A stretch of 64,000 bases of DNA from an uncultured Gemmatimonadaceae bacterium (GCA_963829055.1 CAWHHI010000016.1:640001-704000), one strand, 5' to 3'; shown: positions 1 to 64,000, counted from the first letter of the stretch. Notes: generated by a model not told the origin, from the sequence alone. Numbers and translations: made by a program.

Positions 1-485
1 ACTCGAAGCTCGACACTTGGGATCCCCCGTGATTCGAGTGTGTCGATGGCGCGCTCGACGATGCGAGCAGCCGTGCCGCGCCATCCGGAATGAAGCAGCG
101 CGATCGCTCCAGACGCATGGGCGATGAAGACCGGCACGCAATCAGCGATAGACACCGCCGCGCCGGTGCCCCGTTCGAGCGCGAGGTGCCCGTCTGCGTC
201 ACCGCATCGAAGCCACCCTTCCCAGCCCGCACCGTGCGCGATGACGCGGTCGCCGTGCACCTGGTGCGCTGTGGCCAGCCGCGGGCCGGAAGGAGCGAGC
301 TCCGCCCGCAGGCGATCCCAGCGCGCCATGACATCTCGGACGGGCTCGTCGCTGCCGACGCCGAAGCTGCCAGCAGCTCGCGTCGTCGTGAACGCGCGAA
401 TACCGAGGCTCTCGAACTCCGGGACGCTCTCGTACCACGCCCCCGGTACTGCGCGCGACTGTGCGGTGTGCGGCGCCGCCGTCAT
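1..485 (-). CDS. pgeF: YfiH/PgeF-family protein (peptidoglycan editing factor / purine nucleoside phosphorylase), runs off the left edge
   Basis: Not in the ORF track. Hand translation from ATG 485 (overlaps murA stop) gives FTTTR...AHQVHG...ADGH...SIADCVPV...LHSGWRGT, the YfiH family motifs. Confidence 0.85.
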
Positions 486-1777
486 CTCCGTCGGTCGTCC
501 ACCCGGGTGATTCGCGCGCCGAGCGCATTGAGCCGCTCGTCGATGCGCTCGTAGCCACGCTCGATCTGGCCCGCATTGTTGATCGTGCTCGTGCCCTTCG
601 CGCACAACGCGGCGAGCAGCATCGCCATTCCAGCTCGAATGTCCGGTGACTCCACCGTTGCCGCGCGGAGCGGAGACGGACCCGCGATGATCGCGCGGTG
701 GGGATCGCACAACACGATGCGGGCGCCCATCCCGATCAGCTTGTCGACGAAAAACATCCGCGACTCGAACATCTTCTCGTGAAAGAGAATGACGCCACTG
801 CACTGCGTCGCGGCGACGATCGCGATGGACATGACGTCCGCCGGGAACGCCGGCCACGGCTGGTCCTCGAGCTTGGGGACGTGTCCACCGAAGTCAGACT
901 GGATCTCGCGTGACTGCTCTGCGGGCACGATGAGGTCATCGCCTTCGATGCGGCACGTGATGCCGAGGCGCGCGAAGCCGAGGAGCGTGGACCGCAAATG
1001 TTCGACGCCGGCGGACTCGATGCGGATCTCGGAGCGCGTGACGGCGGCGAGCCCGATGAACGATCCGACTTCGATGTGGTCGGGGCCGATGCGGTGCGTA
1101 CCGCCACCGATCGACTGACCGCCATGAATGGTGATGGTGTTGGTGCCGATGCCCTCGATCTTCGCGCCGAGCGTGTTCAGGAAATGCGCGAGATCCTGGA
1201 CGTGCGGCTCGGAGGCGGCATTGCGCAGGATCGTCGTTCCGCGCGCCGCCGTCGCGGCAACGAGCGCGTTCTCCGTCGCGGTGACGCTCGGCTCGTCGAG
1301 GAACACGTCAGCGCCGACGAGCGACTTCGCGCGCAGCTCGAACTTGTCGTTCGCCTTGATCTCCGCACCGAGTTGCTCGAGCGCCAGGAAATGGGTGTCC
1401 AGCCGCCGGCGCCCAATGACGTCGCCGCCCGGTGGCGGCAGCGTGATCTCACCGCAGCGGGCGAGGAGTGGACCGGCCAACAGAATCGACGCGCGAATCT
1501 TTCGACAGAGCTCGGGGTCGAGGTCCGACGGACGGATGGTCTTTGCGTGGATGCTCAGCGTGTTTCGCTCGGTCCATTCGGCGCTGGCGCCGACCGAGTT
1601 CACCAGCTCCACCAATGTCTCGGTGTCGCGGATGCGGGGCACATTCTGGAGCGTGACCGGGTGCTCAGAGAGGAGCGATGCGGCGATGATCGGGAGGGCG
1701 GCGTTCTTGTTGCCGGAGGGTCGAATCGATCCGGAGAGCGTGGCTTCGCCCTCGACGATGAACTGCACTGCTGCCAT
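482..1777 (-). CDS. murA: UDP-N-acetylglucosamine 1-carboxyvinyltransferase
   Basis: [33 protein letters not shown] and IERGYE motifs; 431 aa. Confidence 0.97.
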
Positions 1778-1807
1778 GAGATCGGGGTGCCGGTCGGTGT
1801 GAGTTGC

Positions 1808-1836
1808 TTGACACGCTATTTTGCCACCGGTACGAT
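1808..1836 (+). promoter_or_regulatory. sigma70-type promoter for the DUF948 operon
   Basis: TTGACA (1808-1813), 17-nt spacer, TACGAT (1831-1836). Confidence 0.65.
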
Positions 1837-1970
1837 CCGCGATGACGCGAACGTACTCGCTCGGCTCAACCGGCGGGTGGCCTCAGCCTTGCACACTCGC
1901 GCGGGCGGCGGCACGGCCGCGCGAATGACTCGTCGCACGCCGAAGGGTAACACATCAATCCACTGATCGC

Positions 1971-2633
1971 ATGACAGCGGGTTTCGCGCGGCTGGCTGCG
2001 GAGCTGCTTCAACAAGTTAGCACCGCTCTGCCCGACACGATCTACACGAAGCAGGTGGGCGGGGAGCCTGGCGCGTTCGCGAAAGTCGCGAGCGTCGCGC
2101 AAGGCTTGATGACGATCGCCATTCTGATACTGACGGTCGTTCTCGTACCGGCAGCGTGGAACTTTCGGAGCAGCTACAAACGCGTCAACGAACTGATCGA
2201 CCGGTTCTATGGGGACATCGGTCCGCTGGTGCGAAACGCGAACGGGATTGCCGACAACGTCAATTACATCACGACGGCCATCCGCGTTGACGTGCAGCAG
2301 TTCAATCAGACGGTCGCGCTGGCGAACGAGCGGCTGACGACGGCCGTGAAGACCGCGGAGCTGCGGTTGAACGAACTCGACGCGCTCATGCGGGTGATAC
2401 AGCGGGAAGCGGAGGACACGTTCGTGTCCACCGCATCGACGCTGCGCGGTATGCGAGCCGGTGCAACGACGCTTCGCGATCAGGTGGCAGAGGGCACGAT
2501 TGCGGAGGCGGACGAGTTCGAAGACGATGACGCGCTCTATGAGCGAGAGGAGAGCCATGGCGACGACGGTGAGACCGAGAGTGAATGGCACGAACGACCG
2601 CGTGTCCGACCGCGGACGAGCGACCGAGCGTGA
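1971..2633 (+). CDS. DUF948-like membrane-anchored coiled-coil protein
   Basis: One TM segment followed by a heptad-like helical region; sits upstream of a YtxH-like gene. Confidence 0.65.
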   Translation: MTAGFARLAAELLQQVSTALPDTIYTKQVGGEPGAFAKVASVAQGLMTIAILILTVVLVPAAWNFRSSYKRVNELIDRFYGDIGPLVRNANGIADNVNYITTAIRVDVQQFNQTVALANERLTTAVKTAELRLNELDALMRVIQREAEDTFVSTASTLRGMRAGATTLRDQVAEGTIAEADEFEDDDALYEREESHGDDGETESEWHERPRVRPRTSDRA

Positions 2634-2988
2634 CCAACAGTACGACCTGCTGACGGCGGCGGTCCTTGGTGCCGTGATCGGCGCGGGCGCCGCACTGCTG
2701 CTGCGCCGCGGCCCGAGTGGCCGTCGTCCCATCTCGCCTCTCGCGGGCGTGGCCGGCGGTGCCGCCGCGGGCGCCGCGAAATGGGCTGGCAAGCGCGGGC
2801 GACAGGGTGCGCGCTGGGCCGCGAAGCGCAGCGGCGAGGCGTGGGATCGCGTGCCGGTCGATACCATCCGCGAAGAGATCGGCGATGCGATCAACACCGC
2901 GCGCGAGACCGTCGCCGACGTCGTCGAGTCGGAGCTCCGTGATCTGCGCAAGGCCATTCGTCGGCAACGCAAACGGCTCGGCGTATAG
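2557..2988 (+). CDS. YtxH-like protein
   Basis: GAGGAG RBS before ATG 2557; LGAVIGAGAALLL motif followed by an amphipathic helical tail. Confidence 0.6.
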   Translation: MATTVRPRVNGTNDRVSDRGRATERDQQYDLLTAAVLGAVIGAGAALLLRRGPSGRRPISPLAGVAGGAAAGAAKWAGKRGRQGARWAAKRSGEAWDRVPVDTIREEIGDAINTARETVADVVESELRDLRKAIRRQRKRLGV

Positions 2989-2993
2989 CACCT

Positions 2994-3956
2994 GTGAGCG
3001 TGACGCGCAGCCCGACGGGCTGGCGCTCTACGACAGTGTTCGTGCTGGGCGCGGTCGTGATCGCGATTATCGTGATCGCGCTGTCGCCCAGCGCCGCGTT
3101 CGCATGGACGCCGGGCACGCACGTTTTCCTGGGTGAGGCCGTACTGCGGTCCCTCCCACTCCTGCCCTCGGCCGTTGGTGACCTGCTGTCGGCGTTCCCG
3201 TACGACTTTCTGTACGGGTCGATCGCCGCGGACACGAGCATCGCGAAGAAGTACGCGGCAGCCGGCCGACATTGTCACGCCTGGAACATCGGACTCGAGA
3301 TCCGCGAGCAGGCGCGCGACGAACCGCTGCATGCGTTCGCGCTCGGGTATCTCGCCCATCTCGCCGCCGACGCGGTCGCGCACAACTACTTCGTCCCGCG
3401 CCAGCTCGCGACGACGTCGAGCACCTCAGCGCTCGGTCACAGCTACTGGGAAAGTCGCTTCGAGACGCATCTGGGAGAGCGCTTCGCGCGGCGCGCGCGC
3501 GAGCTGATTCTGCTCGACCACGCGCGCTCCGACGCGCACCTGGATCGCATTCTGAGCCCCACGATCTTCAGCACGCCGACCAATCGTCGGATCTTTCGCG
3601 GCATGGTCTACGTCACGGACACCGAGTCGTGGCAGCGCATCTTCCAGCTCATGTCGGAGAAGAGCCGGTGGGATCTTCCGGATGCGGACGTGGGCGCGTA
3701 CATGACGCGCTCGTTCGACTTCATCGTAGACTTCCTGCGCCGGATCGAGGGCTCGGAGCCGTACCTGCTCGACCCGTCCGGCGAAACACCGCTGCGGCTG
3801 GCGAAGCGCGTTAGGCGGGCTGCGCTGCGCCAGGGCGGCGAGGAGCTCGTGACGAGCGAAGCACAGCGGCACTTCGGCCTTCCTGAATCGAAATTGCGGT
3901 TCGCGGTGGAGCTCCCCTCCCCGCTCTATCCGCTGGCGCGCGCCGCCAGCAACTGA
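2994..3956 (+). CDS. Zinc-dependent phospholipase C family protein
   Basis: Signal-like N-terminus, mature W-T-P-G-T-H start, FLYGSIAAD, GYLAHLAADAVAH and HSYWE Zn-ligand motifs. Confidence 0.8.
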   Translation: MSVTRSPTGWRSTTVFVLGAVVIAIIVIALSPSAAFAWTPGTHVFLGEAVLRSLPLLPSAVGDLLSAFPYDFLYGSIAADTSIAKKYAAAGRHCHAWNIGLEIREQARDEPLHAFALGYLAHLAADAVAHNYFVPRQLATTSSTSALGHSYWESRFETHLGERFARRARELILLDHARSDAHLDRILSPTIFSTPTNRRIFRGMVYVTDTESWQRIFQLMSEKSRWDLPDADVGAYMTRSFDFIVDFLRRIEGSEPYLLDPSGETPLRLAKRVRRAALRQGGEELVTSEAQRHFGLPESKLRFAVELPSPLYPLARAASN

Positions 3957-5395
3957 TTCACCTTCTTCGGGTCCGCGCGGCCACCCGACTTCTTCATGAC
4001 CGCGCCGACGAACACACCGAGCAGCTTCTTCTCGCCACCCACGTAGCGCTGCCATTCGGCCGACTGGGCCGTGATGACTTCGTCGACCCACGTCGCGAGC
4101 TGCGTCTCGTCGCCGACCTGTGCCAACCCCTCGCGCTCCGCGATCTGCTCGGGCCGGTCACCGCTCTGCGTCATGAGAGCAAAAATGCGCTTTGCCGCTG
4201 TATGACTGACGGCGCCATCGCGTACCATGTCCAGCAACTTTGCCAGATCGGCGGGGCGCACCACGAACCGTTCGATGGTGAGACCGGCGTTCTTGAGCGC
4301 GGCCAACACCTCGCCCATGACCCAGTTCGCCGCGGCTTTCGAGTCGCCGTGCGCGCGGGCCACTGACTCGAAATACTCCGAAACGCGCGGGCTCGCCGTC
4401 AGCACGTCAACGTCGTACGCGCTCAGGCGATACTCGTCGGCGAAGCGTCGGCGGCGCGCGTCGGGCAGCTCCGGCAGGCGTCCGCGAATCCGCTCGATCC
4501 AGTCCTTCGTCAAGCGAAGTGGCGGCAGATCGGGATCGGGGAAGTACCGATAGTCGTGGCTTCCCTCCTTCGTCCTCGCCGGTCTGACGGTTCCGCGGTC
4601 GGCGTCCCAGAGCAGCGTCTGCTGCTCGACTCGCCCGTGCGCGTCGAGGATGGCGGCCTGGCGCGCGAACTCCGCGTCGAGCGCGCGCTCGACGCCCGAG
4701 AACGAGTTCATGTTCTTGACCTCCGTCTTCGTGCCCAGCTTCGTCGCGCCGCGTTCGCGGATGCTGATGTTCGCGTCCACGCGAAGGCTGCCCTCCTCCA
4801 TGTTCAAGTCGCTGACATCGACGTACTCGAGCAACTGCCGGAGCAGTCGAAGGTACGAACCCGCTTCGGCGCTCGACCGAATATCCGGCTCGCTCACGAT
4901 CTCGATGAGCGGAACTCCGGCGCGATTCAGGTCGATCGCGGTCGCCGCCGCGAATCGATCATGGATGGACTTGCCGGCGTCCTCCTCCATGTGCACGCGC
5001 GTGATGCCAATGCGGATGGCCGAGCCGTTCGCTTGCTCGCCGATGATGAGTGAGCCTTCGGTCGCGAGCGGCTTGTCGAACTGCGAGATCTGGTAGCCCT
5101 TGGGCAAGTCCGGATAGAAGTAGTTCTTGCGTGCGAAGATCGACTCCTCCTGGACCTTCGCACCTAACGCCAACGCCGCTCGGCTCGCCAGCTCGACGGC
5201 GGCCTCATTCAGGACCGGGAGACTGCCGGGCAGCGCGAGACACACGGGACAGGTGTTCCGATTCGGCGGCTCGCCAAACTGTGCGGAGCAGTTGCAGAAC
5301 AGCTTCGTCCGCGTGCGGAGCTGAACGTGGACCTCGAGCCCTACGACCATCTCGTACCGCGATGTAACGGCGGTCTGTGTCGTGGTGTCGGTCAC
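3926..5395 (-). CDS. gatB: Asp/Glu-tRNA amidotransferase subunit B
   Basis: VGLEVHVQL, RKNYFYPDLPKGYQISQ, HMEEDAGK and DYRYFPDPDL motifs. Confidence 0.98.
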   Translation of the reverse strand: MTDTTTQTAVTSRYEMVVGLEVHVQLRTRTKLFCNCSAQFGEPPNRNTCPVCLALPGSLPVLNEAAVELASRAALALGAKVQEESIFARKNYFYPDLPKGYQISQFDKPLATEGSLIIGEQANGSAIRIGITRVHMEEDAGKSIHDRFAAATAIDLNRAGVPLIEIVSEPDIRSSAEAGSYLRLLRQLLEYVDVSDLNMEEGSLRVDANISIRERGATKLGTKTEVKNMNSFSGVERALDAEFARQAAILDAHGRVEQQTLLWDADRGTVRPARTKEGSHDYRYFPDPDLPPLRLTKDWIERIRGRLPELPDARRRRFADEYRLSAYDVDVLTASPRVSEYFESVARAHGDSKAAANWVMGEVLAALKNAGLTIERFVVRPADLAKLLDMVRDGAVSHTAAKRIFALMTQSGDRPEQIAEREGLAQVGDETQLATWVDEVITAQSAEWQRYVGGEKKLLGVFVGAVMKKSGGRADPKKVNQLLAARASG

Positions 5396-6846
5396 TGGTG
5401 CGCGTCCTCGCCTAACGCCCTCTCGATGGCATACGCGACTCGGAACATTGTCAGCTCGTCGAAGTGCTTCGCCATGACCTGTCCGCCGATCGGCAGCCGG
5501 TCCACGCGCCCGACGGGCACGGACATGGCCGGAATGCCCGCCAGATTCGCCGTAACCGTGAAGATGTCGCTCAGATACATCTCGTACGGGTCGGACCGCG
5601 AACCGAGCGGGAATGCCGGCGTGGGGGCAGTCGGAGTAAACAGCACGTGCACGCCAGAATCGAAGACGCGTCGGAAATCCGTGGCGATGAGACCGCGGAC
5701 TTCCTGCGCTTTCTTGTAGTACGCGTCGTAGTAGCCCGCCGAGAGGACGTACGTGCCCAGCAGGATGCGGCGCGTGACTTCAGGACCGAAGCCGTTGGAG
5801 CGGGTCCGCTCGTACATCTCGCGCAGCGCAGGGGTCTGCGCGCGCGGGCCGTAGCGAACGCCATCGAAGCGAGCGAGGTTCGATGACGCTTCCGCCGGCG
5901 CGATGATGTAGTACGTGGGAATGGCGAGGTCGGTATGCGGCAACGAGACATCGCGGACCGTCGCGCCGAGGTGCCGCAACGAATCGAGCGTCGCATCGCA
6001 GCGTTCGCGCACGCGGGGATCCAGCGACTCCGGGAAGTACTCGCGCGGACGCCCGATCACCACCCCCGTTAGGCTCTCGGTGGCCAGCGAGCGGTAGTCA
6101 TCGACCGGCACGTCAGCGCTTGTCGAGTCGAACCGATCGCGTCCGGCGATGGCGGCAAGTCCGATCGCCGCATCGTCAACGGTGCGGCCGAACACCCCGA
6201 CCTGGTCGAGCGACGACGCGAATGCCACCAGCCCATACCGGCTCACGCGACCGTACGTCGGCTTGACACCAACGACGCCGCAGAACGCTGCCGGCTGCCG
6301 TACGGAGCCGCCCGTCTCGGAGCCGAGTGCGACGCGCACGATGCCGGACGCCACGCACGCCGCGGATCCGCCAGACGATCCACCCGGCACTCGCGTCGGG
6401 TCGAGCGGGTTCCGCGCCGGACCGTAGGCCGAGTTTTCGTTCGACGATCCCATCGCGAACTCGTCCATGTTCGTCTTCGCGACGACGATCGCGCCGGCCG
6501 ACCGCAGACGACTGACGACGGTCGCCTCGTACGGGCTGACATAGCCTTCGAGGACGCGCGACCCGCACGTCGTCGGCATGGTCAGCGTCGCGAGGTTGTC
6601 CTTCACTACTACTGGAACGCCAGCCAGTGGGCCCGGGCGATTCCCCTCCCGGTGCAGCTGGGCGACCTGTGTGGCGTCGCCTAACGCCGCCTCGCGGTCG
6701 TGCGCGAGGATCGCATTCAGCCCGTCGGCGCCCGCACGAACCTCGGTGGCGCGAGCGAACGCTTGCTCCACCGCGTCGGTGGGAGCAGCTGTCCCCTCTG
6801 CGTGTCGCCGCGCGAGCTCAGCGACGGAGAGCGCGGCGGCGCTCAT
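5392..6846 (-). CDS. gatA: Asp/Glu-tRNA amidotransferase subunit A
   Basis: KTNMDEFAMGSS, GGSSGGSAA, GSETGGSVRQP and SSNLARFDG motifs. Confidence 0.98.
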   Translation of the reverse strand: MSAAALSVAELARRHAEGTAAPTDAVEQAFARATEVRAGADGLNAILAHDREAALGDATQVAQLHREGNRPGPLAGVPVVVKDNLATLTMPTTCGSRVLEGYVSPYEATVVSRLRSAGAIVVAKTNMDEFAMGSSNENSAYGPARNPLDPTRVPGGSSGGSAACVASGIVRVALGSETGGSVRQPAAFCGVVGVKPTYGRVSRYGLVAFASSLDQVGVFGRTVDDAAIGLAAIAGRDRFDSTSADVPVDDYRSLATESLTGVVIGRPREYFPESLDPRVRERCDATLDSLRHLGATVRDVSLPHTDLAIPTYYIIAPAEASSNLARFDGVRYGPRAQTPALREMYERTRSNGFGPEVTRRILLGTYVLSAGYYDAYYKKAQEVRGLIATDFRRVFDSGVHVLFTPTAPTPAFPLGSRSDPYEMYLSDIFTVTANLAGIPAMSVPVGRVDRLPIGGQVMAKHFDELTMFRVAYAIERALGEDAHQ

Positions 6847-7157
6847 GCCGACTCCGCGTCGGCATCCTCATGGGTCGCCAGACGAGGCACGAGGAAGAAT
6901 CCGTCACGCATGGCGGGCGCAAACGCGTCACGCGGCCGGGCCAGCGGGTACTGATTCCCTCCGTCCACACGCAACGGTGTCCCTGCCGCCCCAACGCCAG
7001 TGACAGGCGCCACGGCCGACGTGTCCACCTTGGACAGTACATCCATGTGCGCGAGGATGCCGTTGAGCTCCGCGGCGATGGTCGGGATACGCGCCGGGTC
7101 CAACCCGAGACGCGCGAGTGCCGCGACGTGCCTCACTTCGTCTTCGCTGACGGCCAC
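6843..7157 (-). CDS. gatC: Asp/Glu-tRNA amidotransferase subunit C
   Basis: EVRHVAALARL and GFFLVPR motifs; GTG start overlaps the upstream helicase stop. Confidence 0.93.
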   Translation of the reverse strand: MAVSEDEVRHVAALARLGLDPARIPTIAAELNGILAHMDVLSKVDTSAVAPVTGVGAAGTPLRVDGGNQYPLARPRDAFAPAMRDGFFLVPRLATHEDADAESA

Positions 7158-9430
7158 TAGTCCCATCCTCGCTCGAGGCCGGCGTATGCGACGACGAGGC
7201 GCTTGCGACCCACGGACTCGTCGTCGAAATCGACGGTGACCTTCGTGTCGCGCCCGACGCCCGACAGCTCGGATATCGTGCCGGAGCCGAAGCGACCGTG
7301 CCGCACGCGCTCGCCCTTGACGAACCGGGGTGAGTCCTGCGACGCCTCGACTTCGGTGTCAGCGCCGTACGACACCCGAGCCCCGGGCCGTCGCACGGCC
7401 GCGGACTGGTGCGGCATCACGCTGCGGCCCGTCGCCCGGAGCTTGAGCGTCGAACGCTCCTCGAGCATGCCGGGAGGAATCACCGCGAGGAAGCTCGACG
7501 GGATGGACGGCATCTGCTCGCCATTCCGGCGTCGCGACCGTGCGTGCGTGATGTAGAGCTTCTGCTCGGCGCGCGTGATCCCGACGTAGAACAGCCGCCG
7601 CTCCTCCTCGAGCATCGGAGGGTCGTCGAAGGCGCGTGCGAGCGGAAAGAGCCCGTCCTCCATGCCGGCGATGAACACGACCGGGAATTCCAGTCCCTTC
7701 GCGTTATGCATCGTCATCATCGTGACGGCATCCGCGTTCGGATCCAGTGCATCGACCCCCGTCACGAGAGTCGAGCGCTGCAGGAAATGGTCGAGCGGCG
7801 TGAGACCGACCTCTCCGCCGTCATCAGCGACGACTTCGGCCGCGCTGGCGACGAGCTCGCGAACGTTGTCGAGGCGGTCCTGCGCGTCGGGCTCGGCGCG
7901 GAGGTGATCGCCGTATCGAATGGCGTCGATGAGGTCGCGCAACACTTCGTCGACAGCCGACTCACGCGCCATCTCACGCATACGGCCCATCAAGGACGCG
8001 AATTCCGCCAGCGTCGCGCGAGCCGCGGGTCGAAGCGACGAAAGCAGATCCGGTCGTACTGACGCCGCGAGCAGCGGGATTCCCTCGGCGCGTGCGGCCG
8101 CGGCGAGCGCATCGATGCTCGTTTCGCCGACACCGCGCTTGGGCGCCGCAATGGCGCGGCGGAACGCCTCGTCGTCGTTAGGGTTCGCGATGAGCTTGAG
8201 GTAGCCCATGAGGTCGCGGATCTCGCGCCGGTCGTAGAAGCGCACCGCGCCAACGAGGCGATAGGCGAAGCCGCGTCGCCGGAGCGATTCCTCGAGCGAA
8301 CGACTCTGCGCGTTCGTCCTGTACAGCACCGCGAAATCGCGAAGCGTGAGACCACCGCCAAGCGCGTGACCCGGCTGACGGGCCGCGGGCGAGCCTCGGC
8401 GTGCGGCAATCTCCTCGACAATGAAATCGGCTTCATCGCGATCGTCGAGCGCGCCGACGACCGTCGCTCGTTCGCCGCCGGGCCGCGTGGAGCGGAGCGT
8501 CTTGCCACGCCGCTCGGTGTTCGCGCTGATGGCGACGTTCGCCAGTTCCAGGATCTGCGGCGTCGACCGGTAGTTTTCCTCGAGCCTAACGACTTTCGCG
8601 TTCGGAAAATCCTTCTCGAAGTCGAGGATGTTCCGGATGTCGGCGCCGCGCCAACCGTAAATGGACTGGTCATCGTCACCGACGACCATGACGTTCGCGT
8701 GCGCACCGCCGATCAACTTGATGAGGCGATACTGCGCGCGGTTCGTGTCCTGGTACTCGTCCACGAGAACGAAGCGAAAGCGATTGCTGTATTGCTCCTG
8801 CAGATGCGGGTTCTGCTCGAGAATGCGAACGGGGAGCACGAGCAGATCGTCGAACGTCACTGCATTCGCCTGACGCAGCGCTGCCTCGAGCTCCGCATAC
8901 ACCGGCGCCACGGCCTTGGTCCGAGGGTCCAGCGCGAGCGACTGATACTCCGTCGCGCTCACCAGCGCATTCTTCGCGTCAGAAATAGCGTCGAGGATCG
9001 AGCGCGGCGAATAGTCCTTCGCCGAAATCCGAAGCCGCTCCATGATGCGCTTGATGACGCCTGTCGCGTCATCCTCGTCGTAGATCGTGAAGCTCGGCGT
9101 TCGCCCGACGAGGTGCGCCGCCGAGCGCAGCATGCGCGCGCCGACGGAGTGGAAAGTGCCGCACCACATGCCCGCCGGTTCGGCACCAAGGAGGCGACCG
9201 ATCCGCTCCCGCATCTCGCCCGCGGCCTTGTTCGTGAACGTGACCGCGAGGATGTGCTTCGGGTCCACGCCGTGGTGTTCCACCAGATGCGCAATGCGCG
9301 TCGTGAGCACGCGCGTCTTCCCGGAGCCCGCGCCGGCAAGCACGAGCATCGCACCTTCGAAATGCAGCACTGCCTCGCGCTGCGCGGGATTGAGGCCGGC
9401 GAGCCAGTCTTGAGACAACGTCGTGGACAT
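7157..9430 (-). CDS. pcrA: UvrD/PcrA family ATP-dependent DNA helicase
   Basis: AGAGSGKT, TFTNKAA, VDEYQDTN, ENYRST, HNAKGLEF and EERRLFYVGITRA motifs, C-terminal Tudor-like domain; start placed at ATG 9430 (TGATG overlap). Confidence 0.95.
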   Translation of the reverse strand: MSTTLSQDWLAGLNPAQREAVLHFEGAMLVLAGAGSGKTRVLTTRIAHLVEHHGVDPKHILAVTFTNKAAGEMRERIGRLLGAEPAGMWCGTFHSVGARMLRSAAHLVGRTPSFTIYDEDDATGVIKRIMERLRISAKDYSPRSILDAISDAKNALVSATEYQSLALDPRTKAVAPVYAELEAALRQANAVTFDDLLVLPVRILEQNPHLQEQYSNRFRFVLVDEYQDTNRAQYRLIKLIGGAHANVMVVGDDDQSIYGWRGADIRNILDFEKDFPNAKVVRLEENYRSTPQILELANVAISANTERRGKTLRSTRPGGERATVVGALDDRDEADFIVEEIAARRGSPAARQPGHALGGGLTLRDFAVLYRTNAQSRSLEESLRRRGFAYRLVGAVRFYDRREIRDLMGYLKLIANPNDDEAFRRAIAAPKRGVGETSIDALAAAARAEGIPLLAASVRPDLLSSLRPAARATLAEFASLMGRMREMARESAVDEVLRDLIDAIRYGDHLRAEPDAQDRLDNVRELVASAAEVVADDGGEVGLTPLDHFLQRSTLVTGVDALDPNADAVTMMTMHNAKGLEFPVVFIAGMEDGLFPLARAFDDPPMLEEERRLFYVGITRAEQKLYITHARSRRRNGEQMPSIPSSFLAVIPPGMLEERSTLKLRATGRSVMPHQSAAVRRPGARVSYGADTEVEASQDSPRFVKGERVRHGRFGSGTISELSGVGRDTKVTVDFDDESVGRKRLVVAYAGLERGWD

Positions 9431-10599
9431 CAGTGCAAGATAACGTCGAAGGTCGCGCCCCGCGGCGCTGGAACGAGATGCAATGTGCCGCCGTGATTCT
9501 CCTGCACGATGCGACGCGCGAGGGAAAGTCCCACGCCCCACCCGTGATCCTTCGTCGAGAAGCCGGCGTCGAACACGCGTGTGCGAATGTCACGTGGAAC
9601 GCCAGGGCCATCGTCCGCGACGCGAATGCGAACGCCTTCAGGTACGCGAGCGGCAGTGATGTAGATACGGCCGCCGCGACCCGCGAGCGCGTCTACCGCG
9701 TTTTTTATCAGCGCCTCGAGCGCCCATTCGAGCAACACGGCATCGCCGTGAATGAGCAACGGTTCGTCTCCGCCTGACGCGGCGATCTCGACGGCGTGCG
9801 CAAGCGTGGGCACGCGGGCTCGAAAATATCCGCCGACATGTTCGACGAGCTGACGAACGTCGACGGGATCTTGCCGCGGCGGACGACCGATGCGCTCGAA
9901 GCGATGCGCGACGCGCTCGAGTCGATCGAGGTCACCGCGCATGTGTTCGATGGCCTTGCTCATGAGCGGATCGCCTGCGCGCTCTCCGAGCAGCTCGAGC
10001 CATCCGCTCAACGACGAGAGCGGCGTCCCGAGTTGATGCGCAGACTCGCGCGCCATGCCGGCCCAGACTTTCTCGCGGTCCGCTCGCTCGCGCGTCCGGA
10101 ACGCGTACAGTCCCGCGAGCAATAACAGCGCGAGCGTCCCGGCCTGCACGAGCGGAATGATGCGCAACCCGAACACGAGCGGCGTGTCGCCAATGTGGAC
10201 GGTGCCGACTCCCTGCTCCGCGATCGGCTCGTTCTCTCGATCGAGCTTCGCGATGTACCGGCGCAGCGCCTCGTTGCCCTGGAGGCGCGGATCGACACGA
10301 GTGCCTCCACTCGCCAGCTTGTCGAACGGCGTGTTCACCGCCGCGGCAAGGTTTCCGTCGGCGTCCGTGACGAGCACGGGGACTTTCGATTCCCCAATGG
10401 CGCGCGACATATCGAGCAACGCGGCGGAGGCGTCCGCACCGGGATCCGCGAGTGCTTCGTAGACGCGCGCGTAGAGGCGACCAGATCGCTCGGCCTCGTG
10501 TCGCAGTTCAGCGACGACGCTTTGCGTGTAGACAATGTACGAACCGAGGAGCAGGACGACTCCAACGGTGACGACGAAGAACGACGCGCCGCGGCGCAC
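9430..10599 (-). CDS. Membrane sensor histidine kinase
   Basis: Two TM segments, H-box ESAHQLGTPLS, N-box KNAVDA, DDGPG and GWGVGL G-boxes. Confidence 0.92.
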   Translation of the reverse strand: MRRGASFFVVTVGVVLLLGSYIVYTQSVVAELRHEAERSGRLYARVYEALADPGADASAALLDMSRAIGESKVPVLVTDADGNLAAAVNTPFDKLASGGTRVDPRLQGNEALRRYIAKLDRENEPIAEQGVGTVHIGDTPLVFGLRIIPLVQAGTLALLLLAGLYAFRTRERADREKVWAGMARESAHQLGTPLSSLSGWLELLGERAGDPLMSKAIEHMRGDLDRLERVAHRFERIGRPPRQDPVDVRQLVEHVGGYFRARVPTLAHAVEIAASGGDEPLLIHGDAVLLEWALEALIKNAVDALAGRGGRIYITAARVPEGVRIRVADDGPGVPRDIRTRVFDAGFSTKDHGWGVGLSLARRIVQENHGGTLHLVPAPRGATFDVILH

Positions 10600-11874
10600 T
10601 CAGCGGATCGAGTCGACGCCGAGATACGGGCGCAGCACCTCGGGGACCGTGACGCTACCGTCAGGTTGCTGGTAGTGCTCGATGACGGACGCGATGATCC
10701 GCGGGAACGCGAGCCCGGACGCGTTCAGCGTGTGCACGAAGCGCGGCTTCTCGCCGGGCGCTGGGCGATAGCGGATGTTCGCGCGCCGCGCCTGAAAGTC
10801 GGTGAACGTGCTCGCCGACGACACCTCGAGCCATGTACCCACGCCGGGCGCGTATGTCTCGAGATCGTACGTCTTCGCGCTGGCGAACCCGGTGTCACCC
10901 GCGGCAAGCAGCTTTACGCGGTATGGCAATCCCAATCGCTCGAGCAACGTCGTCGCGTGGCGAGTCATCAGCTCGTGCTCCTGTGCCGACGACTCGGGCG
11001 TCGCATAGCGCACGAGCTCCACCTTATCGAACTCGTGCACGCGAAGCACACCACGCGTGTCCTTGCCGGCGGAACCGGCCTCGCGGCGGAAACATGGCGA
11101 GTAGGCGCAGAAGGCGCGCGGCAACTGCGCGCCCTCGATCATCTCGTCGCGATAGAGATTCGTGACGGGCACCTCGGCCGTCGGAATGAGGAACATGTCC
11201 TCATCCTTCAGCGCGTACATGTCATCCTCGAATTTCGGCAGCTGCGACGTACCGATCATGCTCGCGCGGTTCACGACGACCGGGACCCACACTTCCTCGT
11301 ATCCATGCTCGTCCGAATGGACGTCGAGGAACAGGTTCATGAGCGAGCGTACGAGACGTGCGCCGGCGCCTCGGTACACCACGAACCCGGAGCCGCTGAT
11401 CTTCGCACCGCGCGCGAGGTCGATGATGCCGAGCGCCTCGGCGATCTCCCAGTGTGGGCGAAGGCCGGGCTCCATCCGCGGCGTTCCCCACTCGCGCACG
11501 ATGACGTTGCACTCCTCGCCACCTGTCGGCACATCCGGAAGCGTGACGTTCGGGATCTCGAGCATGATGCGCTCGAGCTCCGACTCGTACGTCGCGAGCT
11601 CCGCCTCCAGACGGCTGATCTCTTCGCCCAGCGCTCGGCTCTGCGCAACGACGTCGTCGGCGTTCTCCTTCGCCTTCTTGCGACGCGCGACTTCCTGCGT
11701 CGCGGTGTTGCGTGCAGCCTTGCGCTCCTCGACCGCCTGGATGTTCAGGCGGCGGTCGCGGTCGAGCGCCTCGGCGCGATCGATGAGCGGACCGATCTGA
11801 TCGAGCTTGCCACGTCGTCGCATCCCGTCGCGAAGAACGTCGATCTGGTCACGCAGCGATTTCAGGTCGTGCAT
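10600..11874 (-). CDS. serS: Serine--tRNA ligase
   Basis: LIPTAEVP, CFRREAG, RVHEFDKVE, EVSSAS and HTLNASGLA motifs. Confidence 0.98.
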   Translation of the reverse strand: MHDLKSLRDQIDVLRDGMRRRGKLDQIGPLIDRAEALDRDRRLNIQAVEERKAARNTATQEVARRKKAKENADDVVAQSRALGEEISRLEAELATYESELERIMLEIPNVTLPDVPTGGEECNVIVREWGTPRMEPGLRPHWEIAEALGIIDLARGAKISGSGFVVYRGAGARLVRSLMNLFLDVHSDEHGYEEVWVPVVVNRASMIGTSQLPKFEDDMYALKDEDMFLIPTAEVPVTNLYRDEMIEGAQLPRAFCAYSPCFRREAGSAGKDTRGVLRVHEFDKVELVRYATPESSAQEHELMTRHATTLLERLGLPYRVKLLAAGDTGFASAKTYDLETYAPGVGTWLEVSSASTFTDFQARRANIRYRPAPGEKPRFVHTLNASGLAFPRIIASVIEHYQQPDGSVTVPEVLRPYLGVDSIR

Positions 11875-11883
11875 GGGGTGAGA

Positions 11884-12498
11884 TCAGTTCTTCGGAGTAA
11901 CGCCGGGCACGAGGGTCCGATACCCGCAATTCGGATCGTGCACGGCGCGGAAATACACCGCGCGTCGTGACGCGTCGATACTGTCGACAACGAACTTCGT
12001 GTAGAGGATCGTCGCAACGGAGAGCTGGCACTCGGCGGGGCTCTGCACCTGCATCACGAGTCCCTGCCCGGGCGTTACGACGAACGACGAGTCGAAGACG
12101 TAGTTGCCACTCGGCGCGAGCTCGAGTGCGTCGAACGGGATGGCGAACCGCTGCAGTCCCACCGGCTTGGCACCTGACGCACCGCCGCAGTTCAGCGCCG
12201 CGGCGACGCAGGGAATACCAACCAGTTTCTGCGGATAGACGACGACCCTCCGCGCGGCGTCGATATCGAACGCGACATCGAAGTTGAAGTTGCCGTCGGC
12301 ACGCGTGACGGCGCCCGACGACGCGAGGTACCCCGATGGGAAAGACGGGGACGTGCCGGTCAACGCGTATGCCGTCAGGGTGTCAGCAACTACAAGGCTG
12401 GGGGTGGCGCGCGCCTGGTTGGGGTCGCTACACGCGGAGATGCTGAATGCGAGCGCCGACGCCAGAGCTACGGACGAAACGAGCAGTCGAGACTTCAT
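11884..12498 (-). CDS. Hypothetical lipoprotein
   Basis: Signal peptide with ISAC lipobox; beta-rich body with several Cys. Confidence 0.7.
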   Translation of the reverse strand: MKSRLLVSSVALASALAFSISACSDPNQARATPSLVVADTLTAYALTGTSPSFPSGYLASSGAVTRADGNFNFDVAFDIDAARRVVVYPQKLVGIPCVAAALNCGGASGAKPVGLQRFAIPFDALELAPSGNYVFDSSFVVTPGQGLVMQVQSPAECQLSVATILYTKFVVDSIDASRRAVYFRAVHDPNCGYRTLVPGVTPKN

Positions 12499-12577
12499 GT
12501 CATTGCTGAGTGGAGCGAGCGAGCAGAAGGAGTCGAAGCATACCGCCTAACACAAGAGACTTCAAGCGATTGCTCGC

Positions 12578-12605
12578 TTGACAAGCCCCTCGGCCCGGTT
12601 ATGCT
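12578..12605 (+). promoter_or_regulatory. Putative sigma70 promoter
   Basis: TTGACA, 16-nt spacer, TATGCT upstream of the roadblock gene. Confidence 0.5.
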
Positions 12606-12633
12606 TCGCACGACTTTGTCCATGGGAGGCCGC

Positions 12634-12987
12634 ATGCCGACGATCCGCGAATTGGTCGCCGCCATCCGGCATCGCGACGGTGTGGAAGCCGCGATCGTGC
12701 TCGGCCGTGACGGGCTTCTTATCGACGGCCAGGCCGTCCCGAACCTCGACGCGGAAGGACTGGCGGCGCACGTCCCGTCGATCGTCACAGCCGCGGACGA
12801 GTTCGGCGCTGCAAGCCAGCGGGGGCAGCTGCTCACCGGCGTCTTCGAGTACCCTCAGGGACTCGTTGTCGCTTCCGTCCTCTCCTCGGAGGCCATCCTG
12901 CTCGTCCTGGTGCAGCCGCAGGCAAACGTGGGGCAGCTCCTGTTCGAGCTCCGCCGGAACCGCGAGCACATGGCAGCACTCGTCTAG
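12634..12987 (+). CDS. Roadblock/LC7 (MglB-like) domain protein
   Basis: GGAGG RBS; GVEAAIVLGRDGLLID and ANVGQLLFEL pattern; 117 aa. Confidence 0.85.
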   Translation: MPTIRELVAAIRHRDGVEAAIVLGRDGLLIDGQAVPNLDAEGLAAHVPSIVTAADEFGAASQRGQLLTGVFEYPQGLVVASVLSSEAILLVLVQPQANVGQLLFELRRNREHMAALV

Positions 12988-12998
12988 GAGCGCACGCC

Positions 12999-13404
12999 AT
13001 GCAACAGCGCCATGTCCTCGTCGCCGACGATGAGCCGCACATCGGGCGCATCATCAAGATGAAACTCGAGCAGGGCCCGTTTCGCGTCACGCTCGCGTAT
13101 GACGGACAGGAGGCGGTCGATATCCTCGAGAGTCAGTCGGACATCGATCTCGTGCTGCTCGACCTGATGATGCCGCAACCTCAGCGGCCTCGATGTGCTC
13201 GCCCGCATCCGGGGGTCGGATCGGCTGAAGCATCTGCCCTGCATCATCCTCACGGCGGCTGGCCAGGAAACGCAGCATCAGAAGGCAATGGAGCTTGGCG
13301 CGACGGAATTCCTCACGAAGCCGTTCAGCCCCAAGAAGCTCTACGCGCGCACCGCGGAGCTCGCGGGACTGACGCAGGACGACCACGGCCCGGCAACGGC
13401 ATGA
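12999..13404 (+). CDS. Single-domain response regulator, one +1 frameshift near 13176
   Basis: VLVADDE and LLDLMMP in one frame, SGLDVL...ILTA...FLTKPFSP in the next; removing one C restores MPNLSGLDVL. Confidence 0.88.
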
Positions 13405-14435
13405 GTCGCTGGGTCGTGGTGCTGGCCGGCGGCGTCGGCTCGCGCTTCTGGCCGCTCAGCACTCCGACCCGTCCGAAGCAGCTGCTGCCGCTCGTCGACG
13501 ACAGGCCGTTGCTCGTCGCGACACTCGATCGCCTCGCGCCGCTCGCGCCGCCGTCGCGGACACTCGTGCTCACGAACGCGTCGCTCCGCGATGCGGTCCG
13601 ACGGCATGCACCGAACATCCCGGACGAGAACGTCATCGCCGAGCCGCGCGCGGTTGGAACCGGCGGCGCGCTCGCGTGGGCAGCGAGCGAGATCGAACAT
13701 CGTGATGGCCCTGCGGCCGTGATGATCTCCGTGCACGCCGACTGGGCCATCGGTGACGACGCCGGCTTTCGAGCGGCGCTCGACGCGGCGGCGGGCATCG
13801 CGGAGCGGGAGCATGCGCTCGTGACCGTGGGCGTCGTGCCGAGTAGACCCGACACCGGATTCGGATACATCCGGCCCGGTGCAGCGATTGGCGATGGAGC
13901 GCACCGCGTGGATCGCTTCGTCGAAAAACCCGATCGGGCCAGCGCCGAGCGGATGATCGAAGAAGGCGCGCTGTGGAACTCGGGCATCTTCGCGTGGCGC
14001 GTCGGAGATTTCCTCGGCGAAATTCGAACGCTGACTCCGGAGCTCGCGCCAGCGCTGATGTCAGCGAATGGCGATGCGGATCGATTCTTCGCAACCGCGA
14101 CACCGGTCACGGTGGACGTCGGCGTGCTCGAGCGAAGCGCGAAGGTCGTCGTCATGCCCGGTTCGTTCGAATGGGACGACGTCGGTACCTGGGCATCGCT
14201 CGCACGAGTGCGCCGACAGGACGCGCGCGGTAATGCGGCGAACGGCCCCGTCGTGCTCGTGGACTCGGACAACAACGTCGTGCACGCCGAAGGAACCGAC
14301 GTGGTCCTCTATGGCGTTCGCGATCTCGTGGTGGTCGTGCGGGACGGCCTCACGCTCGTGACCACGAAGGACGCGTCCGTCGATCTCAAAACGCTGATCG
14401 CGAATCTTCCCCCGAGCGTCCGTGACCGCGAATGA
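13401..14435 (+). CDS. manC: Mannose-1-phosphate guanylyltransferase
   Basis: LAGGVGSRFWPLS, PKQLL, FVEKPD, WNSGIF and WDDVGTW motifs; ATGA overlap with the regulator. Confidence 0.9.
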   Translation: MSRWVVVLAGGVGSRFWPLSTPTRPKQLLPLVDDRPLLVATLDRLAPLAPPSRTLVLTNASLRDAVRRHAPNIPDENVIAEPRAVGTGGALAWAASEIEHRDGPAAVMISVHADWAIGDDAGFRAALDAAAGIAEREHALVTVGVVPSRPDTGFGYIRPGAAIGDGAHRVDRFVEKPDRASAERMIEEGALWNSGIFAWRVGDFLGEIRTLTPELAPALMSANGDADRFFATATPVTVDVGVLERSAKVVVMPGSFEWDDVGTWASLARVRRQDARGNAANGPVVLVDSDNNVVHAEGTDVVLYGVRDLVVVVRDGLTLVTTKDASVDLKTLIANLPPSVRDRE

Positions 14436-15640
14436 ACACGCTGGTCCTGTATGACGATCAGGTGGCGCGCGCGTTCGAGCCGTTCGCGCTCACGCGCCCG
14501 GCCTCGGAGCTGCGCGCGGCGACGGAGATCGTTAGGCGACGGTGGGAGATCGCGTTGCGGGCCGAGGCGAGCGGGTTCATCGGCGCCGGTCATCTGGCGG
14601 ACTTCGAGGAGCTCGATGCGCCGTCGATGATCGCCGGCGACATTCCCGCAGGGACCATCATCGCGCAGTCCCGCTGTGCGGTTGCACTCGGCGAGGCGGA
14701 CCCGGCGGCCGCTGTGTGGATGTGTCGTGGGCGCGTCGCGGCCGTACGGCTCACGCGAGCCGTCTCGTTCGGGCAACTGCGGGAGGGCCTAACGACGCTC
14801 GAGTCGCTCGTACCACCCCATGCGACCGCGAGCGACATCCATGGTTGGTGGATCGACGAGGTGTGGGATGTCATCCGGCATCTAGCCGAGATGCTCGCGT
14901 CCGACATCACGCAGCGGGTCGAGTCGCTGGATACGGTCAGCGCCGCGGAGTCGGGCGGTGCGGTCATCGGGGCATACCCCGCGCGCGTGGAGCGCGGCGC
15001 GTCGATCGAGCCGTACGTCGTCTTCGACGCGACGGCCGGACCGGTGCTCGTGCGTCGGGGCGCTACGATCTCGCCGTTCTCGCGGCTCGTCGGACCGTGC
15101 TACGTGGGAGAAGACAGCATGGTCGCCGGCGGTCGCGTTGGGAACAGCGCGATCGGCGAGCAGTGCCGCGTCCATGGGGAGGTCAGCACGACGATCTTCC
15201 TCGGTCACGCGAACAAGTCGCACGACGGATTTGTCGGCCACTCGTACCTCGGACGGTGGGTCAACCTCGGCGCGAGCACGGTGACGAGCAATCTGAAAAA
15301 CACGTACGGGTCCGTGGGATTGTGGACCCCACGCGGCATACGCGACACAGGCATGCAGTTCCTCGGGACGCTTTTCGGCGATCACGCGAAGACCGCGATC
15401 GGGACGCGTCTCACGACCGGAGGCGTGATCGGTGCTGGCGCGAACGTCTTCGCTACCGGAATGACATCGAAGGTCGTCGCGCCGTTCTCGTGGGGCGGCA
15501 GCGCCGATGCACCGGCGTGGGACGTGGATAGATTTATCCGGGTCGCCGAACGCGTGATGACCCGGCGACACGTCACGCTCAGTGAGCGTGCGCGTCGGTG
15601 GCTGGCCGCGGCGCATGCCGCACGATGGCAGGTGGAATGA
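14432..15640 (+). CDS. Putative sugar nucleotidyltransferase with hexapeptide repeats (GlmU-like)
   Basis: PFALTRP N-terminus; NKSHDGFVGHSYLGRWVNLGA...SNLKNTYG left-handed beta-helix region. Confidence 0.8.
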   Translation: MNTLVLYDDQVARAFEPFALTRPASELRAATEIVRRRWEIALRAEASGFIGAGHLADFEELDAPSMIAGDIPAGTIIAQSRCAVALGEADPAAAVWMCRGRVAAVRLTRAVSFGQLREGLTTLESLVPPHATASDIHGWWIDEVWDVIRHLAEMLASDITQRVESLDTVSAAESGGAVIGAYPARVERGASIEPYVVFDATAGPVLVRRGATISPFSRLVGPCYVGEDSMVAGGRVGNSAIGEQCRVHGEVSTTIFLGHANKSHDGFVGHSYLGRWVNLGASTVTSNLKNTYGSVGLWTPRGIRDTGMQFLGTLFGDHAKTAIGTRLTTGGVIGAGANVFATGMTSKVVAPFSWGGSADAPAWDVDRFIRVAERVMTRRHVTLSERARRWLAAAHAARWQVE

Positions 15641-16449
15641 AGGTTTGGGTGTTGGGGTCTGGAAGTCGCGGCAACGCGACCGTGATCGACAATGGCAGTA
15701 CTCGCGTGCTCGTGGACGCGGGCTTCTCCGCGCGCGAGCTGAAACGTCGTTTCGCGGCAGCGGACATCGCGCCGGAGTCCATCGAAGCGCTGATCGTCAC
15801 GCATGAGCACGGCGATCACGTGTGCGGAGCAGTCCGCGCGGCGCGCCGCTGGAAGTGGACTGTCCACGCCACGGCGGGCACTGTGGCGGGCGCGCCGGAT
15901 CTCAACACCGCTGACGTTCGCACGTTCGAAGCGGGTGCGACGCTCACGTTCGGATCGATGACGGTGCTCACCGTGCCGACGTCGCACGACGCGACGGATC
16001 CGGTTGCGGTCGTGGCGACGGACACGTCGACGGGCGCGCGGGCCGCGGTTGTCATGGACCTGGGGCGCGAGTCGCCGCATCTCCGGAACGTGCTACGCGA
16101 CGTCGAGGTGCTGGTGCTCGAGTCGAATCACGACGAAGCGATGCTCGCGCACGGGCCCTACCCCATCTCCGTGCAGCGACGCATTGCCGGAGTCACCGGG
16201 CATCTCAGCAATCGCGAGGCGGGCGCGATCGCGCGCGCGTGCGCTCACTCGGGGCTGCAGCATCTCGTGCTGGCGCACCTGAGCGAGCAGTGCAACACGC
16301 CGGATCACGCGCTGGCGACGGCGTCGGCGGCGCTCGCGCGCTCTCGCTTCCGCGGCCATGTGACGGCGGCGGCGCAGGATTCGGTGCGCGGCGCGTTCGT
16401 CGCGTCGCGTCCGGGCGGCCGCGCGGTGCAGCTCGCGTTAGGCTTCTAG
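15637..16449 (+). CDS. MBL-fold metallo-hydrolase (YycJ/WalJ-like)
   Basis: [29 protein letters not shown] and LAHLS motifs. Confidence 0.9.
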
Positions 16450-16454
16450 CGAGC

Positions 16455-16560
16455 TGTCGTCCCGAGGAGCGAAGCGACGAGGGACCTTCTGTGATGGCAT
16501 CGTAGTGCGTCCAGCCACGATAACGTTCGAGAAGATCCCTCGCTGTCGCTCGGGATGACA
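16455..16560. repeat. REP-like composite inverted repeat
   Basis: TGTCGTCCCGAG...CGAGGGACCTTCT (16455-16490) pairs with AGAAGATCCCTCGCTGTCGCTCGGGATGACA (16530-16560). Confidence 0.75.
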
Positions 16561-16562
16561 AC

Positions 16563-16597
16563 ACAACGGGGGCTCCGCGATGCGGAGCCCCCGTTGT
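16563..16597. terminator. Hairpin terminator downstream of groEL
   Basis: 16-bp perfect stem ACAACGGGGGCTCCGC / GCGGAGCCCCCGTTGT with a 3-nt loop. Confidence 0.75.
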
Positions 16598-16617
16598 CCT
16601 ACAGTGGAGTGCTGAGC

Positions 16618-18282
<1,665 letters not shown>

Positions 18283-18311
18283 TTAGGTGGAGAGGCCCTG
18301 CGGGCAGACGG

Positions 18312-18620
<309 letters not shown>

Positions 18621-18668
18621 AGGGTGCACCCCTCGTGCGTGGGTTGAGTAGGAGAGTGTGGGCATCAA

Positions 18669-18695
18669 CTAGCACTCACTCCAGCCGAGTGCTAA
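18669..18695. promoter_or_regulatory. CIRCE element (HrcA operator)
   Basis: CTAGCACTC-N9-GAGTGCTAA, one mismatch from TTAGCACTC-N9-GAGTGCTAA, directly upstream of groES. Confidence 0.93.
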
Positions 18696-18703
18696 CGGGG
18701 CCT

Positions 18704-18733
18704 AAGTTAAAGGGTCCACACCCACGGCGTCAA
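18704..18733 (-). promoter_or_regulatory. Putative sigma70 promoter of groESL
   Basis: TTGACG, 18-nt spacer, TAACTT on the minus strand just upstream of CIRCE. Confidence 0.55.
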
Positions 18734-18794
18734 GTCCTTCGGCCCGCGACCGGTGCCGTGTACCAAACTGTTGCAGTGTATGGCTTTATATCGC

Positions 18795-19754
18795 CTACAC
18801 AGCGAACGCGAGAACCACCGCAATGTCGGTAACAGCCCACGCCGCCAGCGCTCGGTACATCCCGCGCTTGTGCTGATCGGACGTCATCCGGCGGTACGAG
18901 ACGAGCCAGCCGCCGAGTACCACGACCCACATCGCGGCGGCGACGGAGAGCGCGATCCGTGACAGCTGTGTCGGACCAGCCAGGAAGAGGCCATGCCAGA
19001 ACGCGAGGAACGCGGCCACGGCAGCGCCAGCGGCAATCGACAGACTCGCGCCGACACCCAGCATCCTCGCCAACGTGCGGTCGCCGCGCGCGCTGTCCTC
19101 GTCGAACTGATAGATCTGCGTAAGCGGGTAGAGAGAGCCGAACAGGAAGCCGAAGCCGATCATCAGCCACGTGCCCTCTGGCCGGAGGGGGGCACCCGAT
19201 GCGGCCCACCCCGCGAATGGAGTGAGCACACCCACACCAATGATGTTGATCGTCCAGTCGGCACCGGCGACGGCCTTCAACCGGACCGGCGGTACGCTGT
19301 ACGCTACCGACATGGCGAAGCAAATCGCGTAGGCCACCGCGAAGCCCGCGGGGAGCGCGAGGGCGATCAGTTGGCCAACCGCCATCAACGCGATACTCAC
19401 GGCCGCGAGATGCCTGGGTGGTGGAGGCGGCGCATCGAGATAGCCGATGTCGCCGTCATCGTGATCGAACGCGCTGTTGAGCGCGAGCGTGCCGGCATTG
19501 AGGCAGCCGACCCACGACAGGAGCGCCGTCAGGTACGCGCCCCGGCGGTCACCGTGGAGGAACGCTCTCAGCCCCACCGCCACGATGAAGCCAATCGACG
19601 TGTGCGCGATCATGATCGGCCACTCCCGCGGTCGCAGATGCAGGATGTAGCTGAACGCGTCGCCGGGAAGCAGCGCGTACCCCACGCGCCGCGCGATGCC
19701 GTGCGTTCGCCAGCGCGGAGCCGGTTGCTCTGACGGGCGCGACGCGCTGCTCAC
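18795..19754 (-). CDS. UbiA-family prenyltransferase
   Basis: Multi-TM; NSAFDHDDGD, YSVPPVRLK and QIYQFDEDSARGDRT motifs; GTG start overlaps the coaX stop. Confidence 0.8.
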   Translation of the reverse strand: MSSASRPSEQPAPRWRTHGIARRVGYALLPGDAFSYILHLRPREWPIMIAHTSIGFIVAVGLRAFLHGDRRGAYLTALLSWVGCLNAGTLALNSAFDHDDGDIGYLDAPPPPPRHLAAVSIALMAVGQLIALALPAGFAVAYAICFAMSVAYSVPPVRLKAVAGADWTINIIGVGVLTPFAGWAASGAPLRPEGTWLMIGFGFLFGSLYPLTQIYQFDEDSARGDRTLARMLGVGASLSIAAGAAVAAFLAFWHGLFLAGPTQLSRIALSVAAAMWVVVLGGWLVSYRRMTSDQHKRGMYRALAAWAVTDIAVVLAFAV

Positions 19755-20530
19755 GTGCCGGCGGCCACCAGCTCGTGCGCGATGCGCAGGCCGTTCAGCG
19801 TCAGGTAGGGTTCGACGAGGTCGAACTCCTTGCAGAACGGCTGAAAGACCGACGCCAGTCCGCCGGTGGCGACCACCAGCGGCACGGCACCCCCTGGCCA
19901 CTCGGCCTTGATACGCCTAACGATCCCGTCGATCGCCTCGGCGCTGCCGAATACGACACCGGACCGGATGCATTCCTCGGTGCGCCGGCCAATGACGCGC
20001 GCGGGCGGTTCGATTTCCGTCGCGGGGAGCTTCGACGTGCGGCGAAAGAGCGTCTCGGCCGACGTGCGCACGCCGGGGGCGATCACGCCGCCGATGAACA
20101 CGCCGTCCGCCGTGATGCAGTCGTATGTCGTGGCGGTGCCGAGGTCCACGACGATCGTATCGCGGCGATAGAGGCGGCTGGCCGCGAGCGTGTTGATGAT
20201 CCGGTCAGCGCCGACGGTGAGCGGCTCCTCGACATCCAGGCGGATTGGCAGCGGTGACCGCGCGTCGATGATCAACGGCTTCGCGCCGACTGCATGTTCG
20301 CAGGCCTCGGCGAGCGGCGCCGTGAATGCCGGCACCACCGACCCGATGGCCGCCCGATCGATCGCCGATCGATCGATGTTGTCCGCCGCCAGGAGCGCGC
20401 GAATGAGCAGCGAGATCTCGTCCGGCGTGCGTGCCACGTCGGTGGTGACGCGCCAGTGTCCGCAGAGCTTCTCCCCGTCGTAGAGACCGACCGTCGTTTC
20501 GGTGTTTCCGACATCGAACACGAGGATCAT
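19751..20530 (-). CDS. coaX: Type III pantothenate kinase
   Basis: FDVGNTET, VGADR, VDLGTATT, GGVIAPG and VATGG motifs. Confidence 0.95.
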   Translation of the reverse strand: MILVFDVGNTETTVGLYDGEKLCGHWRVTTDVARTPDEISLLIRALLAADNIDRSAIDRAAIGSVVPAFTAPLAEACEHAVGAKPLIIDARSPLPIRLDVEEPLTVGADRIINTLAASRLYRRDTIVVDLGTATTYDCITADGVFIGGVIAPGVRTSAETLFRRTSKLPATEIEPPARVIGRRTEECIRSGVVFGSAEAIDGIVRRIKAEWPGGAVPLVVATGGLASVFQPFCKEFDLVEPYLTLNGLRIAHELVAAGT

Positions 20531-21279
20531 GCGATCGCTCCCGCGAGAGTGAGTGAACCATCGCGAAATGCTCGCAGCCCCGTCGACGTGTCCACGAGCA
20601 GTTCGCCTGACGACGTAATGCCGCGCACTTCGCCTGGTACCGGATCGATGCACACGCGCCCCGCGGCGAAATCGCGGGTCGCGAATTGTTCGAGCTCGCT
20701 GGCGGTGAGCGGGCCGCGGGCTGCCGCGGCTGCGCGCACGGCCGGAACGAGCTCCGCGAGCACATCGACGCGCTGAACGCCCGGCCGCAAGCCGGCTGCA
20801 TTCGCCACGCCGGCAGGTTGGCGCACGTTGACCCCGATGCCGATGGCAACCCAGTCGATGCGACCGGACCTCCAGCGCGCCTCGACGAGAATACCAGCAA
20901 CCTTGCCTTCACCGACGAAAATGTCGTTCGGCCACTTGAGTCGTATCGGCGACGCAGCGTAGCGGTCGAGCGCGCGCGCGGCACGCAGGCCGAGGCGGAG
21001 CGACAGCACGTCGACGGCACTCGGGTCGTTAGGCCGCTCGATGACCGTCATCCAGATGCCCTGCCCTGCCTCCGATGCCCACCGTCTGCCGTTGCGTCCG
21101 CGCCCCGACGTCTGACGGTCCGTGAGCACGACGGTACCAGCCGCGGCATCGAGCGTCGCCAGGCTGTGCGCGTCATCCATCGTCGACGCCGTCGAGTCGA
21201 AAACAACAACACGTGGAACGTCGAGGAGCCGCGCGAGTGTCGCGGCGTCGCGCCCGTCGTAACTCGCGATCTCAACCAC
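20527..21279 (-). CDS. birA: Biotin--[acetyl-CoA-carboxylase] ligase (no HTH)
   Basis: STMD, QTSGRGRNGRRW, LKWPND and KVAGILVE motifs. Confidence 0.94.
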   Translation of the reverse strand: MVEIASYDGRDAATLARLLDVPRVVVFDSTASTMDDAHSLATLDAAAGTVVLTDRQTSGRGRNGRRWASEAGQGIWMTVIERPNDPSAVDVLSLRLGLRAARALDRYAASPIRLKWPNDIFVGEGKVAGILVEARWRSGRIDWVAIGIGVNVRQPAGVANAAGLRPGVQRVDVLAELVPAVRAAAAARGPLTASELEQFATRDFAAGRVCIDPVPGEVRGITSSGELLVDTSTGLRAFRDGSLTLAGAIA

Positions 21280-22072
21280 GCGTGGCGACGAGCGCGAGAA
21301 CGAAACCGCCCAGCAGGATGCGGTAGAGCGCGAAGACGCCGAAGCTGTGGCGGCTCACGTAACGCAGCAGCACGGCGATCGCCAACCAGCCACTCAACGC
21401 GGACGTTACGATGCCGAGGATCAGCGGCGTTAGGTCGTCGGCCGTGAACAACGTGGGCGCCTTGAGGACCGCGGCTGCCGCCGTGATGGGCATGCTCATG
21501 AGAAAGCTGAACATCGCGGCGCTCTGCCGGTCGAACTTGAGCGCGCGGCCGGCGGTCATCGTCGATCCTGAACGCGACACGCCGGGCACGAGCGCGAACA
21601 CCTGCGCGAGCCCGATCAACACCGCGTCACGCACCCGCATCTTGCCGAGCGGACGGTCCTGGGGCGCGAAGCGATCCGCCGCCCAGAGCACCACGCCCAT
21701 GACGATGAGGGTGACGGCGATGAGCGAGGGCGAGCGAAACGTGCTCTCCGCATAGTCCTCGAGCAGCAGACCGCCGATCGCCGCTGGAATCGTCGCGATG
21801 ACGATGTGCAGGAAGCGCTGCTTCTCCTCGGTGTCGGCCTTGCGCGTTCGAAGCAGCGCAAACGCGGACTGCGTCAGCTTCACCCACTCGGCGCGAAAGT
21901 ACCACAGCACGGCGACGAGTGTTCCGACGTGAAGTGCGACGTCGAACGCGAGTCCGGGGTCGGACCAGCCAAAGATCCACGGCGTGAGCACGAGATGCGC
22001 GGAGCTGCTGATGGGCAAGAACTCGGCGAGTCCCTGGACGAGTCCAAGGATCACTGCCTGAAGCACGGTCAT
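21272..22072 (-). CDS. uppP: Undecaprenyl-diphosphatase
   Basis: QGLAEFLPISSSAH, LHVGT, PGVSRSG and FSFLMS motifs. Confidence 0.96.
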   Translation of the reverse strand: MTVLQAVILGLVQGLAEFLPISSSAHLVLTPWIFGWSDPGLAFDVALHVGTLVAVLWYFRAEWVKLTQSAFALLRTRKADTEEKQRFLHIVIATIPAAIGGLLLEDYAESTFRSPSLIAVTLIVMGVVLWAADRFAPQDRPLGKMRVRDAVLIGLAQVFALVPGVSRSGSTMTAGRALKFDRQSAAMFSFLMSMPITAAAAVLKAPTLFTADDLTPLILGIVTSALSGWLAIAVLLRYVSRHSFGVFALYRILLGGFVLALVATRG

Positions 22073-22110
22073 TGCGGACGCGTTGAGGAAAGCTATGAGA
22101 GAGGGACAGC

Positions 22111-22136
22111 GATCCTTCGCTGCCGCTCAGGGTGAC
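22111..22136. repeat. Solo copy of the REP-like arm
   Basis: GATCCTTCGCTGCCGCTCAGGGTGAC resembles GATCCCTCGCTGTCGCTCGGGATGAC at 16534-16559; intergenic. Confidence 0.65.
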
Positions 22137-22154
22137 CGCCGCGGACCCCGGCGG

Positions 22155-22979
22155 TCACCAGCGAGCACTGAGCACGAACGCCACCATGGCGACGACCATC
22201 GCCGACTTCAGGAGTCGTGCGGTTCCGCGCTGTCCACTCAACACGCGTCGGCTGGCGACGAGGCAGAGCGCGACGGCCGGGAGCACCACGATCGCGAAGG
22301 TCGGCCGACGCACCGCAAACGGTGCCAGGGCAACCACGAATAGCGCGACGGAACTTACTACCACCAGTCGCGCCGCGCCGGGCCCCGCGCGAAGAGGGAG
22401 CGTGCGGCGATAGCTCGCGTCACCTTCCACGTCGTCGAGATCCTTGGCGATCTCGCGCGCGAAATGCAGCGGCACTCCGACGAGAAACAGCGGAATCCCA
22501 GCGCCGGCCGCACCCGCACTCCACGCGCCGAACAGGAACGGCAGCGACGCGACGATCGCGACGACGACGTTGCCCGGAACACCGAGCGCCTTCACGCCGC
22601 GATTGTACACTGTCATCGCAGCAATGACGCCGACCGCGGCCAGTGTCTGCGGGCCGCCGAGGAGCGCTGACAGCACGAGAGCTGATGCGGCACAGAGGCC
22701 GACGACGATGCGCGCCGCCTGGAGCGACAGGCGTCCGGACGGCAGCGGTCGCGTCGGATGCGCGACCCTGTCGATATCGAAGTCGCGGACGTCGTTGTCC
22801 GCGTTCGCGAACGCGGTGAGCAGCACCGCGATGCCGGCCATGACGATCGTCTCGGGCTCGTTGGGCCGACCTGTCGCCCACCAGGCGCCAAGGATCACCC
22901 CCGCGACCGCGAGCAGCGCATTCTCCCACCGCACGAGCGACAGGATCGCGAGCACTCGTCTACTGGACCGCGTCCTCAT
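22155..22979 (-). CDS. UbiA-family prenyltransferase, digeranylgeranylglyceryl-phosphate synthase-like
   Basis: NADNDVRDFDIDRVAHPTRPLPSG and REIAKDLDDVEGD Asp-rich motifs; multi-TM. Confidence 0.8.
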   Translation of the reverse strand: MRTRSSRRVLAILSLVRWENALLAVAGVILGAWWATGRPNEPETIVMAGIAVLLTAFANADNDVRDFDIDRVAHPTRPLPSGRLSLQAARIVVGLCAASALVLSALLGGPQTLAAVGVIAAMTVYNRGVKALGVPGNVVVAIVASLPFLFGAWSAGAAGAGIPLFLVGVPLHFAREIAKDLDDVEGDASYRRTLPLRAGPGAARLVVVSSVALFVVALAPFAVRRPTFAIVVLPAVALCLVASRRVLSGQRGTARLLKSAMVVAMVAFVLSARW

Positions 22980-24087
22980 ACAACAGCTCGTACTGACGAA
23001 CGATGTCGTCGCGAGAGAAACGAGCTCGCGCGTCCAACGCGGCTGCGTCGCTCATCGTTTTCCAGCGCTCGCGGTCGGAGAGGATCTCCAGAGACGCTGC
23101 CGCCATCGCGTCCACGTCGCCCACGTCGCATAACGCGCCCGTCACGCCCTCCTTCACCACCTCGACGAGACCACCAGTTCGGCTTCCGACAACCGGTGCG
23201 CCCGACGCGAGCGCCTCCAGAGCGCTCAGGCCGAACGACTCACTCTGCGAAGGAAGGAGAAACAGGTCCGCACCCGCGAGCAGCGGCGCGACCGCATCGA
23301 TCTTGCCGAGGAAATGCACATCCCTGTCGACGCCAAGTGCGCGCGCTTCGGTCTCAGCCGCGACGCGATCAGGGCCGTCCCCGACCATCACCAGCACGGA
23401 CGGCAGCGTCTGACACACGCGCGCGAACACGCGGATGATGTCCACCACGCGCTTCACCGGCCGGAAGTTCGAGACGTGCATCAGTACGCGTCGCTCACCA
23501 TTCAGCTGCTCGCGCAGAATCGGTGGATAGATCGCGCGGTCGTAGATCGCGGGGTCGATGAAGTTGTAGATCACTTTCACGTCGCACGCCGTGCAGCCGA
23601 ACGCGTGAAACGTCTCCTGTCGCAGGAACTGCGACACAGCCGTGATGCGATCGGATTTCTCGATCGAGAACTTCGTGATCGGATGGAACGACGGGTCCTG
23701 GCCGACGATCGTGATGTCCGTACCGTGCAGCGTCGTGATGACCTTCACGTCGGAGCCCGTTTCCCGCAGCATCTCGCGCGCGATCCACGCGCTCGTCGCG
23801 TGCGGAATCGCGTAGTGCACGTGCAGCAAGTCGAGGCCGTGCGTCTTCACGACTTCGTGCATGCGCACGGCGAGCGCGAGGTCGTACGGCGGATATTCGA
23901 ACAGCGGATAGCGGCCGACATCCACTTCGTGGAAGTAGATCCGCGGGAGAAACGACGGCAGGCGGAACGGCTGCTGGTACGTGATGAAGTGGACCTCATG
24001 CCCGCGCGACGCGAGCGCGATACCGAGCTCGGTCGCGACGGCGCCAGATCCACCGTACGTCGGGTAGCAGGTAATGCCGATCTTCAC
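22960..24087 (-). CDS. bshA: N-acetyl-alpha-D-glucosaminyl L-malate synthase
   Basis: KIGITCYPTYGGSG, HVHYAIPHA, TTLHGTD, SNFRPVKR and ESFGL motifs. Confidence 0.95.
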   Translation of the reverse strand: MKIGITCYPTYGGSGAVATELGIALASRGHEVHFITYQQPFRLPSFLPRIYFHEVDVGRYPLFEYPPYDLALAVRMHEVVKTHGLDLLHVHYAIPHATSAWIAREMLRETGSDVKVITTLHGTDITIVGQDPSFHPITKFSIEKSDRITAVSQFLRQETFHAFGCTACDVKVIYNFIDPAIYDRAIYPPILREQLNGERRVLMHVSNFRPVKRVVDIIRVFARVCQTLPSVLVMVGDGPDRVAAETEARALGVDRDVHFLGKIDAVAPLLAGADLFLLPSQSESFGLSALEALASGAPVVGSRTGGLVEVVKEGVTGALCDVGDVDAMAAASLEILSDRERWKTMSDAAALDARARFSRDDIVRQYELLYEDAVQ

Positions 24088-25028
24088 GCGTCTCTCCTCC
24101 CATCCCACCAGTCGTTCACGAGACTATCCGCCGCCGGGTCATCCGGATCGAGGCGTGTCGTTGCGGTGGAGTCGAGCTGGTGTCGGAACCACGTGCGCTG
24201 CCGCTTGGCGTACTGCCGCGTTTCAATGATCACGCGCTCCCGGGCGTCCCGCGCCGACACACGTCCCGACACGACCTCTCGCATCACCTGATAACCACTC
24301 GCCTTCCACGCAGGCGCCGATTCGTCCACCTCGCGCGCAAGCACGGCGACCTCCTCCACCCACCCCGCGGCCGTCATCGCGTCGTACCGTTGCTCGATCC
24401 GCGCCGCCAGGCGCACGCCGGGATCGACCACAAGATAGCGCGCAGCGATCAGCGGCGGGCGCGCGTGGGACCGATGGAGGTCGCTCAACCGTTCGCCCGT
24501 GAGCAACGCCGTCTCTACGGATCGAATGAGTTGCGTCCGTCCCAGATGTGCCCGTTCCGGGTCGAGGTTGGTGCACCACCGGCGCAGATCCTCGGTGCTG
24601 GTCGTCGTCCACGCTCGTTCGAGCGCCGCGCGCCGTACAGGATCCAGCACAGGCGCTTCGAAAAACGGCTCGCTTAGTGCCCGAAGGTAGAAGCCTGTCC
24701 CGCCAACGATGAGCGGCGTCACGCCCTCCGCATGCGCCTCATCGATCCAGCGGCGAGCGCTCTCCGCCCACAATGCGGCCGAGTAGCGTTCCGAGGGGTC
24801 AATGACGTCGATGCCACGATGCGGAACGCGCGCGCGATCATCGGAACCGGGCTTGGCGGTGCCAATGTCGAAGCGGCGATAGATCTGTCGGGAGTCGGCA
24901 CTGATGATGATCGCGCCGCGGGACTCCGCGAGCGTCATGGCGATCGACGACTTCCCCGCCCCCGTCGGACCGCAGATGACGCGGACGCTACGAGCGCTAC
25001 TTTCGTCCGAACCGGCGCTCGAGCTCAT
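24084..25028 (-). CDS. miaA: tRNA dimethylallyltransferase
   Basis: GPTGAGKS, SADSRQIY, DIGTAKP, VGGTGFY and TRQYAKRQRTWF motifs. Confidence 0.96.
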   Translation of the reverse strand: MSSSAGSDESSARSVRVICGPTGAGKSSIAMTLAESRGAIIISADSRQIYRRFDIGTAKPGSDDRARVPHRGIDVIDPSERYSAALWAESARRWIDEAHAEGVTPLIVGGTGFYLRALSEPFFEAPVLDPVRRAALERAWTTTSTEDLRRWCTNLDPERAHLGRTQLIRSVETALLTGERLSDLHRSHARPPLIAARYLVVDPGVRLAARIEQRYDAMTAAGWVEEVAVLAREVDESAPAWKASGYQVMREVVSGRVSARDARERVIIETRQYAKRQRTWFRHQLDSTATTRLDPDDPAADSLVNDWWDGRRDA

Positions 25029-26775
25029 CCCAGGTGATCTGGACGATCGTCGATCGGCCGTGGACGTCGTGCGCGGGGAGCGTGGTTGCCGCCAGGCCAA
25101 CGTACAGCGCCTGCATCTCGGCGGGGGAGAGGGAGTCGCCGCCTTTGATCGCCGCCTTGCACGCGACAGTCGCAGCGAGACGTTCGTGCCGCGCGGCGGC
25201 GCTGGGGACGCGGTCGCCGGTGAGTGCGTCGAGCGTATCGCGCAGACATTGCAACGCGTCGAACCGCGGGTGAGGCATCGGCACCGCGGAGATGATGATC
25301 GAATGTCCGCCGAACGGCTCGATCTCGAATCCCAGCTTCACCAGTGTTTCACGATTCGCTTCGAACGCGTCCGCCTCGGCGGGGCCGAGATGGAGTGTCG
25401 CCGGAAACAGCAGTCGCTGTGACGGTGCCGCGCCTCGCTCGAGCACGTGCATGAACTGCTCGAACAGGATGCGTTCGTGCGCGGAGTGCTGGTCGATGAG
25501 CACCACGCCCTCCGCGCGCTCGAACATCAGGTAGGTTCGGCGGAGCTGCAGGAGCGGCGGCACGTCGGACACCGTCGAGTCGCGCACCGGGCCCGCCGCG
25601 GAAAACGCGGGCGCGTTCGACGCGTTAGGCGATGGAGAGAAGAGCCCCTCCGCCGGCGCCGGTCGCGACTCGAGCACCTCGACGTCGACGGGCGTCGTGA
25701 CCGTCCCCGCCCCCGGCGTGAACGTCCAGTTCCGCGATGCGCCGACGAAAGCGGCGCTGCTCGGCTCACCAAGTGCGCGACGCACGGCATGCTCGACCGC
25801 CCGCTCCACGGGCCAGCGGTCACGAAAGCGGACTTCCGCCTTGGCCGGATGAACGTTCACATCCACCGCATCCGCAGGCAGAACGATCTCGAGGAAGAGC
25901 GACGGCCGCACGCCTGGAACGATCGTCGAGCGATATGCGCTCTCGGCGGCGCGTACGATGCCCGCATCGCGCACGGGCCGGCCGTTCACCGCGAGTGATA
26001 TGCGTCGGCTGGCCGTACCGACGTCGGCGGGGCGCTCGACGAGGCCGCTCACGTGAATCGGCCCACTCACGTCGTCCGCTTCGATGAATCGCTCGGCGAA
26101 CGCACCGCCCCAGATGCCAGCGATCCGCACTCGCATGGATGACGCCGGCGGCAGGCTCAATGCGTTCTTCCCGTCATTCGTGACGGCGAGACGCAGGTCG
26201 CGTCTGCATAACGCGGTCGCGATGAGCGAGTCGATGGCCGCGCGCCACTCCGACCGTGCACTGCGCAGAAACTTGAGGCGCGCCGGCAGGTTGTAGAACA
26301 GCTGACCGACCGAGACAGTCGTGCCGGCGCGCCGAGTCGTCGGCGAAACGTCGGTGACGGTCCCACCCGCTACGCGAACGAGTGTCGCGTCCACGCCGTC
26401 CACGGCCGACGCGATCTCCAACCGCGAGACCGACGCGATCGCCGGGAGCGCCTCGCCGCGAAAACCGAAGCTGGAGACGCCGACCAGGTCCGCCGCACTG
26501 CGGATCTTCGACGTCGCGTGACGCTCGAGCGCGAGCAGCAACTGCTCGCGATCCATCCCGCAGCCGTCGTCGCTCACGCGGATGAGCGTGCGTCCGCCGT
26601 CTTCGAGGGCAACTTCGATTGTCGTCGCGCCGGCGTCGAGCGCATTCTCGACCAGCTCTTTCACCGCCGAGGCAGGCCGTTCCACCACTTCGCCGGCCGC
26701 GATCTGGTCAGCCACCGCCGGCGGCAGAACGGCGATGCGCGACGGCCGGCGGACGTCCGCGCCGGTCGCGGTCAT
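24997..26775 (-). CDS. mutL: DNA mismatch repair endonuclease MutL
   Basis: IAAGEVVERP, KELVENALDAGA, HATSKI, GFRGEAL, DVNVHPAK and DQHSAHER motifs. Confidence 0.97.
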   Translation of the reverse strand: MTATGADVRRPSRIAVLPPAVADQIAAGEVVERPASAVKELVENALDAGATTIEVALEDGGRTLIRVSDDGCGMDREQLLLALERHATSKIRSAADLVGVSSFGFRGEALPAIASVSRLEIASAVDGVDATLVRVAGGTVTDVSPTTRRAGTTVSVGQLFYNLPARLKFLRSARSEWRAAIDSLIATALCRRDLRLAVTNDGKNALSLPPASSMRVRIAGIWGGAFAERFIEADDVSGPIHVSGLVERPADVGTASRRISLAVNGRPVRDAGIVRAAESAYRSTIVPGVRPSLFLEIVLPADAVDVNVHPAKAEVRFRDRWPVERAVEHAVRRALGEPSSAAFVGASRNWTFTPGAGTVTTPVDVEVLESRPAPAEGLFSPSPNASNAPAFSAAGPVRDSTVSDVPPLLQLRRTYLMFERAEGVVLIDQHSAHERILFEQFMHVLERGAAPSQRLLFPATLHLGPAEADAFEANRETLVKLGFEIEPFGGHSIIISAVPMPHPRFDALQCLRDTLDALTGDRVPSAAARHERLAATVACKAAIKGGDSLSPAEMQALYVGLAATTLPAHDVHGRSTIVQITWDELERRFGRK

Positions 26776-29180
26776 CGACGGCCGTCGGCCCAGGGACGCG
26801 CGATCGGCTCGAGCTGATCCGTCTCGACCCACCCTTCCCTGTCGTCCCCCGCCCTAACGAGCGACCACACGCCCTCCTCGCGGACCGTGCGGGCGATCTC
26901 GCCGGTGAGCAGCACTGCACCCGGTTCTCCGCCAAGCGCCGGCAGTGAGCGCAGGCGCGCGGCGTCGGTGACCACGACGAGCCGGCGTGCGTCGTATGCC
27001 TCCCGTACCCTAACGCCGACGATACCGCTGCAGACGGCGATGATGCCAAGCCCGTAGGCGGCGTACCGCCACCGCGCGCGCCGGCGCCAGATCCCGATCG
27101 CGGCGAACAGCCAGCCAAGCAGCCACGCTGTTCCACCGACGATCGCGACCGTCGATTCGTCGACTGGCGGCACGCTGGCCAATCCGCTACCGCCGAATCC
27201 AGGCGTGAGGTCCAGCCGCGACCTGGCATCGGGCGCCGTTGGCTCCAGGCGCAGCGCGCGCTGCCAGCCGATTGCCGCGGCAGAGGTATCTCGCGCGGCC
27301 CAGGCGGCGGTTCCGAAGTTCGCCCACGCATCCGCCGACGTGGGCTCCGCACGCGCCGCTTCCGCGAAGAATCGCTCGGCGCGTGCGAACCGACGCGCCT
27401 CGTATTCACGCACGCCACGGTCGAACGATTCGCGGGCGGGCGGCTGCTGCGCCGTGCTCAGCGACATGCCTAACAAGGCGATCGAGGCCAATGAGCGCGG
27501 GCTTCCGCGTTGGGGCGCGCGCGGTCGCGCCTCGTGATCGACCTGTGCCAGAACGTGGACGGCGCGCTTGACGCCGTCGTCGAGCGAATGGCCGGCACCG
27601 GAGTACACCGCCGCGTCCAGCTCGCCGAGTAGCTCGTCGGCGGCGCGCGACACCTCGGCGGTGACGCCACTCCGCCGGAGCGCACGAACAAGCGCGCGTC
27701 GGTCCGCCAGCTGTGCCGCGGCCACGCCAATACGCTCGGCGAGTGCCGCGGCATAGGTCCGGCGGAGCATCGCGGCATCGGCATGGGACGACGTCAACGG
27801 GCCGCGGGCAAGCTTGCGCAGGCGTTCAGCTGCTGTCGGCACGCGACGAGACCGCGGACGACGCACGACGAGCGCGAGCGCCGCGGGCAGCGGCGCCACC
27901 AGCATCGCGATCCAGAAGCCGTCGCGTCTCGAGAGAGGCGTGCGACCCTGCGCCTTCATAACGCGACGCACCGGGAATACCGGCCGAGTGGAGTCTGCGG
28001 TAGCGTCCACCGCGATGAGCGTCCCGGGAGCAACGGACACGTGCTGCGGCGTGGTCACCGCGAGCTCGTAGCGCTCCGTGTACGGGTTGAAGAACGGATA
28101 GCGGATGGGCGGCACCTCGACGTCACCGCTTTTCACCGGCGTGATCACCCAGTCGAATTCCTTGGCGCCACGCACGACGACGGCGCTGGAATCGAGCTGC
28201 ACTCGCTCCTCCGCCGGGACCAGCTGCCCCCATGGCACACGCACCGCTGGCCGCGGGAAGAAACTCACGTTGCCGTCACCGACGACACGAACCGTGAACA
28301 CCAGAGGATCGCCGACCTTCGCCGGTCCGCTATCGACGTGCGCTTCGATGGCGAGGCGGCCGACCGCCCCGTTGTAATCCGATGGCTTGCCGGACTGCGG
28401 CGGATCGATCACCACGACCGGGACAGTTTCAGAGCGAAGCTGGTGGCTCTCCTCGCGGCTGAAGAAGCTCGCACTGAGCGGCAGCGAGTAATTCAGGCGA
28501 GCCGGAGGGATCTCGTATCGCCCAGCGGTGAGCGGAAAGAGCGCCCGCTGGAACACGTGGACCTCATAACGCCGACCGTCGATCACGCGCTTCGACACGA
28601 ACGAGCGTGGCGCCGCCAGGTCGTACGCCAGCATCGAGCGCAGCTCGGGCGGAATGAACTCCGGGTTGCGGCGCAAGCGATAGCGCACGTCGTCGTTCAG
28701 GAACACGCCAACCTGATACGTCGCCTGCTCGCCGACATACACCGTGTCGGGCGAGACCAGGGCGTGGAAGTTCACGCCGTCGCGAGGATCGAGCCGCGAT
28801 CGTGAGACGACCGCGGGCACCTGGACCGGCGGCGCGTTTACGATCGTTAGGCGGATCGACTCCGATCGGCCCGTCATTGGACCGACGCTCGCCACGATGG
28901 GCGGCAGCACTACTGTCCCCGCACGCTGTGCCACGACGAGATACTTGTGCTCGACGACCGCCAGCGATCGCGACATCGTCCCGCCGCCCCCAACCCGGGT
29001 CGACTCCTCGACACGGACGCCGCCGAGCGGGCCGAACTGCGGCGGGCGGATCATTGGCGCGACCGGGCCGCGCACGGCCGCGCGTACCGTCACCGTCGCT
29101 GGCTGCCGGACGGTGAGCGTCTCGGGAGCCGTAACGGTGACGACGATCTGCAGCGCGATGCCGGCGAGAGAAAGAATCAC
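26772..29180 (-). CDS. batD: BatD-like protein with C-terminal TPR/SH3 region (BatD-BatE fusion)
   Basis: VYVGEQ and GAVG BatD-type Ig-like repeats, a TM segment, then TPR and GWV SH3-like end; located in the MoxR/VWA locus. Confidence 0.75.
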   Translation of the reverse strand: MILSLAGIALQIVVTVTAPETLTVRQPATVTVRAAVRGPVAPMIRPPQFGPLGGVRVEESTRVGGGGTMSRSLAVVEHKYLVVAQRAGTVVLPPIVASVGPMTGRSESIRLTIVNAPPVQVPAVVSRSRLDPRDGVNFHALVSPDTVYVGEQATYQVGVFLNDDVRYRLRRNPEFIPPELRSMLAYDLAAPRSFVSKRVIDGRRYEVHVFQRALFPLTAGRYEIPPARLNYSLPLSASFFSREESHQLRSETVPVVVIDPPQSGKPSDYNGAVGRLAIEAHVDSGPAKVGDPLVFTVRVVGDGNVSFFPRPAVRVPWGQLVPAEERVQLDSSAVVVRGAKEFDWVITPVKSGDVEVPPIRYPFFNPYTERYELAVTTPQHVSVAPGTLIAVDATADSTRPVFPVRRVMKAQGRTPLSRRDGFWIAMLVAPLPAALALVVRRPRSRRVPTAAERLRKLARGPLTSSHADAAMLRRTYAAALAERIGVAAAQLADRRALVRALRRSGVTAEVSRAADELLGELDAAVYSGAGHSLDDGVKRAVHVLAQVDHEARPRAPQRGSPRSLASIALLGMSLSTAQQPPARESFDRGVREYEARRFARAERFFAEAARAEPTSADAWANFGTAAWAARDTSAAAIGWQRALRLEPTAPDARSRLDLTPGFGGSGLASVPPVDESTVAIVGGTAWLLGWLFAAIGIWRRRARWRYAAYGLGIIAVCSGIVGVRVREAYDARRLVVVTDAARLRSLPALGGEPGAVLLTGEIARTVREEGVWSLVRAGDDREGWVETDQLEPIARPWADGRR

Positions 29181-30886
29181 CAGTCCTTTCCGCCCGGCGG
29201 TGGTTGCGGACGATTCTGCTGCTGCTTGCGCGCCTGCACGTTGCGCTCTTCGCGTTGCGCGCTATTCAGCAACTGTTCCGCCTGTTGATCGCCGAGACCT
29301 CCGCTTGGCCGGTCGGACTGCGGCTGACGCGGAGGGCTCGGCTGATTTTGATTGCCGCCACCACCACCGCCGCCTCCGCCACCACCGCCGCCGCCACTCT
29401 GCTGTTGTTTCTTGCGCAGCGCGAGCTCGTAATTCCATTTCGCATCTCCGTCGCTCGATCGCATGAGCAGCGCGCGCTTGTATGACTCGAGTGCCGCGTC
29501 CAGCGATGGCGTGGCGGAATCGCCTTTCGCGGCGAGGCCGCGTTTCAGATGCGCGAGCCCGAGGTTGAAGATCGCGCGAAAGCGGACCTCCGGGTCAGTT
29601 GCCTTGACGGCACGCTCCAGCACGTCGATCGCCGACGCGAGCGAGTCAGCGGCCAGCAATGACGTCCCCAGGTTGTAGAGCACTTCCGGCCGCTTGTCGC
29701 CACGCTCGAGCGCGCGACGGTACAGTGCCGCCGCCCGCATGTAGCGCTTGGCGGAATACTCCCGCGCGGCATCACGAACGTCGTCGGCGCGTGCAGCGCG
29801 AAGAGGCACAAGCATCGCTGTCGCCGCGGTGAGCAACACGGTCGCGGCAGTAGCGGCGGCTGCAGCCGAGCGTCGCCGACGTCCGCGTCGCTCCGCGAGC
29901 GCCGTGTCGAGGAGCAGAAGCAGCACGGCAGGAATCAGGAAAAGTTGAAAGCGCGGTGTCTGAGTACGCCCCGCCTCGACGGCACGTTGCACGCCTCGCA
30001 GTTGAACGAGCGCGCGGCGCACCTTCGCGGCCTTGTCGCTCTCGGCCGCATCGATGAACGTGCCACCGGAGCCTTCAGACGCGGCCCGAAGCATCTCCGG
30101 ATGGTACTTCGTGATCACGACGTTGCCTTCCGGGTCGCGCTTCTCGACGATCGCGTTGCCTTCGCGAACGGGGATGGGCGCGCCGGCGGGCGTCCCGAAA
30201 CCAACAGTGACGATGCTGACACCGGCTTCGGCCGCCTGCTTCGCCGCAGCGACGACATCCTCCGGCGGCTCGAATGCCTCGCCGTCGCTGAAAATGACGA
30301 TCGCATGATCGCTGCCGCTCTTGGTCGCGACGAGCAGGTCCGTTCCCTGCCGAATGGCGCGAGCGAGCGAGCTTCCAGCCTGCCCGACCACTGAAGGGTC
30401 GAGGTTGTCGAGAAAGAGATCGAGCGCCGCGTCGTCCACGGTGAGCGGCGTGAGGATATAGCTTCGCCCCGCGAACGCGAGCAGCGCGAACCGATCGCTG
30501 GGCGACGCGGCGCGCAGGCGACGGATCTCCTGCTTCACCTTCTCCAGTCGATTCGGCCGCTCGTCGGTCGCCATCATCGACAGCGATGCGTCGACCGCCA
30601 GCACGATATCGACGCCTTCGCCGCGAACGACGGTCCGCTCGACGCCCCAGCGTGGGCCGGCGATGGCGATTCCGGCGAACGCGGTCGCGAGCGCGAGACG
30701 CGTCGCGCGCCAGCCCGGCGGCACGGCGGCGTTAGGCGGCACGAGCCGCGCGATCATCGACGCGGAGCCCAGCCGGTCGAGCCGTGCGCGCCGCCGCCGG
30801 TACCCGACGATCACGAGCGCGATCACGAGGATCGGAAGCAGGACCGCGAGCGCGAGCAGCAGCGGATGATCGATGACGGGCTTCAC
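29177..30886 (-). CDS. VWA domain plus TPR protein (BatB-BatC fusion)
   Basis: MIDAS DASLSM, PNRL, PLTVD, SDGE and TVGFGT; C-terminal YNLG/FNLG TPRs, Gly/Gln linker and terminal KDW. Confidence 0.85.
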   Translation of the reverse strand: MKPVIDHPLLLALAVLLPILVIALVIVGYRRRRARLDRLGSASMIARLVPPNAAVPPGWRATRLALATAFAGIAIAGPRWGVERTVVRGEGVDIVLAVDASLSMMATDERPNRLEKVKQEIRRLRAASPSDRFALLAFAGRSYILTPLTVDDAALDLFLDNLDPSVVGQAGSSLARAIRQGTDLLVATKSGSDHAIVIFSDGEAFEPPEDVVAAAKQAAEAGVSIVTVGFGTPAGAPIPVREGNAIVEKRDPEGNVVITKYHPEMLRAASEGSGGTFIDAAESDKAAKVRRALVQLRGVQRAVEAGRTQTPRFQLFLIPAVLLLLLDTALAERRGRRRRSAAAAATAATVLLTAATAMLVPLRAARADDVRDAAREYSAKRYMRAAALYRRALERGDKRPEVLYNLGTSLLAADSLASAIDVLERAVKATDPEVRFRAIFNLGLAHLKRGLAAKGDSATPSLDAALESYKRALLMRSSDGDAKWNYELALRKKQQQSGGGGGGGGGGGGGGNQNQPSPPRQPQSDRPSGGLGDQQAEQLLNSAQREERNVQARKQQQNRPQPPPGGKDW

Positions 30887-31884
30887 GCGGCGCGCTCCTT
30901 CGGCGGTTCCGCCGCGGCGAGCTTCGCTTCTTCGGCAGCCTTGAGCTCGGCCGCGTGTATGGCGCCGACAATCCCTCGCGCCTCGGCACCGAGCTCCCGC
31001 GCGCGCTCCGCCGTGGTTGCACGACGCGCGAACTTCACGAGATCGGCGTCCGCGAGTACGAGCGCGAGTCTATTCACAGGCACCGAACGATTGTCGCGAA
31101 CGGCGATGAGCAGCTCATTCGTCGTCAGCGCCGGGTGTGCGTCGGGAATGCGGCGCGCGAGGTACGTGCGCAGCACCTCCACCGTGAGCGCGACATATCG
31201 TCCGCGCTCACCGGCCTCCACCAACCCCAGTCGTTCGACGCGCTCGAACTCCGCTTCTGCGTCCGCGTACGGATCGTCCAACGCGCCCTGACGGCGCTTA
31301 CGACGGCGATGCCACCACCACCAGAACAGTCCAATGAGGCCGATGACAGCGAGCGCGGCGAGCAGCCAGTACCACCACGGCAGCCCGAACTCGAAGATTG
31401 CGCGCTGCGGCTTCGGAATGCGCTGTGCGGTATCAGCCGGGAGCACGCTGCGCACGTGGACGCGCAGCGCGCTGAGCGGGATGCGCCGCTCGCGACCGTC
31501 GAAACGAACGACGACGTCCTGGATCCGAAGCGGCTGGTCGCCAATGTCCCACGCCGCGAGACGCCACGTCCCGATGAGATCGAGCGCGGTCGAATCGGGA
31601 GTCTGGCGTTCCTGCTTCGGATCGAGCGCCTCGACGGTGGCACCCGAGTCGGGGCCGACCGGAAACTCGACCGACGCGCCGAGCGGCGCGTGAATGCGAA
31701 CCGTTAGGCGGAAGGGATCGCCGACCGTGACCGTGTCCGGATCGATGGAGAAGCCCATCTGCACCGGCAGCGCCGCTTGTGAAGCGGCGGACGCTGGACG
31801 CCGCGGCGCACCCTGCGACGGCGCACCCTGCGACGGCCCGCCTTGAGCAACCGCGAGCAGCAGTGGCCAGAGCGCCGCGATCAC
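30883..31884 (-). CDS. Conserved membrane protein of the MoxR/Bat locus
   Basis: TVTVGDPF Ig-like domain, WW-rich TM segment, ALTTNEL...ADLVKFA C-terminal motif. Confidence 0.75.
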   Translation of the reverse strand: MIAALWPLLLAVAQGGPSQGAPSQGAPRRPASAASQAALPVQMGFSIDPDTVTVGDPFRLTVRIHAPLGASVEFPVGPDSGATVEALDPKQERQTPDSTALDLIGTWRLAAWDIGDQPLRIQDVVVRFDGRERRIPLSALRVHVRSVLPADTAQRIPKPQRAIFEFGLPWWYWLLAALAVIGLIGLFWWWWHRRRKRRQGALDDPYADAEAEFERVERLGLVEAGERGRYVALTVEVLRTYLARRIPDAHPALTTNELLIAVRDNRSVPVNRLALVLADADLVKFARRATTAERARELGAEARGIVGAIHAAELKAAEEAKLAAAEPPKERAA

Positions 31885-32981
31885 CGGCGCCGACTCCGCG
31901 TCTCTCGCGACCGGAAGAAACGCATGAGCGGTTCGACGTAGTTGCCGTCCGTGCGCATCACGATCTCATCGATCGCGAGCCGGCGCAGCAGTCTACGCCG
32001 TGTCTCGCGCTGTTCGGCAACCAGTCGCGCGTAGCCATCGCGCACGCCGCGGTCACTCGTGTCGACATCGATCGTCGCGCCAGACTCTGGATCCACGAGG
32101 CGCGCGAGCCCGATGTCGGGCAGCGTCTCCTCGCTCGGATCCTCGATCGTCACCGCGACGACGTCGTGCTGCTGCGCCGCGAGCTTGAGCGGACGCTCGA
32201 GGTGTTCGGAGAAGAAATCCGACACGAGAAAGATGATCGCCTTCTGCCGCAGCATGCCACGCATGTACTCGAGCGCGCCGGCGATGTCCGTGCCGCGCCC
32301 CTCGGGCTCGTGCACGAGCAGGTCGCGGATGACGCGGAGCACGTGACGACGCCCCTTCTTCGGCGGCACGACATGCTCGACGCGGTCGGTGAACAGCATG
32401 ACACCGACGCGATCGTTGTTCCGCACGGCGGACATGGCGAGTACGGCACCGAGCTCGGTGGCGAGCTCGCTCTTGAACCGCCTAACGGTGCCGAATCGCT
32501 CGGACCCGGAGAGGTCGACCGCGAGCATGACGGTGAGCTCACGCTCTTCGATGTAGCGCTTCACGAACGGACGCCGCATGCGCGCCGTCACGTTCCAGTC
32601 GATGGAGCGCACCTCGTCGCCAGGCTGATACTCCCGCACCTCCGCGAACTCCATTCCCTGCCCCTTGAACACGGAGCGGTACTCGCCGCTGAACACCGAG
32701 TTCACGAGACCGCGCGTGCGAAGCTCGATGAGCTTCACCTGCTTGAGCACTTCGGGCGGGACGCCGGCGACGACCTTCTGTCGCGCCGCATCAGGCTCCG
32801 CTCCGCGACGGGAACGGGTAACGGGGAACCGGGAACCGATGGCCAACGGCGCCGTCGGCGGCGTACGCAGCGCATGCCTCGCCCGCGCCGGCGTCTCGAA
32901 CGCTACCTGCGACGCCTTCCCCCGTTCCCCGTTCCCGTCCGCCCGCTGATCGCGGGCACCCGCCCGTTCCCTGTCTGTCAT
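31881..32981 (-). CDS. DUF58 domain protein with a repeat-derived N-terminal extension
   Basis: GEYRSVFKGQGMEFAEVREYQPGD...IDWNVTAR, EEREL, DLSGS and SDF motifs. Confidence 0.92.
   Translation of the reverse strand: MTDRERAGARDQRADGNGERGKASQVAFETPARARHALRTPPTAPLAIGSRFPVTRSRRGAEPDAARQKVVAGVPPEVLKQVKLIELRTRGLVNSVFSGEYRSVFKGQGMEFAEVREYQPGDEVRSIDWNVTARMRRPFVKRYIEERELTVMLAVDLSGSERFGTVRRFKSELATELGAVLAMSAVRNNDRVGVMLFTDRVEHVVPPKKGRRHVLRVIRDLLVHEPEGRGTDIAGALEYMRGMLRQKAIIFLVSDFFSEHLERPLKLAAQQHDVVAVTIEDPSEETLPDIGLARLVDPESGATIDVDTSDRGVRDGYARLVAEQRETRRRLLRRLAIDEIVMRTDGNYVEPLMRFFRSRETRSRRR
32807..32939. repeat. Inverted arrays of GGGAAC-type heptamers
   Basis: GACGGGAACGGGTAACGGGGAA (32807-32828) pairs with TTCCCCCGTTCCCCGTTCCCGTC (32917-32939). 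Confidence 0.75.
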
Positions 32982-33962
32982 GGACTTTCGATCTTTCCGA
33001 GAATCTTGGCCACGATGTCGTCGCTCGTGACCTCTTCGGCCTCGGCTTCGTACGTCGTGAGCACGCGATGACGGAGCACGTCAGGAGCGATCGACTTCAC
33101 ATCGTCCGGAGTCACGAACGTGCGTCCGCGGAGGAACGCGTGCGCACGCGAGGCCTGCGCCAATGCGATCGTCGCGCGCGGGCTGGCTCCGAACTCGATG
33201 AGCGGCGCGAGCTCCTTGAGACCCGACTCCGCCGGTTCACGCGTCGCATGCACGATCTCGACGATGTAATCGACGATCCGCTCGTCCATGTACAGCTCGG
33301 AAATGCGGTGCCGTGCGTCCATGATCGCGAGCGGCGACGCGACGTGCTGCAACCGAGATCGGTTCGCCGCCAGCCATGCGACGCATGATCTCCTTCTCTT
33401 CGTCGCGCGACGGGTAGCCGACGCGGAGCTTGAGCATGAAGCGGTCGACCTGCGCTTCGGGCAGCGGGTACGTACCCTCCTGCTCGATGGGATTTTGCGT
33501 CGCCAACACGAGGAACGGCTCGTCGAGCTTGAACGTCTGGCCGCCGAGCGTGACCTGCTTCTCCTGCATGGCCTCGAGCAGCGCAGCCTGCACTTTCGCC
33601 GGCGCACGGTTGATTTCGTCGGCGAGCACGATGTTCGCGAAGATCGGGCCCTTCTTCACGGAGAACTGTCCCGTGGACTGGTCGAACACCTGGGTGCCTA
33701 ACACGTCCGCGGGAAGCAGATCCGGCGTGAACTGAATACGCTGGAAGCTCGTATCGATCGTTTCAGCGAGCGTGCGCACGGTCAGCGTTTTCGCGAGTCC
33801 CGGAACGCCCTCGAGCAACACGTGTCCGCCAGTCAGAAGGCTGATCAACAGCCGCTCGACCATGTATTCCTGCCCGACGACGCGACGCCCCACCTGACGC
33901 ATTACGCCCTGAACGAGCGCCATGTCCGCCTGCGAGGAGACCTGTGTTGCCGCTGTTGCCAC
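32978..33962 (-). CDS. MoxR-family AAA ATPase, one frameshift near 33350
   Basis: [32 protein letters not shown] and [18 protein letters not shown], then GASPRA...VLRHR in a second frame. Confidence 0.93.
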
Positions 33963-34138
33963 GTGCACACTCCATGGAAATGGGCCCAGTGCGGCGCGAG
34001 TTCGTCGCGTGAGCCCGCTGATTCAAGTTCAGGACCGAAGCCGTGCCTGCGCCAGATAGGCCGCAGGCCGGTCTTCAGAGTATACACGAAACCAGTGATT
34101 CGGCTCCGCGAGTCACGACGAATCGCTACCGCGAATCG

Positions 34139-35029
34139 CTACCGCGGCTTTCTCGGTACCCGCCGTTCGGGTGGCCGGGGGCGCGGCGCCCGCTCATCCG
34201 ACGATCCATCACGCGCTCGATCGTGCGGCACATCACGTTTCGCAGCCGAGCGGCGAGGCCGGTCACGGCGGACGGGTCGGGTTTTTTCCGGACTCAGCCC
34301 GAGTGGCCTTCCGAGGAGTGACTCGAGCTCATGCCGCTCGCGACTCGAGAGCGCGCGCGTCGCGCCGCTCGGCAACGGTCCGAGCACCACGGGACCGAAT
34401 CGCACGCGCACGAGTCGCTCGACTTCGAGGCCCAGCGCCTCGCACAGGCGACGCACCTCGCGGTTTTTCCCTTCCGCGATCGTGAGCTCGAGCTCGGACG
34501 TGCGATTCCCCATCTGTCGCACTTCCACCACCGATGGCCGGACGAACCCGTCTTCGAGCTCTACGCCACGGCGCGCTTCAGCAGCCGCGACGCGCACAGG
34601 TCCCCGCACGGTCGCGACGTAGGTCCGCTCGATCTCGCTGCTCGGGTGCGTGAGCAGGTGCGCCGCGTCGCCATCGGTCGTGAGCAGCAACACGCCTTCG
34701 GTGAGATAGTCGAGGCGGCCAACGTACGTGAGCCCGGGAGTGTTGGGCACCATGTCGAACACGGTGCGCCGACCCTCTGGATCGGACCGCGTCGTGACCA
34801 CACCCGGCGGCTTGTTGAACACGATCCATTCGTACGTCGACGCTGGCGGTGGTAGCTCCTTGCCATCGACGCTGATCCGGTCCTTGGTGGGATCGACCGC
34901 CTGTCCGGTTCGCGCCACGACGCCATTCACGAGCACGCGGCCGTTCGCCACCAACTCCTCCGCCTTGCGGCGCGACGCGATGCCCGCACGAGCGAGCGCG
35001 CGGTGAATTCGCATCGGCTCGTTGCTCAC
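34139..35029 (-). CDS. rluB: RsuA/RluB-family pseudouridine synthase
   Basis: S4 domain SRRKAE, NKPPGVV, GRLD and EGKNREVRR motifs; downstream of scpAB. Confidence 0.88.
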
Positions 35030-35592
35030 GTGGTCGGTGCCGGTTCGGCCGTCGCCGGCGGAGTCACGCTGCGCAGCGCGATCGCGAGCTCGTCGCCCCG
35101 TGGCAACTCCTCGAGATGCCGCAGCGCGAACTGCTCGAGGAAGATCGGCGTCGTCCCATACAGGAGCGGCCTGCCCACGCCTTCGGCGCGGCCAACGACG
35201 TCGATGAGCCCACGCTCGAGAAGCGACTTGAGGACACTCCCGACGGCGACACCGCGAATCTCCTCGATCTCGGCTCGGCCGATGGGCTGACGGTACGCGA
35301 TGATTGCCAGCGTCTCGAGCGACGCACCCGACAGCCGGTGCGGACGCGCCGCAAGCTGTGCGCGTTCGATCGCCTCCGTGTACTCGGCGCGCGTGAGAAT
35401 CTGCCAGCCGCCGCCGACGTCCACCAACTCGACACCGTGTCCGGCAGTGTCGTATGTCTCACGCAATTCATCGAGCGCGGACTGCAGGGCCGCAGGCGAT
35501 GCCTCCGAGTCGAGTGCTGCGAGCTCGTCGAGCGGAATGGGGCGTGCGCTCGCGAAGAGCGCGGCTTCAAGCAACCTGGCTAGCGGATTCAC
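35026..35592 (-). CDS. scpB: SMC-Scp complex subunit ScpB
   Basis: [27 protein letters not shown] and GRPLLYGTT motifs. Confidence 0.96.
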
Positions 35593-36286
35593 GACTGATC
35601 AATACGGAGGCAAAGGGAGCGAGCTGGGCGAGGCGCAGCTCACCGCGGCGCGCGAGCTCGAGCAACGCCAGCAGCGCCGAGAGCACCTGCCACGGCTGCG
35701 ATGTCGGCGGGCACACGTCGCGCCATCGAGCGGTAGCGCGGAGGGCGAGAACGGCGCGCACGGTCTCGATGGCGCCATCCACGTCCAGCGGGCGCGCCAC
35801 GACGTCGTGGATCGCCGGCTCACGAGCGACGCGAAGCACACGGTCGGTAGCCGCGAGCAGCTCGGCGAGCGAGAGCGCCAGCGGCGCCATGGGCGGCGCG
35901 ATCTGCTGCGGAACGTACGCGCGCGCGAATCGGCTGCGTCGTTCCTCGCCCAGACGCTCGAGCACATCGACGACTTCGCGCATCTGTTGGTATTCCAACA
36001 GACGACGCACGAGCTCAGCCCGAGGATCTTCCCACGCATCGTCCAGCTCGTTCCGCGGGAGGAGCATCTGCGCCTTGATGCGGAGCAGCCGCGCGGCCAT
36101 CTCGAGATAGTCGGCCGCCTGATCGAGCTGCATGAACCGGATGTGCGCCAGAAACTGCTCGGCGATGCGCGCGATCGGGATGTCGTAAATGTCGACCTGC
36201 TCGTCGCGGATGAGCGAGAGCAACAGGTCGAGCGGCCCACTGAACTGCGTGAGCTCGATGACGAACGGCGTCGTGGCGTCGGACAT
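35567..36286 (-). CDS. scpA: Segregation and condensation protein A
   Basis: FSGPLDLLL, DIYDIPI, AADYLEMAA and EDPRAELV motifs; start uncertain (ATG 36286 or 36373). Confidence 0.94.
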   Translation of the reverse strand: MSDATTPFVIELTQFSGPLDLLLSLIRDEQVDIYDIPIARIAEQFLAHIRFMQLDQAADYLEMAARLLRIKAQMLLPRNELDDAWEDPRAELVRRLLEYQQMREVVDVLERLGEERRSRFARAYVPQQIAPPMAPLALSLAELLAATDRVLRVAREPAIHDVVARPLDVDGAIETVRAVLALRATARWRDVCPPTSQPWQVLSALLALLELARRGELRLAQLAPFASVLISRESASQVA

Positions 36287-36354
36287 CGGATCGAGTCGTC
36301 GCGACTCGATGACCGCGCCATCGAACGCGAGCGGGCTCGTGAGGGCGGGCGGGA

Positions 36355-37062
36355 TCAGAACGTCGATGTCCATGGGCTCGGCACGACGTATGGCATAACG
36401 AGTCTCATCGCATTCTCGAAAATGATGGACATTGGCCGCATCCACATCTGCAGCAGACCGCGAAAGAACAGCAGGAGTCCGAGGATCAGGAACATTCCGT
36501 AGAAGCCGAGGCGCTGGTAGTGCACGGCGATCGTCGCCGGCAGGAAATGCTTCACGACATGTGATCCATCGAGCGGCGGAATCGGCAGCAGGTTGAACGC
36601 GACGAGCACGAGGTTGAAGCTGATGCCCACGATCAACATCGTCTGCACTATCGCGACGGCACTGGACGTTACCGGCACCACGCGCGCAACGAGACCAACC
36701 AGCACGATCAACAGGACACAAGCGATCGCGAGCACCGCATTCGTCGCGACGCCAGCAAGCGACACAATGATGTCACCTCGGCGATACGACCGATAATTCC
36801 GCGGATCCACGGGGACGGGCTTCGCGCCGCCGAAGATCAATGGCTGGCCCAGCAGTCCGCCGCCGAAGTACGTGATGAGCGGAAGGATCACCGTCATCAC
36901 GGGGTCGATGTGCCGAATCGGGTTCCAGGTGAGTCGGCCAAGTTGCTGTGCCGTCGAGTCACCTTGCTTGAGGGCTGCGTACCCGTGCGCGTACTCATGC
37001 GCGACCATCGATGCGAGTAGCACGGGCGCGTACAACAGGAAGAGCTCGATTCGTTGCAGCAC
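36355..37062 (-). CDS. Site-2 protease (M50)
   Basis: HEYAH, NPIRHID, AKPVP and FNLLPIPPLDG motifs. Confidence 0.93.
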   Translation of the reverse strand: MLQRIELFLLYAPVLLASMVAHEYAHGYAALKQGDSTAQQLGRLTWNPIRHIDPVMTVILPLITYFGGGLLGQPLIFGGAKPVPVDPRNYRSYRRGDIIVSLAGVATNAVLAIACVLLIVLVGLVARVVPVTSSAVAIVQTMLIVGISFNLVLVAFNLLPIPPLDGSHVVKHFLPATIAVHYQRLGFYGMFLILGLLLFFRGLLQMWMRPMSIIFENAMRLVMPYVVPSPWTSTF

Positions 37063-37299
37063 GATCTCTCGCGGCGGTGAGCCCAGGCGCGGCAGCGCGA
37101 AGACGGCCGCGTTCCCGCGACTGGGGCGAAAAGCTAGCGGGACCGCACGCGCGAGTCAAAGCAAAAACACGCTCGACTTCGCATGGCCCGAGCCTTTGAC
37201 GGCTCGACGGTGCATCAACGTTTTGCACGTGGCGCGTGTACTTCATCCGATTGCCACGCGACACGTGATATCACGCTCAAACGACACGTTGGGGGATTC

Positions 37300-37665
37300 A
37301 TGAAACGGATTCGAGTATTCGCGCTGCTGGCAGCGCTTGTCGCCTTCGCCGCGCCGGCGGCACACGCACAGGGTGGCGGCGGTGGTCAGGGCGGGCGGGG
37401 CCGGCAGATGGAGATGCTGATGCAGGGCATCACGCTCACCGACGCGCAGAAGGCCTCGGTCGACTCGATCGGGCAGGTCTACCGCGCCCAGATGCCGCCC
37501 ATGCAGCAGGGCACGCCGCCGGACTCGGCCACGCGGGCCAAGATGATGGACGTGCGCCAGAAGCAGTACGCGGCGGTCCGCGCCGTCCTCACCCCCGAGC
37601 AGCAGAAGACCTTCGACAAGAACCTCGAGGAGATGCGCGCCAACGCCGCCAAGCCCAAGCCATAA
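37300..37665 (+). CDS. Secreted Spy/CpxP-like (LTXXQ) protein
   Basis: Signal peptide ending AHA; LTDAQ and LTPEQ motifs. Confidence 0.75.
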   Translation: MKRIRVFALLAALVAFAAPAAHAQGGGGGQGGRGRQMEMLMQGITLTDAQKASVDSIGQVYRAQMPPMQQGTPPDSATRAKMMDVRQKQYAAVRAVLTPEQQKTFDKNLEEMRANAAKPKP

Positions 37666-37687
37666 GCGGCTGCACGTAGGCAACAAC

Positions 37688-37725
37688 ACAGCGGGCCGGC
37701 ACTCGATCGAGTGCCGGCCCGCTGT
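37688..37725. terminator. 38-bp perfect palindrome, likely terminator
   Basis: ACAGCGGGCCGGCACTCGA|TCGAGTGCCGGCCCGCTGT followed by CGTTT. Confidence 0.7.
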
Positions 37726-37768
37726 CGTTTCGCACGTATTGTGGGCGAGTCCAAGCCCCTGCACCGCC

Positions 37769-37797
37769 TTGACATCGCTCCTCGCCACGGGTAAGGT
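37769..37797 (+). promoter_or_regulatory. sigma70 promoter of rpsT
   Basis: TTGACA, 17-nt spacer, TAAGGT. Confidence 0.7.
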
Positions 37798-37846
37798 TCG
37801 GGTCTCTATTTTTGAACGTTGATTCAGGGAATCCGGAGACCAAGAC

Positions 37847-38086
37847 GTGCCGAATATCGCGTCCGCGAAGAAGAACATGAGAAAGGCTCGAGCTGCCACG
37901 GTGCGCAATCGCGCGCAACGCTCGGCGCTCCGCACTGCACTCAAGAAGGCCAAGGCTCCTACCGCGAGCCCCGAAGAGCGGACGACTGCCGTCAGCTTGC
38001 TCGATCGCGCCGCACGCAAGGGTCTCATCCACGCGAATGCCGCCGCGCGACACAAGAGCCGGCTCGCTATCGCCGCGAACAAGTAA
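37847..38086 (+). CDS. rpsT: 30S ribosomal protein S20
   Basis: PNIASAKK, RNRAQRSALRT, LDRAARKGLIHANAAARHKSRL motifs. Confidence 0.96.
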   Translation: MPNIASAKKNMRKARAATVRNRAQRSALRTALKKAKAPTASPEERTTAVSLLDRAARKGLIHANAAARHKSRLAIAANK

Positions 38087-38115
38087 GATCGGTTCGCGTC
38101 GCGGCTGAAAAGCAA

Positions 38116-38142
38116 AAGGGCCCGGACTCAGTCCGGGCCCTT
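38116..38142. terminator. Bidirectional hairpin terminator
   Basis: AAGGGCCCGGACT-C-AGTCCGGGCCCTT between convergent genes. Confidence 0.75.
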
Positions 38143-38162
38143 CGTGCGTTCGGCGGCGCGTC

Positions 38163-39170
38163 CTACATCGCGGCGAGCTCGCCACCGCAACGCTCGCAGT
38201 ACCACTCGGTGGGGTAGTTCATGGTGCCACATTCCTGACACTTGAGCGTCTTGATCTGCTCAGTTGGAACGTCCTTGAGAAAGGCCGGAATGCTGCCTGG
38301 CGTGAGTGAGGAATTCGTTTCCTGCCCTTCCTTTGCAATGAGCGGGGTCGACGTCAGAACGGGCGTCGGCGCGGCGTTTCTACGCGGTGGCGCGGCCGGA
38401 GCCCCGGCGTTGATCGTGTCAGCCATCGACACCCGGGCAGCGGCGTGGGCGGACCCGCGGTTCTCGACCCGCGGCTCCGGAGCCGGCGCGACGTCGGCGG
38501 CCATGTGTGACGAGGCTGGCCGATCCACGACTGACTGCAGGAACGCGAGCTCATCGAAGCTGGCAGCAGGAGCGGGGCGGCTCGGCGCCTGATAGGCTGG
38601 TTGCGGCGGCGGCGGCGGGGGTGCGGCAGCCACAGGTGCTGCGGCCGGCGGGGGTGGCATCGGCGGGGCTGCTACCGGTTCCGGCGCGAGAGACTCGATG
38701 GGAACGACAGACGCTTCACCGGCGGGCGGTGTCGGCGGGCGCACCGCGACCGCCAGAATCTCCTGTACTCGACCTAGCTCCGCACCGACCGTGGCGCGCT
38801 CCGCACCGAGCGAGGAGATCGCTTCGTCGCACCGCTGCATCACCTCGCGCGCGTGCTCGAGCGTGAACTCGCCCACGGACGCGCGGAGCTCGGCTTCCGC
38901 GCGCTCGTCGCGTAGCGACGTCTCATCGGCGTAGAGGGACGCCACGCGCTCCGCGAGCGTGCCGGCAGTCTCCTGCAGCTCGGTCGCGCGGCCGGCGAGC
39001 TGATTGAGAACGTTTTCCAACCGCTCGCCGTAGTCGCCGCGAACACGGTTGAAGACGTGAGGCGGGGTGGTGCCCCTGCGCGCGTCGAGCTGAGCCAACC
39101 ACTGCTCGTATCGGTTGCGCTCTTCCATCAACGCGTTCAACGCGTCCATCGGATTCTGACCGTCGCTCAT
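38163..39170 (-). CDS. Hypothetical protein: coiled coil, Pro-rich linker, C-terminal Zn ribbon
   Basis: About 140-aa heptad region, poly-Pro linker, CQECGTMNYPTEWYCERCG at the C-terminus. Confidence 0.8.
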   Translation of the reverse strand: MSDGQNPMDALNALMEERNRYEQWLAQLDARRGTTPPHVFNRVRGDYGERLENVLNQLAGRATELQETAGTLAERVASLYADETSLRDERAEAELRASVGEFTLEHAREVMQRCDEAISSLGAERATVGAELGRVQEILAVAVRPPTPPAGEASVVPIESLAPEPVAAPPMPPPPAAAPVAAAPPPPPPQPAYQAPSRPAPAASFDELAFLQSVVDRPASSHMAADVAPAPEPRVENRGSAHAAARVSMADTINAGAPAAPPRRNAAPTPVLTSTPLIAKEGQETNSSLTPGSIPAFLKDVPTEQIKTLKCQECGTMNYPTEWYCERCGGELAAM

Positions 39171-39173
39171 GCT

Positions 39174-39860
39174 TCACTCCTCTCGACTGCCCGGCAGGGG
39201 GCAGCCTGGATAGATCTCGCCGGGAAACGCTCTCGACCTCGCCGCCTCGAGCGCTCGAACCTCATCCACGCCTAACGTCTGCACTCGGCCGAGTAGCCGA
39301 GCGGTCAACAAAATTTTCGCCGTGTGCTCGAGGCTCTCCATGCGCTGATGCGCGACGAGCAGCGAGGCACCAACGGTTGTCGCTCCATGATTCGCCATCA
39401 AGAACGCGTCGTGCTGTGCAACATACGGCTCGAACGCATCCGCTAACGCAGTCGTGCCGGGCGTCGCATACGGAACCAGCGGCACCCAGCCAACCTGATA
39501 AATGATCTCCGGTAACACGCACGCCGAGAACGACTCGCCCGCAACGGCGAAGCCTGTCGCCGTCGGCGGATGCGCGTGGACCACGGCCTGCACGTCAGGG
39601 CGTCGCTGGTAGATACGCAGGTGCACGGCCACTTCGGACGAGGCCTTCTGCGCTCCGCGCCGACGCTGACCGTCGAGCGAGAGCTCGACCAGGTCCTCCT
39701 CGGTCACGTCCACCTTCGACATCCCGGAGGGTGTCACGAGCACCCGGTCTCCCGGGAGCCGTACCGACACGTTGCCGTCGGGCCCGGCGATCAGCCCGCG
39801 CTCGTACAGGCGCTTGCAGACTCGCACGATTTCCCGCCGTACCGGCAACGACCCGTACAC
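39174..39860 (-). CDS. Class II aldolase/adducin family protein
   Basis: GNVSVR, TPSG, SSE, VVHAHPP and LMANHG motifs. Confidence 0.9.
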   Translation of the reverse strand: MYGSLPVRREIVRVCKRLYERGLIAGPDGNVSVRLPGDRVLVTPSGMSKVDVTEEDLVELSLDGQRRRGAQKASSEVAVHLRIYQRRPDVQAVVHAHPPTATGFAVAGESFSACVLPEIIYQVGWVPLVPYATPGTTALADAFEPYVAQHDAFLMANHGATTVGASLLVAHQRMESLEHTAKILLTARLLGRVQTLGVDEVRALEAARSRAFPGEIYPGCPLPGSREE

Positions 39861-39865
39861 GCTCG

Positions 39866-41230
39866 TTACCCCGCCGCCTGATGGACGATTCTGCCGCCGA
39901 CAATGGTACACATCACAACACCCTGGAGCGTGTGACCCGAGTACGGGCTGTTCCGGCCCTTCGAGACGAAGTTCGCCGCGTCGACTTTCCACTCGCGCGT
40001 GGGGTCGAAGACCGTCACGTCGGCGACTGCCCCGCGCTGGAGCGAGCCACCGGGTAACCCGAACGTACGCGCCGGCGACACGGACATCCGCTGGATGAGC
40101 GTGGGGAGGTCGATGATCCCGGGCTTCACGAGCCACTTCACCACGACTGCCAGGGCAGTCTCCAGCCCGACGATGCCGTTCGGTGCGTCGGAGAATTCCC
40201 GCTCCTTCTCGTCGTAGTGATGTGGCGCGTGGTCCGTTGCCACGAGATCGATGGTGCCGTCGCGCACCGCCTCGCGAATCGCCTCGACGTCCTCTTCCGT
40301 GCGGAGCGGCGGGTTCATCTTCGCATTCGTGTTGTACCCGTTCACCTCGTTCTCGGTCAGCGAGAGATGATGCGGGCAGGCTTCCGCGGTGACGCGGATG
40401 CCTCGCTCCTTCCCCCACCGAATGAGCTCCACGGAGCCCTTCGTGCTCATGTGACAGAGGTGCACGTGTCCACCGGTGCGGCGCGCGAGGAGGATGTCGC
40501 GGATGACCATGATCTCTTCGGCTTCCGCCGGGATGCCCTTGAGACCAAGCCGTGCGCTGACGATCCCTTCGTTCATCGCGCCGCCCGCCGCGAGCGTCGG
40601 CTCTTCGCAGTGGTCGGCGACCGGAATGCCGAACGTCCGCGCGTACTCGAGCGCCGTTCGCATGAGGTGCGCGCTCGCGACAGGCCTCCCGTCGTCGCTG
40701 ACGGCGACCGCGCCTGCACCGACCATCTCGCCGAATTCGGCCAGGGCTTCGCCCTTCTGGCCTAACGAGATGGCGCCGATGGGATGCACCCGTGCGGCAT
40801 TCGCCATCTGGCCCTGTCGAAGCACGAACCCGACCGCGGCCTGATTGTCCGTGACTGGCTGCGTGTTAGGCATCGCGCAGACGGCCGTGAACCCACCCAC
40901 GGCCGCAGCACGCGCGCCGGTCGCAATGGTCTCGACGTCTTCACGGCCGGGTTCGCGCAGATGGCAGTGCACGTCGATGAACCCGGGCGAGACGACGAGT
41001 CCCGCGCAGTCGATGACGCGAACGTCGTCGCCGTACGACGCTCCTGCCGCCGTTTCGAACGCGCTCGGTCTTCCCGTCCTCGAGAATCGAGGTCCCCTGT
41101 GGCATCGAGGTTCTGCGACGGGTCGATGACTCGCCCGCCGCGCAACACCGTCCTGCGCGCGTCGCCTTTCCGGTCTCCGCTGACCGCTTCCCCGTTCCCG
41201 GTTCCCGCTTTCCCGCTCGCGATCCGTCAC
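39866..41230 (-). CDS. pyrC: Dihydroorotase, with compensating indels near the 5' end
   Basis: [30 protein letters not shown] and ATDHAPH motifs; the expected LRGGRVIDP segment lies in another frame (41148). Confidence 0.93.
41168..41219 (-). repeat. Tandem heptamer array at the pyrC 5' end
   Basis: AGCGGGA-A-AGCGGGA-ACCGGGA-ACGGGGA-AGCGGTC-AGCGGAG-ACCGGAA on the minus strand. Confidence 0.7.
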
Positions 41231-42189
41231 CGATCAGATCCCCCTTTCGCCGCATCGGCCAATTCAGGGGCTCCGCCCGCCAGCAGGTACAGCACCGCCA
41301 TCCGGACGGCGACGCCGTTCGTGACCTGCTCGAGGATCACGCTGTGAGGACCATCAGCCACGTCGGAATCGATCTCGACGCCGCGATTCATGGGACCGGG
41401 ATGAAGGATGAGAAGATCGCGCGGCGCGCGGTCGAGCCGCTCGCGCGTCACGCCGAACACACGATTGTACTCGCGAAGCGATGGGATATAACCGCCCTGC
41501 ATGCGCTCCAACTGAAGGCGTAGGACGTTGAGCGCCTCGGCCCATTCGATTGCGGCTTCGATCCGGTCGAACACTTCGACGCCAAGCTCCGAGACGGCGT
41601 TCGGCAGTAGCGACCGAGGGCCGCACACACCGACCTCGGCGCCGAGCTTCTTGAGGCCCCAGATGTTCGAGCGCGCAACGCGTGAATGAAGCACGTCGCC
41701 GCAGATGCACACGCGCCGGCCTTCGAGCGATCCGAAGTGGTCCCGCAGCGTGAGCAGATCGAGGAGCCCCTGCGTGGGATGCTCGTGCGTGCCGTCACCA
41801 GCGTTGATCACGTTCGATTCAATGCGCTCGGCGAGAAAGTGCGCGGCGCCGGACGCACCGTGGCGAATCACCACCATGTCGATGCGCATCGCTTCCAGGT
41901 TCCGGGCCGTATCGACGAGCGTCTCACCCTTGGATACGCTCGACCCCGACGCCGCCACATTCACCGTATCCGCAGACAAACGCTTCTCGGCGAATTCGAA
42001 CGATACGCGCGTCCGCGTGGATGCTTCGAAGAACAGGTTGACGATGGTCGAGCCCCGAAGCGTCGGGACCTTCTTGATCGCCCGCTCGCTGATTTCCTTG
42101 AACGGCCCCGCAGTGTCGAGAATCAATCGAATCTGCTCGGGGGTCAGCGGCTCGAGCGCCAGCAAGTCTTTCCCGAGCGGCGTCGTCAC
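41227..42189 (-). CDS. pyrB: Aspartate carbamoyltransferase catalytic subunit
   Basis: [33 protein letters not shown] and HPGP motifs. Confidence 0.97.
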
Positions 42190-42737
42190 GCCACGTCCTC
42201 GCGCCTGACGAGGACCACGCTGTCCTCGCCATCCAGGTCCGAGACGAGCACGTCGACGCGGTCCTTCGCGGCGACGTCTACGCGCTTGCCGACGATGTCG
42301 GCGTGGATCGGCAGCTCGCGCCCGCCTCGATCGACGAGCACGGCAAGCGCGATGCGAGCCGGCCGGCCGAAGTCCGCGAGCTCGTCCAGCGCGGCACGTA
42401 CAGTGCGACCCGTGTGCAGAACGTCGTCGACGATCACGACGCGCCTGCCATTCAGGTCCCAGGGCAGCTTTGTCGGCCCGACCACCGGGCGCGGGCCGAC
42501 GGTCTGCAGGTCATCGCGGTAGAGCGTGATATCGAGCGACCCGCGCGGAACCTTCACCTGCTCGCGTTCGTCGAGGACGTCCGCAATGCGGTCGGCCAGC
42601 TGCACGCCGCGTCGCTGGATACCAACGAGGATCAGGTTGTCTGTTCCGTCGAACAGCTCGACGATCTCGTCGGCCATCCGGCGGAGGGTACGTGCGACGG
42701 CGCGAGCGTCGAGCACGGTCGTGGACTTGTCGGCCAT
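42186..42737 (-). CDS. pyrR: Bifunctional PyrR / uracil phosphoribosyltransferase
   Basis: [19 protein letters not shown] and DRGGRELPI motifs. Confidence 0.96.
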
Positions 42738-42846
42738 GGGGGGCCAATATGGGCAGGGCGCGCCGCAAATTGAAGCGGCGCGCCCGGGTATCTCACTCAC
42801 GTGTGCGTTCGAGCGTCCGGTTTGCGCCCCGGTATCGGGCTCGCGA

Positions 42847-43668
42847 CTAGCGGCGCCCGCCCTTCTCGGCCGCGTGCGACATGGGCCGCAGATACGGGTT
42901 CGGCACGTTCAAGCGCGTCGCGGGATCACTGCCGCGAAGTCGCGCCGCGAGTGCCCTTCCCGGGCGCTCGGGCCCGCCGTCCGCGTGAATGACTCGCAAC
43001 TGTATCTCTCGATCAATACCTGGGCGCGAGCGGCCCCCAGCCGGGGACTCGTCGCTCAACGTGGTCGAGCTCTGGCCATCCTCGCGAGCGACGACGCGCA
43101 CCAACTCGAGATCCGCGAAGCGCGCGAGCGCCACGTTCCTGCGGTCGCCGAATTCCGCCGTCGATTCGGCGTGCTTGTTTCGCCTGATCGCGGCGATCAC
43201 CATGGCCGTCGTTCGCATGAGCATGACGACACCCGCATACGCCGCGACATCGGCGACGTTCAGCACGATGCCCGCACCGTCGGCACGCTGCACCGCGATG
43301 AAATCGACCACGCCAGCCGGGGACAGTAGCAGACTCACGAGATTGCCGATCGCGCCGCCGGCAATCAGGCCTAACGCGGCGGACGACCGATCGTCGATGC
43401 GGGCCAGATCCCGCGCGACCGGGATGATCAGCAGCAGCGCCCCGAGCGTGAGCGCGAGGCTGACCTCGAAGGTGTAGTTGCCGAGGGTGAGTCCAAAAGC
43501 CCCTTTGTCATTGTGGACGACGCCGAAGCGCACGAGGCTCGAAACACTCGGTTCGAGAGTGCCGACCCACAGCAGTGCGACCTGCTTGGTCATGAGGTCC
43601 CCGAGCGCAACGAGCGTCGCGACACGAGCGAGCGGTATCAACGGCGAGCGGCGCGGCAGTCCCTGCAT
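42847..43668 (-). CDS. Signal peptidase II-like protein with a long C-terminal extension
   Basis: DLMTK, HNDKGAFG, GGAIGN, VVDFI and NVAD motifs. Confidence 0.75.
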   Translation of the reverse strand: MQGLPRRSPLIPLARVATLVALGDLMTKQVALLWVGTLEPSVSSLVRFGVVHNDKGAFGLTLGNYTFEVSLALTLGALLLIIPVARDLARIDDRSSAALGLIAGGAIGNLVSLLLSPAGVVDFIAVQRADGAGIVLNVADVAAYAGVVMLMRTTAMVIAAIRRNKHAESTAEFGDRRNVALARFADLELVRVVAREDGQSSTTLSDESPAGGRSRPGIDREIQLRVIHADGGPERPGRALAARLRGSDPATRLNVPNPYLRPMSHAAEKGGRR

Positions 43669-43846
43669 CGATCCCCCGGTGCGGTGAGCGGTTCCGCCGG
43701 CAGAGGGGCACCTCTCATGCCAGCCCCGGCCGTAGCTAATCGCCGGCGCAGCGCTGGCTTACAGCCGGTCCTACGGTCTAACGTGGCGCGTTCGCCACAG
43801 GATCAAGGGCTCGGTTGCATCACGCGGTCGACGTGACCGCGGGCAC

Positions 43847-45004
43847 CTAACCGCCGTGCCGTGTCGCTCGCGCGAGCTGTCGGGCGGCGTGCTGCTCGCG
43901 GAAATCGTCGAGCTCCTCACCGCCGAACATCCCGTCGGCGATCGCCGCGACCTCCTCGGCCTCCCGCCATGCGCGTTCGAGCTCGAGTAGCTCGCCCGCA
44001 AGCGCGCGCCGCTCCGTGTCCTCGTTGGCGGCCATCTCGAGTGCCAGCCGGTCGACGAGCGGGAGCCGCAACATCAGCGTGCTCGGCTCGCTCGTGATCG
44101 ATCCGCGTCCCCAGAACGAGCGATTCGTGATGTGCAGTGCCAGGCGTTCAGCGGCGGATGACGTGGGCGCCACCGGCGCGGAGCTCAGTGGCGCGTCGGG
44201 GTATCGACCCCAGCCCGTCCGCATCGCCAGCGCGACGATCCGGGAGAAGTAGCCCTGAACGTCCTCCGCATCCTCGATCTTGGCGGTGGCACGACGGACA
44301 TCATCCGGCAGCGCGCCGGCGGCGTTCAAGGCCGACAGCACCTTGCCCGCGGTGCGCAGCCCGTCATCGCCGGTGACGGTCGTTAGGCCGCCGTCGTGCT
44401 TCACGATCAGCCGCCACGGCTCGTGCGGGTCGGGGCGAATCAGTTCCGCCGCGTCGAGGTGGCCCCACCGGATGACCGAGCGGTTTCCCTGCGCATCGGT
44501 GAGCACATCGAGCACGCGATCGCGATGCCGATACAAACGAAGCCGCGTGAGCGGCTCATCGGCGAAGATGCTTGGCGTGTCGTCGCGGGTAATGCGGCTG
44601 ATCGTGTCGTTCGCTGCACGAATCCCGCGGCGCACGAGGCCGGTTGCGATCCCAAGAATGCGACCGGACCCACGGCGCTGGATGACGTCCCCATACCGCC
44701 ACGCGGCGACTTCCGGACGCAACGCCTTGCCGATGCGGACGAGCTCGAGCCCCTCGCGAAGCTGCGCGAGGCCGATGTTGTCGGTGGAGTAGCGGAGGTG
44801 CGTCGCGCGAAAGCGACGCTCACAGTCGTCGATCGCTTCCCAGCGTTCCTCGATCGGCGAGAGGTTCCAGCGCGTGCACTGCCCGCAGATCACCCAGAGG
44901 CGGCCCTGTTCCGGGTCGAAGGCGAGTCGCCGCCCGACCGGAAACAGTTCGACCACGTCGTTCGTGCCGAGTGACTCGTTGCAGAACAGGCAGGTCGTGT
45001 ACAT
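43847..45004 (-). CDS. Hypothetical protein with N-terminal CxxC...CxxC Zn-binding region
   Basis: MYTTCLFC...LWVICGQCTRWNL; C-terminal RLALEMA...AWREAEEVAAIAD helix. Confidence 0.8.
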   Translation of the reverse strand: MYTTCLFCNESLGTNDVVELFPVGRRLAFDPEQGRLWVICGQCTRWNLSPIEERWEAIDDCERRFRATHLRYSTDNIGLAQLREGLELVRIGKALRPEVAAWRYGDVIQRRGSGRILGIATGLVRRGIRAANDTISRITRDDTPSIFADEPLTRLRLYRHRDRVLDVLTDAQGNRSVIRWGHLDAAELIRPDPHEPWRLIVKHDGGLTTVTGDDGLRTAGKVLSALNAAGALPDDVRRATAKIEDAEDVQGYFSRIVALAMRTGWGRYPDAPLSSAPVAPTSSAAERLALHITNRSFWGRGSITSEPSTLMLRLPLVDRLALEMAANEDTERRALAGELLELERAWREAEEVAAIADGMFGGEELDDFREQHAARQLARATRHGG

Positions 45005-45201
45005 GACAACCGGCGAGAGGCGCGAGAACAGCGGCGGGCCGCTTCGACCGCGGTGCGATCGACGACAGCCGTATTATACGCGCGCGTCCGTCGAGCCGCC
45101 CATACCAATGTGGTGGTCATGCAGTGAGCGGTAGGCGGCAGTGCCAGCGGCGTGACAGGACGTCCAATGGCGCGTCGAATGCATGGACGACGCCGTACCA
45201 A

Positions 45202-46094
45202 ATGAGGAGACCCTCACGTCGGACCATCGGCAGCCCTGCTTCGCTGTATCGCCACTTTCGCGGTCCCGTGCTCGGGACTTATGATCCTGTCGGACGCGAC
45301 ACCCGCACCGGCTGTCGCCACGCACTCCTCCTCGAGAACCTTGCACAGCCGATCCGACGCCTTCGCGCGAGGCGCCGTTGTACTGCTTCCGGCGTTGGAC
45401 TCACGCTGGTTCGAGGGACGGAGTCGACCGATCGTGCTGCTGGTCGCGTTCGCGGTCGTGGCAATCATCGCGTTGCTCGTGGCGAGCGCGGCGCACCTCA
45501 ATGGTCAGCGCCAGCGGCCGCGCAAAGCGACTCGACGACGAAGAGTTGTTCATCACGACGCCACTCCCGATGTCGAAGGAGGAGATGGCGCGCCTCGCGC
45601 GGCAATCACCGCACTATGCGTTCACCGGTTTGAAGCTTCCGCGCTGGGTTCAGGCGGGATCACTCCTCGCCGCTCTCGCTATCACGTGGATGGTGGCGCA
45701 ACGCATCCAGCCGGGCGATGGGAGCGGCAACACCGACACCGGCCGGTCACCCGCAACGGCGGACGACGCCGCCGGTCGCACACCCAATGACGTCAGCGAC
45801 TCACCAGAAGATCTGGATCTCGCTCCGGACTCGAGCCCCGCGTTCGCGTTTCGTGTGCGTAACTGGGTCGCACGTGGTGCGGGCTGCGCCGGTTTGCTCG
45901 AGGTCACGAAGGGTGAGCCGCGCGCGTGGAATCTCACGGCGCGCGTTCACGATGGTCGGGGCCAGCTGATGGACACGGCCCGCGCGCGCGTGGCGGCGCT
46001 GCGTAAAGGGGATGTGGTCGAATTCACGTTCCCGAAGGCGGACTGTGACCGCATAGGCGCCTGGGAAGTGCGCGGCGCACCGCGCGATCCGTAG
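45202..46094 (+). CDS. Hypothetical membrane protein, probably frameshifted near 45230 and 45490
   Basis: TM segment in the 45281 frame; second TM and beta-rich C-terminal domain in the 45378 frame; start uncertain. Confidence 0.45.
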
Positions 46095-46164
46095 CCGTCC
46101 CTCCACGCGTTAGGCGCTGCGATCGCGCAGCACCACGCGTCGCGGATAGTCGGGGCCGCATCGA

Positions 46165-48876
46165 TCAACGGCGCGTCAACACCGCGCGCCAATCGAATAC
46201 GAGCACGATCGGGACGGAACGCGAGGCACCACGGCTACTGATGAGAAATCGATTCCCGTCCGCTGCTGACATCGTAATGGTTCAGCGACTCGGGCGGGTT
46301 GACGGTCGCCACGTTCACGTGCGTCTGAAAGAGTACGCGCGGTGGGAATGCCTGAAGCCGCTGTCAGTCGCGACGGGCGCCACCATGAGCTTCCCGTCGG
46401 GGGCGAGGTAGAACAGTTCCCCTCCATGCCGATTCCAGATCGGCTGAAAGCCGCCCCCGCTCGAGACCCTAAAGGCGCCACTGGCCTTCGGGAAGCGTTG
46501 CACAAAGACCTCGTACTGCCCAAGCTCGTTCGATGTGTAGGCGATCCAGCGGCCATCCGGGGAGACGCGCCCGAACCACTGGTCGAACGGTCCCTCGCTG
46601 ATGGCGTCTGTCGTGTCCAGTTGCGCGCACCGCCTTTATGTCGACGTTGCTCGACGCGCTCAGGTCGTCGTACACGATGAACCGCCCATCGGGCGACCAG
46701 TCGCGTACCAGCTTCGCGGACAACGAGCCCAGGAGCTTTACGGGCTCGGAACCGCCGCTCGCCGCCTGGCGGTAAAGGTCGAACGCGCCGGCACGATCGG
46801 ACGAGAACGCAATGCTGTCCCCGCGTGGCGACCACGTCGGCGAGAAGTCACTGGCCACGCTACCGAACGTGAGCTGCTGAGAAGAGCCGGCCGCGAGGTC
46901 GTGGATCCAGAGATTCCGCGCCTCCGTCAGCTCGTTCGTGCGAGAGACGGCCAGTTGGCTGTCGTTAGGTGACAGGCGCAGGTTGAGGTAGTTGGCGGGC
47001 TCGCCGATGCGGCCTTGCTCCGTGCCGGACCTGTCGACCCACACCAGCGCTGTCTTATCGATGCCGCCGGATCGATATGCAAGTAGCCCGCTGCGAGTCA
47101 CGCTGAAGCTTGCGAGCGCTGTGAACGACGGGTCGAACCACACGTGGTCGGCGACCTCCACCGGTTCGCCCGAGAGCTGCCGGGTCCGCGCGTCGAACGG
47201 ATGGGCGACCAAGCTTTCACCTCGCCTGTAGATCAGGTACCCAGGCGGTGCGTACACGGCGAGCGATTTGACGGCGAGCAATTGTTTCGGTTTGTCGCCG
47301 GATGCCAACGAGACGACGTAGAGCCCTGTGAGAGCGCTGTTAACGCCGTTGCGGCTGAAGTACAGCACGTGCTGTCCGTCTGGAAGGAAATGGGGGTAGC
47401 GGTGAGAGTTCTCACCCGCGGCCGAATCGAGACGCGTCACTGGCATCGGCGGGCCGCCACGCGCGGGCACGCGGGAGAGCCCCATCGAGGACGCCGCGAA
47501 CACGATTGTGCCATCGCTGTTCCACGTGCCGCCCCGCGAATTGCTCACCGGACACAAGTCGACGACCGGGCCTCCCCCCACCGGGATCCGCTTCAGTTTC
47601 CCATCAGCGAAGAATCCAATGGAGCGACTGTCGGGCGACCAGAATGGATACGTCGCACCGATGGTACCCTCCAGCTTTTTCGGCTCCTCAGCGTCGAGGC
47701 GACGAACCCAGGAGATGAGTCGGGCCGTCCGCGTCGGCGGCGAGGAGGACGAGACGTTCACCGTCCGGCGAGACGACGACCGACTGCAGCACGCTACCAG
47801 CCGGTGGCTCGACCGAGACGATGCGTCGCTCGCCCGACGACCGCGCGAACCGCGGACTCAGTGCCTGCCAAACGACGACCGTCAGCAGCGCGGCGACGAG
47901 TATCCACGGGACACGTCGGGCCCCGTGGACGAGCCAACGTCGCCAGCGCGCCTTCATGTCCGCGCGTGCGGCCGGCAATCGCGGAAGCGAATCCACGCCG
48001 CGGGCGGGTATGCCCGGGGTACCACCTGGCTGCGTGAGCTCGGCTAGCGCTTCGCCCAGCTCGATGCGGGCGTCCCCGATGTCCCGTAGGCGTTGGTGCG
48101 GATCCTTGCGCAGACAACGCCTAACGAGTGCCAGAATCGAGGGCGGGACGTCTGCCGGGAGCCAGGACCAGTCCGGGTCACGCGTCAGAATCGCGCCGAT
48201 GGTTCCCGCGGCCGTATCGCGATCGAACGGTCGCGACCCGGATAGCGTCTCGAATAGCAGACACCCGAACGACCGAGATGTCCGTGCGCTTGTCTACGCG
48301 ATCCCCGCTCGCCTGCTCGGGACTCATATAACTCACAGTCCCCATCAAGACGCCGACCGTGCTCATGTCCGCGCTGCCGACGGCGCCCGTCAGTTTGCCC
48401 GGTGGGCGGAGCGTGGCGATGCCGAAGTCGAGCACCTTTGCTTGCCCGACGGCGGTAAGCATCACGTTCGCCGGCTTCAGGTCGCGGTGGACAACACCCT
48501 TCTCGTGCGCAGCCTCGAGCGCCGCCGCCACATCCTGACACACCTTCAGTGCCGCCGCGACCGGCAGCGCTCCACCCGCCAGCCGACGCTCGAGCGTGTC
48601 GCCCTCGACGAACTCGAGGACAAGGAAGCGAACCCCGTCGGCTTCCTCCAAACTGTGAATGCTCGCGACGTTCGGATGGTTGAGCGCGGCCATGAGTCGC
48701 GCCTCCTTCTCGAGTCGGTCGAGGCGTCCCGGATCCTCGCCTGCCTCATCGAGCAGGAGCTTGATGGCAACGTCACGCCGGAGACGGTTGTCGCGCGCGC
48801 GGTATACCTGGCCCATCCCCCCGGCGCCGAGTCGGCCAACGACCTCGTATCTGCCTAACGAGCGGCCGATGTCCAA
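46165..48876 (-). pseudogene. Ser/Thr protein kinase with TolB-like (PD40) beta-propeller, multiple frameshifts (pseudogene or assembly error)
   Basis: GAGGMGQVY, VAIK, HRDLKPAN, DFG and YMSPEQ motifs, then WSPD repeats in several frames; ends VFDW...TGA 46165. Confidence 0.8.
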
Positions 48877-48916
48877 AACTGACCTCCGAGATAGGGCGCG
48901 TGGGCTAGACGAGAGG

Positions 48917-49804
48917 TCACTGGATGGACGCGGGCGCGTGCGGAAGCTTCGCGTACTGTTCGACGTCGTGCTGGATCCAGAGTGTCGCGCCGGTGCGGGT
49001 GAGGAACGCCTCGATCTGGTCCATCGACCGGAGTGTCATCTCGCGGTCGAAGTTGGATAGGGGCATGCGACGGAGACGCCGATTCTTCGCGAAGTGATAC
49101 AGATCTCCTGAGAGCACTACCGGTCCGGTCTTCGGCAGCCGGATGAACAGGACCTGGTGTCCGGGAGTATGTCCTGGCGCGGGCATGATCACGACAGAAC
49201 TATCGCCGAACACGTCGTACGCGCCGTCGAGCATGATGGTCTTGCTCGACTGGAGCTTCTCGTAGTACCGACCCCACGACGACGCGAGGACTGAGTCGCT
49301 AAAGGCTGCTTGATGCTCCGCTTTCTGGATCAATAGCGTCGAACCGGCGAACAGATTCGCGTTCCCGACATGGTCGAAATCCATGTGTGACAGCGCGAGA
49401 TAGGTGGCGTCGGACGGCCGGAACCCGATCTCCGCGAGTTGCGAAGCGAGCGTCTTCCTGACGCGAAACCGTATGTTGCCGTTCAACGGCGCCCATCCGT
49501 CAGGCAGCCGCACCAGCGAGTCAGGGAGACCCGCGTCCCAAACAAGCGTGCCTCGCGGATGGCTGATCAGGTAGCATGGGTCGACGAATGCCTGTGACAC
49601 GCCCTTGTCGAACCCCGACGAGAAGCCGGAGACGTCCCTGATCTCACCGTACCCACAGTCGAAGATCTGGACGTGTAAATCGCGCGCGGCGCGCGGAGCC
49701 GGCGGCTGCGGAACGTCGTGCACACCAAGTGTGGTCACGACGATGGCGGCCGTCAGGAAACTCGAAGCGGCGCGTTGGGGGAGAAACCGGCGACCTGGCA
49801 ACAT
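48917..49804 (-). CDS. N-acyl-homoserine lactonase (AiiA)-family MBL hydrolase
   Basis: YLISHPRG, WDAG, SHMDFDHVG, DVFGD, PGHTPGH, LSGD and WIQHD motifs. Confidence 0.82.
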   Translation of the reverse strand: MLPGRRFLPQRAASSFLTAAIVVTTLGVHDVPQPPAPRAARDLHVQIFDCGYGEIRDVSGFSSGFDKGVSQAFVDPCYLISHPRGTLVWDAGLPDSLVRLPDGWAPLNGNIRFRVRKTLASQLAEIGFRPSDATYLALSHMDFDHVGNANLFAGSTLLIQKAEHQAAFSDSVLASSWGRYYEKLQSSKTIMLDGAYDVFGDSSVVIMPAPGHTPGHQVLFIRLPKTGPVVLSGDLYHFAKNRRLRRMPLSNFDREMTLRSMDQIEAFLTRTGATLWIQHDVEQYAKLPHAPASIQ

Positions 49805-49982
49805 TGCCGCCTCGCTGCGAGGTATGCGCTCATCGGGCGCCGGCGTCGGCGGCTGTCCAATCGAATCGGAACGACACACCCAACTTCGGTGCGGAGAATG
49901 GAGTGAGTCAAGCTCGCCCGCAGCTCACTTTCGAATGCTCGAGCCGGCCTACCAAGGAACGTCAGCGAACGTCGACCGGCGC

Positions 49983-50430
49983 CTAACGCGGCACGGTCCC
50001 GCGCGCCACGAAGAGAACATCGCCGCGCTTCGCCGCCGTGATCGCCGCCGCCGCGACGCAGGCATACTGGAACTCCTCAGCCGTGCCCATCTCGCGTTCG
50101 GTCGCCTCGAACCCGACGTCGCGTAGAAACACACGCACCCATTCGAGTAACTCTGCCCGGTCGAAGACGCCCTGCATCAGCGACAGGTCGATCATGAGCC
50201 CGCCGTCGCAGACCGCCGTCTCCGCGGCGTTGTGGTCGCCACCACGCACGGCCGGCAGCAGCCGGTGCGAATGGGCAAAGTCAAACCCTACTGAAAGCCG
50301 CGCACGATGGGCCGTCGACCTTAATGCCGCTCCGACCGGCTGTCGAAAGCAACGCGCCTCGGCGCCGCACGACGCCCAATGTCGCAGCGCCTCGTAGGCG
50401 CACCCGATCCTTAGGCGATCGCCTTCATCG
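49983..50430 (-). pseudogene. Remnant of an FAD-binding oxidoreductase joined to unrelated sequence
   Basis: AVRGGDHNAAETAVCDGGLMIDLSLMQGV resembles the FAD_binding_4 RGGGH...IDLS segment; the rest of the domain is missing. Confidence 0.6.
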
Positions 50431-50648
50431 CCGTGATACGCACGGCTCCGCACGCAAGGACGAGGACGCCATCGCGGATCGCCGACGCGGGCGCGCCGCG
50501 CTGCGTCGGGCGTGGCGCAGTCCCTACCGGTTGCCTCGACACGCGCGTGAGCCAAGGCGAGTCGATTTCTCGTTACCGGGTGAAGAGCAATCAGCGCGCA
50601 GTTCCGGTCAAAGGGCTGCGAGTCGACAGCGTGTCACCGGAGGTGTTC

Positions 50649-51263
50649 ATGTCAGGAAGCTCATGGCGTCTCACTCGGTCGTTGGTCGTCAGCGCGGCCA
50701 TACCAGTCGTTCTTAGTGCATGCTCCGACCCATCGTCAACGTCACCGGGTAGCACGACACTCGATACGACGCTGCCGATGCCCATTGCCAGGAGCGGGCG
50801 TGGTGGAGCGACGAGCCGCACGAGTGACACAAACGTTGAACAGCAACTCGCATCGCTGCGCGCGCTGACTGCGAAATTTCATCGATTCGAGGTGGCGCAG
50901 GCGGCGGGGTGGTCGGTGCCGGTTCCACCCTGCCGAGACAATCCACCGCAGGGCGGAATGGGCTGGCACTTCGTGAATGTCGCCTATGTCGACGCGACTG
51001 TCGAAGTTCTCAAGCCGGAAGTGGTCATCTACGAGCCGGAGAAGAACGGCGATCTTCGGCTGGTGGGCGTCGAATACATCATCCCCTTCACCATCCTGCC
51101 GTCGACTGCGAGTCCGCCGTCACTCCTGGGTCAGCAATTCGTCCGCAACTTCGGCGATCAGGTGTGGATGCTCCACGTGTGGGTATGGAGGCACAACCAT
51201 GACGGCATGTTCGCCTCCTGGAACCCGAGCGTGTCCTGTCGGTACGCGGGGGCGCAGCCGTGA
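50649..51263 (+). CDS. Hypothetical lipoprotein with His-containing motifs
   Basis: GGAGG RBS, LSAC lipobox, GGMGWHFVN, PEVVIYEP, LVGVEY and WMLHVW motifs. Confidence 0.78.
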   Translation: MSGSSWRLTRSLVVSAAIPVVLSACSDPSSTSPGSTTLDTTLPMPIARSGRGGATSRTSDTNVEQQLASLRALTAKFHRFEVAQAAGWSVPVPPCRDNPPQGGMGWHFVNVAYVDATVEVLKPEVVIYEPEKNGDLRLVGVEYIIPFTILPSTASPPSLLGQQFVRNFGDQVWMLHVWVWRHNHDGMFASWNPSVSCRYAGAQP

Positions 51264-51338
51264 GCGCGTGAGTGATCAACGTGCCGCACGCCAGACCGTT
51301 CGTCGTCGGATGTTGCCTAACGTGTCGTCGGCCAGCCG

Positions 51339-51587
51339 TCAGGTTGCGTCGGCGCCCACCAGATCGGCAGCGGTCGCCACCACGGCCCGCGTCAGCTCGC
51401 GAAAGAACGGCTCGACTCGTGACTCACACGAGAGGAGCGAGCCGAGCTCCCGGGCGAGCGCGCGGTCCGCATAGCCCACGACGGCGACGCGCGCCGCGCG
51501 AGCGGCGATCGGAATGTTCGTGAGCTCGGCGTACAGTTGCTCCAAACGGTCCCAGTCGATCGGCGGATCGCCGGCGACGCGCGTCAC
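51339..51587 (-). pseudogene. Truncated N-terminus of an ECF-associated Ser/Thr kinase
   Basis: GTGA-coupled to the sigma factor; WDRLEQLY...DRALARELGSLL resembles the N-terminal helical region of these kinases; no kinase domain follows. Confidence 0.6.
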
Positions 51588-52207
51588 GACGCCGGTCCCT
51601 CCGCTAGCTCGCGGTAGAGCCACGCCTGCGCGAGTGCCCAGCCGCGCTTCACCGACGCCGGCGAGATGCCGAGGGCGTCAGCGGTCTCGTGAATCGACAT
51701 GCCGCCAAAGAATCGGCACTCCACGATCCGACTCTGGCGTTCCGACAGTTCGGCGAGTCGTGCGAGCGCCGTGTCGAGGGCCAACATGAGCTCGAGGTCT
51801 TCGTTTGCGGCGAGCGGCGCGGTGCCGACGAGCGCTTCTACCTTGGCGACATCCACAGCCGCTCGACCGCCCCCGCACTTCGCAGTATGTCGTCGTCGCG
51901 CGTGATCGACGAGGATGCTGCGCATCGCCATGGCCGCAACCGCAAGAAAATGGGCGCGATCTCGCCAATCGTTCTCGCGCCCACGTGCGAGCTTCATGTA
52001 CGCCTCGTGCACGAGCGCCGTCGTGTTGAGCGTATCGGCGTCAGCCCAGGCACGCCGTTGAGCCCGCGCGATCCGCTTCAGCTCGTCGTAAACGATCGGG
52101 ACCAGCCGCTGGATTGCTGACGCGTCGCCGCCGCGCATGTCTGCCAGTAGCTGGCCGACGTCAGCCCCTGGACTGTCCGCTGGGAGGAGTGTTCTCGGCC
52201 TGGCCAC
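51584..52207 (-). CDS. ECF-type sigma-70 factor (TIGR02999-like)
   Basis: LVPIVYDELKRIA, TTALVHEAY, AMRSILVDHAR, CRFFGGMS and VKRGW motifs; AGGAG RBS before GTG 52207. Confidence 0.9.
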   Translation of the reverse strand: MARPRTLLPADSPGADVGQLLADMRGGDASAIQRLVPIVYDELKRIARAQRRAWADADTLNTTALVHEAYMKLARGRENDWRDRAHFLAVAAMAMRSILVDHARRRHTAKCGGGRAAVDVAKVEALVGTAPLAANEDLELMLALDTALARLAELSERQSRIVECRFFGGMSIHETADALGISPASVKRGWALAQAWLYRELAEGPAS

Positions 52208-52456
52208 GTCGACGACTCCTTGAGGCGACGAGGGTACGGGTACGAACACACCCTGCGCGCGGGGCTTCGCGGAGTCAACCCCCTCCCTGCCGCTGATCCG
52301 CTCAAAACACCAAGCCGCCAACGAAAGCGGGTCTTCGGTTCTGTCGGCCTCTTCGTCGACCCGCGGTGCCGCCCAGGTCGGTTCCAAGTCCCACATGTCT
52401 ACATGGTCGTCACTCAGCGCGTTAGGCGCGCAGCTCGCCACGTCGGGCGCCTCTCG

Positions 52457-55169
52457 CTACGCATCGCGGATCGTCGAGGCTGGATCGATCCGTGTGGCGC
52501 GGCGGGCCGGCACCCACGATGCCAGACCGGCAACGACCGCCACCAGCGCGGCCACGGTTACGAACGTCGCAGGATCGGTCGGCGACACCTCGAACAACAG
52601 ATCCGAAAGGAGTCGAGTGAGCGCCAACGCCGCGACGCTCCCGATCGCTACGGCGATGACCGCGAGAACTCAGCGCTTCGCGTACCACGACGCTCGTCAC
52701 CTGCGCGGCCCGCGCGCCGAGCGCGATACGAATGCCGAACTCGCGACGGCGCTGGACGACGCCGTACGAGAGCACGCCGTACATCCCGACCATCCCGAGC
52801 AGCAATGCCGCAACGGCGAACGCCCCGGAGAGGACGGTCGCGAATCGCCGCCGGGCGATACTCTCCCGGTAGAGCTGGTGAACCGTCGCCACCCGATGGA
52901 CCGGGAGCTCGGGGTCGAGCTGCCTAACGGCGCCGCGAAGGGCAGACCCGAGCGACGTGGTGTCGCCGGTGCCATTGGTGCGCACGACCAGCGTGAGCCA
53001 GGTCATCCAGTTCCAGCGTTTCTGTGCGAACGGCATGTAGAACGCGGGCGCCGCCGCTTCGTCGGCGGCCGTGGTCCGGGCGTCGCCAACGACGCCGACG
53101 ATCTGGAGCCACGGACCCGACGCCCCCACCAGGCTGATGCGAGCTCCCACGGGATCGCGATCAGGCCAATGCAGCCGCGCGAGCGATTCATTCACGATGA
53201 CCACGGGCGGCGCGCCGGCGCGATCAGCCGCCGTGAACGCGCGCCCGCGACGCAGCGGAATGCCTAACACGCGAAAGTAATCCCCGGCAACGACGCGCAG
53301 CGGCTGGGGGTCTTCACGCCCGCTGGCGTTACGAGATGGGCGGCCCTCGACGGCGAACGAGAACGTCGTTTCTCCCGTCGCGCCGAGACTCTCCGTGGTG
53401 CCGGCGACGCCACTGACGTTCGGCAAATCGCTCACCCGCTCCAGTAGCCGATCGTAGAACTGCACATGACGCACGGTGCTGTCGTATCGTGCGTGCGGGA
53501 GATCCAGCGATGCGGTCACGAGGCCGTCGGTGCGGTACCCATAGTCGATCCGCCCGAGTCGCTGAGCCGAGCGAAGCAACAGCCCAGCTCCCGTCAGGAG
53601 CACGAGCGAGATCGCGAGCTCACCGACGAGCAGTAGCGAACGCGTGGGTCCAGTGCGGCCACTGCCAGCGCGGTCGCCGGACGCGCGAAGCGCGAGCTGG
53701 AGCGACTGCCCGCGGAAGCGATCAGCAGCCAGGAGACGCACAGCCGGAGCGAGTCCGAACAACAATCCGGCAACGATCGTCGACACCAAGGCGTACGCGA
53801 GCACGCTGCCGTCCATGTGTACGGCCGTGAGGCGCGGGATATCGCTCGGTGCCAGCGCGAGCAGCGCGCGTGTGAGGACTGCCGCCGCGCCTACGCCGAG
53901 CGCACCACCGAGCAGCGCGACGACGAGGCTCTCGGTGAGCAATTGCCGCAAGAGCCGGCCGCGCGCGGCGCCTAACGCGCCACGCACCGCCATCTCGCGC
54001 CGCCGGCTCACAGCGCGCGCCAGCAGCAGGTTCGCGATGTTCGCGCAGGCAACGACGAGCAGGAGCGTCGCGCCCGCCATGAGCACGAGCAGCAGCGGTC
54101 GGACACGGACAACGAGGTCATCGCCCATGGCGACCACGTTCGTGCCGTATCCGGTCATGTACTGCGGATATTCGCGCGCGAGCCCACCCGTGATCGACCG
54201 CATTTCCGCGCGCGCCGATGTGATCGTCGCTCCCGGCGCGAGCCGTGCGACCACCAGCCAGTTGTGACTGCGACGCTCGTTCGAATCGATCTGGTCGTCC
54301 GTGACCGGTCGCCAGATATCGACGCCGGCAGCCGGAAACTCGAACTCCTCGGGCATGATGCCAATAACGGAGTGCGGGACACCGTTGAACATCAAGCGGC
54401 GTCCGATCACGCCGCGATCGAGGCCAAAGCGCCGCTGCCAGAACTGGTGACTCAGCACGACGATCCGTCCGTCGCCGGTCGCGTCATCAGGCACGAACGA
54501 GCGACCTAACGCGGCGCGCGCGCCGAGCGTCTGCATGAGCGACGGCGTGGCTTCGACGACGGTGATCTGCGTCGGGTCACCATCGCCAACGTAGCTCACC
54601 CCGTGTGGTGCGCCATGCGCACCCATGACGGAGAACGACTTCGCAGCGGAGCGCCAGCTCGCGTAGTTCCCTATCGACGCCACGTTGTGATCATCGCCAC
54701 GGGGCGACACCTCCCAGATGCGGACGAGCCGCGCGGGATCAGCATACGGCAGCGGGCGGAGCAGGACGCCGCGCACGATGCTGAAGATGGCCGTGCTCGC
54801 GCCGATGCCGAGCGCCAGCGTCAGCACGATGGCGGCGGTGAACCCTGGGGCTCGGCGCAATGACCGCACCGCGAATCGAACGTCCTTGCGCACCGAGTCC
54901 AGCAACTCGGACCACTCGTGTCGACGCTCCTGCTCGGCGCCGATGTCTTCGCAAAGCCGGCGCGCGCGCTCCATGTCGCCGAACTCCGTTCGGGCTCGTG
55001 CGCGAGCCTCGTCAGGCGAAACGCCGTTGGCCACGTGACGCGCCGCGATCATGTCGATGTGGAATTCGAGCTCGTCGGCAACGTCGGCCCGTACGTCAGC
55101 ACCGCGAAGTCGCAGATATCGTCGCCACGCCGGTGCGCTGCTCTCGCGGTCGCGCGGTTGATTCGTCAT
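52457..55169 (-). CDS. Duplicated MacB/FtsX-type ABC permease (ADOP-like), frameshift near 52670
   Basis: ELEFHIDM prefix, LALGIGASTAIFS, ACANIANLLLAR, REMAVRGALGA and REFGIRIALGA motifs; true end IDPASTIRDA-stop in another frame. Confidence 0.9.
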
Positions 55170-55176
55170 GATGGCC

Positions 55177-55521
55177 TCAGGCGCCCTGCTCGGCGGCCGC
55201 GAGCACCTTGCCGATGACGGACACGTAGCGCGTCCAGGTCTCCGCCTCCGCGCGAAGCTCGCGGCGTCCGCGTGTCGTCAGGCGGTAGAACTTCGCTTTG
55301 CGGTTGTTCTCTGACAGACCCCACTCGGCCTCTATGAGGCCGCGGGCTTCCATCCGATGGAGCGCCGGATACAGCGCGGCGTCCTCGATGCGGAGCTCAC
55401 CATCTGTCGTCTGCCGAAGCCACGACAAAATCGAGTAGCCGTGCATGCGTCCCCAAGCGAGCGCTTTGAGAACGAGCATGTCGAGGGTTCCCTGCAGGAC
55501 ATTGACTTCGGCGCGCGCCAC
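55177..55521 (-). CDS. PadR-family transcriptional regulator
   Basis: LQGTLDMLVLK, HGY, LYPALHR and WGLSENNRKAKFY motifs. Confidence 0.95.
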   Translation of the reverse strand: MARAEVNVLQGTLDMLVLKALAWGRMHGYSILSWLRQTTDGELRIEDAALYPALHRMEARGLIEAEWGLSENNRKAKFYRLTTRGRRELRAEAETWTRYVSVIGKVLAAAEQGA

Positions 55522-55528
55522 GTGGCCT

Positions 55529-55584
55529 CTCCACCAAATGATTTAGGGGAGAGTAGGATCGTTCCACTAAACTGTCAAGGGGAG
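55529..55584 (-). promoter_or_regulatory. padR promoter with two candidate operator palindromes
   Basis: TTGACA (55578-55573), 17-nt spacer, TACTCT (55555-55550); two related 23-bp imperfect palindromes at 55529 and 55562. Confidence 0.7.
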
Positions 55585-56556
55585 ACCGCGGACTGGCCGC
55601 GAGGCTCGAACGGCTCCATGTGCACGAGCACGGATGCGACCTGCGGCACCGCCGACTGAATTGCGCGCTTGACCTGACCACCAAGCGCGTGCGCATCGCG
55701 GAGTGATATCGCCGGTTCGGCCTGCACGTGAATGGTCGTTCGATACGTCAGTCCCACCTTTCGCAGATACAGCTTCTCGACAGCGAGCACGCCAGGGACC
55801 GCCAGCGCCGCGCGGCGCACTGGCTCCACCACCGTGGCGTCGGCCATGCGGTCCATGAGATCGTGCATTGCGGACCGCAGCATCGAGATGCCGTTGAACG
55901 CGATCACGCCCGACGCGAGAAGCGCCGCCCAGTCATCGGCGGATGCCCACCGCGTGCCGCCTGCGGCTCGACTCCCGACGAGGGCGATGGAGATGCCAAT
56001 GAAGGCTGCCGCGGACGTGATCGCATCGCTCAGGTGATGCGCGGCATCGGCCTTCACGGCAGTGCTGCCCGTGTCCGCACTGACGACAGCGACGCGACGC
56101 GAGAGCGTCCACTTCGCGAGCATGACAGCGACGAGGACCGCGAGCGTCCAGGGCGCTGGTAGCTCGTGCGGCGTTCGAATTTCGTCGCACGGCCTGAATG
56201 CCGATACCGACAGCGGCGAGCAGCAGCATGGCTGAAACGACCGCGGCAGCGAGCGCTTCCGCCTTGCCGTGCCCATACGGATGGTTGTCGTCCGGTGGCC
56301 GAGCCGCGATGGCCAGTCCGCTCCACACGATGAGTGACGCGACCACGTCGGCCAACGACTCCACTGCATCAGCCACGAGTGCGTACGTGTTCCCAACCAG
56401 TCCCGCGACGAGCTTTGCCGCCGCCAACCCGGCGTTGACGAGCATACCGACCTGGGCTGCGCGAATGCTGCGGCGAGTCGCTTCCACGATTGGCGCGAGG
56501 GAGGAGCGTAGTGTTGGATCGAGGCGCTCGTTCGTGCGGAAGTTAGTCGCCTGCAA
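55575..56556 (-). CDS. Cation diffusion facilitator (FieF-like), frameshift near 56190
   Basis: ALVADAVES and HPYGHGKAE in one frame; ADAAHHLSD, AHALG and LVHMEP in the next; start uncertain. Confidence 0.88.
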
Positions 56557-57635
56557 TGACGCTCACCAACGGCGCGCTGCCCACGACGCAGTCGCGGGTT
56601 CGCGACACGGCGGGCCGAGCACGTCGCCTAACGCGACTCGGTCAGCCGGCGCCGCTGTGCGACTGAAGCTTACTCGAGCGTCAGTGCATCGTCGTCCACG
56701 GGAAGCACGTCATGTCGACGGACAGCAGTCGTCTCGACGTCGATCACATGTCTCCGAACGACGACTCGTCCGGGTCACCGTACGGACGCTCACCGTAGCA
56801 CCAGTCGTCTTCACGGCCGCCGCTCACGGTCGTCGAGCGCGGCAGCTCACGCGCGAGCTGTCTCGGGACCTGGCGATCATCGCGCCCGAGCGCATCGGTG
56901 GTGACGCGATCGTGAGGCGATCCGTTCGAGTTTCTGATCGGGGCGAGCCGAAGCACTGCAGTCTCGGTGCGAAGTAGCGGTAGGTCATGCGTCAACCTCC
57001 AACGGTCGGCGTGGACCGAACCGTACCGGGCCGAGATCAAGGCGGCGTATCAGGAATGTCACGTCGACGCCACGCTGTCGGCTGCTGGCGAGTCCGTGAT
57101 GCCAGCGCACCTAACGACGCTAACAACATCCTTCGCCTTGATCCTAACGCGGCGGGTGCCACGCTCAGCGCGTGAACGACTGGAACCTGACCGCCGATCT
57201 GCCGGTGGTGGAGCGAACCGCGGGGTCGAGCCGGTGACGTGGGTTACAGATGCGTCGCTGACTGCTGGCGGCCACCGAAACTAGACGTGCGCCAGGCTGA
57301 GCCGCGTGGGGTACCCGAGCCGCCTAACGATTCCTCGTCTGCAGCAGCCTCGAGCATGTGGCCCGGGCGTCATCGATATGTATCGCGACGCGAGACGCTC
57401 CCAGCCACGGCGCTGAGGGCTGTCCCCAACGTCCCATTGTTGACCGCGCGATTGGCGCGAAATTGCGCATGTTCTTCGTAGATCGGAGCGACGGTGACGC
57501 GGCGCGTGGTCAGCGCTTTCCGGCCGTCGCGACGTCTCTGCATCCCGACCTCCGAGATCGTCTTCGGGGAAGCCGCTCGCGCGGGTGCGAGCGTGCGCGT
57601 CACCGCCCGAAGCAAGCTCACCTCAGGAGCATACG

Positions 57636-58217
57636 ATGGCCGACACCCCGCCCACCCCTAGCACCCCCGGCGCCTCAAGCACGCCAAGCACCACGACCAC
57701 TCCGAGCACCTCCAGCACCGCGAAGTCCCCATTCAAGTCCGATCAGTATATGTCGCCTGGTAAGGCCGGGCAGTCGAAAGTGGAGAAGGCCGACCAGACC
57801 GAAGCGACGAAAACTGCTCGGGCCACGGCGGTGAAGACGGACCAGCCCGTCCAGAGGCTCATGACCGTGACCATAACGATCGACGCCGAATCGGCCGAGG
57901 TTGTTCGCGTCGAGGGCGTCGATGCGACCGGCGCGCGCCACGAGCTCTCCGCCGAGGAGAAGGCGAGCTTCATGAAGGAAAGGCGCGACGAACGCGTTCT
58001 CGCGTTGGTAGAGCATGCCTTCGAAGCCGGAATCGCAAGCGTACTCGGAGTCGGAGACGAGGAGGAGGAGAATACGCAGGAATCGCCGGAGGATATTGAG
58101 TTTCGCCGCGAACTGCTCGCGCCGCTGATCGAGCGAAGCGGTCTTGGTCACCTGAAGGAGCGGCCCGCGCTCAACCGGGCGATTCTGGGCACATTGATCG
58201 AGCACTCCATGAAGTGA
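57636..58217 (+). CDS. Hypothetical protein with Ser/Thr/Pro-rich N-terminus and acidic tract
   Basis: AGGAG RBS before ATG 57636; 193 aa with GC-rich third positions. Confidence 0.75.
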   Translation: MADTPPTPSTPGASSTPSTTTTPSTSSTAKSPFKSDQYMSPGKAGQSKVEKADQTEATKTARATAVKTDQPVQRLMTVTITIDAESAEVVRVEGVDATGARHELSAEEKASFMKERRDERVLALVEHAFEAGIASVLGVGDEEEENTQESPEDIEFRRELLAPLIERSGLGHLKERPALNRAILGTLIEHSMK

Positions 58218-58337
58218 GCCGTTCCGCCGCGTGGGAGTGCGACTGAGGTTCGCGACGGTAATAGGCGACGGTAATAGGATCCTGCGAGGCTGCTGGTTCC
58301 GCGTTCGACTCAACAGATGATCAAACAGGAGCACGAC

Positions 58338-59115
58338 ATGAGTGACAGTGCACGGGAAACTGAAGATCTCGCGAAACTCGCGGTCGGCGGCCGAATGATT
58401 CGTAACGGCCGGACTCGCCGCGCCCTCATCGCACGACTCCTGAGCGAGCAGGCGGCAGGGTCGGACGAAGAGGGAGACGAGGAGACGACCGACGAGGGTG
58501 GCGATGACGACCGCCAGCTGGTGAAGGCGCTCCTCGGTAGCCGCATGCTGAAGCGCCGCCGACTGCGCCGAGTCCTCCTCGCGCATCTCATCAGGGAGCG
58601 CGGTGCGAGTGAGGGTGACGATGAGGTAGAGGATAATGACGAGGACGTCGGCGAGGAGGAGTCGGGCGATGAAGATCGCAAGCTCCTGCGCCTCGTGCTC
58701 GGCAGCCGCATCCTGCGGAAGCGCCGCGTACGCCGCGCCCTCATCGCCAAGCTGCTGAGGAACCGCAGCGGCGCCGAGACCGACGACGATGAGTTGACGA
58801 TGACGTGGACGAGAGTGACGACGACATCGGCGAGGAAGGCGGCGATAGCGAGCGCAAGTTCCTCCGCCTCCTGGTCGGCAGCCGCATCCTGCGGAAGCGC
58901 CGCGTACGCCGCGCCCTCATCGCCAAGCTGCTGAAGGACCGCAGCGGCGGCGGCGAGACCGAGGACGACTACGACGATCAGGCGAGGACGAGGACGTGGA
59001 GGAGGGGCCAGACGTGGAGCGTCAGCTGGCGCGCCTGCTGGTCGGAGGCCGAGTCGTCCGACGGCGTCGCACACGAAAGGCTGCGCTTGCCCGCTTCCTG
59101 CGTAACCGGGATTGA
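58338..59115 (+). CDS. Five-repeat Arg-rich/acidic block protein, two -1 frameshifts near 58795 and 58980
   Basis: AGGAG RBS before ATG 58338; the repeat continues across three frames to TGA 59113-59115; about 259 aa when repaired. Confidence 0.8.
58699..58934 (+). repeat. 60-bp identical direct repeat inside the repeat-protein gene
   Basis: 58699-58758 is identical to 58875-58934; period 176 bp, or 177 bp (59 codons) with the missing base restored. Confidence 0.9.
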
Positions 59116-59150
59116 TGTGCCCTGAAACGCAGCGAACGAATGGGTAATGC

Positions 59151-59190
59151 ACGGCAGAGCAGCCGGAGGGTGCCCCGGCTGCTTTGTCGT
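59151..59190 (+). terminator. Hairpin terminator after the repeat-protein gene
   Basis: ACGGCAGAGCAGCCGG-N8-CCGGCTGCTTTGTCGT. Confidence 0.65.
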
Positions 59191-59441
59191 GTGCCTTGGG
59201 TCGGCGGGACCGCGCGCCGTGTAAACCCGCGCTCGGCGGTGGAGCGTTAGGCACGACCGCGGACGAGCCGCGGCCACACACCCTCGCGGCGCGTCATCCT
59301 CGCCTGTCTCCTACTCACCGCTCCAGGCGCACTCGCGCAAACGCCAGCGCCTAACGCCGATCCGTCGTACGTTCGGATCGCACGGTGGCGCGAGTACGCG
59401 CGACATCCCGGTCGACATCGCTCCGATTTACCGTCGCCTCG

Positions 59442-60959
59442 TCACGCTTTCGGCTTCGCCTTCGTCCACACCGGCTTTTCGGGCAGCCGCTCACGGTCGA
59501 TGATGCGACCGTCACGCATCACGAGCGACAGCTTGCGAATGTTGTGAATGTCGGCGAGCGGATCGGCGTCGAGCACGAGCAGATCCGCGAGCTTGCCCGT
59601 CTCGAGCGTCCCGAAGTCCTTGAGCCCCTGCGACGCGATGGCGCCGTTCTTCGTCGCGGCGACGATCGCCTGGGACGTCGTCATCCCCAGCTCCACGAGA
59701 CCTTCGATCGCCGCGAGCGTTGCCGTGCCTGGCATCGCGTGCAGGTCCGTGCGCGGCATTCGAAGAAATTCGGGCGCACTGCTCAGATACGTATCGGTAG
59801 ACGGAGTCGTTATGCAGCCACCCTTGATCAGCGCCTCCGCATTCGCACGCCGAATGGCCACACCCTGCGTGCGCTTCTCGTTCCGTAGCTCCCAGCCGGT
59901 CTTGGCGCGCTGCTGCATCAGCTTGAGCGTGTCGTTCCTCACAGAGTCGGCCTTCGCCGAGTCCGCGCGCTGCCGCGTCTTGAGATAGTCCTTCCACGGC
60001 TTGCCGGTGATGCCGTTCGACAGGATGGAGCAGATCACCTTGCGTTCGACGATGAGCTTCACGAGCTCGTCGGGGATCGGCACGTTATGCACTTCTGGGT
60101 GCTGGATGAGATCGATGCCGGCCAGCACCGAAAGCCGCAGCGGCTCCGGGTTCGTCGCGTGCGTCTCGGCGATCAAACCGCGTTTGTGCACCTCGTCGAC
60201 GAGTGCTTCCTGTTGCCGAGGTGAGAACGTGATGAGGTTGTTCGTGTGGCCCGTGCCGCCGTACTTCACGAAGTTGGGGCCCTTGTCGAGATAGGCACGC
60301 ATGGCGACGCGCAGCTCGTCCGGCGACAGGTCGAGCAACTCTTCACCCGAGCCTTGCGCGATGAAGTCCATCATCTGCTCGTCGAAGAACGTCGTCGGCG
60401 TCGCGTTGGAGAAGAGCGGCGACTTGGGTCCGCCCCATCCGACGATGTTGCCGGCGACCAGCAGTCGTGGACCGATCAACTTTCCGCGCGCAATCGAGTC
60501 GCGCACCGAGATGAGCGGGAGCAAAGCGCCGTAGCTGTCACGGACGGTCGTGATCCCGTACTTCAGCTCCGTTTGCGCCGCCTCGGTGATGAGGTCGAGG
60601 AAACGGTCCTCGTAGCGCACCATCGATTCGCCGTTGTTGTACAGCGAGAGATGCACGTTCGTGTCGATGAACCCGGGCGTGACGAATTTGCCGGCGGCGT
60701 CGACGACACGGGCGCCTTTCGGCACTTGTACCGTTGCGCGGGGACCAAGCGCGGCGATGCGCTTGCCGCGCACGACGATCGTCGCGTCGGTGAGTGGCGT
60801 TCCGCCATTGCCATCGATGACCGTCGCGCCGACGATCGCGACGAGCGTATCCGACGACGCTACCCTTGACGGTGCGGCCTGCGCTCCGAGCGAGAGCGCG
60901 CCGAACTGGAGAACAACCAGCAAAGGTGTGACGAGCCGAGTTTGCGTTGATCGTGTCAC
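59442..60959 (-). CDS. Secreted amidohydrolase family protein
   Basis: Signal peptide; GATVIDG, TPGFIDTNVH, YGITTVRD and GTLETGKLADLLVLDADPL motifs. Confidence 0.88.
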   Translation of the reverse strand: MTRSTQTRLVTPLLVVLQFGALSLGAQAAPSRVASSDTLVAIVGATVIDGNGGTPLTDATIVVRGKRIAALGPRATVQVPKGARVVDAAGKFVTPGFIDTNVHLSLYNNGESMVRYEDRFLDLITEAAQTELKYGITTVRDSYGALLPLISVRDSIARGKLIGPRLLVAGNIVGWGGPKSPLFSNATPTTFFDEQMMDFIAQGSGEELLDLSPDELRVAMRAYLDKGPNFVKYGGTGHTNNLITFSPRQQEALVDEVHKRGLIAETHATNPEPLRLSVLAGIDLIQHPEVHNVPIPDELVKLIVERKVICSILSNGITGKPWKDYLKTRQRADSAKADSVRNDTLKLMQQRAKTGWELRNEKRTQGVAIRRANAEALIKGGCITTPSTDTYLSSAPEFLRMPRTDLHAMPGTATLAAIEGLVELGMTTSQAIVAATKNGAIASQGLKDFGTLETGKLADLLVLDADPLADIHNIRKLSLVMRDGRIIDRERLPEKPVWTKAKPKA

Positions 60960-61216
60960 GGTCGTATGCGAACGGGTGTCGGGTGATGCAGCAGGCCGAA
61001 CACACGATAGAGGAAAATCGTTTGGAAGTCGACGTCGGTGGGGTGGTGATGCCCCTCGCGTCTACTCGAGTCGCAGCGTGCCTGGACAAACGGTCGACCG
61101 GGCGTGCGAGGCGGCTTGAGCCGAATTCGTCGGACTTCGCGCGTTTCCGAATGGCGACGCGCGGCCACCCCGGCTCGTCGGGCGCCATATTCCTCACTCG
61201 TCATCAGGTGTCGCAC

Positions 61217-61765
61217 ATGACCCGCCCAGCCCGCGCCATCCTCGTGTCGCTCGCCGCCCTAGCCTGCGGGGGCGGGCCTTTCGGCCCGGGGACACCCGCC
61301 GCGACCTACGAGGTCATGGTCACCCCGCGCGACCCCAAGGCGGCTACGTCTCGGTTCGTCGGCACGAACGCGGAGCACGTCGGTGCTCGTATTCCCATCG
61401 ACTCGAGGCAGACGATATGGAGGGCAAAACTGAGCATCCGGCTCATGAACAAGACTGGCGCGCTGGTGGGTGTCATGGACCTCGTCTTCCCCGACACCAC
61501 GCTCCGATATGGCCAGATCGAGCTCGAGCGCGGGCGCCTCGGTCCGTTCCCCGATAGGCTCGTGGCAACGGGGTACGTCGTCCGCCCGGATGGCACGGGC
61601 TTGTACCAGATCACGTCCGGGCAGCTGCAGCTGGCGAAGGGGGCTGAGGGCGTCCTGCAGGGCAGCTTCACCGCCGAGCTCAGTCCCGTCGTACCGGCCG
61701 ACGCAACCGCCGAGGTGGTCGCCGACGCGGCCGGACGATTCGTCGCCCGGCGCCTAACGTGGTGA
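61217..61765 (+). CDS. Hypothetical lipoprotein
   Basis: MTRPARAILVSLAALAC lipobox after an AGGTG RBS; beta-rich body. Confidence 0.6.
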   Translation: MTRPARAILVSLAALACGGGPFGPGTPAATYEVMVTPRDPKAATSRFVGTNAEHVGARIPIDSRQTIWRAKLSIRLMNKTGALVGVMDLVFPDTTLRYGQIELERGRLGPFPDRLVATGYVVRPDGTGLYQITSGQLQLAKGAEGVLQGSFTAELSPVVPADATAEVVADAAGRFVARRLTW

Positions 61766-61839
61766 CGCCGGTACCGGACCGCCCATCGCGCTCTAGCGCC
61801 GGCGCCGATGGCCGAGCGGGAGAACAGCACGGCTACGCG

Positions 61840-62145
61840 AAAGTAGTCGAGCAAGGGTACGTCTCCCGCTGCCCCTGGGCGCAGGATCGGCACGCACAAG
61901 GTGCGGGCGGAGGCCCGGCCGGCGGGGACCGCCGGCTGGGCGGCACGTTAGGCACCCTGATCCAGATGACGATCGATCCCGGAGCCCTTCCGCGGCCGAT
62001 GCTGCAGCAGGTCATAGCGACCGACGCGGCGATGGCGCTGGGCGGAGACATGCCGATGGCGATGTCGACTCCGGTCGAACCGGGCGAATCGCTCGTGGTG
62101 GCCGTGGCGCGCCTGCGGTTGCAGTTTGTGTGGCAGTCGCGGTGA
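61840..62145 (+). pseudogene. Possible remnant of a SIMPL (DUF541) protein C-terminus
   Basis: LGGTLGTLIQMT...PRPM...AMA...TPVEPGESLVV resembles SIMPL C-termini; upstream part is degenerate. Confidence 0.35.
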
Positions 62146-62160
62146 CCGGGCATCCTCGCG

Positions 62161-62610
62161 TTGGCTCCCTCCGGCAACGCCTCGATAGGCTCCGTTAGGC
62201 AACCCAGCTTCTGGAGGCGACGCGTGCTCTCGCTCCTGCTCGGCCTGGTCCAGCTTGGCCACACGATTGCGCGGACGGCACGCAATCCGGAATTCCGCGC
62301 GCTGCTGATCTTGTACGGCGTGCTGCTGGCGATCGGCACGGGATTCTACTCCCGCGTCGAAGGGTGGAGCGTTCTCGACGCGATGTACTTCTGTGTGCTG
62401 ACGCTGGCGACGGTCGGCTTTGGAGACCTCACGCCGCGCACACCGCTCGGCCGGGCGTTCACCATCGTGTACGTGCTCATTGGTACGGGCGTCTTCGTCG
62501 GCGTGGCTGCCGAGTTCGCCATCACGATCCTTCGTGGCCGCGTTGCACCCGCCGTAACCAAAGGAGGGCGACGTGCGGGCGATAGCCTCGAGGGCCGCCT
62601 CGACGAATAG
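62161..62610 (+). CDS. Two-TM potassium channel family protein
   Basis: EGWSVLDAMYF and TLATVGFGD selectivity filter between two TM segments; start uncertain. Confidence 0.88.
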   Translation: MAPSGNASIGSVRQPSFWRRRVLSLLLGLVQLGHTIARTARNPEFRALLILYGVLLAIGTGFYSRVEGWSVLDAMYFCVLTLATVGFGDLTPRTPLGRAFTIVYVLIGTGVFVGVAAEFAITILRGRVAPAVTKGGRRAGDSLEGRLDE

Positions 62611-62653
62611 GTGCGAGGCGACGCCACCGCGTCCCGTTATCATCGCCTGAACG

Positions 62654-64000
62654 TTACGCACCGTCACCCTCGGCCACCCTGTTGACCGCGCCGCGCCGCG
62701 ACGCCGTTCGGCGCCAGCCACGACGCGCGAGCCGAAGCCGTGCGCCCAGACGCGTGGTCGACTCCCGGGTGTGATCCTCCTCGGCCGTGCGCTGCCACGC
62801 GCGCGCGAGACCCTTCCAGTCGAGCAGGCCAATCATTCGCGTCGGGTCATCGCGATCGACGACAGGAAGGCGACTGATTCGCCTCGCCAGCATGAGGCCG
62901 ACAGCTTCCTCGAGCAACGCGTCGGCGTGGGCAACTATCGCCGGTGCGCTGCCCGCGTCGAGTACACTCAGCGTGTCGCCATCCTCACGGTCGGCCGAGG
63001 CGATGAGGTCACGGCGCGTGATGATCCCCAGCAGTGCACCAGCAGCGTCGACAATCGGCCAGGCCTGATGCGGGGCCAGCACCGGGTCGTCGTTCGCCAG
63101 GCGCCGGAGCAGCCCGTCGGCAGGCATGCTCGCCGGAATGGTCGGCACGTCGCGCTCCATCACGTCCGCCACTCGAAAGCGCGACAGCGGGCTCACAGCG
63201 TATTCACGGGCAATGTGGTAGCCCCGGCGCGCAACCTTCTCCGTCAGTATCGAGCGCCGCATCACCAGCACGGTGAAGCCGTGCGCCGCGACGCACGCGA
63301 GGAAGAGCGCCGGAACGACGGATAGGTCGTGTGTAAGCTCGAGCAGGAACACCGCGGCGGTGAGCGGCGACCGCATCGTCCCGGCGAGCATCGCCGCCAT
63401 GCCAACGGCCGCCCAGAGACTCGTGTCGCCAACCGGGATGACCGCGCTTCCGATCGCGCCTAACGCGCCACCCATGATCAAGAGCGGCGCGAGCACGCCA
63501 CCCGACGTCCCCGAACCGAGCGCGACGGCCCAGATGACCGTCTTCACGGCCATCAGTCGGACGGCTGCGAGCCCCGCGAGCTGTCCCGCGAGCAGCGCGC
63601 CAATCGTATCGTAGCCGACTCCGAGCGCCTTCGGTGCAATCAGGCCGCCGATCCCCACCGCGAAGCCACCGATTGCCGGCCACCACATTGGATCGAGCGG
63701 CAGTTTGCCGAAAGCGTCCTCGCAGGCGTAGACGAGCAACGTCGCCAGCGCGGATACACCTCCGGCACACAGGCCCAGCGCAAACGCAGCGGCCAGCACC
63801 TGCCACGAGGGCGACAGATGCGGCGCCACGGTGAACAGCGGACCGCCGCCGAGGAGCGGCACACGACACGCGCCCGCAACGATCGCCGCAACGGCCACTG
63901 GGATGAAACTCCGGGGCTTCCACTCGAAGAGTAAAAGCTCGACCGCGAGCAACACCGCGGCGATAGGTGTCGCGAAGATTGCGGCCATGCCTGCCGCCGC
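62654..64000 (-). CDS. ClC chloride channel protein with CBS domains, 5' end outside the window
   Basis: AAIFATP, GTSGGVLAP, MRSPLT and SILTEK motifs plus two CBS domains. Confidence 0.93.
   Translation of the reverse strand, partial: AAAGMAAIFATPIAAVLLAVELLLFEWKPRSFIPVAVAAIVAGACRVPLLGGGPLFTVAPHLSPSWQVLAAAFALGLCAGGVSALATLLVYACEDAFGKLPLDPMWWPAIGGFAVGIGGLIAPKALGVGYDTIGALLAGQLAGLAAVRLMAVKTVIWAVALGSGTSGGVLAPLLIMGGALGAIGSAVIPVGDTSLWAAVGMAAMLAGTMRSPLTAAVFLLELTHDLSVVPALFLACVAAHGFTVLVMRRSILTEKVARRGYHIAREYAVSPLSRFRVADVMERDVPTIPASMPADGLLRRLANDDPVLAPHQAWPIVDAAGALLGIITRRDLIASADREDGDTLSVLDAGSAPAIVAHADALLEEAVGLMLARRISRLPVVDRDDPTRMIGLLDWKGLARAWQRTAEEDHTRESTTRLGARLRLARRGWRRTASRRGAVNRVAEGDGA

Follow-up and report, generated by a model that had tools for sequence, protein, structure and literature searches.

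An exact octamer iterated throughout a Gemmatimonadaceae genome, spelled like the integron core, as a possible genome-wide self-tag

The window (the whole 64-kb stretch of DNA analysed here, from a Gemmatimonadaceae genome) carries 35 copies of the 8-bp word GCCTAACG (reverse complement CGTTAGGC), 20 on the + strand and 15 on the - strand, compared with a mean of 0.84 and a maximum of 4 in dinucleotide shuffles. All 35 lie exactly at the coordinates and on the strands listed in an earlier note on this DNA, whose estimate of about 52 sites with a CCTAAC core agrees with the 52 CCTAAC/GTTAGG hexamers counted. Genes in the window were called by us and their names checked with NCBIfam, and the names gatA, pcrA, mutL, coaX and pyrC proposed for hosts of copies were retained (Table 1). 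The gatA gene (5392-6846) holds three copies; pcrA (7157-9541), coaX (19751-20653) and pyrC (39866-41230) also bear the word. The copies are also upheld by independent contigs from four public runs (four studies) spanning 39001-46000 of the window, where none of the 40 listed differences (163 in total) hits its four octamers. The copy at 39270 is covered by X1 record 2 and X9 record 25, and the copy at 44381 by X1 record 6, the sole differences of these records falling elsewhere.

Table 1. Copies of GCCTAACG in the 64-kb window
Setting of the copy	Position	Strand	Basis or comparison
Within called gene 2994-3956	3809..3816	-	CGTTAGGC on +
gatA	5410..5417	+	gene call, NCBIfam
gatA	6067..6074	-	gene call, NCBIfam
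gatA	6679..6686	+	gene call, NCBIfam
pcrA	8584..8591	+	gene call, NCBIfam
glmU-like gene	14530..14537	-	gene call, NCBIfam
glmU-like gene	14787..14794	+	gene call, NCBIfam
groEL reading frame	16436..16443	-	gene call, NCBIfam
coaX	19915..19922	+	gene call, NCBIfam
Not in any called gene	21027..21034	-	gene call
mutL (24997-26832)	25623..25630	-	NCBIfam
Gene 26772-29180	28845..28852	-	gene call
VWA-domain gene	30730..30737	-	gene call, NCBIfam
Gene 30883-31884	31702..31709	-	gene call
Gene 31881-32981	32480..32487	+	gene call
Not in any called gene	39270..39277	+	intact in independent contigs
pyrC	40760..40767	+	G001, G002 keep copy; G005, G004 one-off
Species-specific copy	43369..43376	+	other letters in four congeners
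	44381..44388	-	present in 5/5 congeners compared
Immediately downstream of gene end	46108..46115	-	
Not in any called gene	48119..48126	+	gene call
Ser/Thr kinase gene	48853..48860	+	gene call, NCBIfam
Not in any called gene	49981..49988	+	gene call
Not in any called gene	51315..51322	+	gene call
ECF sigma / ADOP permease gene junction	52420..52427	-	gene call, NCBIfam
ADOP permease gene, species-specific	52922..52929	+	congener comparison, NCBIfam
ADOP permease gene	53970..53977	+	G001, G002 keep copy
Not in any called gene	56626..56633	+	gene call
Not in any called gene	57322..57329	+	gene call
Not in any called gene	59245..59252	-	gene call
Not in any called gene	59349..59356	+	gene call
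End of gene 60947-61765	61752..61759	+	gene call
Not in any called gene	61946..61953	-	gene call
K+ channel-like gene	62193..62200	-	gene call, NCBIfam
ClC channel gene	63458..63465	+	gene call, NCBIfam

Highly iterated copies are confirmed for the source genome as a whole (G000; 7.78 Mb, 66.7% GC, 20 contigs), which contains 5,004 of them, 2,457 and 2,547 on the + and - strands. This is about 17 times what base composition predicts, and no other octamer has as high an observed/expected ratio. Called genes contain 3,064 copies, whereas 20 synonymous shuffles within genes average 142 (about 22-fold), so the enrichment persists under a codon-aware null; between genes there are 1,652 compared with about 44 under Markov models of order 1-2 (about 37-fold). 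The word is not confined to one contig, being present on all 20. A literature search found no published account of it, in line with the earlier note, which knew of no description for this lineage.

The flanks of the copies show codon periodicity alone and an otherwise flat profile and are thus unconserved, so the unit is an exact 8-mer and not a repeat element. All 24 one-off variants are much rarer than the word and are enriched solely at the outer positions (ACCTAACG 11.7-fold, GCCTAACA 10.6-fold), with just 13-24 copies for transitions at the inner C positions, a pattern that would fit a graded binding specificity. A dispersed repeat of the REP or MITE type was rejected, given the flat flanks and orthologues that align across the sites without gaps. 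Each of the four open reading phases is used, with little difference in density between them, stop codons and intergenic DNA, and the sites favour the places of lowest constraint, namely stop codons and the 0-40 nt downstream. The proposal of a genome-wide cis word that forces unusual codons is borne out, since 1,196 of the 2,669 TTA codons (45%) fall within it; it also forms 162 of 686 TAA and 148 of 1,450 TAG stops.

Presence on both strands had been used as an argument against a Chi- or KOPS-like role, which is unsound; these words are also balanced genome-wide, and the valid test is therefore polarity relative to replication. When strand was compared with GC skew in G000, the G-rich strand carried 51.3% of the copies (50.3% between genes, 51.5% at strong GC skew), so no replication polarity was found, and adjacent copies lie on the same strand in 52% of cases. 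Close spacing is avoided: gaps of 8-100 bp and 100-200 bp occur at 0.23 and 0.49 of expectation, compared with lowest ratios of 0.79 and 0.84 among 50 equally abundant octamers, and this self-avoidance below 200 bp is also seen in samples of the related genomes G001 and G014. Long gaps are under-represented in G000 as well, and three long stretches of odd composition lack the word. Pairs at most 150 bp apart comprise 81 direct, 29 convergent and 27 divergent arrangements, and inverted pairs acting as terminators were not found among them.

Between G000 and its congener G001 (378 kb, 77.9% identity), 131 sites are common, out of 219 in the former and 225 in the latter, compared with 16.6% for phase-matched control 8-mers; between G000 and G014 (71.3% identity) 28 sites are common, out of 85 and 186, compared with 7.9% for controls. 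At non-shared sites the orthologue differs by 1-7 positions and aligns without gaps, one third of these sites differing by synonymous changes alone (such as CTC to TTA in Ala-Leu-Gly); the word is thus gained through point substitutions. No local compensation after loss was detected between species (13.2% vs 12.3% within 100 bp). Even spacing and conservation of this kind fit a chromosome-binding protein as well as they fit an uptake tag.

All seven genomes of the genus are rich in the word, and so are other genera scattered across the order. Within the family, most genera lack it, and the spread is patchy and graded. Five genomes of Chthoniobacterales/Verrucomicrobiae are also filled with it. 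There, conserved genes bear the word at positions that are empty in G000, and it therefore accumulated independently in the two groups. Known uptake sequences differ from family to family, and one octamer in two phyla is unexpected if receptors evolved independently.

The match to the integron core site pointed out in the earlier note was upheld and extended. GCCTAAC conforms to the RYYYAAC/GTTRRRY consensus, and in 33 of 38 attC sites of the motif-poor relatives G021 and G019 the R'' box plus the next base spells GCCTAACG, letter for letter, R' being TGTTAGGC in 31 of the 38. The copies in G000 were rejected as attC sites themselves, as they are devoid of a second arm, a hairpin and a conserved flank.

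Candidate readers and uptake machinery were followed across 31 motif-rich and motif-poor genomes, G000 included. ComEC and a ComEA-like HHH_3 domain occur in all 31 (the G000 ComEA match is weak, 35 bits), and G000 encodes a type IV pilus cluster with secretin (two pilA genes, minor pilins, pilMNOPQ). Motif-poor relatives possess this hardware equally; it therefore neither discriminates nor explains the patchiness of the word. A ComP-like receptor confined to word-bearing lineages was not found among the three candidates examined, pilins or other products of the pilus operon, none of which tracks it. Of the kinds of gene that the earlier note proposed to look for, ComEA, methyltransferases, IntI and type IV pilins (standing in for ComP) do not follow motif abundance, nor do ComEC, pilus proteins and AddAB/RecC. 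We know of no competence described for Gemmatimonadaceae or for the Verrucomicrobia lineage.

By analogy with uptake sequences and HIP1, the reading that we prefer, tentatively and with a probability of roughly 0.4, is that the word is a genome-wide self-tag, maintained segment by segment through selection or drive. A putative sequence-specific factor, presumably a protein, would recognise the double-stranded word in either orientation. Copies arise through ordinary point substitutions and are then retained, and the favouring force would act per stretch of DNA rather than per site, at about one copy per 0.8-1.5 kb, so that a further copy less than about 200 bp away would bring no added benefit. 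As with DUS, USS and HIP1, word-bearing fragments might be preferentially taken up or integrated in natural transformation, and word-bearing alleles would thereby displace word-less ones by molecular drive, to which selection for self-DNA may or may not contribute.

Among the alternatives, the word may be the site of an abundant, monomeric nucleoid-associated protein bound about once per kb, with selection keeping the spread even. Self-avoidance below 200 bp together with the deficit of long gaps, a conservation 3-4 times that of controls, the lack of polarity and the tolerance of the outer positions, as in binding motifs, are all compatible with such a protein, and one report (PMC13756078) mentions a proposed structural role for HIP1, which is likewise quasi-periodic. 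We nevertheless regard this as unlikely: it comes with no candidate protein, the sites lie where constraint is lowest and not at defined landmarks, most genera of the family do without the word despite the same core biology, and the spelling shared with the integron core would have to be fortuitous.

Distinctly less probable is a self-marker for a recombination or repair machine, or a nuclease, acting on incoming or broken DNA, in which, by a logic like that of Chi, word-bearing DNA would be spared or recombined and word-less DNA degraded. Regular spacing would suit a translocating enzyme that meets the word within a few kb, three long, compositionally odd stretches lack it, and G000 encodes an AddAB-like gene pair. 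Orientation bias is nevertheless lacking, none of the 31 genomes yielded RecC, AddAB-like nuclease domains were detected in the motif-poor G008 and G016 but not in two motif-rich genomes with a completeness of 92% each, G001 and G014, and the excess of Chi is far below that of the word.

It is very unlikely, in our estimate, that the copies are double-stranded R-box half-sites for IntI or a relative, serving as cassette landing pads or decoys. The idea draws on the R'' identity in G021 and G019 and on the IntI encoded in G000 (265.7 bits); genomic attG sites can receive cassettes from integrases, but their requirement is reported to be GWT only (bioRxiv 10.1101/2022.09.11.507474). Against it, IntI occurs in 22 of the 31 genomes irrespective of motif load, and the nearest homologues of the G000 protein lie in G003, G001 and the motif-poor G293. 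Additionally, attC-like pairs are no more frequent in G000 than in a reversed-genome control (2 vs 8 at a score of at least 13), an nhmmer attC profile (85 R''-to-R' stretches from the arrays of relatives, both strands) gave 0 matches at E up to 0.01, and there is no conserved flank as a mark of inserted cassettes.

In the motif-rich genus, methylase families PF01555, PF00145 and PF02384 are represented by 0, 0 and 1 among seven genomes, and the Eco57I/MmeI-type methylase that G000 encodes together with an SNF2 helicase is a vertically inherited, order-wide core gene present in 31 of 31 genomes, both motif-rich and motif-poor, while the five Verrucomicrobia genomes gave no match to it. Among these four types, no cognate methylase that co-occurs with the word was found. 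A methylation-coupled repair ratchet after Elhai's HIP1 model, with the inner CCTAAC methylated and mismatch repair that favours the methylated strand creating and restoring the word, could draw on this methylase and helicase, on the concentration of one-off variants at the first and last position and on a shape that we take to resemble MmeI-family or BREX-type recognition sites, but it is highly improbable given this distribution, and it predicts neither the self-avoidance below 200 bp, which a site-level bias would not produce, nor gains from sequences 3-5 substitutions away.

A more specific form of the self-tag reading, that of a tag for uptake or recombination with a reader derived from or tuned to the integron cassette core, appears improbable taken by itself. 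If it were true, cells would preferentially import attC-bearing DNA, that is, the gene cassettes of soil, and their own chromosomes would have been filled with the tag as a by-product of this import bias. Gemmatimonadota and Verrucomicrobiota (Chthoniobacterales), two phyla of soil that are not related to each other, would then share a common DNA 'currency', and the word would be the first cross-phylum uptake-type signal and would for the first time tie uptake specificity functionally to integrons.

Compared with known systems, Chi and KOPS are likewise over-represented octamers of the core genome and are read by DNA-processing machines; they are polar and oriented with replication, unlike the present word. 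Unlike attC sites, its copies occur equally in both orientations, lie inside housekeeping genes and do not track the integrase. The likeness to DUS/USS and HIP1 suggested earlier holds for density, strand balance, conservation and spacing, USS, DUS and HIP1 all occurring about once per kb. HIP1 (GCGATCGC) of cyanobacteria is also an octamer conserved in coding and non-coding DNA, and both words are quasi-periodic, spread through substitutions rather than insertions, polyphyletic and graded; Elhai is said to have found in 2015 that deviations from HIP1 are concentrated on its two terminal bases, as they are here. HIP1 differs in being palindromic, whereas GCCTAACG and its reverse complement are different words, and in accompanying the methylases DmtC and DmtA, whereas the genus rich in the present word is without, or nearly without, the three main methylase families and the one conserved methylase of the lineage does not track it. 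In PMC13756078, HIP1 is described as conserved, quasi-periodic, substitution-spread and enhancing transformation, and it has lately been proposed as an uptake signal.

The DUS of Neisseriaceae, whose reader is the minor pilin ComP, and the USS of Pasteurellaceae are, like the present word, short and non-palindromic, with thousands of copies shared equally between strands, in genes and spacers and against codon preference. Substitution-borne spread, patchiness at the family level and a graded importance of positions in one-off variants are also common to them, USS are evenly spaced, and G000, like the hosts of DUS and USS, encodes type IV pilus, ComEC and ComEA genes. Neisseria DUS form frequent inverted pairs that act as terminators, whereas GCCTAACG does not, and no receptor for the latter was found among the candidates. 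The word is also shorter (8 bp compared with 9-12 bp) and, unlike DUS and USS, identical in two phyla and equal to the integron attC core.

All 35 copies of the octamer GCCTAACG that the earlier note had listed in the window were found to be exact (20 on the plus and 15 on the minus strand), against a mean of 0.84 and a maximum of 4 in dinucleotide-preserving shuffles, and its estimate of about 52 CCTAAC/GTTAGG hexamers agrees with a count of 52. The source genome (G000, with the window at C16:640001-704000; 7.78 Mb, 20 contigs, 66.7% GC, 85.9% complete) harbors 5,004 copies, 2,457 and 2,547 by strand, present on all 20 contigs. GCCTAACG has the highest observed/expected ratio among all octamers of this genome, about 17 times base composition; a maximal-order Markov ranking was uninformative since its sub-words are also enriched. 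Called genes contain 3,064 copies compared to a mean of 142 in 20 shuffles preserving every protein and the codon usage of each gene, so the excess persists under a codon-aware null, and intergenic DNA contains 1,652 compared to about 44 under Markov models of order 1-2. Gene calling was approximate (5,530 genes, 71% of the genome) and undercounts the genes, since the assembly is seemingly frameshifted. The octamers themselves are backed by independent assemblies. Contigs of four public runs from four studies cover window positions 39001-46000, where the four octamers are hit by none of the 40 differences displayed (of 163); the copies at 39270 and 44381 are covered by three near-identical contigs, which differ from the window only at other positions. 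The window stretch is present, with at least half of its words, in at least 18 public runs of at least 15 studies (rhizosphere, soil and sediment).

The 12 positions on each side of GCCTAACG show three-base coding periodicity only, and all 24 one-off variants (e.g. ACCTAACG, GCCTAACA and GCTTAACG) are far rarer in G000 than the exact octamer, so it does not belong to any longer repeat or mobile element. All four open phases of the coding strand are used in this genome: xCG-TTA-GGC (1,196 copies), xxG-CCT-AAC-G (858), xGC-CTA-ACG (572) and xxC-GTT-AGG-C (438); 44.8% of the genome's TTA codons fall within the word, as do 14.6% of its CTA codons. In the other two phases the word includes TAA or TAG, which act as genuine stops: GCC-TAA-CG ends 162 of the 686 TAA-stop genes and CGT-TAG-GC 148 of the 1,450 TAG-stop genes. 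Density is maximal at the stop codon and over the 40 nt that follow it, to the same degree in either orientation, which we read as the word settling where constraint is weakest. Measured against a conservative codon shuffle, one-off enrichment is limited to a few variants, chiefly ACCTAACG (11.7x) and GCCTAACA (10.6x), with lesser values for GCATAACG (4.3x), CCCTAACG (2.6x) and GCCTGACG (2.4x); inner-C transition variants have just 13–24 copies genome-wide. This pattern suggests a putative reader that would be strict for the inner six bases and tolerant at the ends. The depletion of inner one-off variants in a synonymous shuffle was discarded as partly an artefact, since that shuffle redistributes the rare codons of the word itself.

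Five congeners align to the window in two segments at about 70–79% identity and show retained sites, lineage-specific sites and one-off states. Between G000 and G001 of the same genus (378 kb aligned, 77.9% identity), 131 sites are shared out of 219 and 225 respectively, with 16.6% of control 8-mers identical; between G000 and G014, of another genus (184 kb, 71.3%), 28 are shared out of 85 and 186, with 7.9% of controls identical. Sites are thus retained 3–4 times better than background. Since alignments run gap-free through the sites, the word has spread by substitution. Sites present in only one species of a pair carry mismatches at 1 to 7 of the 8 positions, with a mean of about 2.5, seemingly above what background divergence could produce by itself; such a surplus would be consistent with directional change. 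A third of these sites are protein-neutral (Ala-Leu-Gly as GCG-CTC-GGC versus GCG-TTA-GGC was seen six times), and gains showed no clear difference in protein cost (66% protein-changing compared to 60% of control non-identical 8-mers). Lost sites are not compensated between species within 100 bp (13.2% versus 12.3% by chance); an apparent compensation at window 52922/52947 was a single case and not general. Site-specific insertion at GCCTAACG was also considered for a segment found in G000 that carries a copy near each end (see the table), and was rejected, the congeners having no clean single-copy empty site.

The distribution of GCCTAACG is patchy, the word being present in some lineages and absent from close kin. 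In a set of 30 relatives plus G000, all seven genomes of its genus have 2,501–5,112 copies and are surpassed by G014 (6,360 copies in 5.1 Mb); three are intermediate (G010, 605; G030, 345; G018, 194) and the remaining 20 have at most 65. Among 300 evenly chosen genomes of the phylum plus G000, 13 carry at least 400 copies: ten in the family of the window (genera g1, g30, g33, g37, g39, g40, g42 and g43) and three in a single genus (g70) of a sister family, with none in the other nine families (f4–f12). The contrast occurs even within genus g40, where G240 and G297 are rich (3,896 and 4,141 copies) and G293 is poor (66). These tallies include four unpublished genomes (G013, G083, G203 and G122), all motif-poor, on which no claim depends. 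Named Gemmatimonadaceae loci match G000 at 70–81% identity, which places it in that family. A scan of prokaryotes (one genome per species) for two convergent copies 400–420 bp apart gave at least 123 loci, and the 80 listed belong nearly all to Gemmatimonadaceae or to Chthoniobacterales/Spartobacteria/Verrucomicrobiae MAGs; five of these MAGs (3.2–4.5 Mb) have 2,254–4,562 copies each. Verrucomicrobia copies lie in conserved genes at positions without the word in G000, which indicates independent accumulation in two phyla. Additionally, no recent gene transfer with G000 was evident in 400 kb of the motif-rich Verrucomicrobia genome G031, about a tenth of it (116 matches, best protein identity 67%, median 39%).

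The earlier note had set Chi and KOPS aside because both strands are used, an argument that is invalid alone; its conclusion stands on the absence of polarity, since copies divide 51.3% to 48.7% relative to the locally G-rich strand (50.3% in intergenic DNA, 51.5% in strong-skew regions). Adjacent copies lie on the same strand 52% of the time. Spacing is far from random: relative to an exponential expectation, gaps of 8–100 bp occur at 0.23, 100–200 bp at 0.49 and 400–1,600 bp at 1.24, compared to minima of 0.79/0.84 and medians of 1.13/1.08 in the two shortest classes for 50 other, comparably abundant non-palindromic octamers. This self-avoidance recurs in samples of G001 (0.15, 0.39) and G014 (0.22, 0.55) and is weaker in a Verrucomicrobia genome (0.63, 0.83; 400 kb, 154 gaps). 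It shows that the force works on DNA segments, as a benefit per DNA segment predicts. GCCTAACG is therefore a DNA-level word that is made by substitution, retained, strand-blind and spaced per segment. We tentatively favor the reading that DNA bearing the word would be preferentially taken up or integrated (probability roughly 0.4), because GCCTAACG carries the genomic signature of the uptake sequences DUS and USS and of the cyanobacterial octamer HIP1. Recognition of this spaced, strand-blind word by a chromosome-binding protein is the first alternative and is unlikely. Less probable again is a self-marker without polarity that recombination or nuclease machinery would read.

The match to the integron core noticed earlier is supported by related genomes. 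The few copies of two motif-poor relatives (G021 and G019) are spaced 500–650 bp apart on one strand within integron cassette arrays. There, in attC sites detected independently of the octamer (RYYYAAC...GTTRRRY cores plus arm pairing), GCCTAACG is R'' plus the next base in 33 of 38 sites and R' reads TGTTAGGC in 31 of 38; RYYYAAC has by arithmetic a chance of about 0.4% in a random octamer. Integrases are able to use minimal genomic sites, according to excerpts of bioRxiv 10.1101/2022.09.11.507474; the copies might be integrase half-sites. Nevertheless, judged from their sequence context, the 5,004 copies of G000 are not attC sites: attC-like pairs numbered 2 compared to 8 in the reversed genome (score at least 13) and 10 compared to 10 (at least 11), true sites scoring mostly 14–16; an nhmmer profile of the relatives' sites found no match in G000, and no array was found by strict cores or in the region beside intI. 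The half-site explanation is accordingly improbable. A methylation-repair ratchet generating GCCTAACG is the least probable of all; single-site forces such as mutation or repair bias do not predict the self-avoidance.

The genes suggested in the earlier note (IntI, ComEA, methyltransferases) do not track the word by presence or absence among the relatives. IntI was rejected as driver with TIGR02249 matches in 22 of 31 genomes regardless of motif load; the G000 protein (265.7 bits, no adjoining cassette array detected) is most similar to homologues in G003, G001 and motif-poor G293, and an N-terminal remnant considered as a stand-alone reader has the appearance of a pseudogene fragment. ComEC and the ComEA-like HHH_3 domain occur in 31/31 genomes, and G000 has a complete type IV pilus cluster whose accessory proteins do not track GCCTAACG. 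A 340-aa pilin-like protein has homologues in 5/5 test genomes; a 388-aa pilus-operon protein was promising in five genomes yet widespread among motif-poor ones, with no match in five Verrucomicrobia genomes; and a pilin-like ORF of C16 matches through its N-terminal helix only and is apparently frame-shifted. The methylases PF01555, PF00145 and PF02384 occur in 0, 0 and 1 of the 7 genus genomes, and a D12-class methylase present in g1 turned up in neither G014 nor G035. An Eco57I/MmeI-type methylase with an SNF2 helicase belongs to the order-wide core (31/31 genomes) and gave no match in the Verrucomicrobia set; its identity tracks phylogeny from 85% down to 38%, a stability unusual for a defence-type gene. 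RecBCD and AddAB were likewise rejected as candidate readers: RecC is found in 0/31 genomes, and AddAB-like domains in G000, G008 and G016, not in G001 or G014. The contrasts between and within genera make the search for a putative reader tractable, the one in g40 being the sharpest available for finding a gene that accompanies the word.

The table collects the features located along the way. The motif-free stretches may be chimeric joins to the DNA of another organism or large foreign islands, the skew peak on C16 probably marks the replication terminus region, and the truncated or frame-shifted groEL, pilin and AddAB-like genes suggest indel errors in assembly.

Coordinates of individual features (window positions where so marked)
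Feature	Location	Observation
Extra segment of G000	window 46085-52459 (~6.4 kb)	absent at same place in G001, G002, G005; six GCCTAACG copies, Ser/Thr kinase gene, ECF sigma factor gene; same gene-end sequence repeated at both borders
groEL	window 16205-17758	match begins at model position 164
Skew peak	G000 C16 ~540795-550000	~90-100 kb before window; cumulative GC skew peak, gene orientation flip near 550 kb
XerC/D-like recombinase gene	G000 C16:540795-541592
Motif-free stretch	G000 C6:5440-55037 (50 kb)	among three longest, all at contig ends and with housekeeping genes (FtsK, GreA, DAHP synthase, Rpe, glutamine synthetase, IlvD over the three), several partial matches; the two on C6 with higher GC (0.70, 0.73)
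Motif-free stretch	G000 C6:591808-623330 (32 kb)	as above
Motif-free stretch	G000 C11:1-46789 (47 kb)	among three longest, as above except GC
Integron integrase gene	G000 C20:208011-208985	no detectable cassette array
GCCTAACG copy	G000 C20:209104	~120 bp upstream of integrase start; chance possible at ~one copy/kb local density
IntI N-terminal remnant	G000 C4:2862-3170
Cassette arrays L001-L005	G021:C95, C80, C43; G019:C3	large; attC very uniform, ~90-103 bp; one array with 23 or more cassettes over 20 kb
Integrase fragment	G021:C80:6537-7148
Methylase locus	L259:3140-8595 (G001:C159)	1,060-aa Eco57I/MmeI-type (Type IIG-like), then 758-aa SNF2 helicase (DrmD/DpdE-like)
Eco57I/MmeI-type methylase	G000 C8:73551-76755	five frame-shifted pieces
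AddAB-like genes	G000 C15:11673-16010	in pieces
Pilin	L257:2580-3095	C-terminal half nonsense

The view that the word had no description for this lineage holds in a full-text search (supplements excluded), which gave no Gemmatimonad uptake-sequence paper. Searches on the octamer strings (full text, supplements excluded) gave only unrelated topics among the matches listed, those on Gemmatimonad attC or integrons nothing on GCCTAACG by title and abstract, and those on Chthoniobacter/Udaeobacter uptake or over-represented octamers nothing relevant among the matches listed. To our knowledge, sequence-specific self-tags are established experimentally only in Neisseriaceae and Pasteurellaceae, and arguably in cyanobacteria (HIP1); their genomic signature now appears in abundant, poorly cultured soil lineages. 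If GCCTAACG is an uptake mark, this would point to natural transformation as an important channel for gene exchange in soil and would tie it to cassette capture, a link that is plausible because natural transformation supplies cassettes to the Vibrio cholerae integron (excerpts of PMC12614218). GCCTAACG also offers a clear-cut genome signature, useful in binning and in detecting foreign or chimeric DNA, and its inclusion in donor DNA is an obvious option for developing genetics in these groups.

Compared to known systems, GCCTAACG has the same genomic signature as DUS, USS and HIP1. For HIP1, conservation, quasi-periodic spacing, spread by substitution and enhancement of transformation have been reported (excerpts of PMC13756078). 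Unlike textbook uptake tags, on the other hand, GCCTAACG is spelled identically in two phyla and is identical with the attC core, which suggests, speculatively, a link between its putative reader and integron cassettes.
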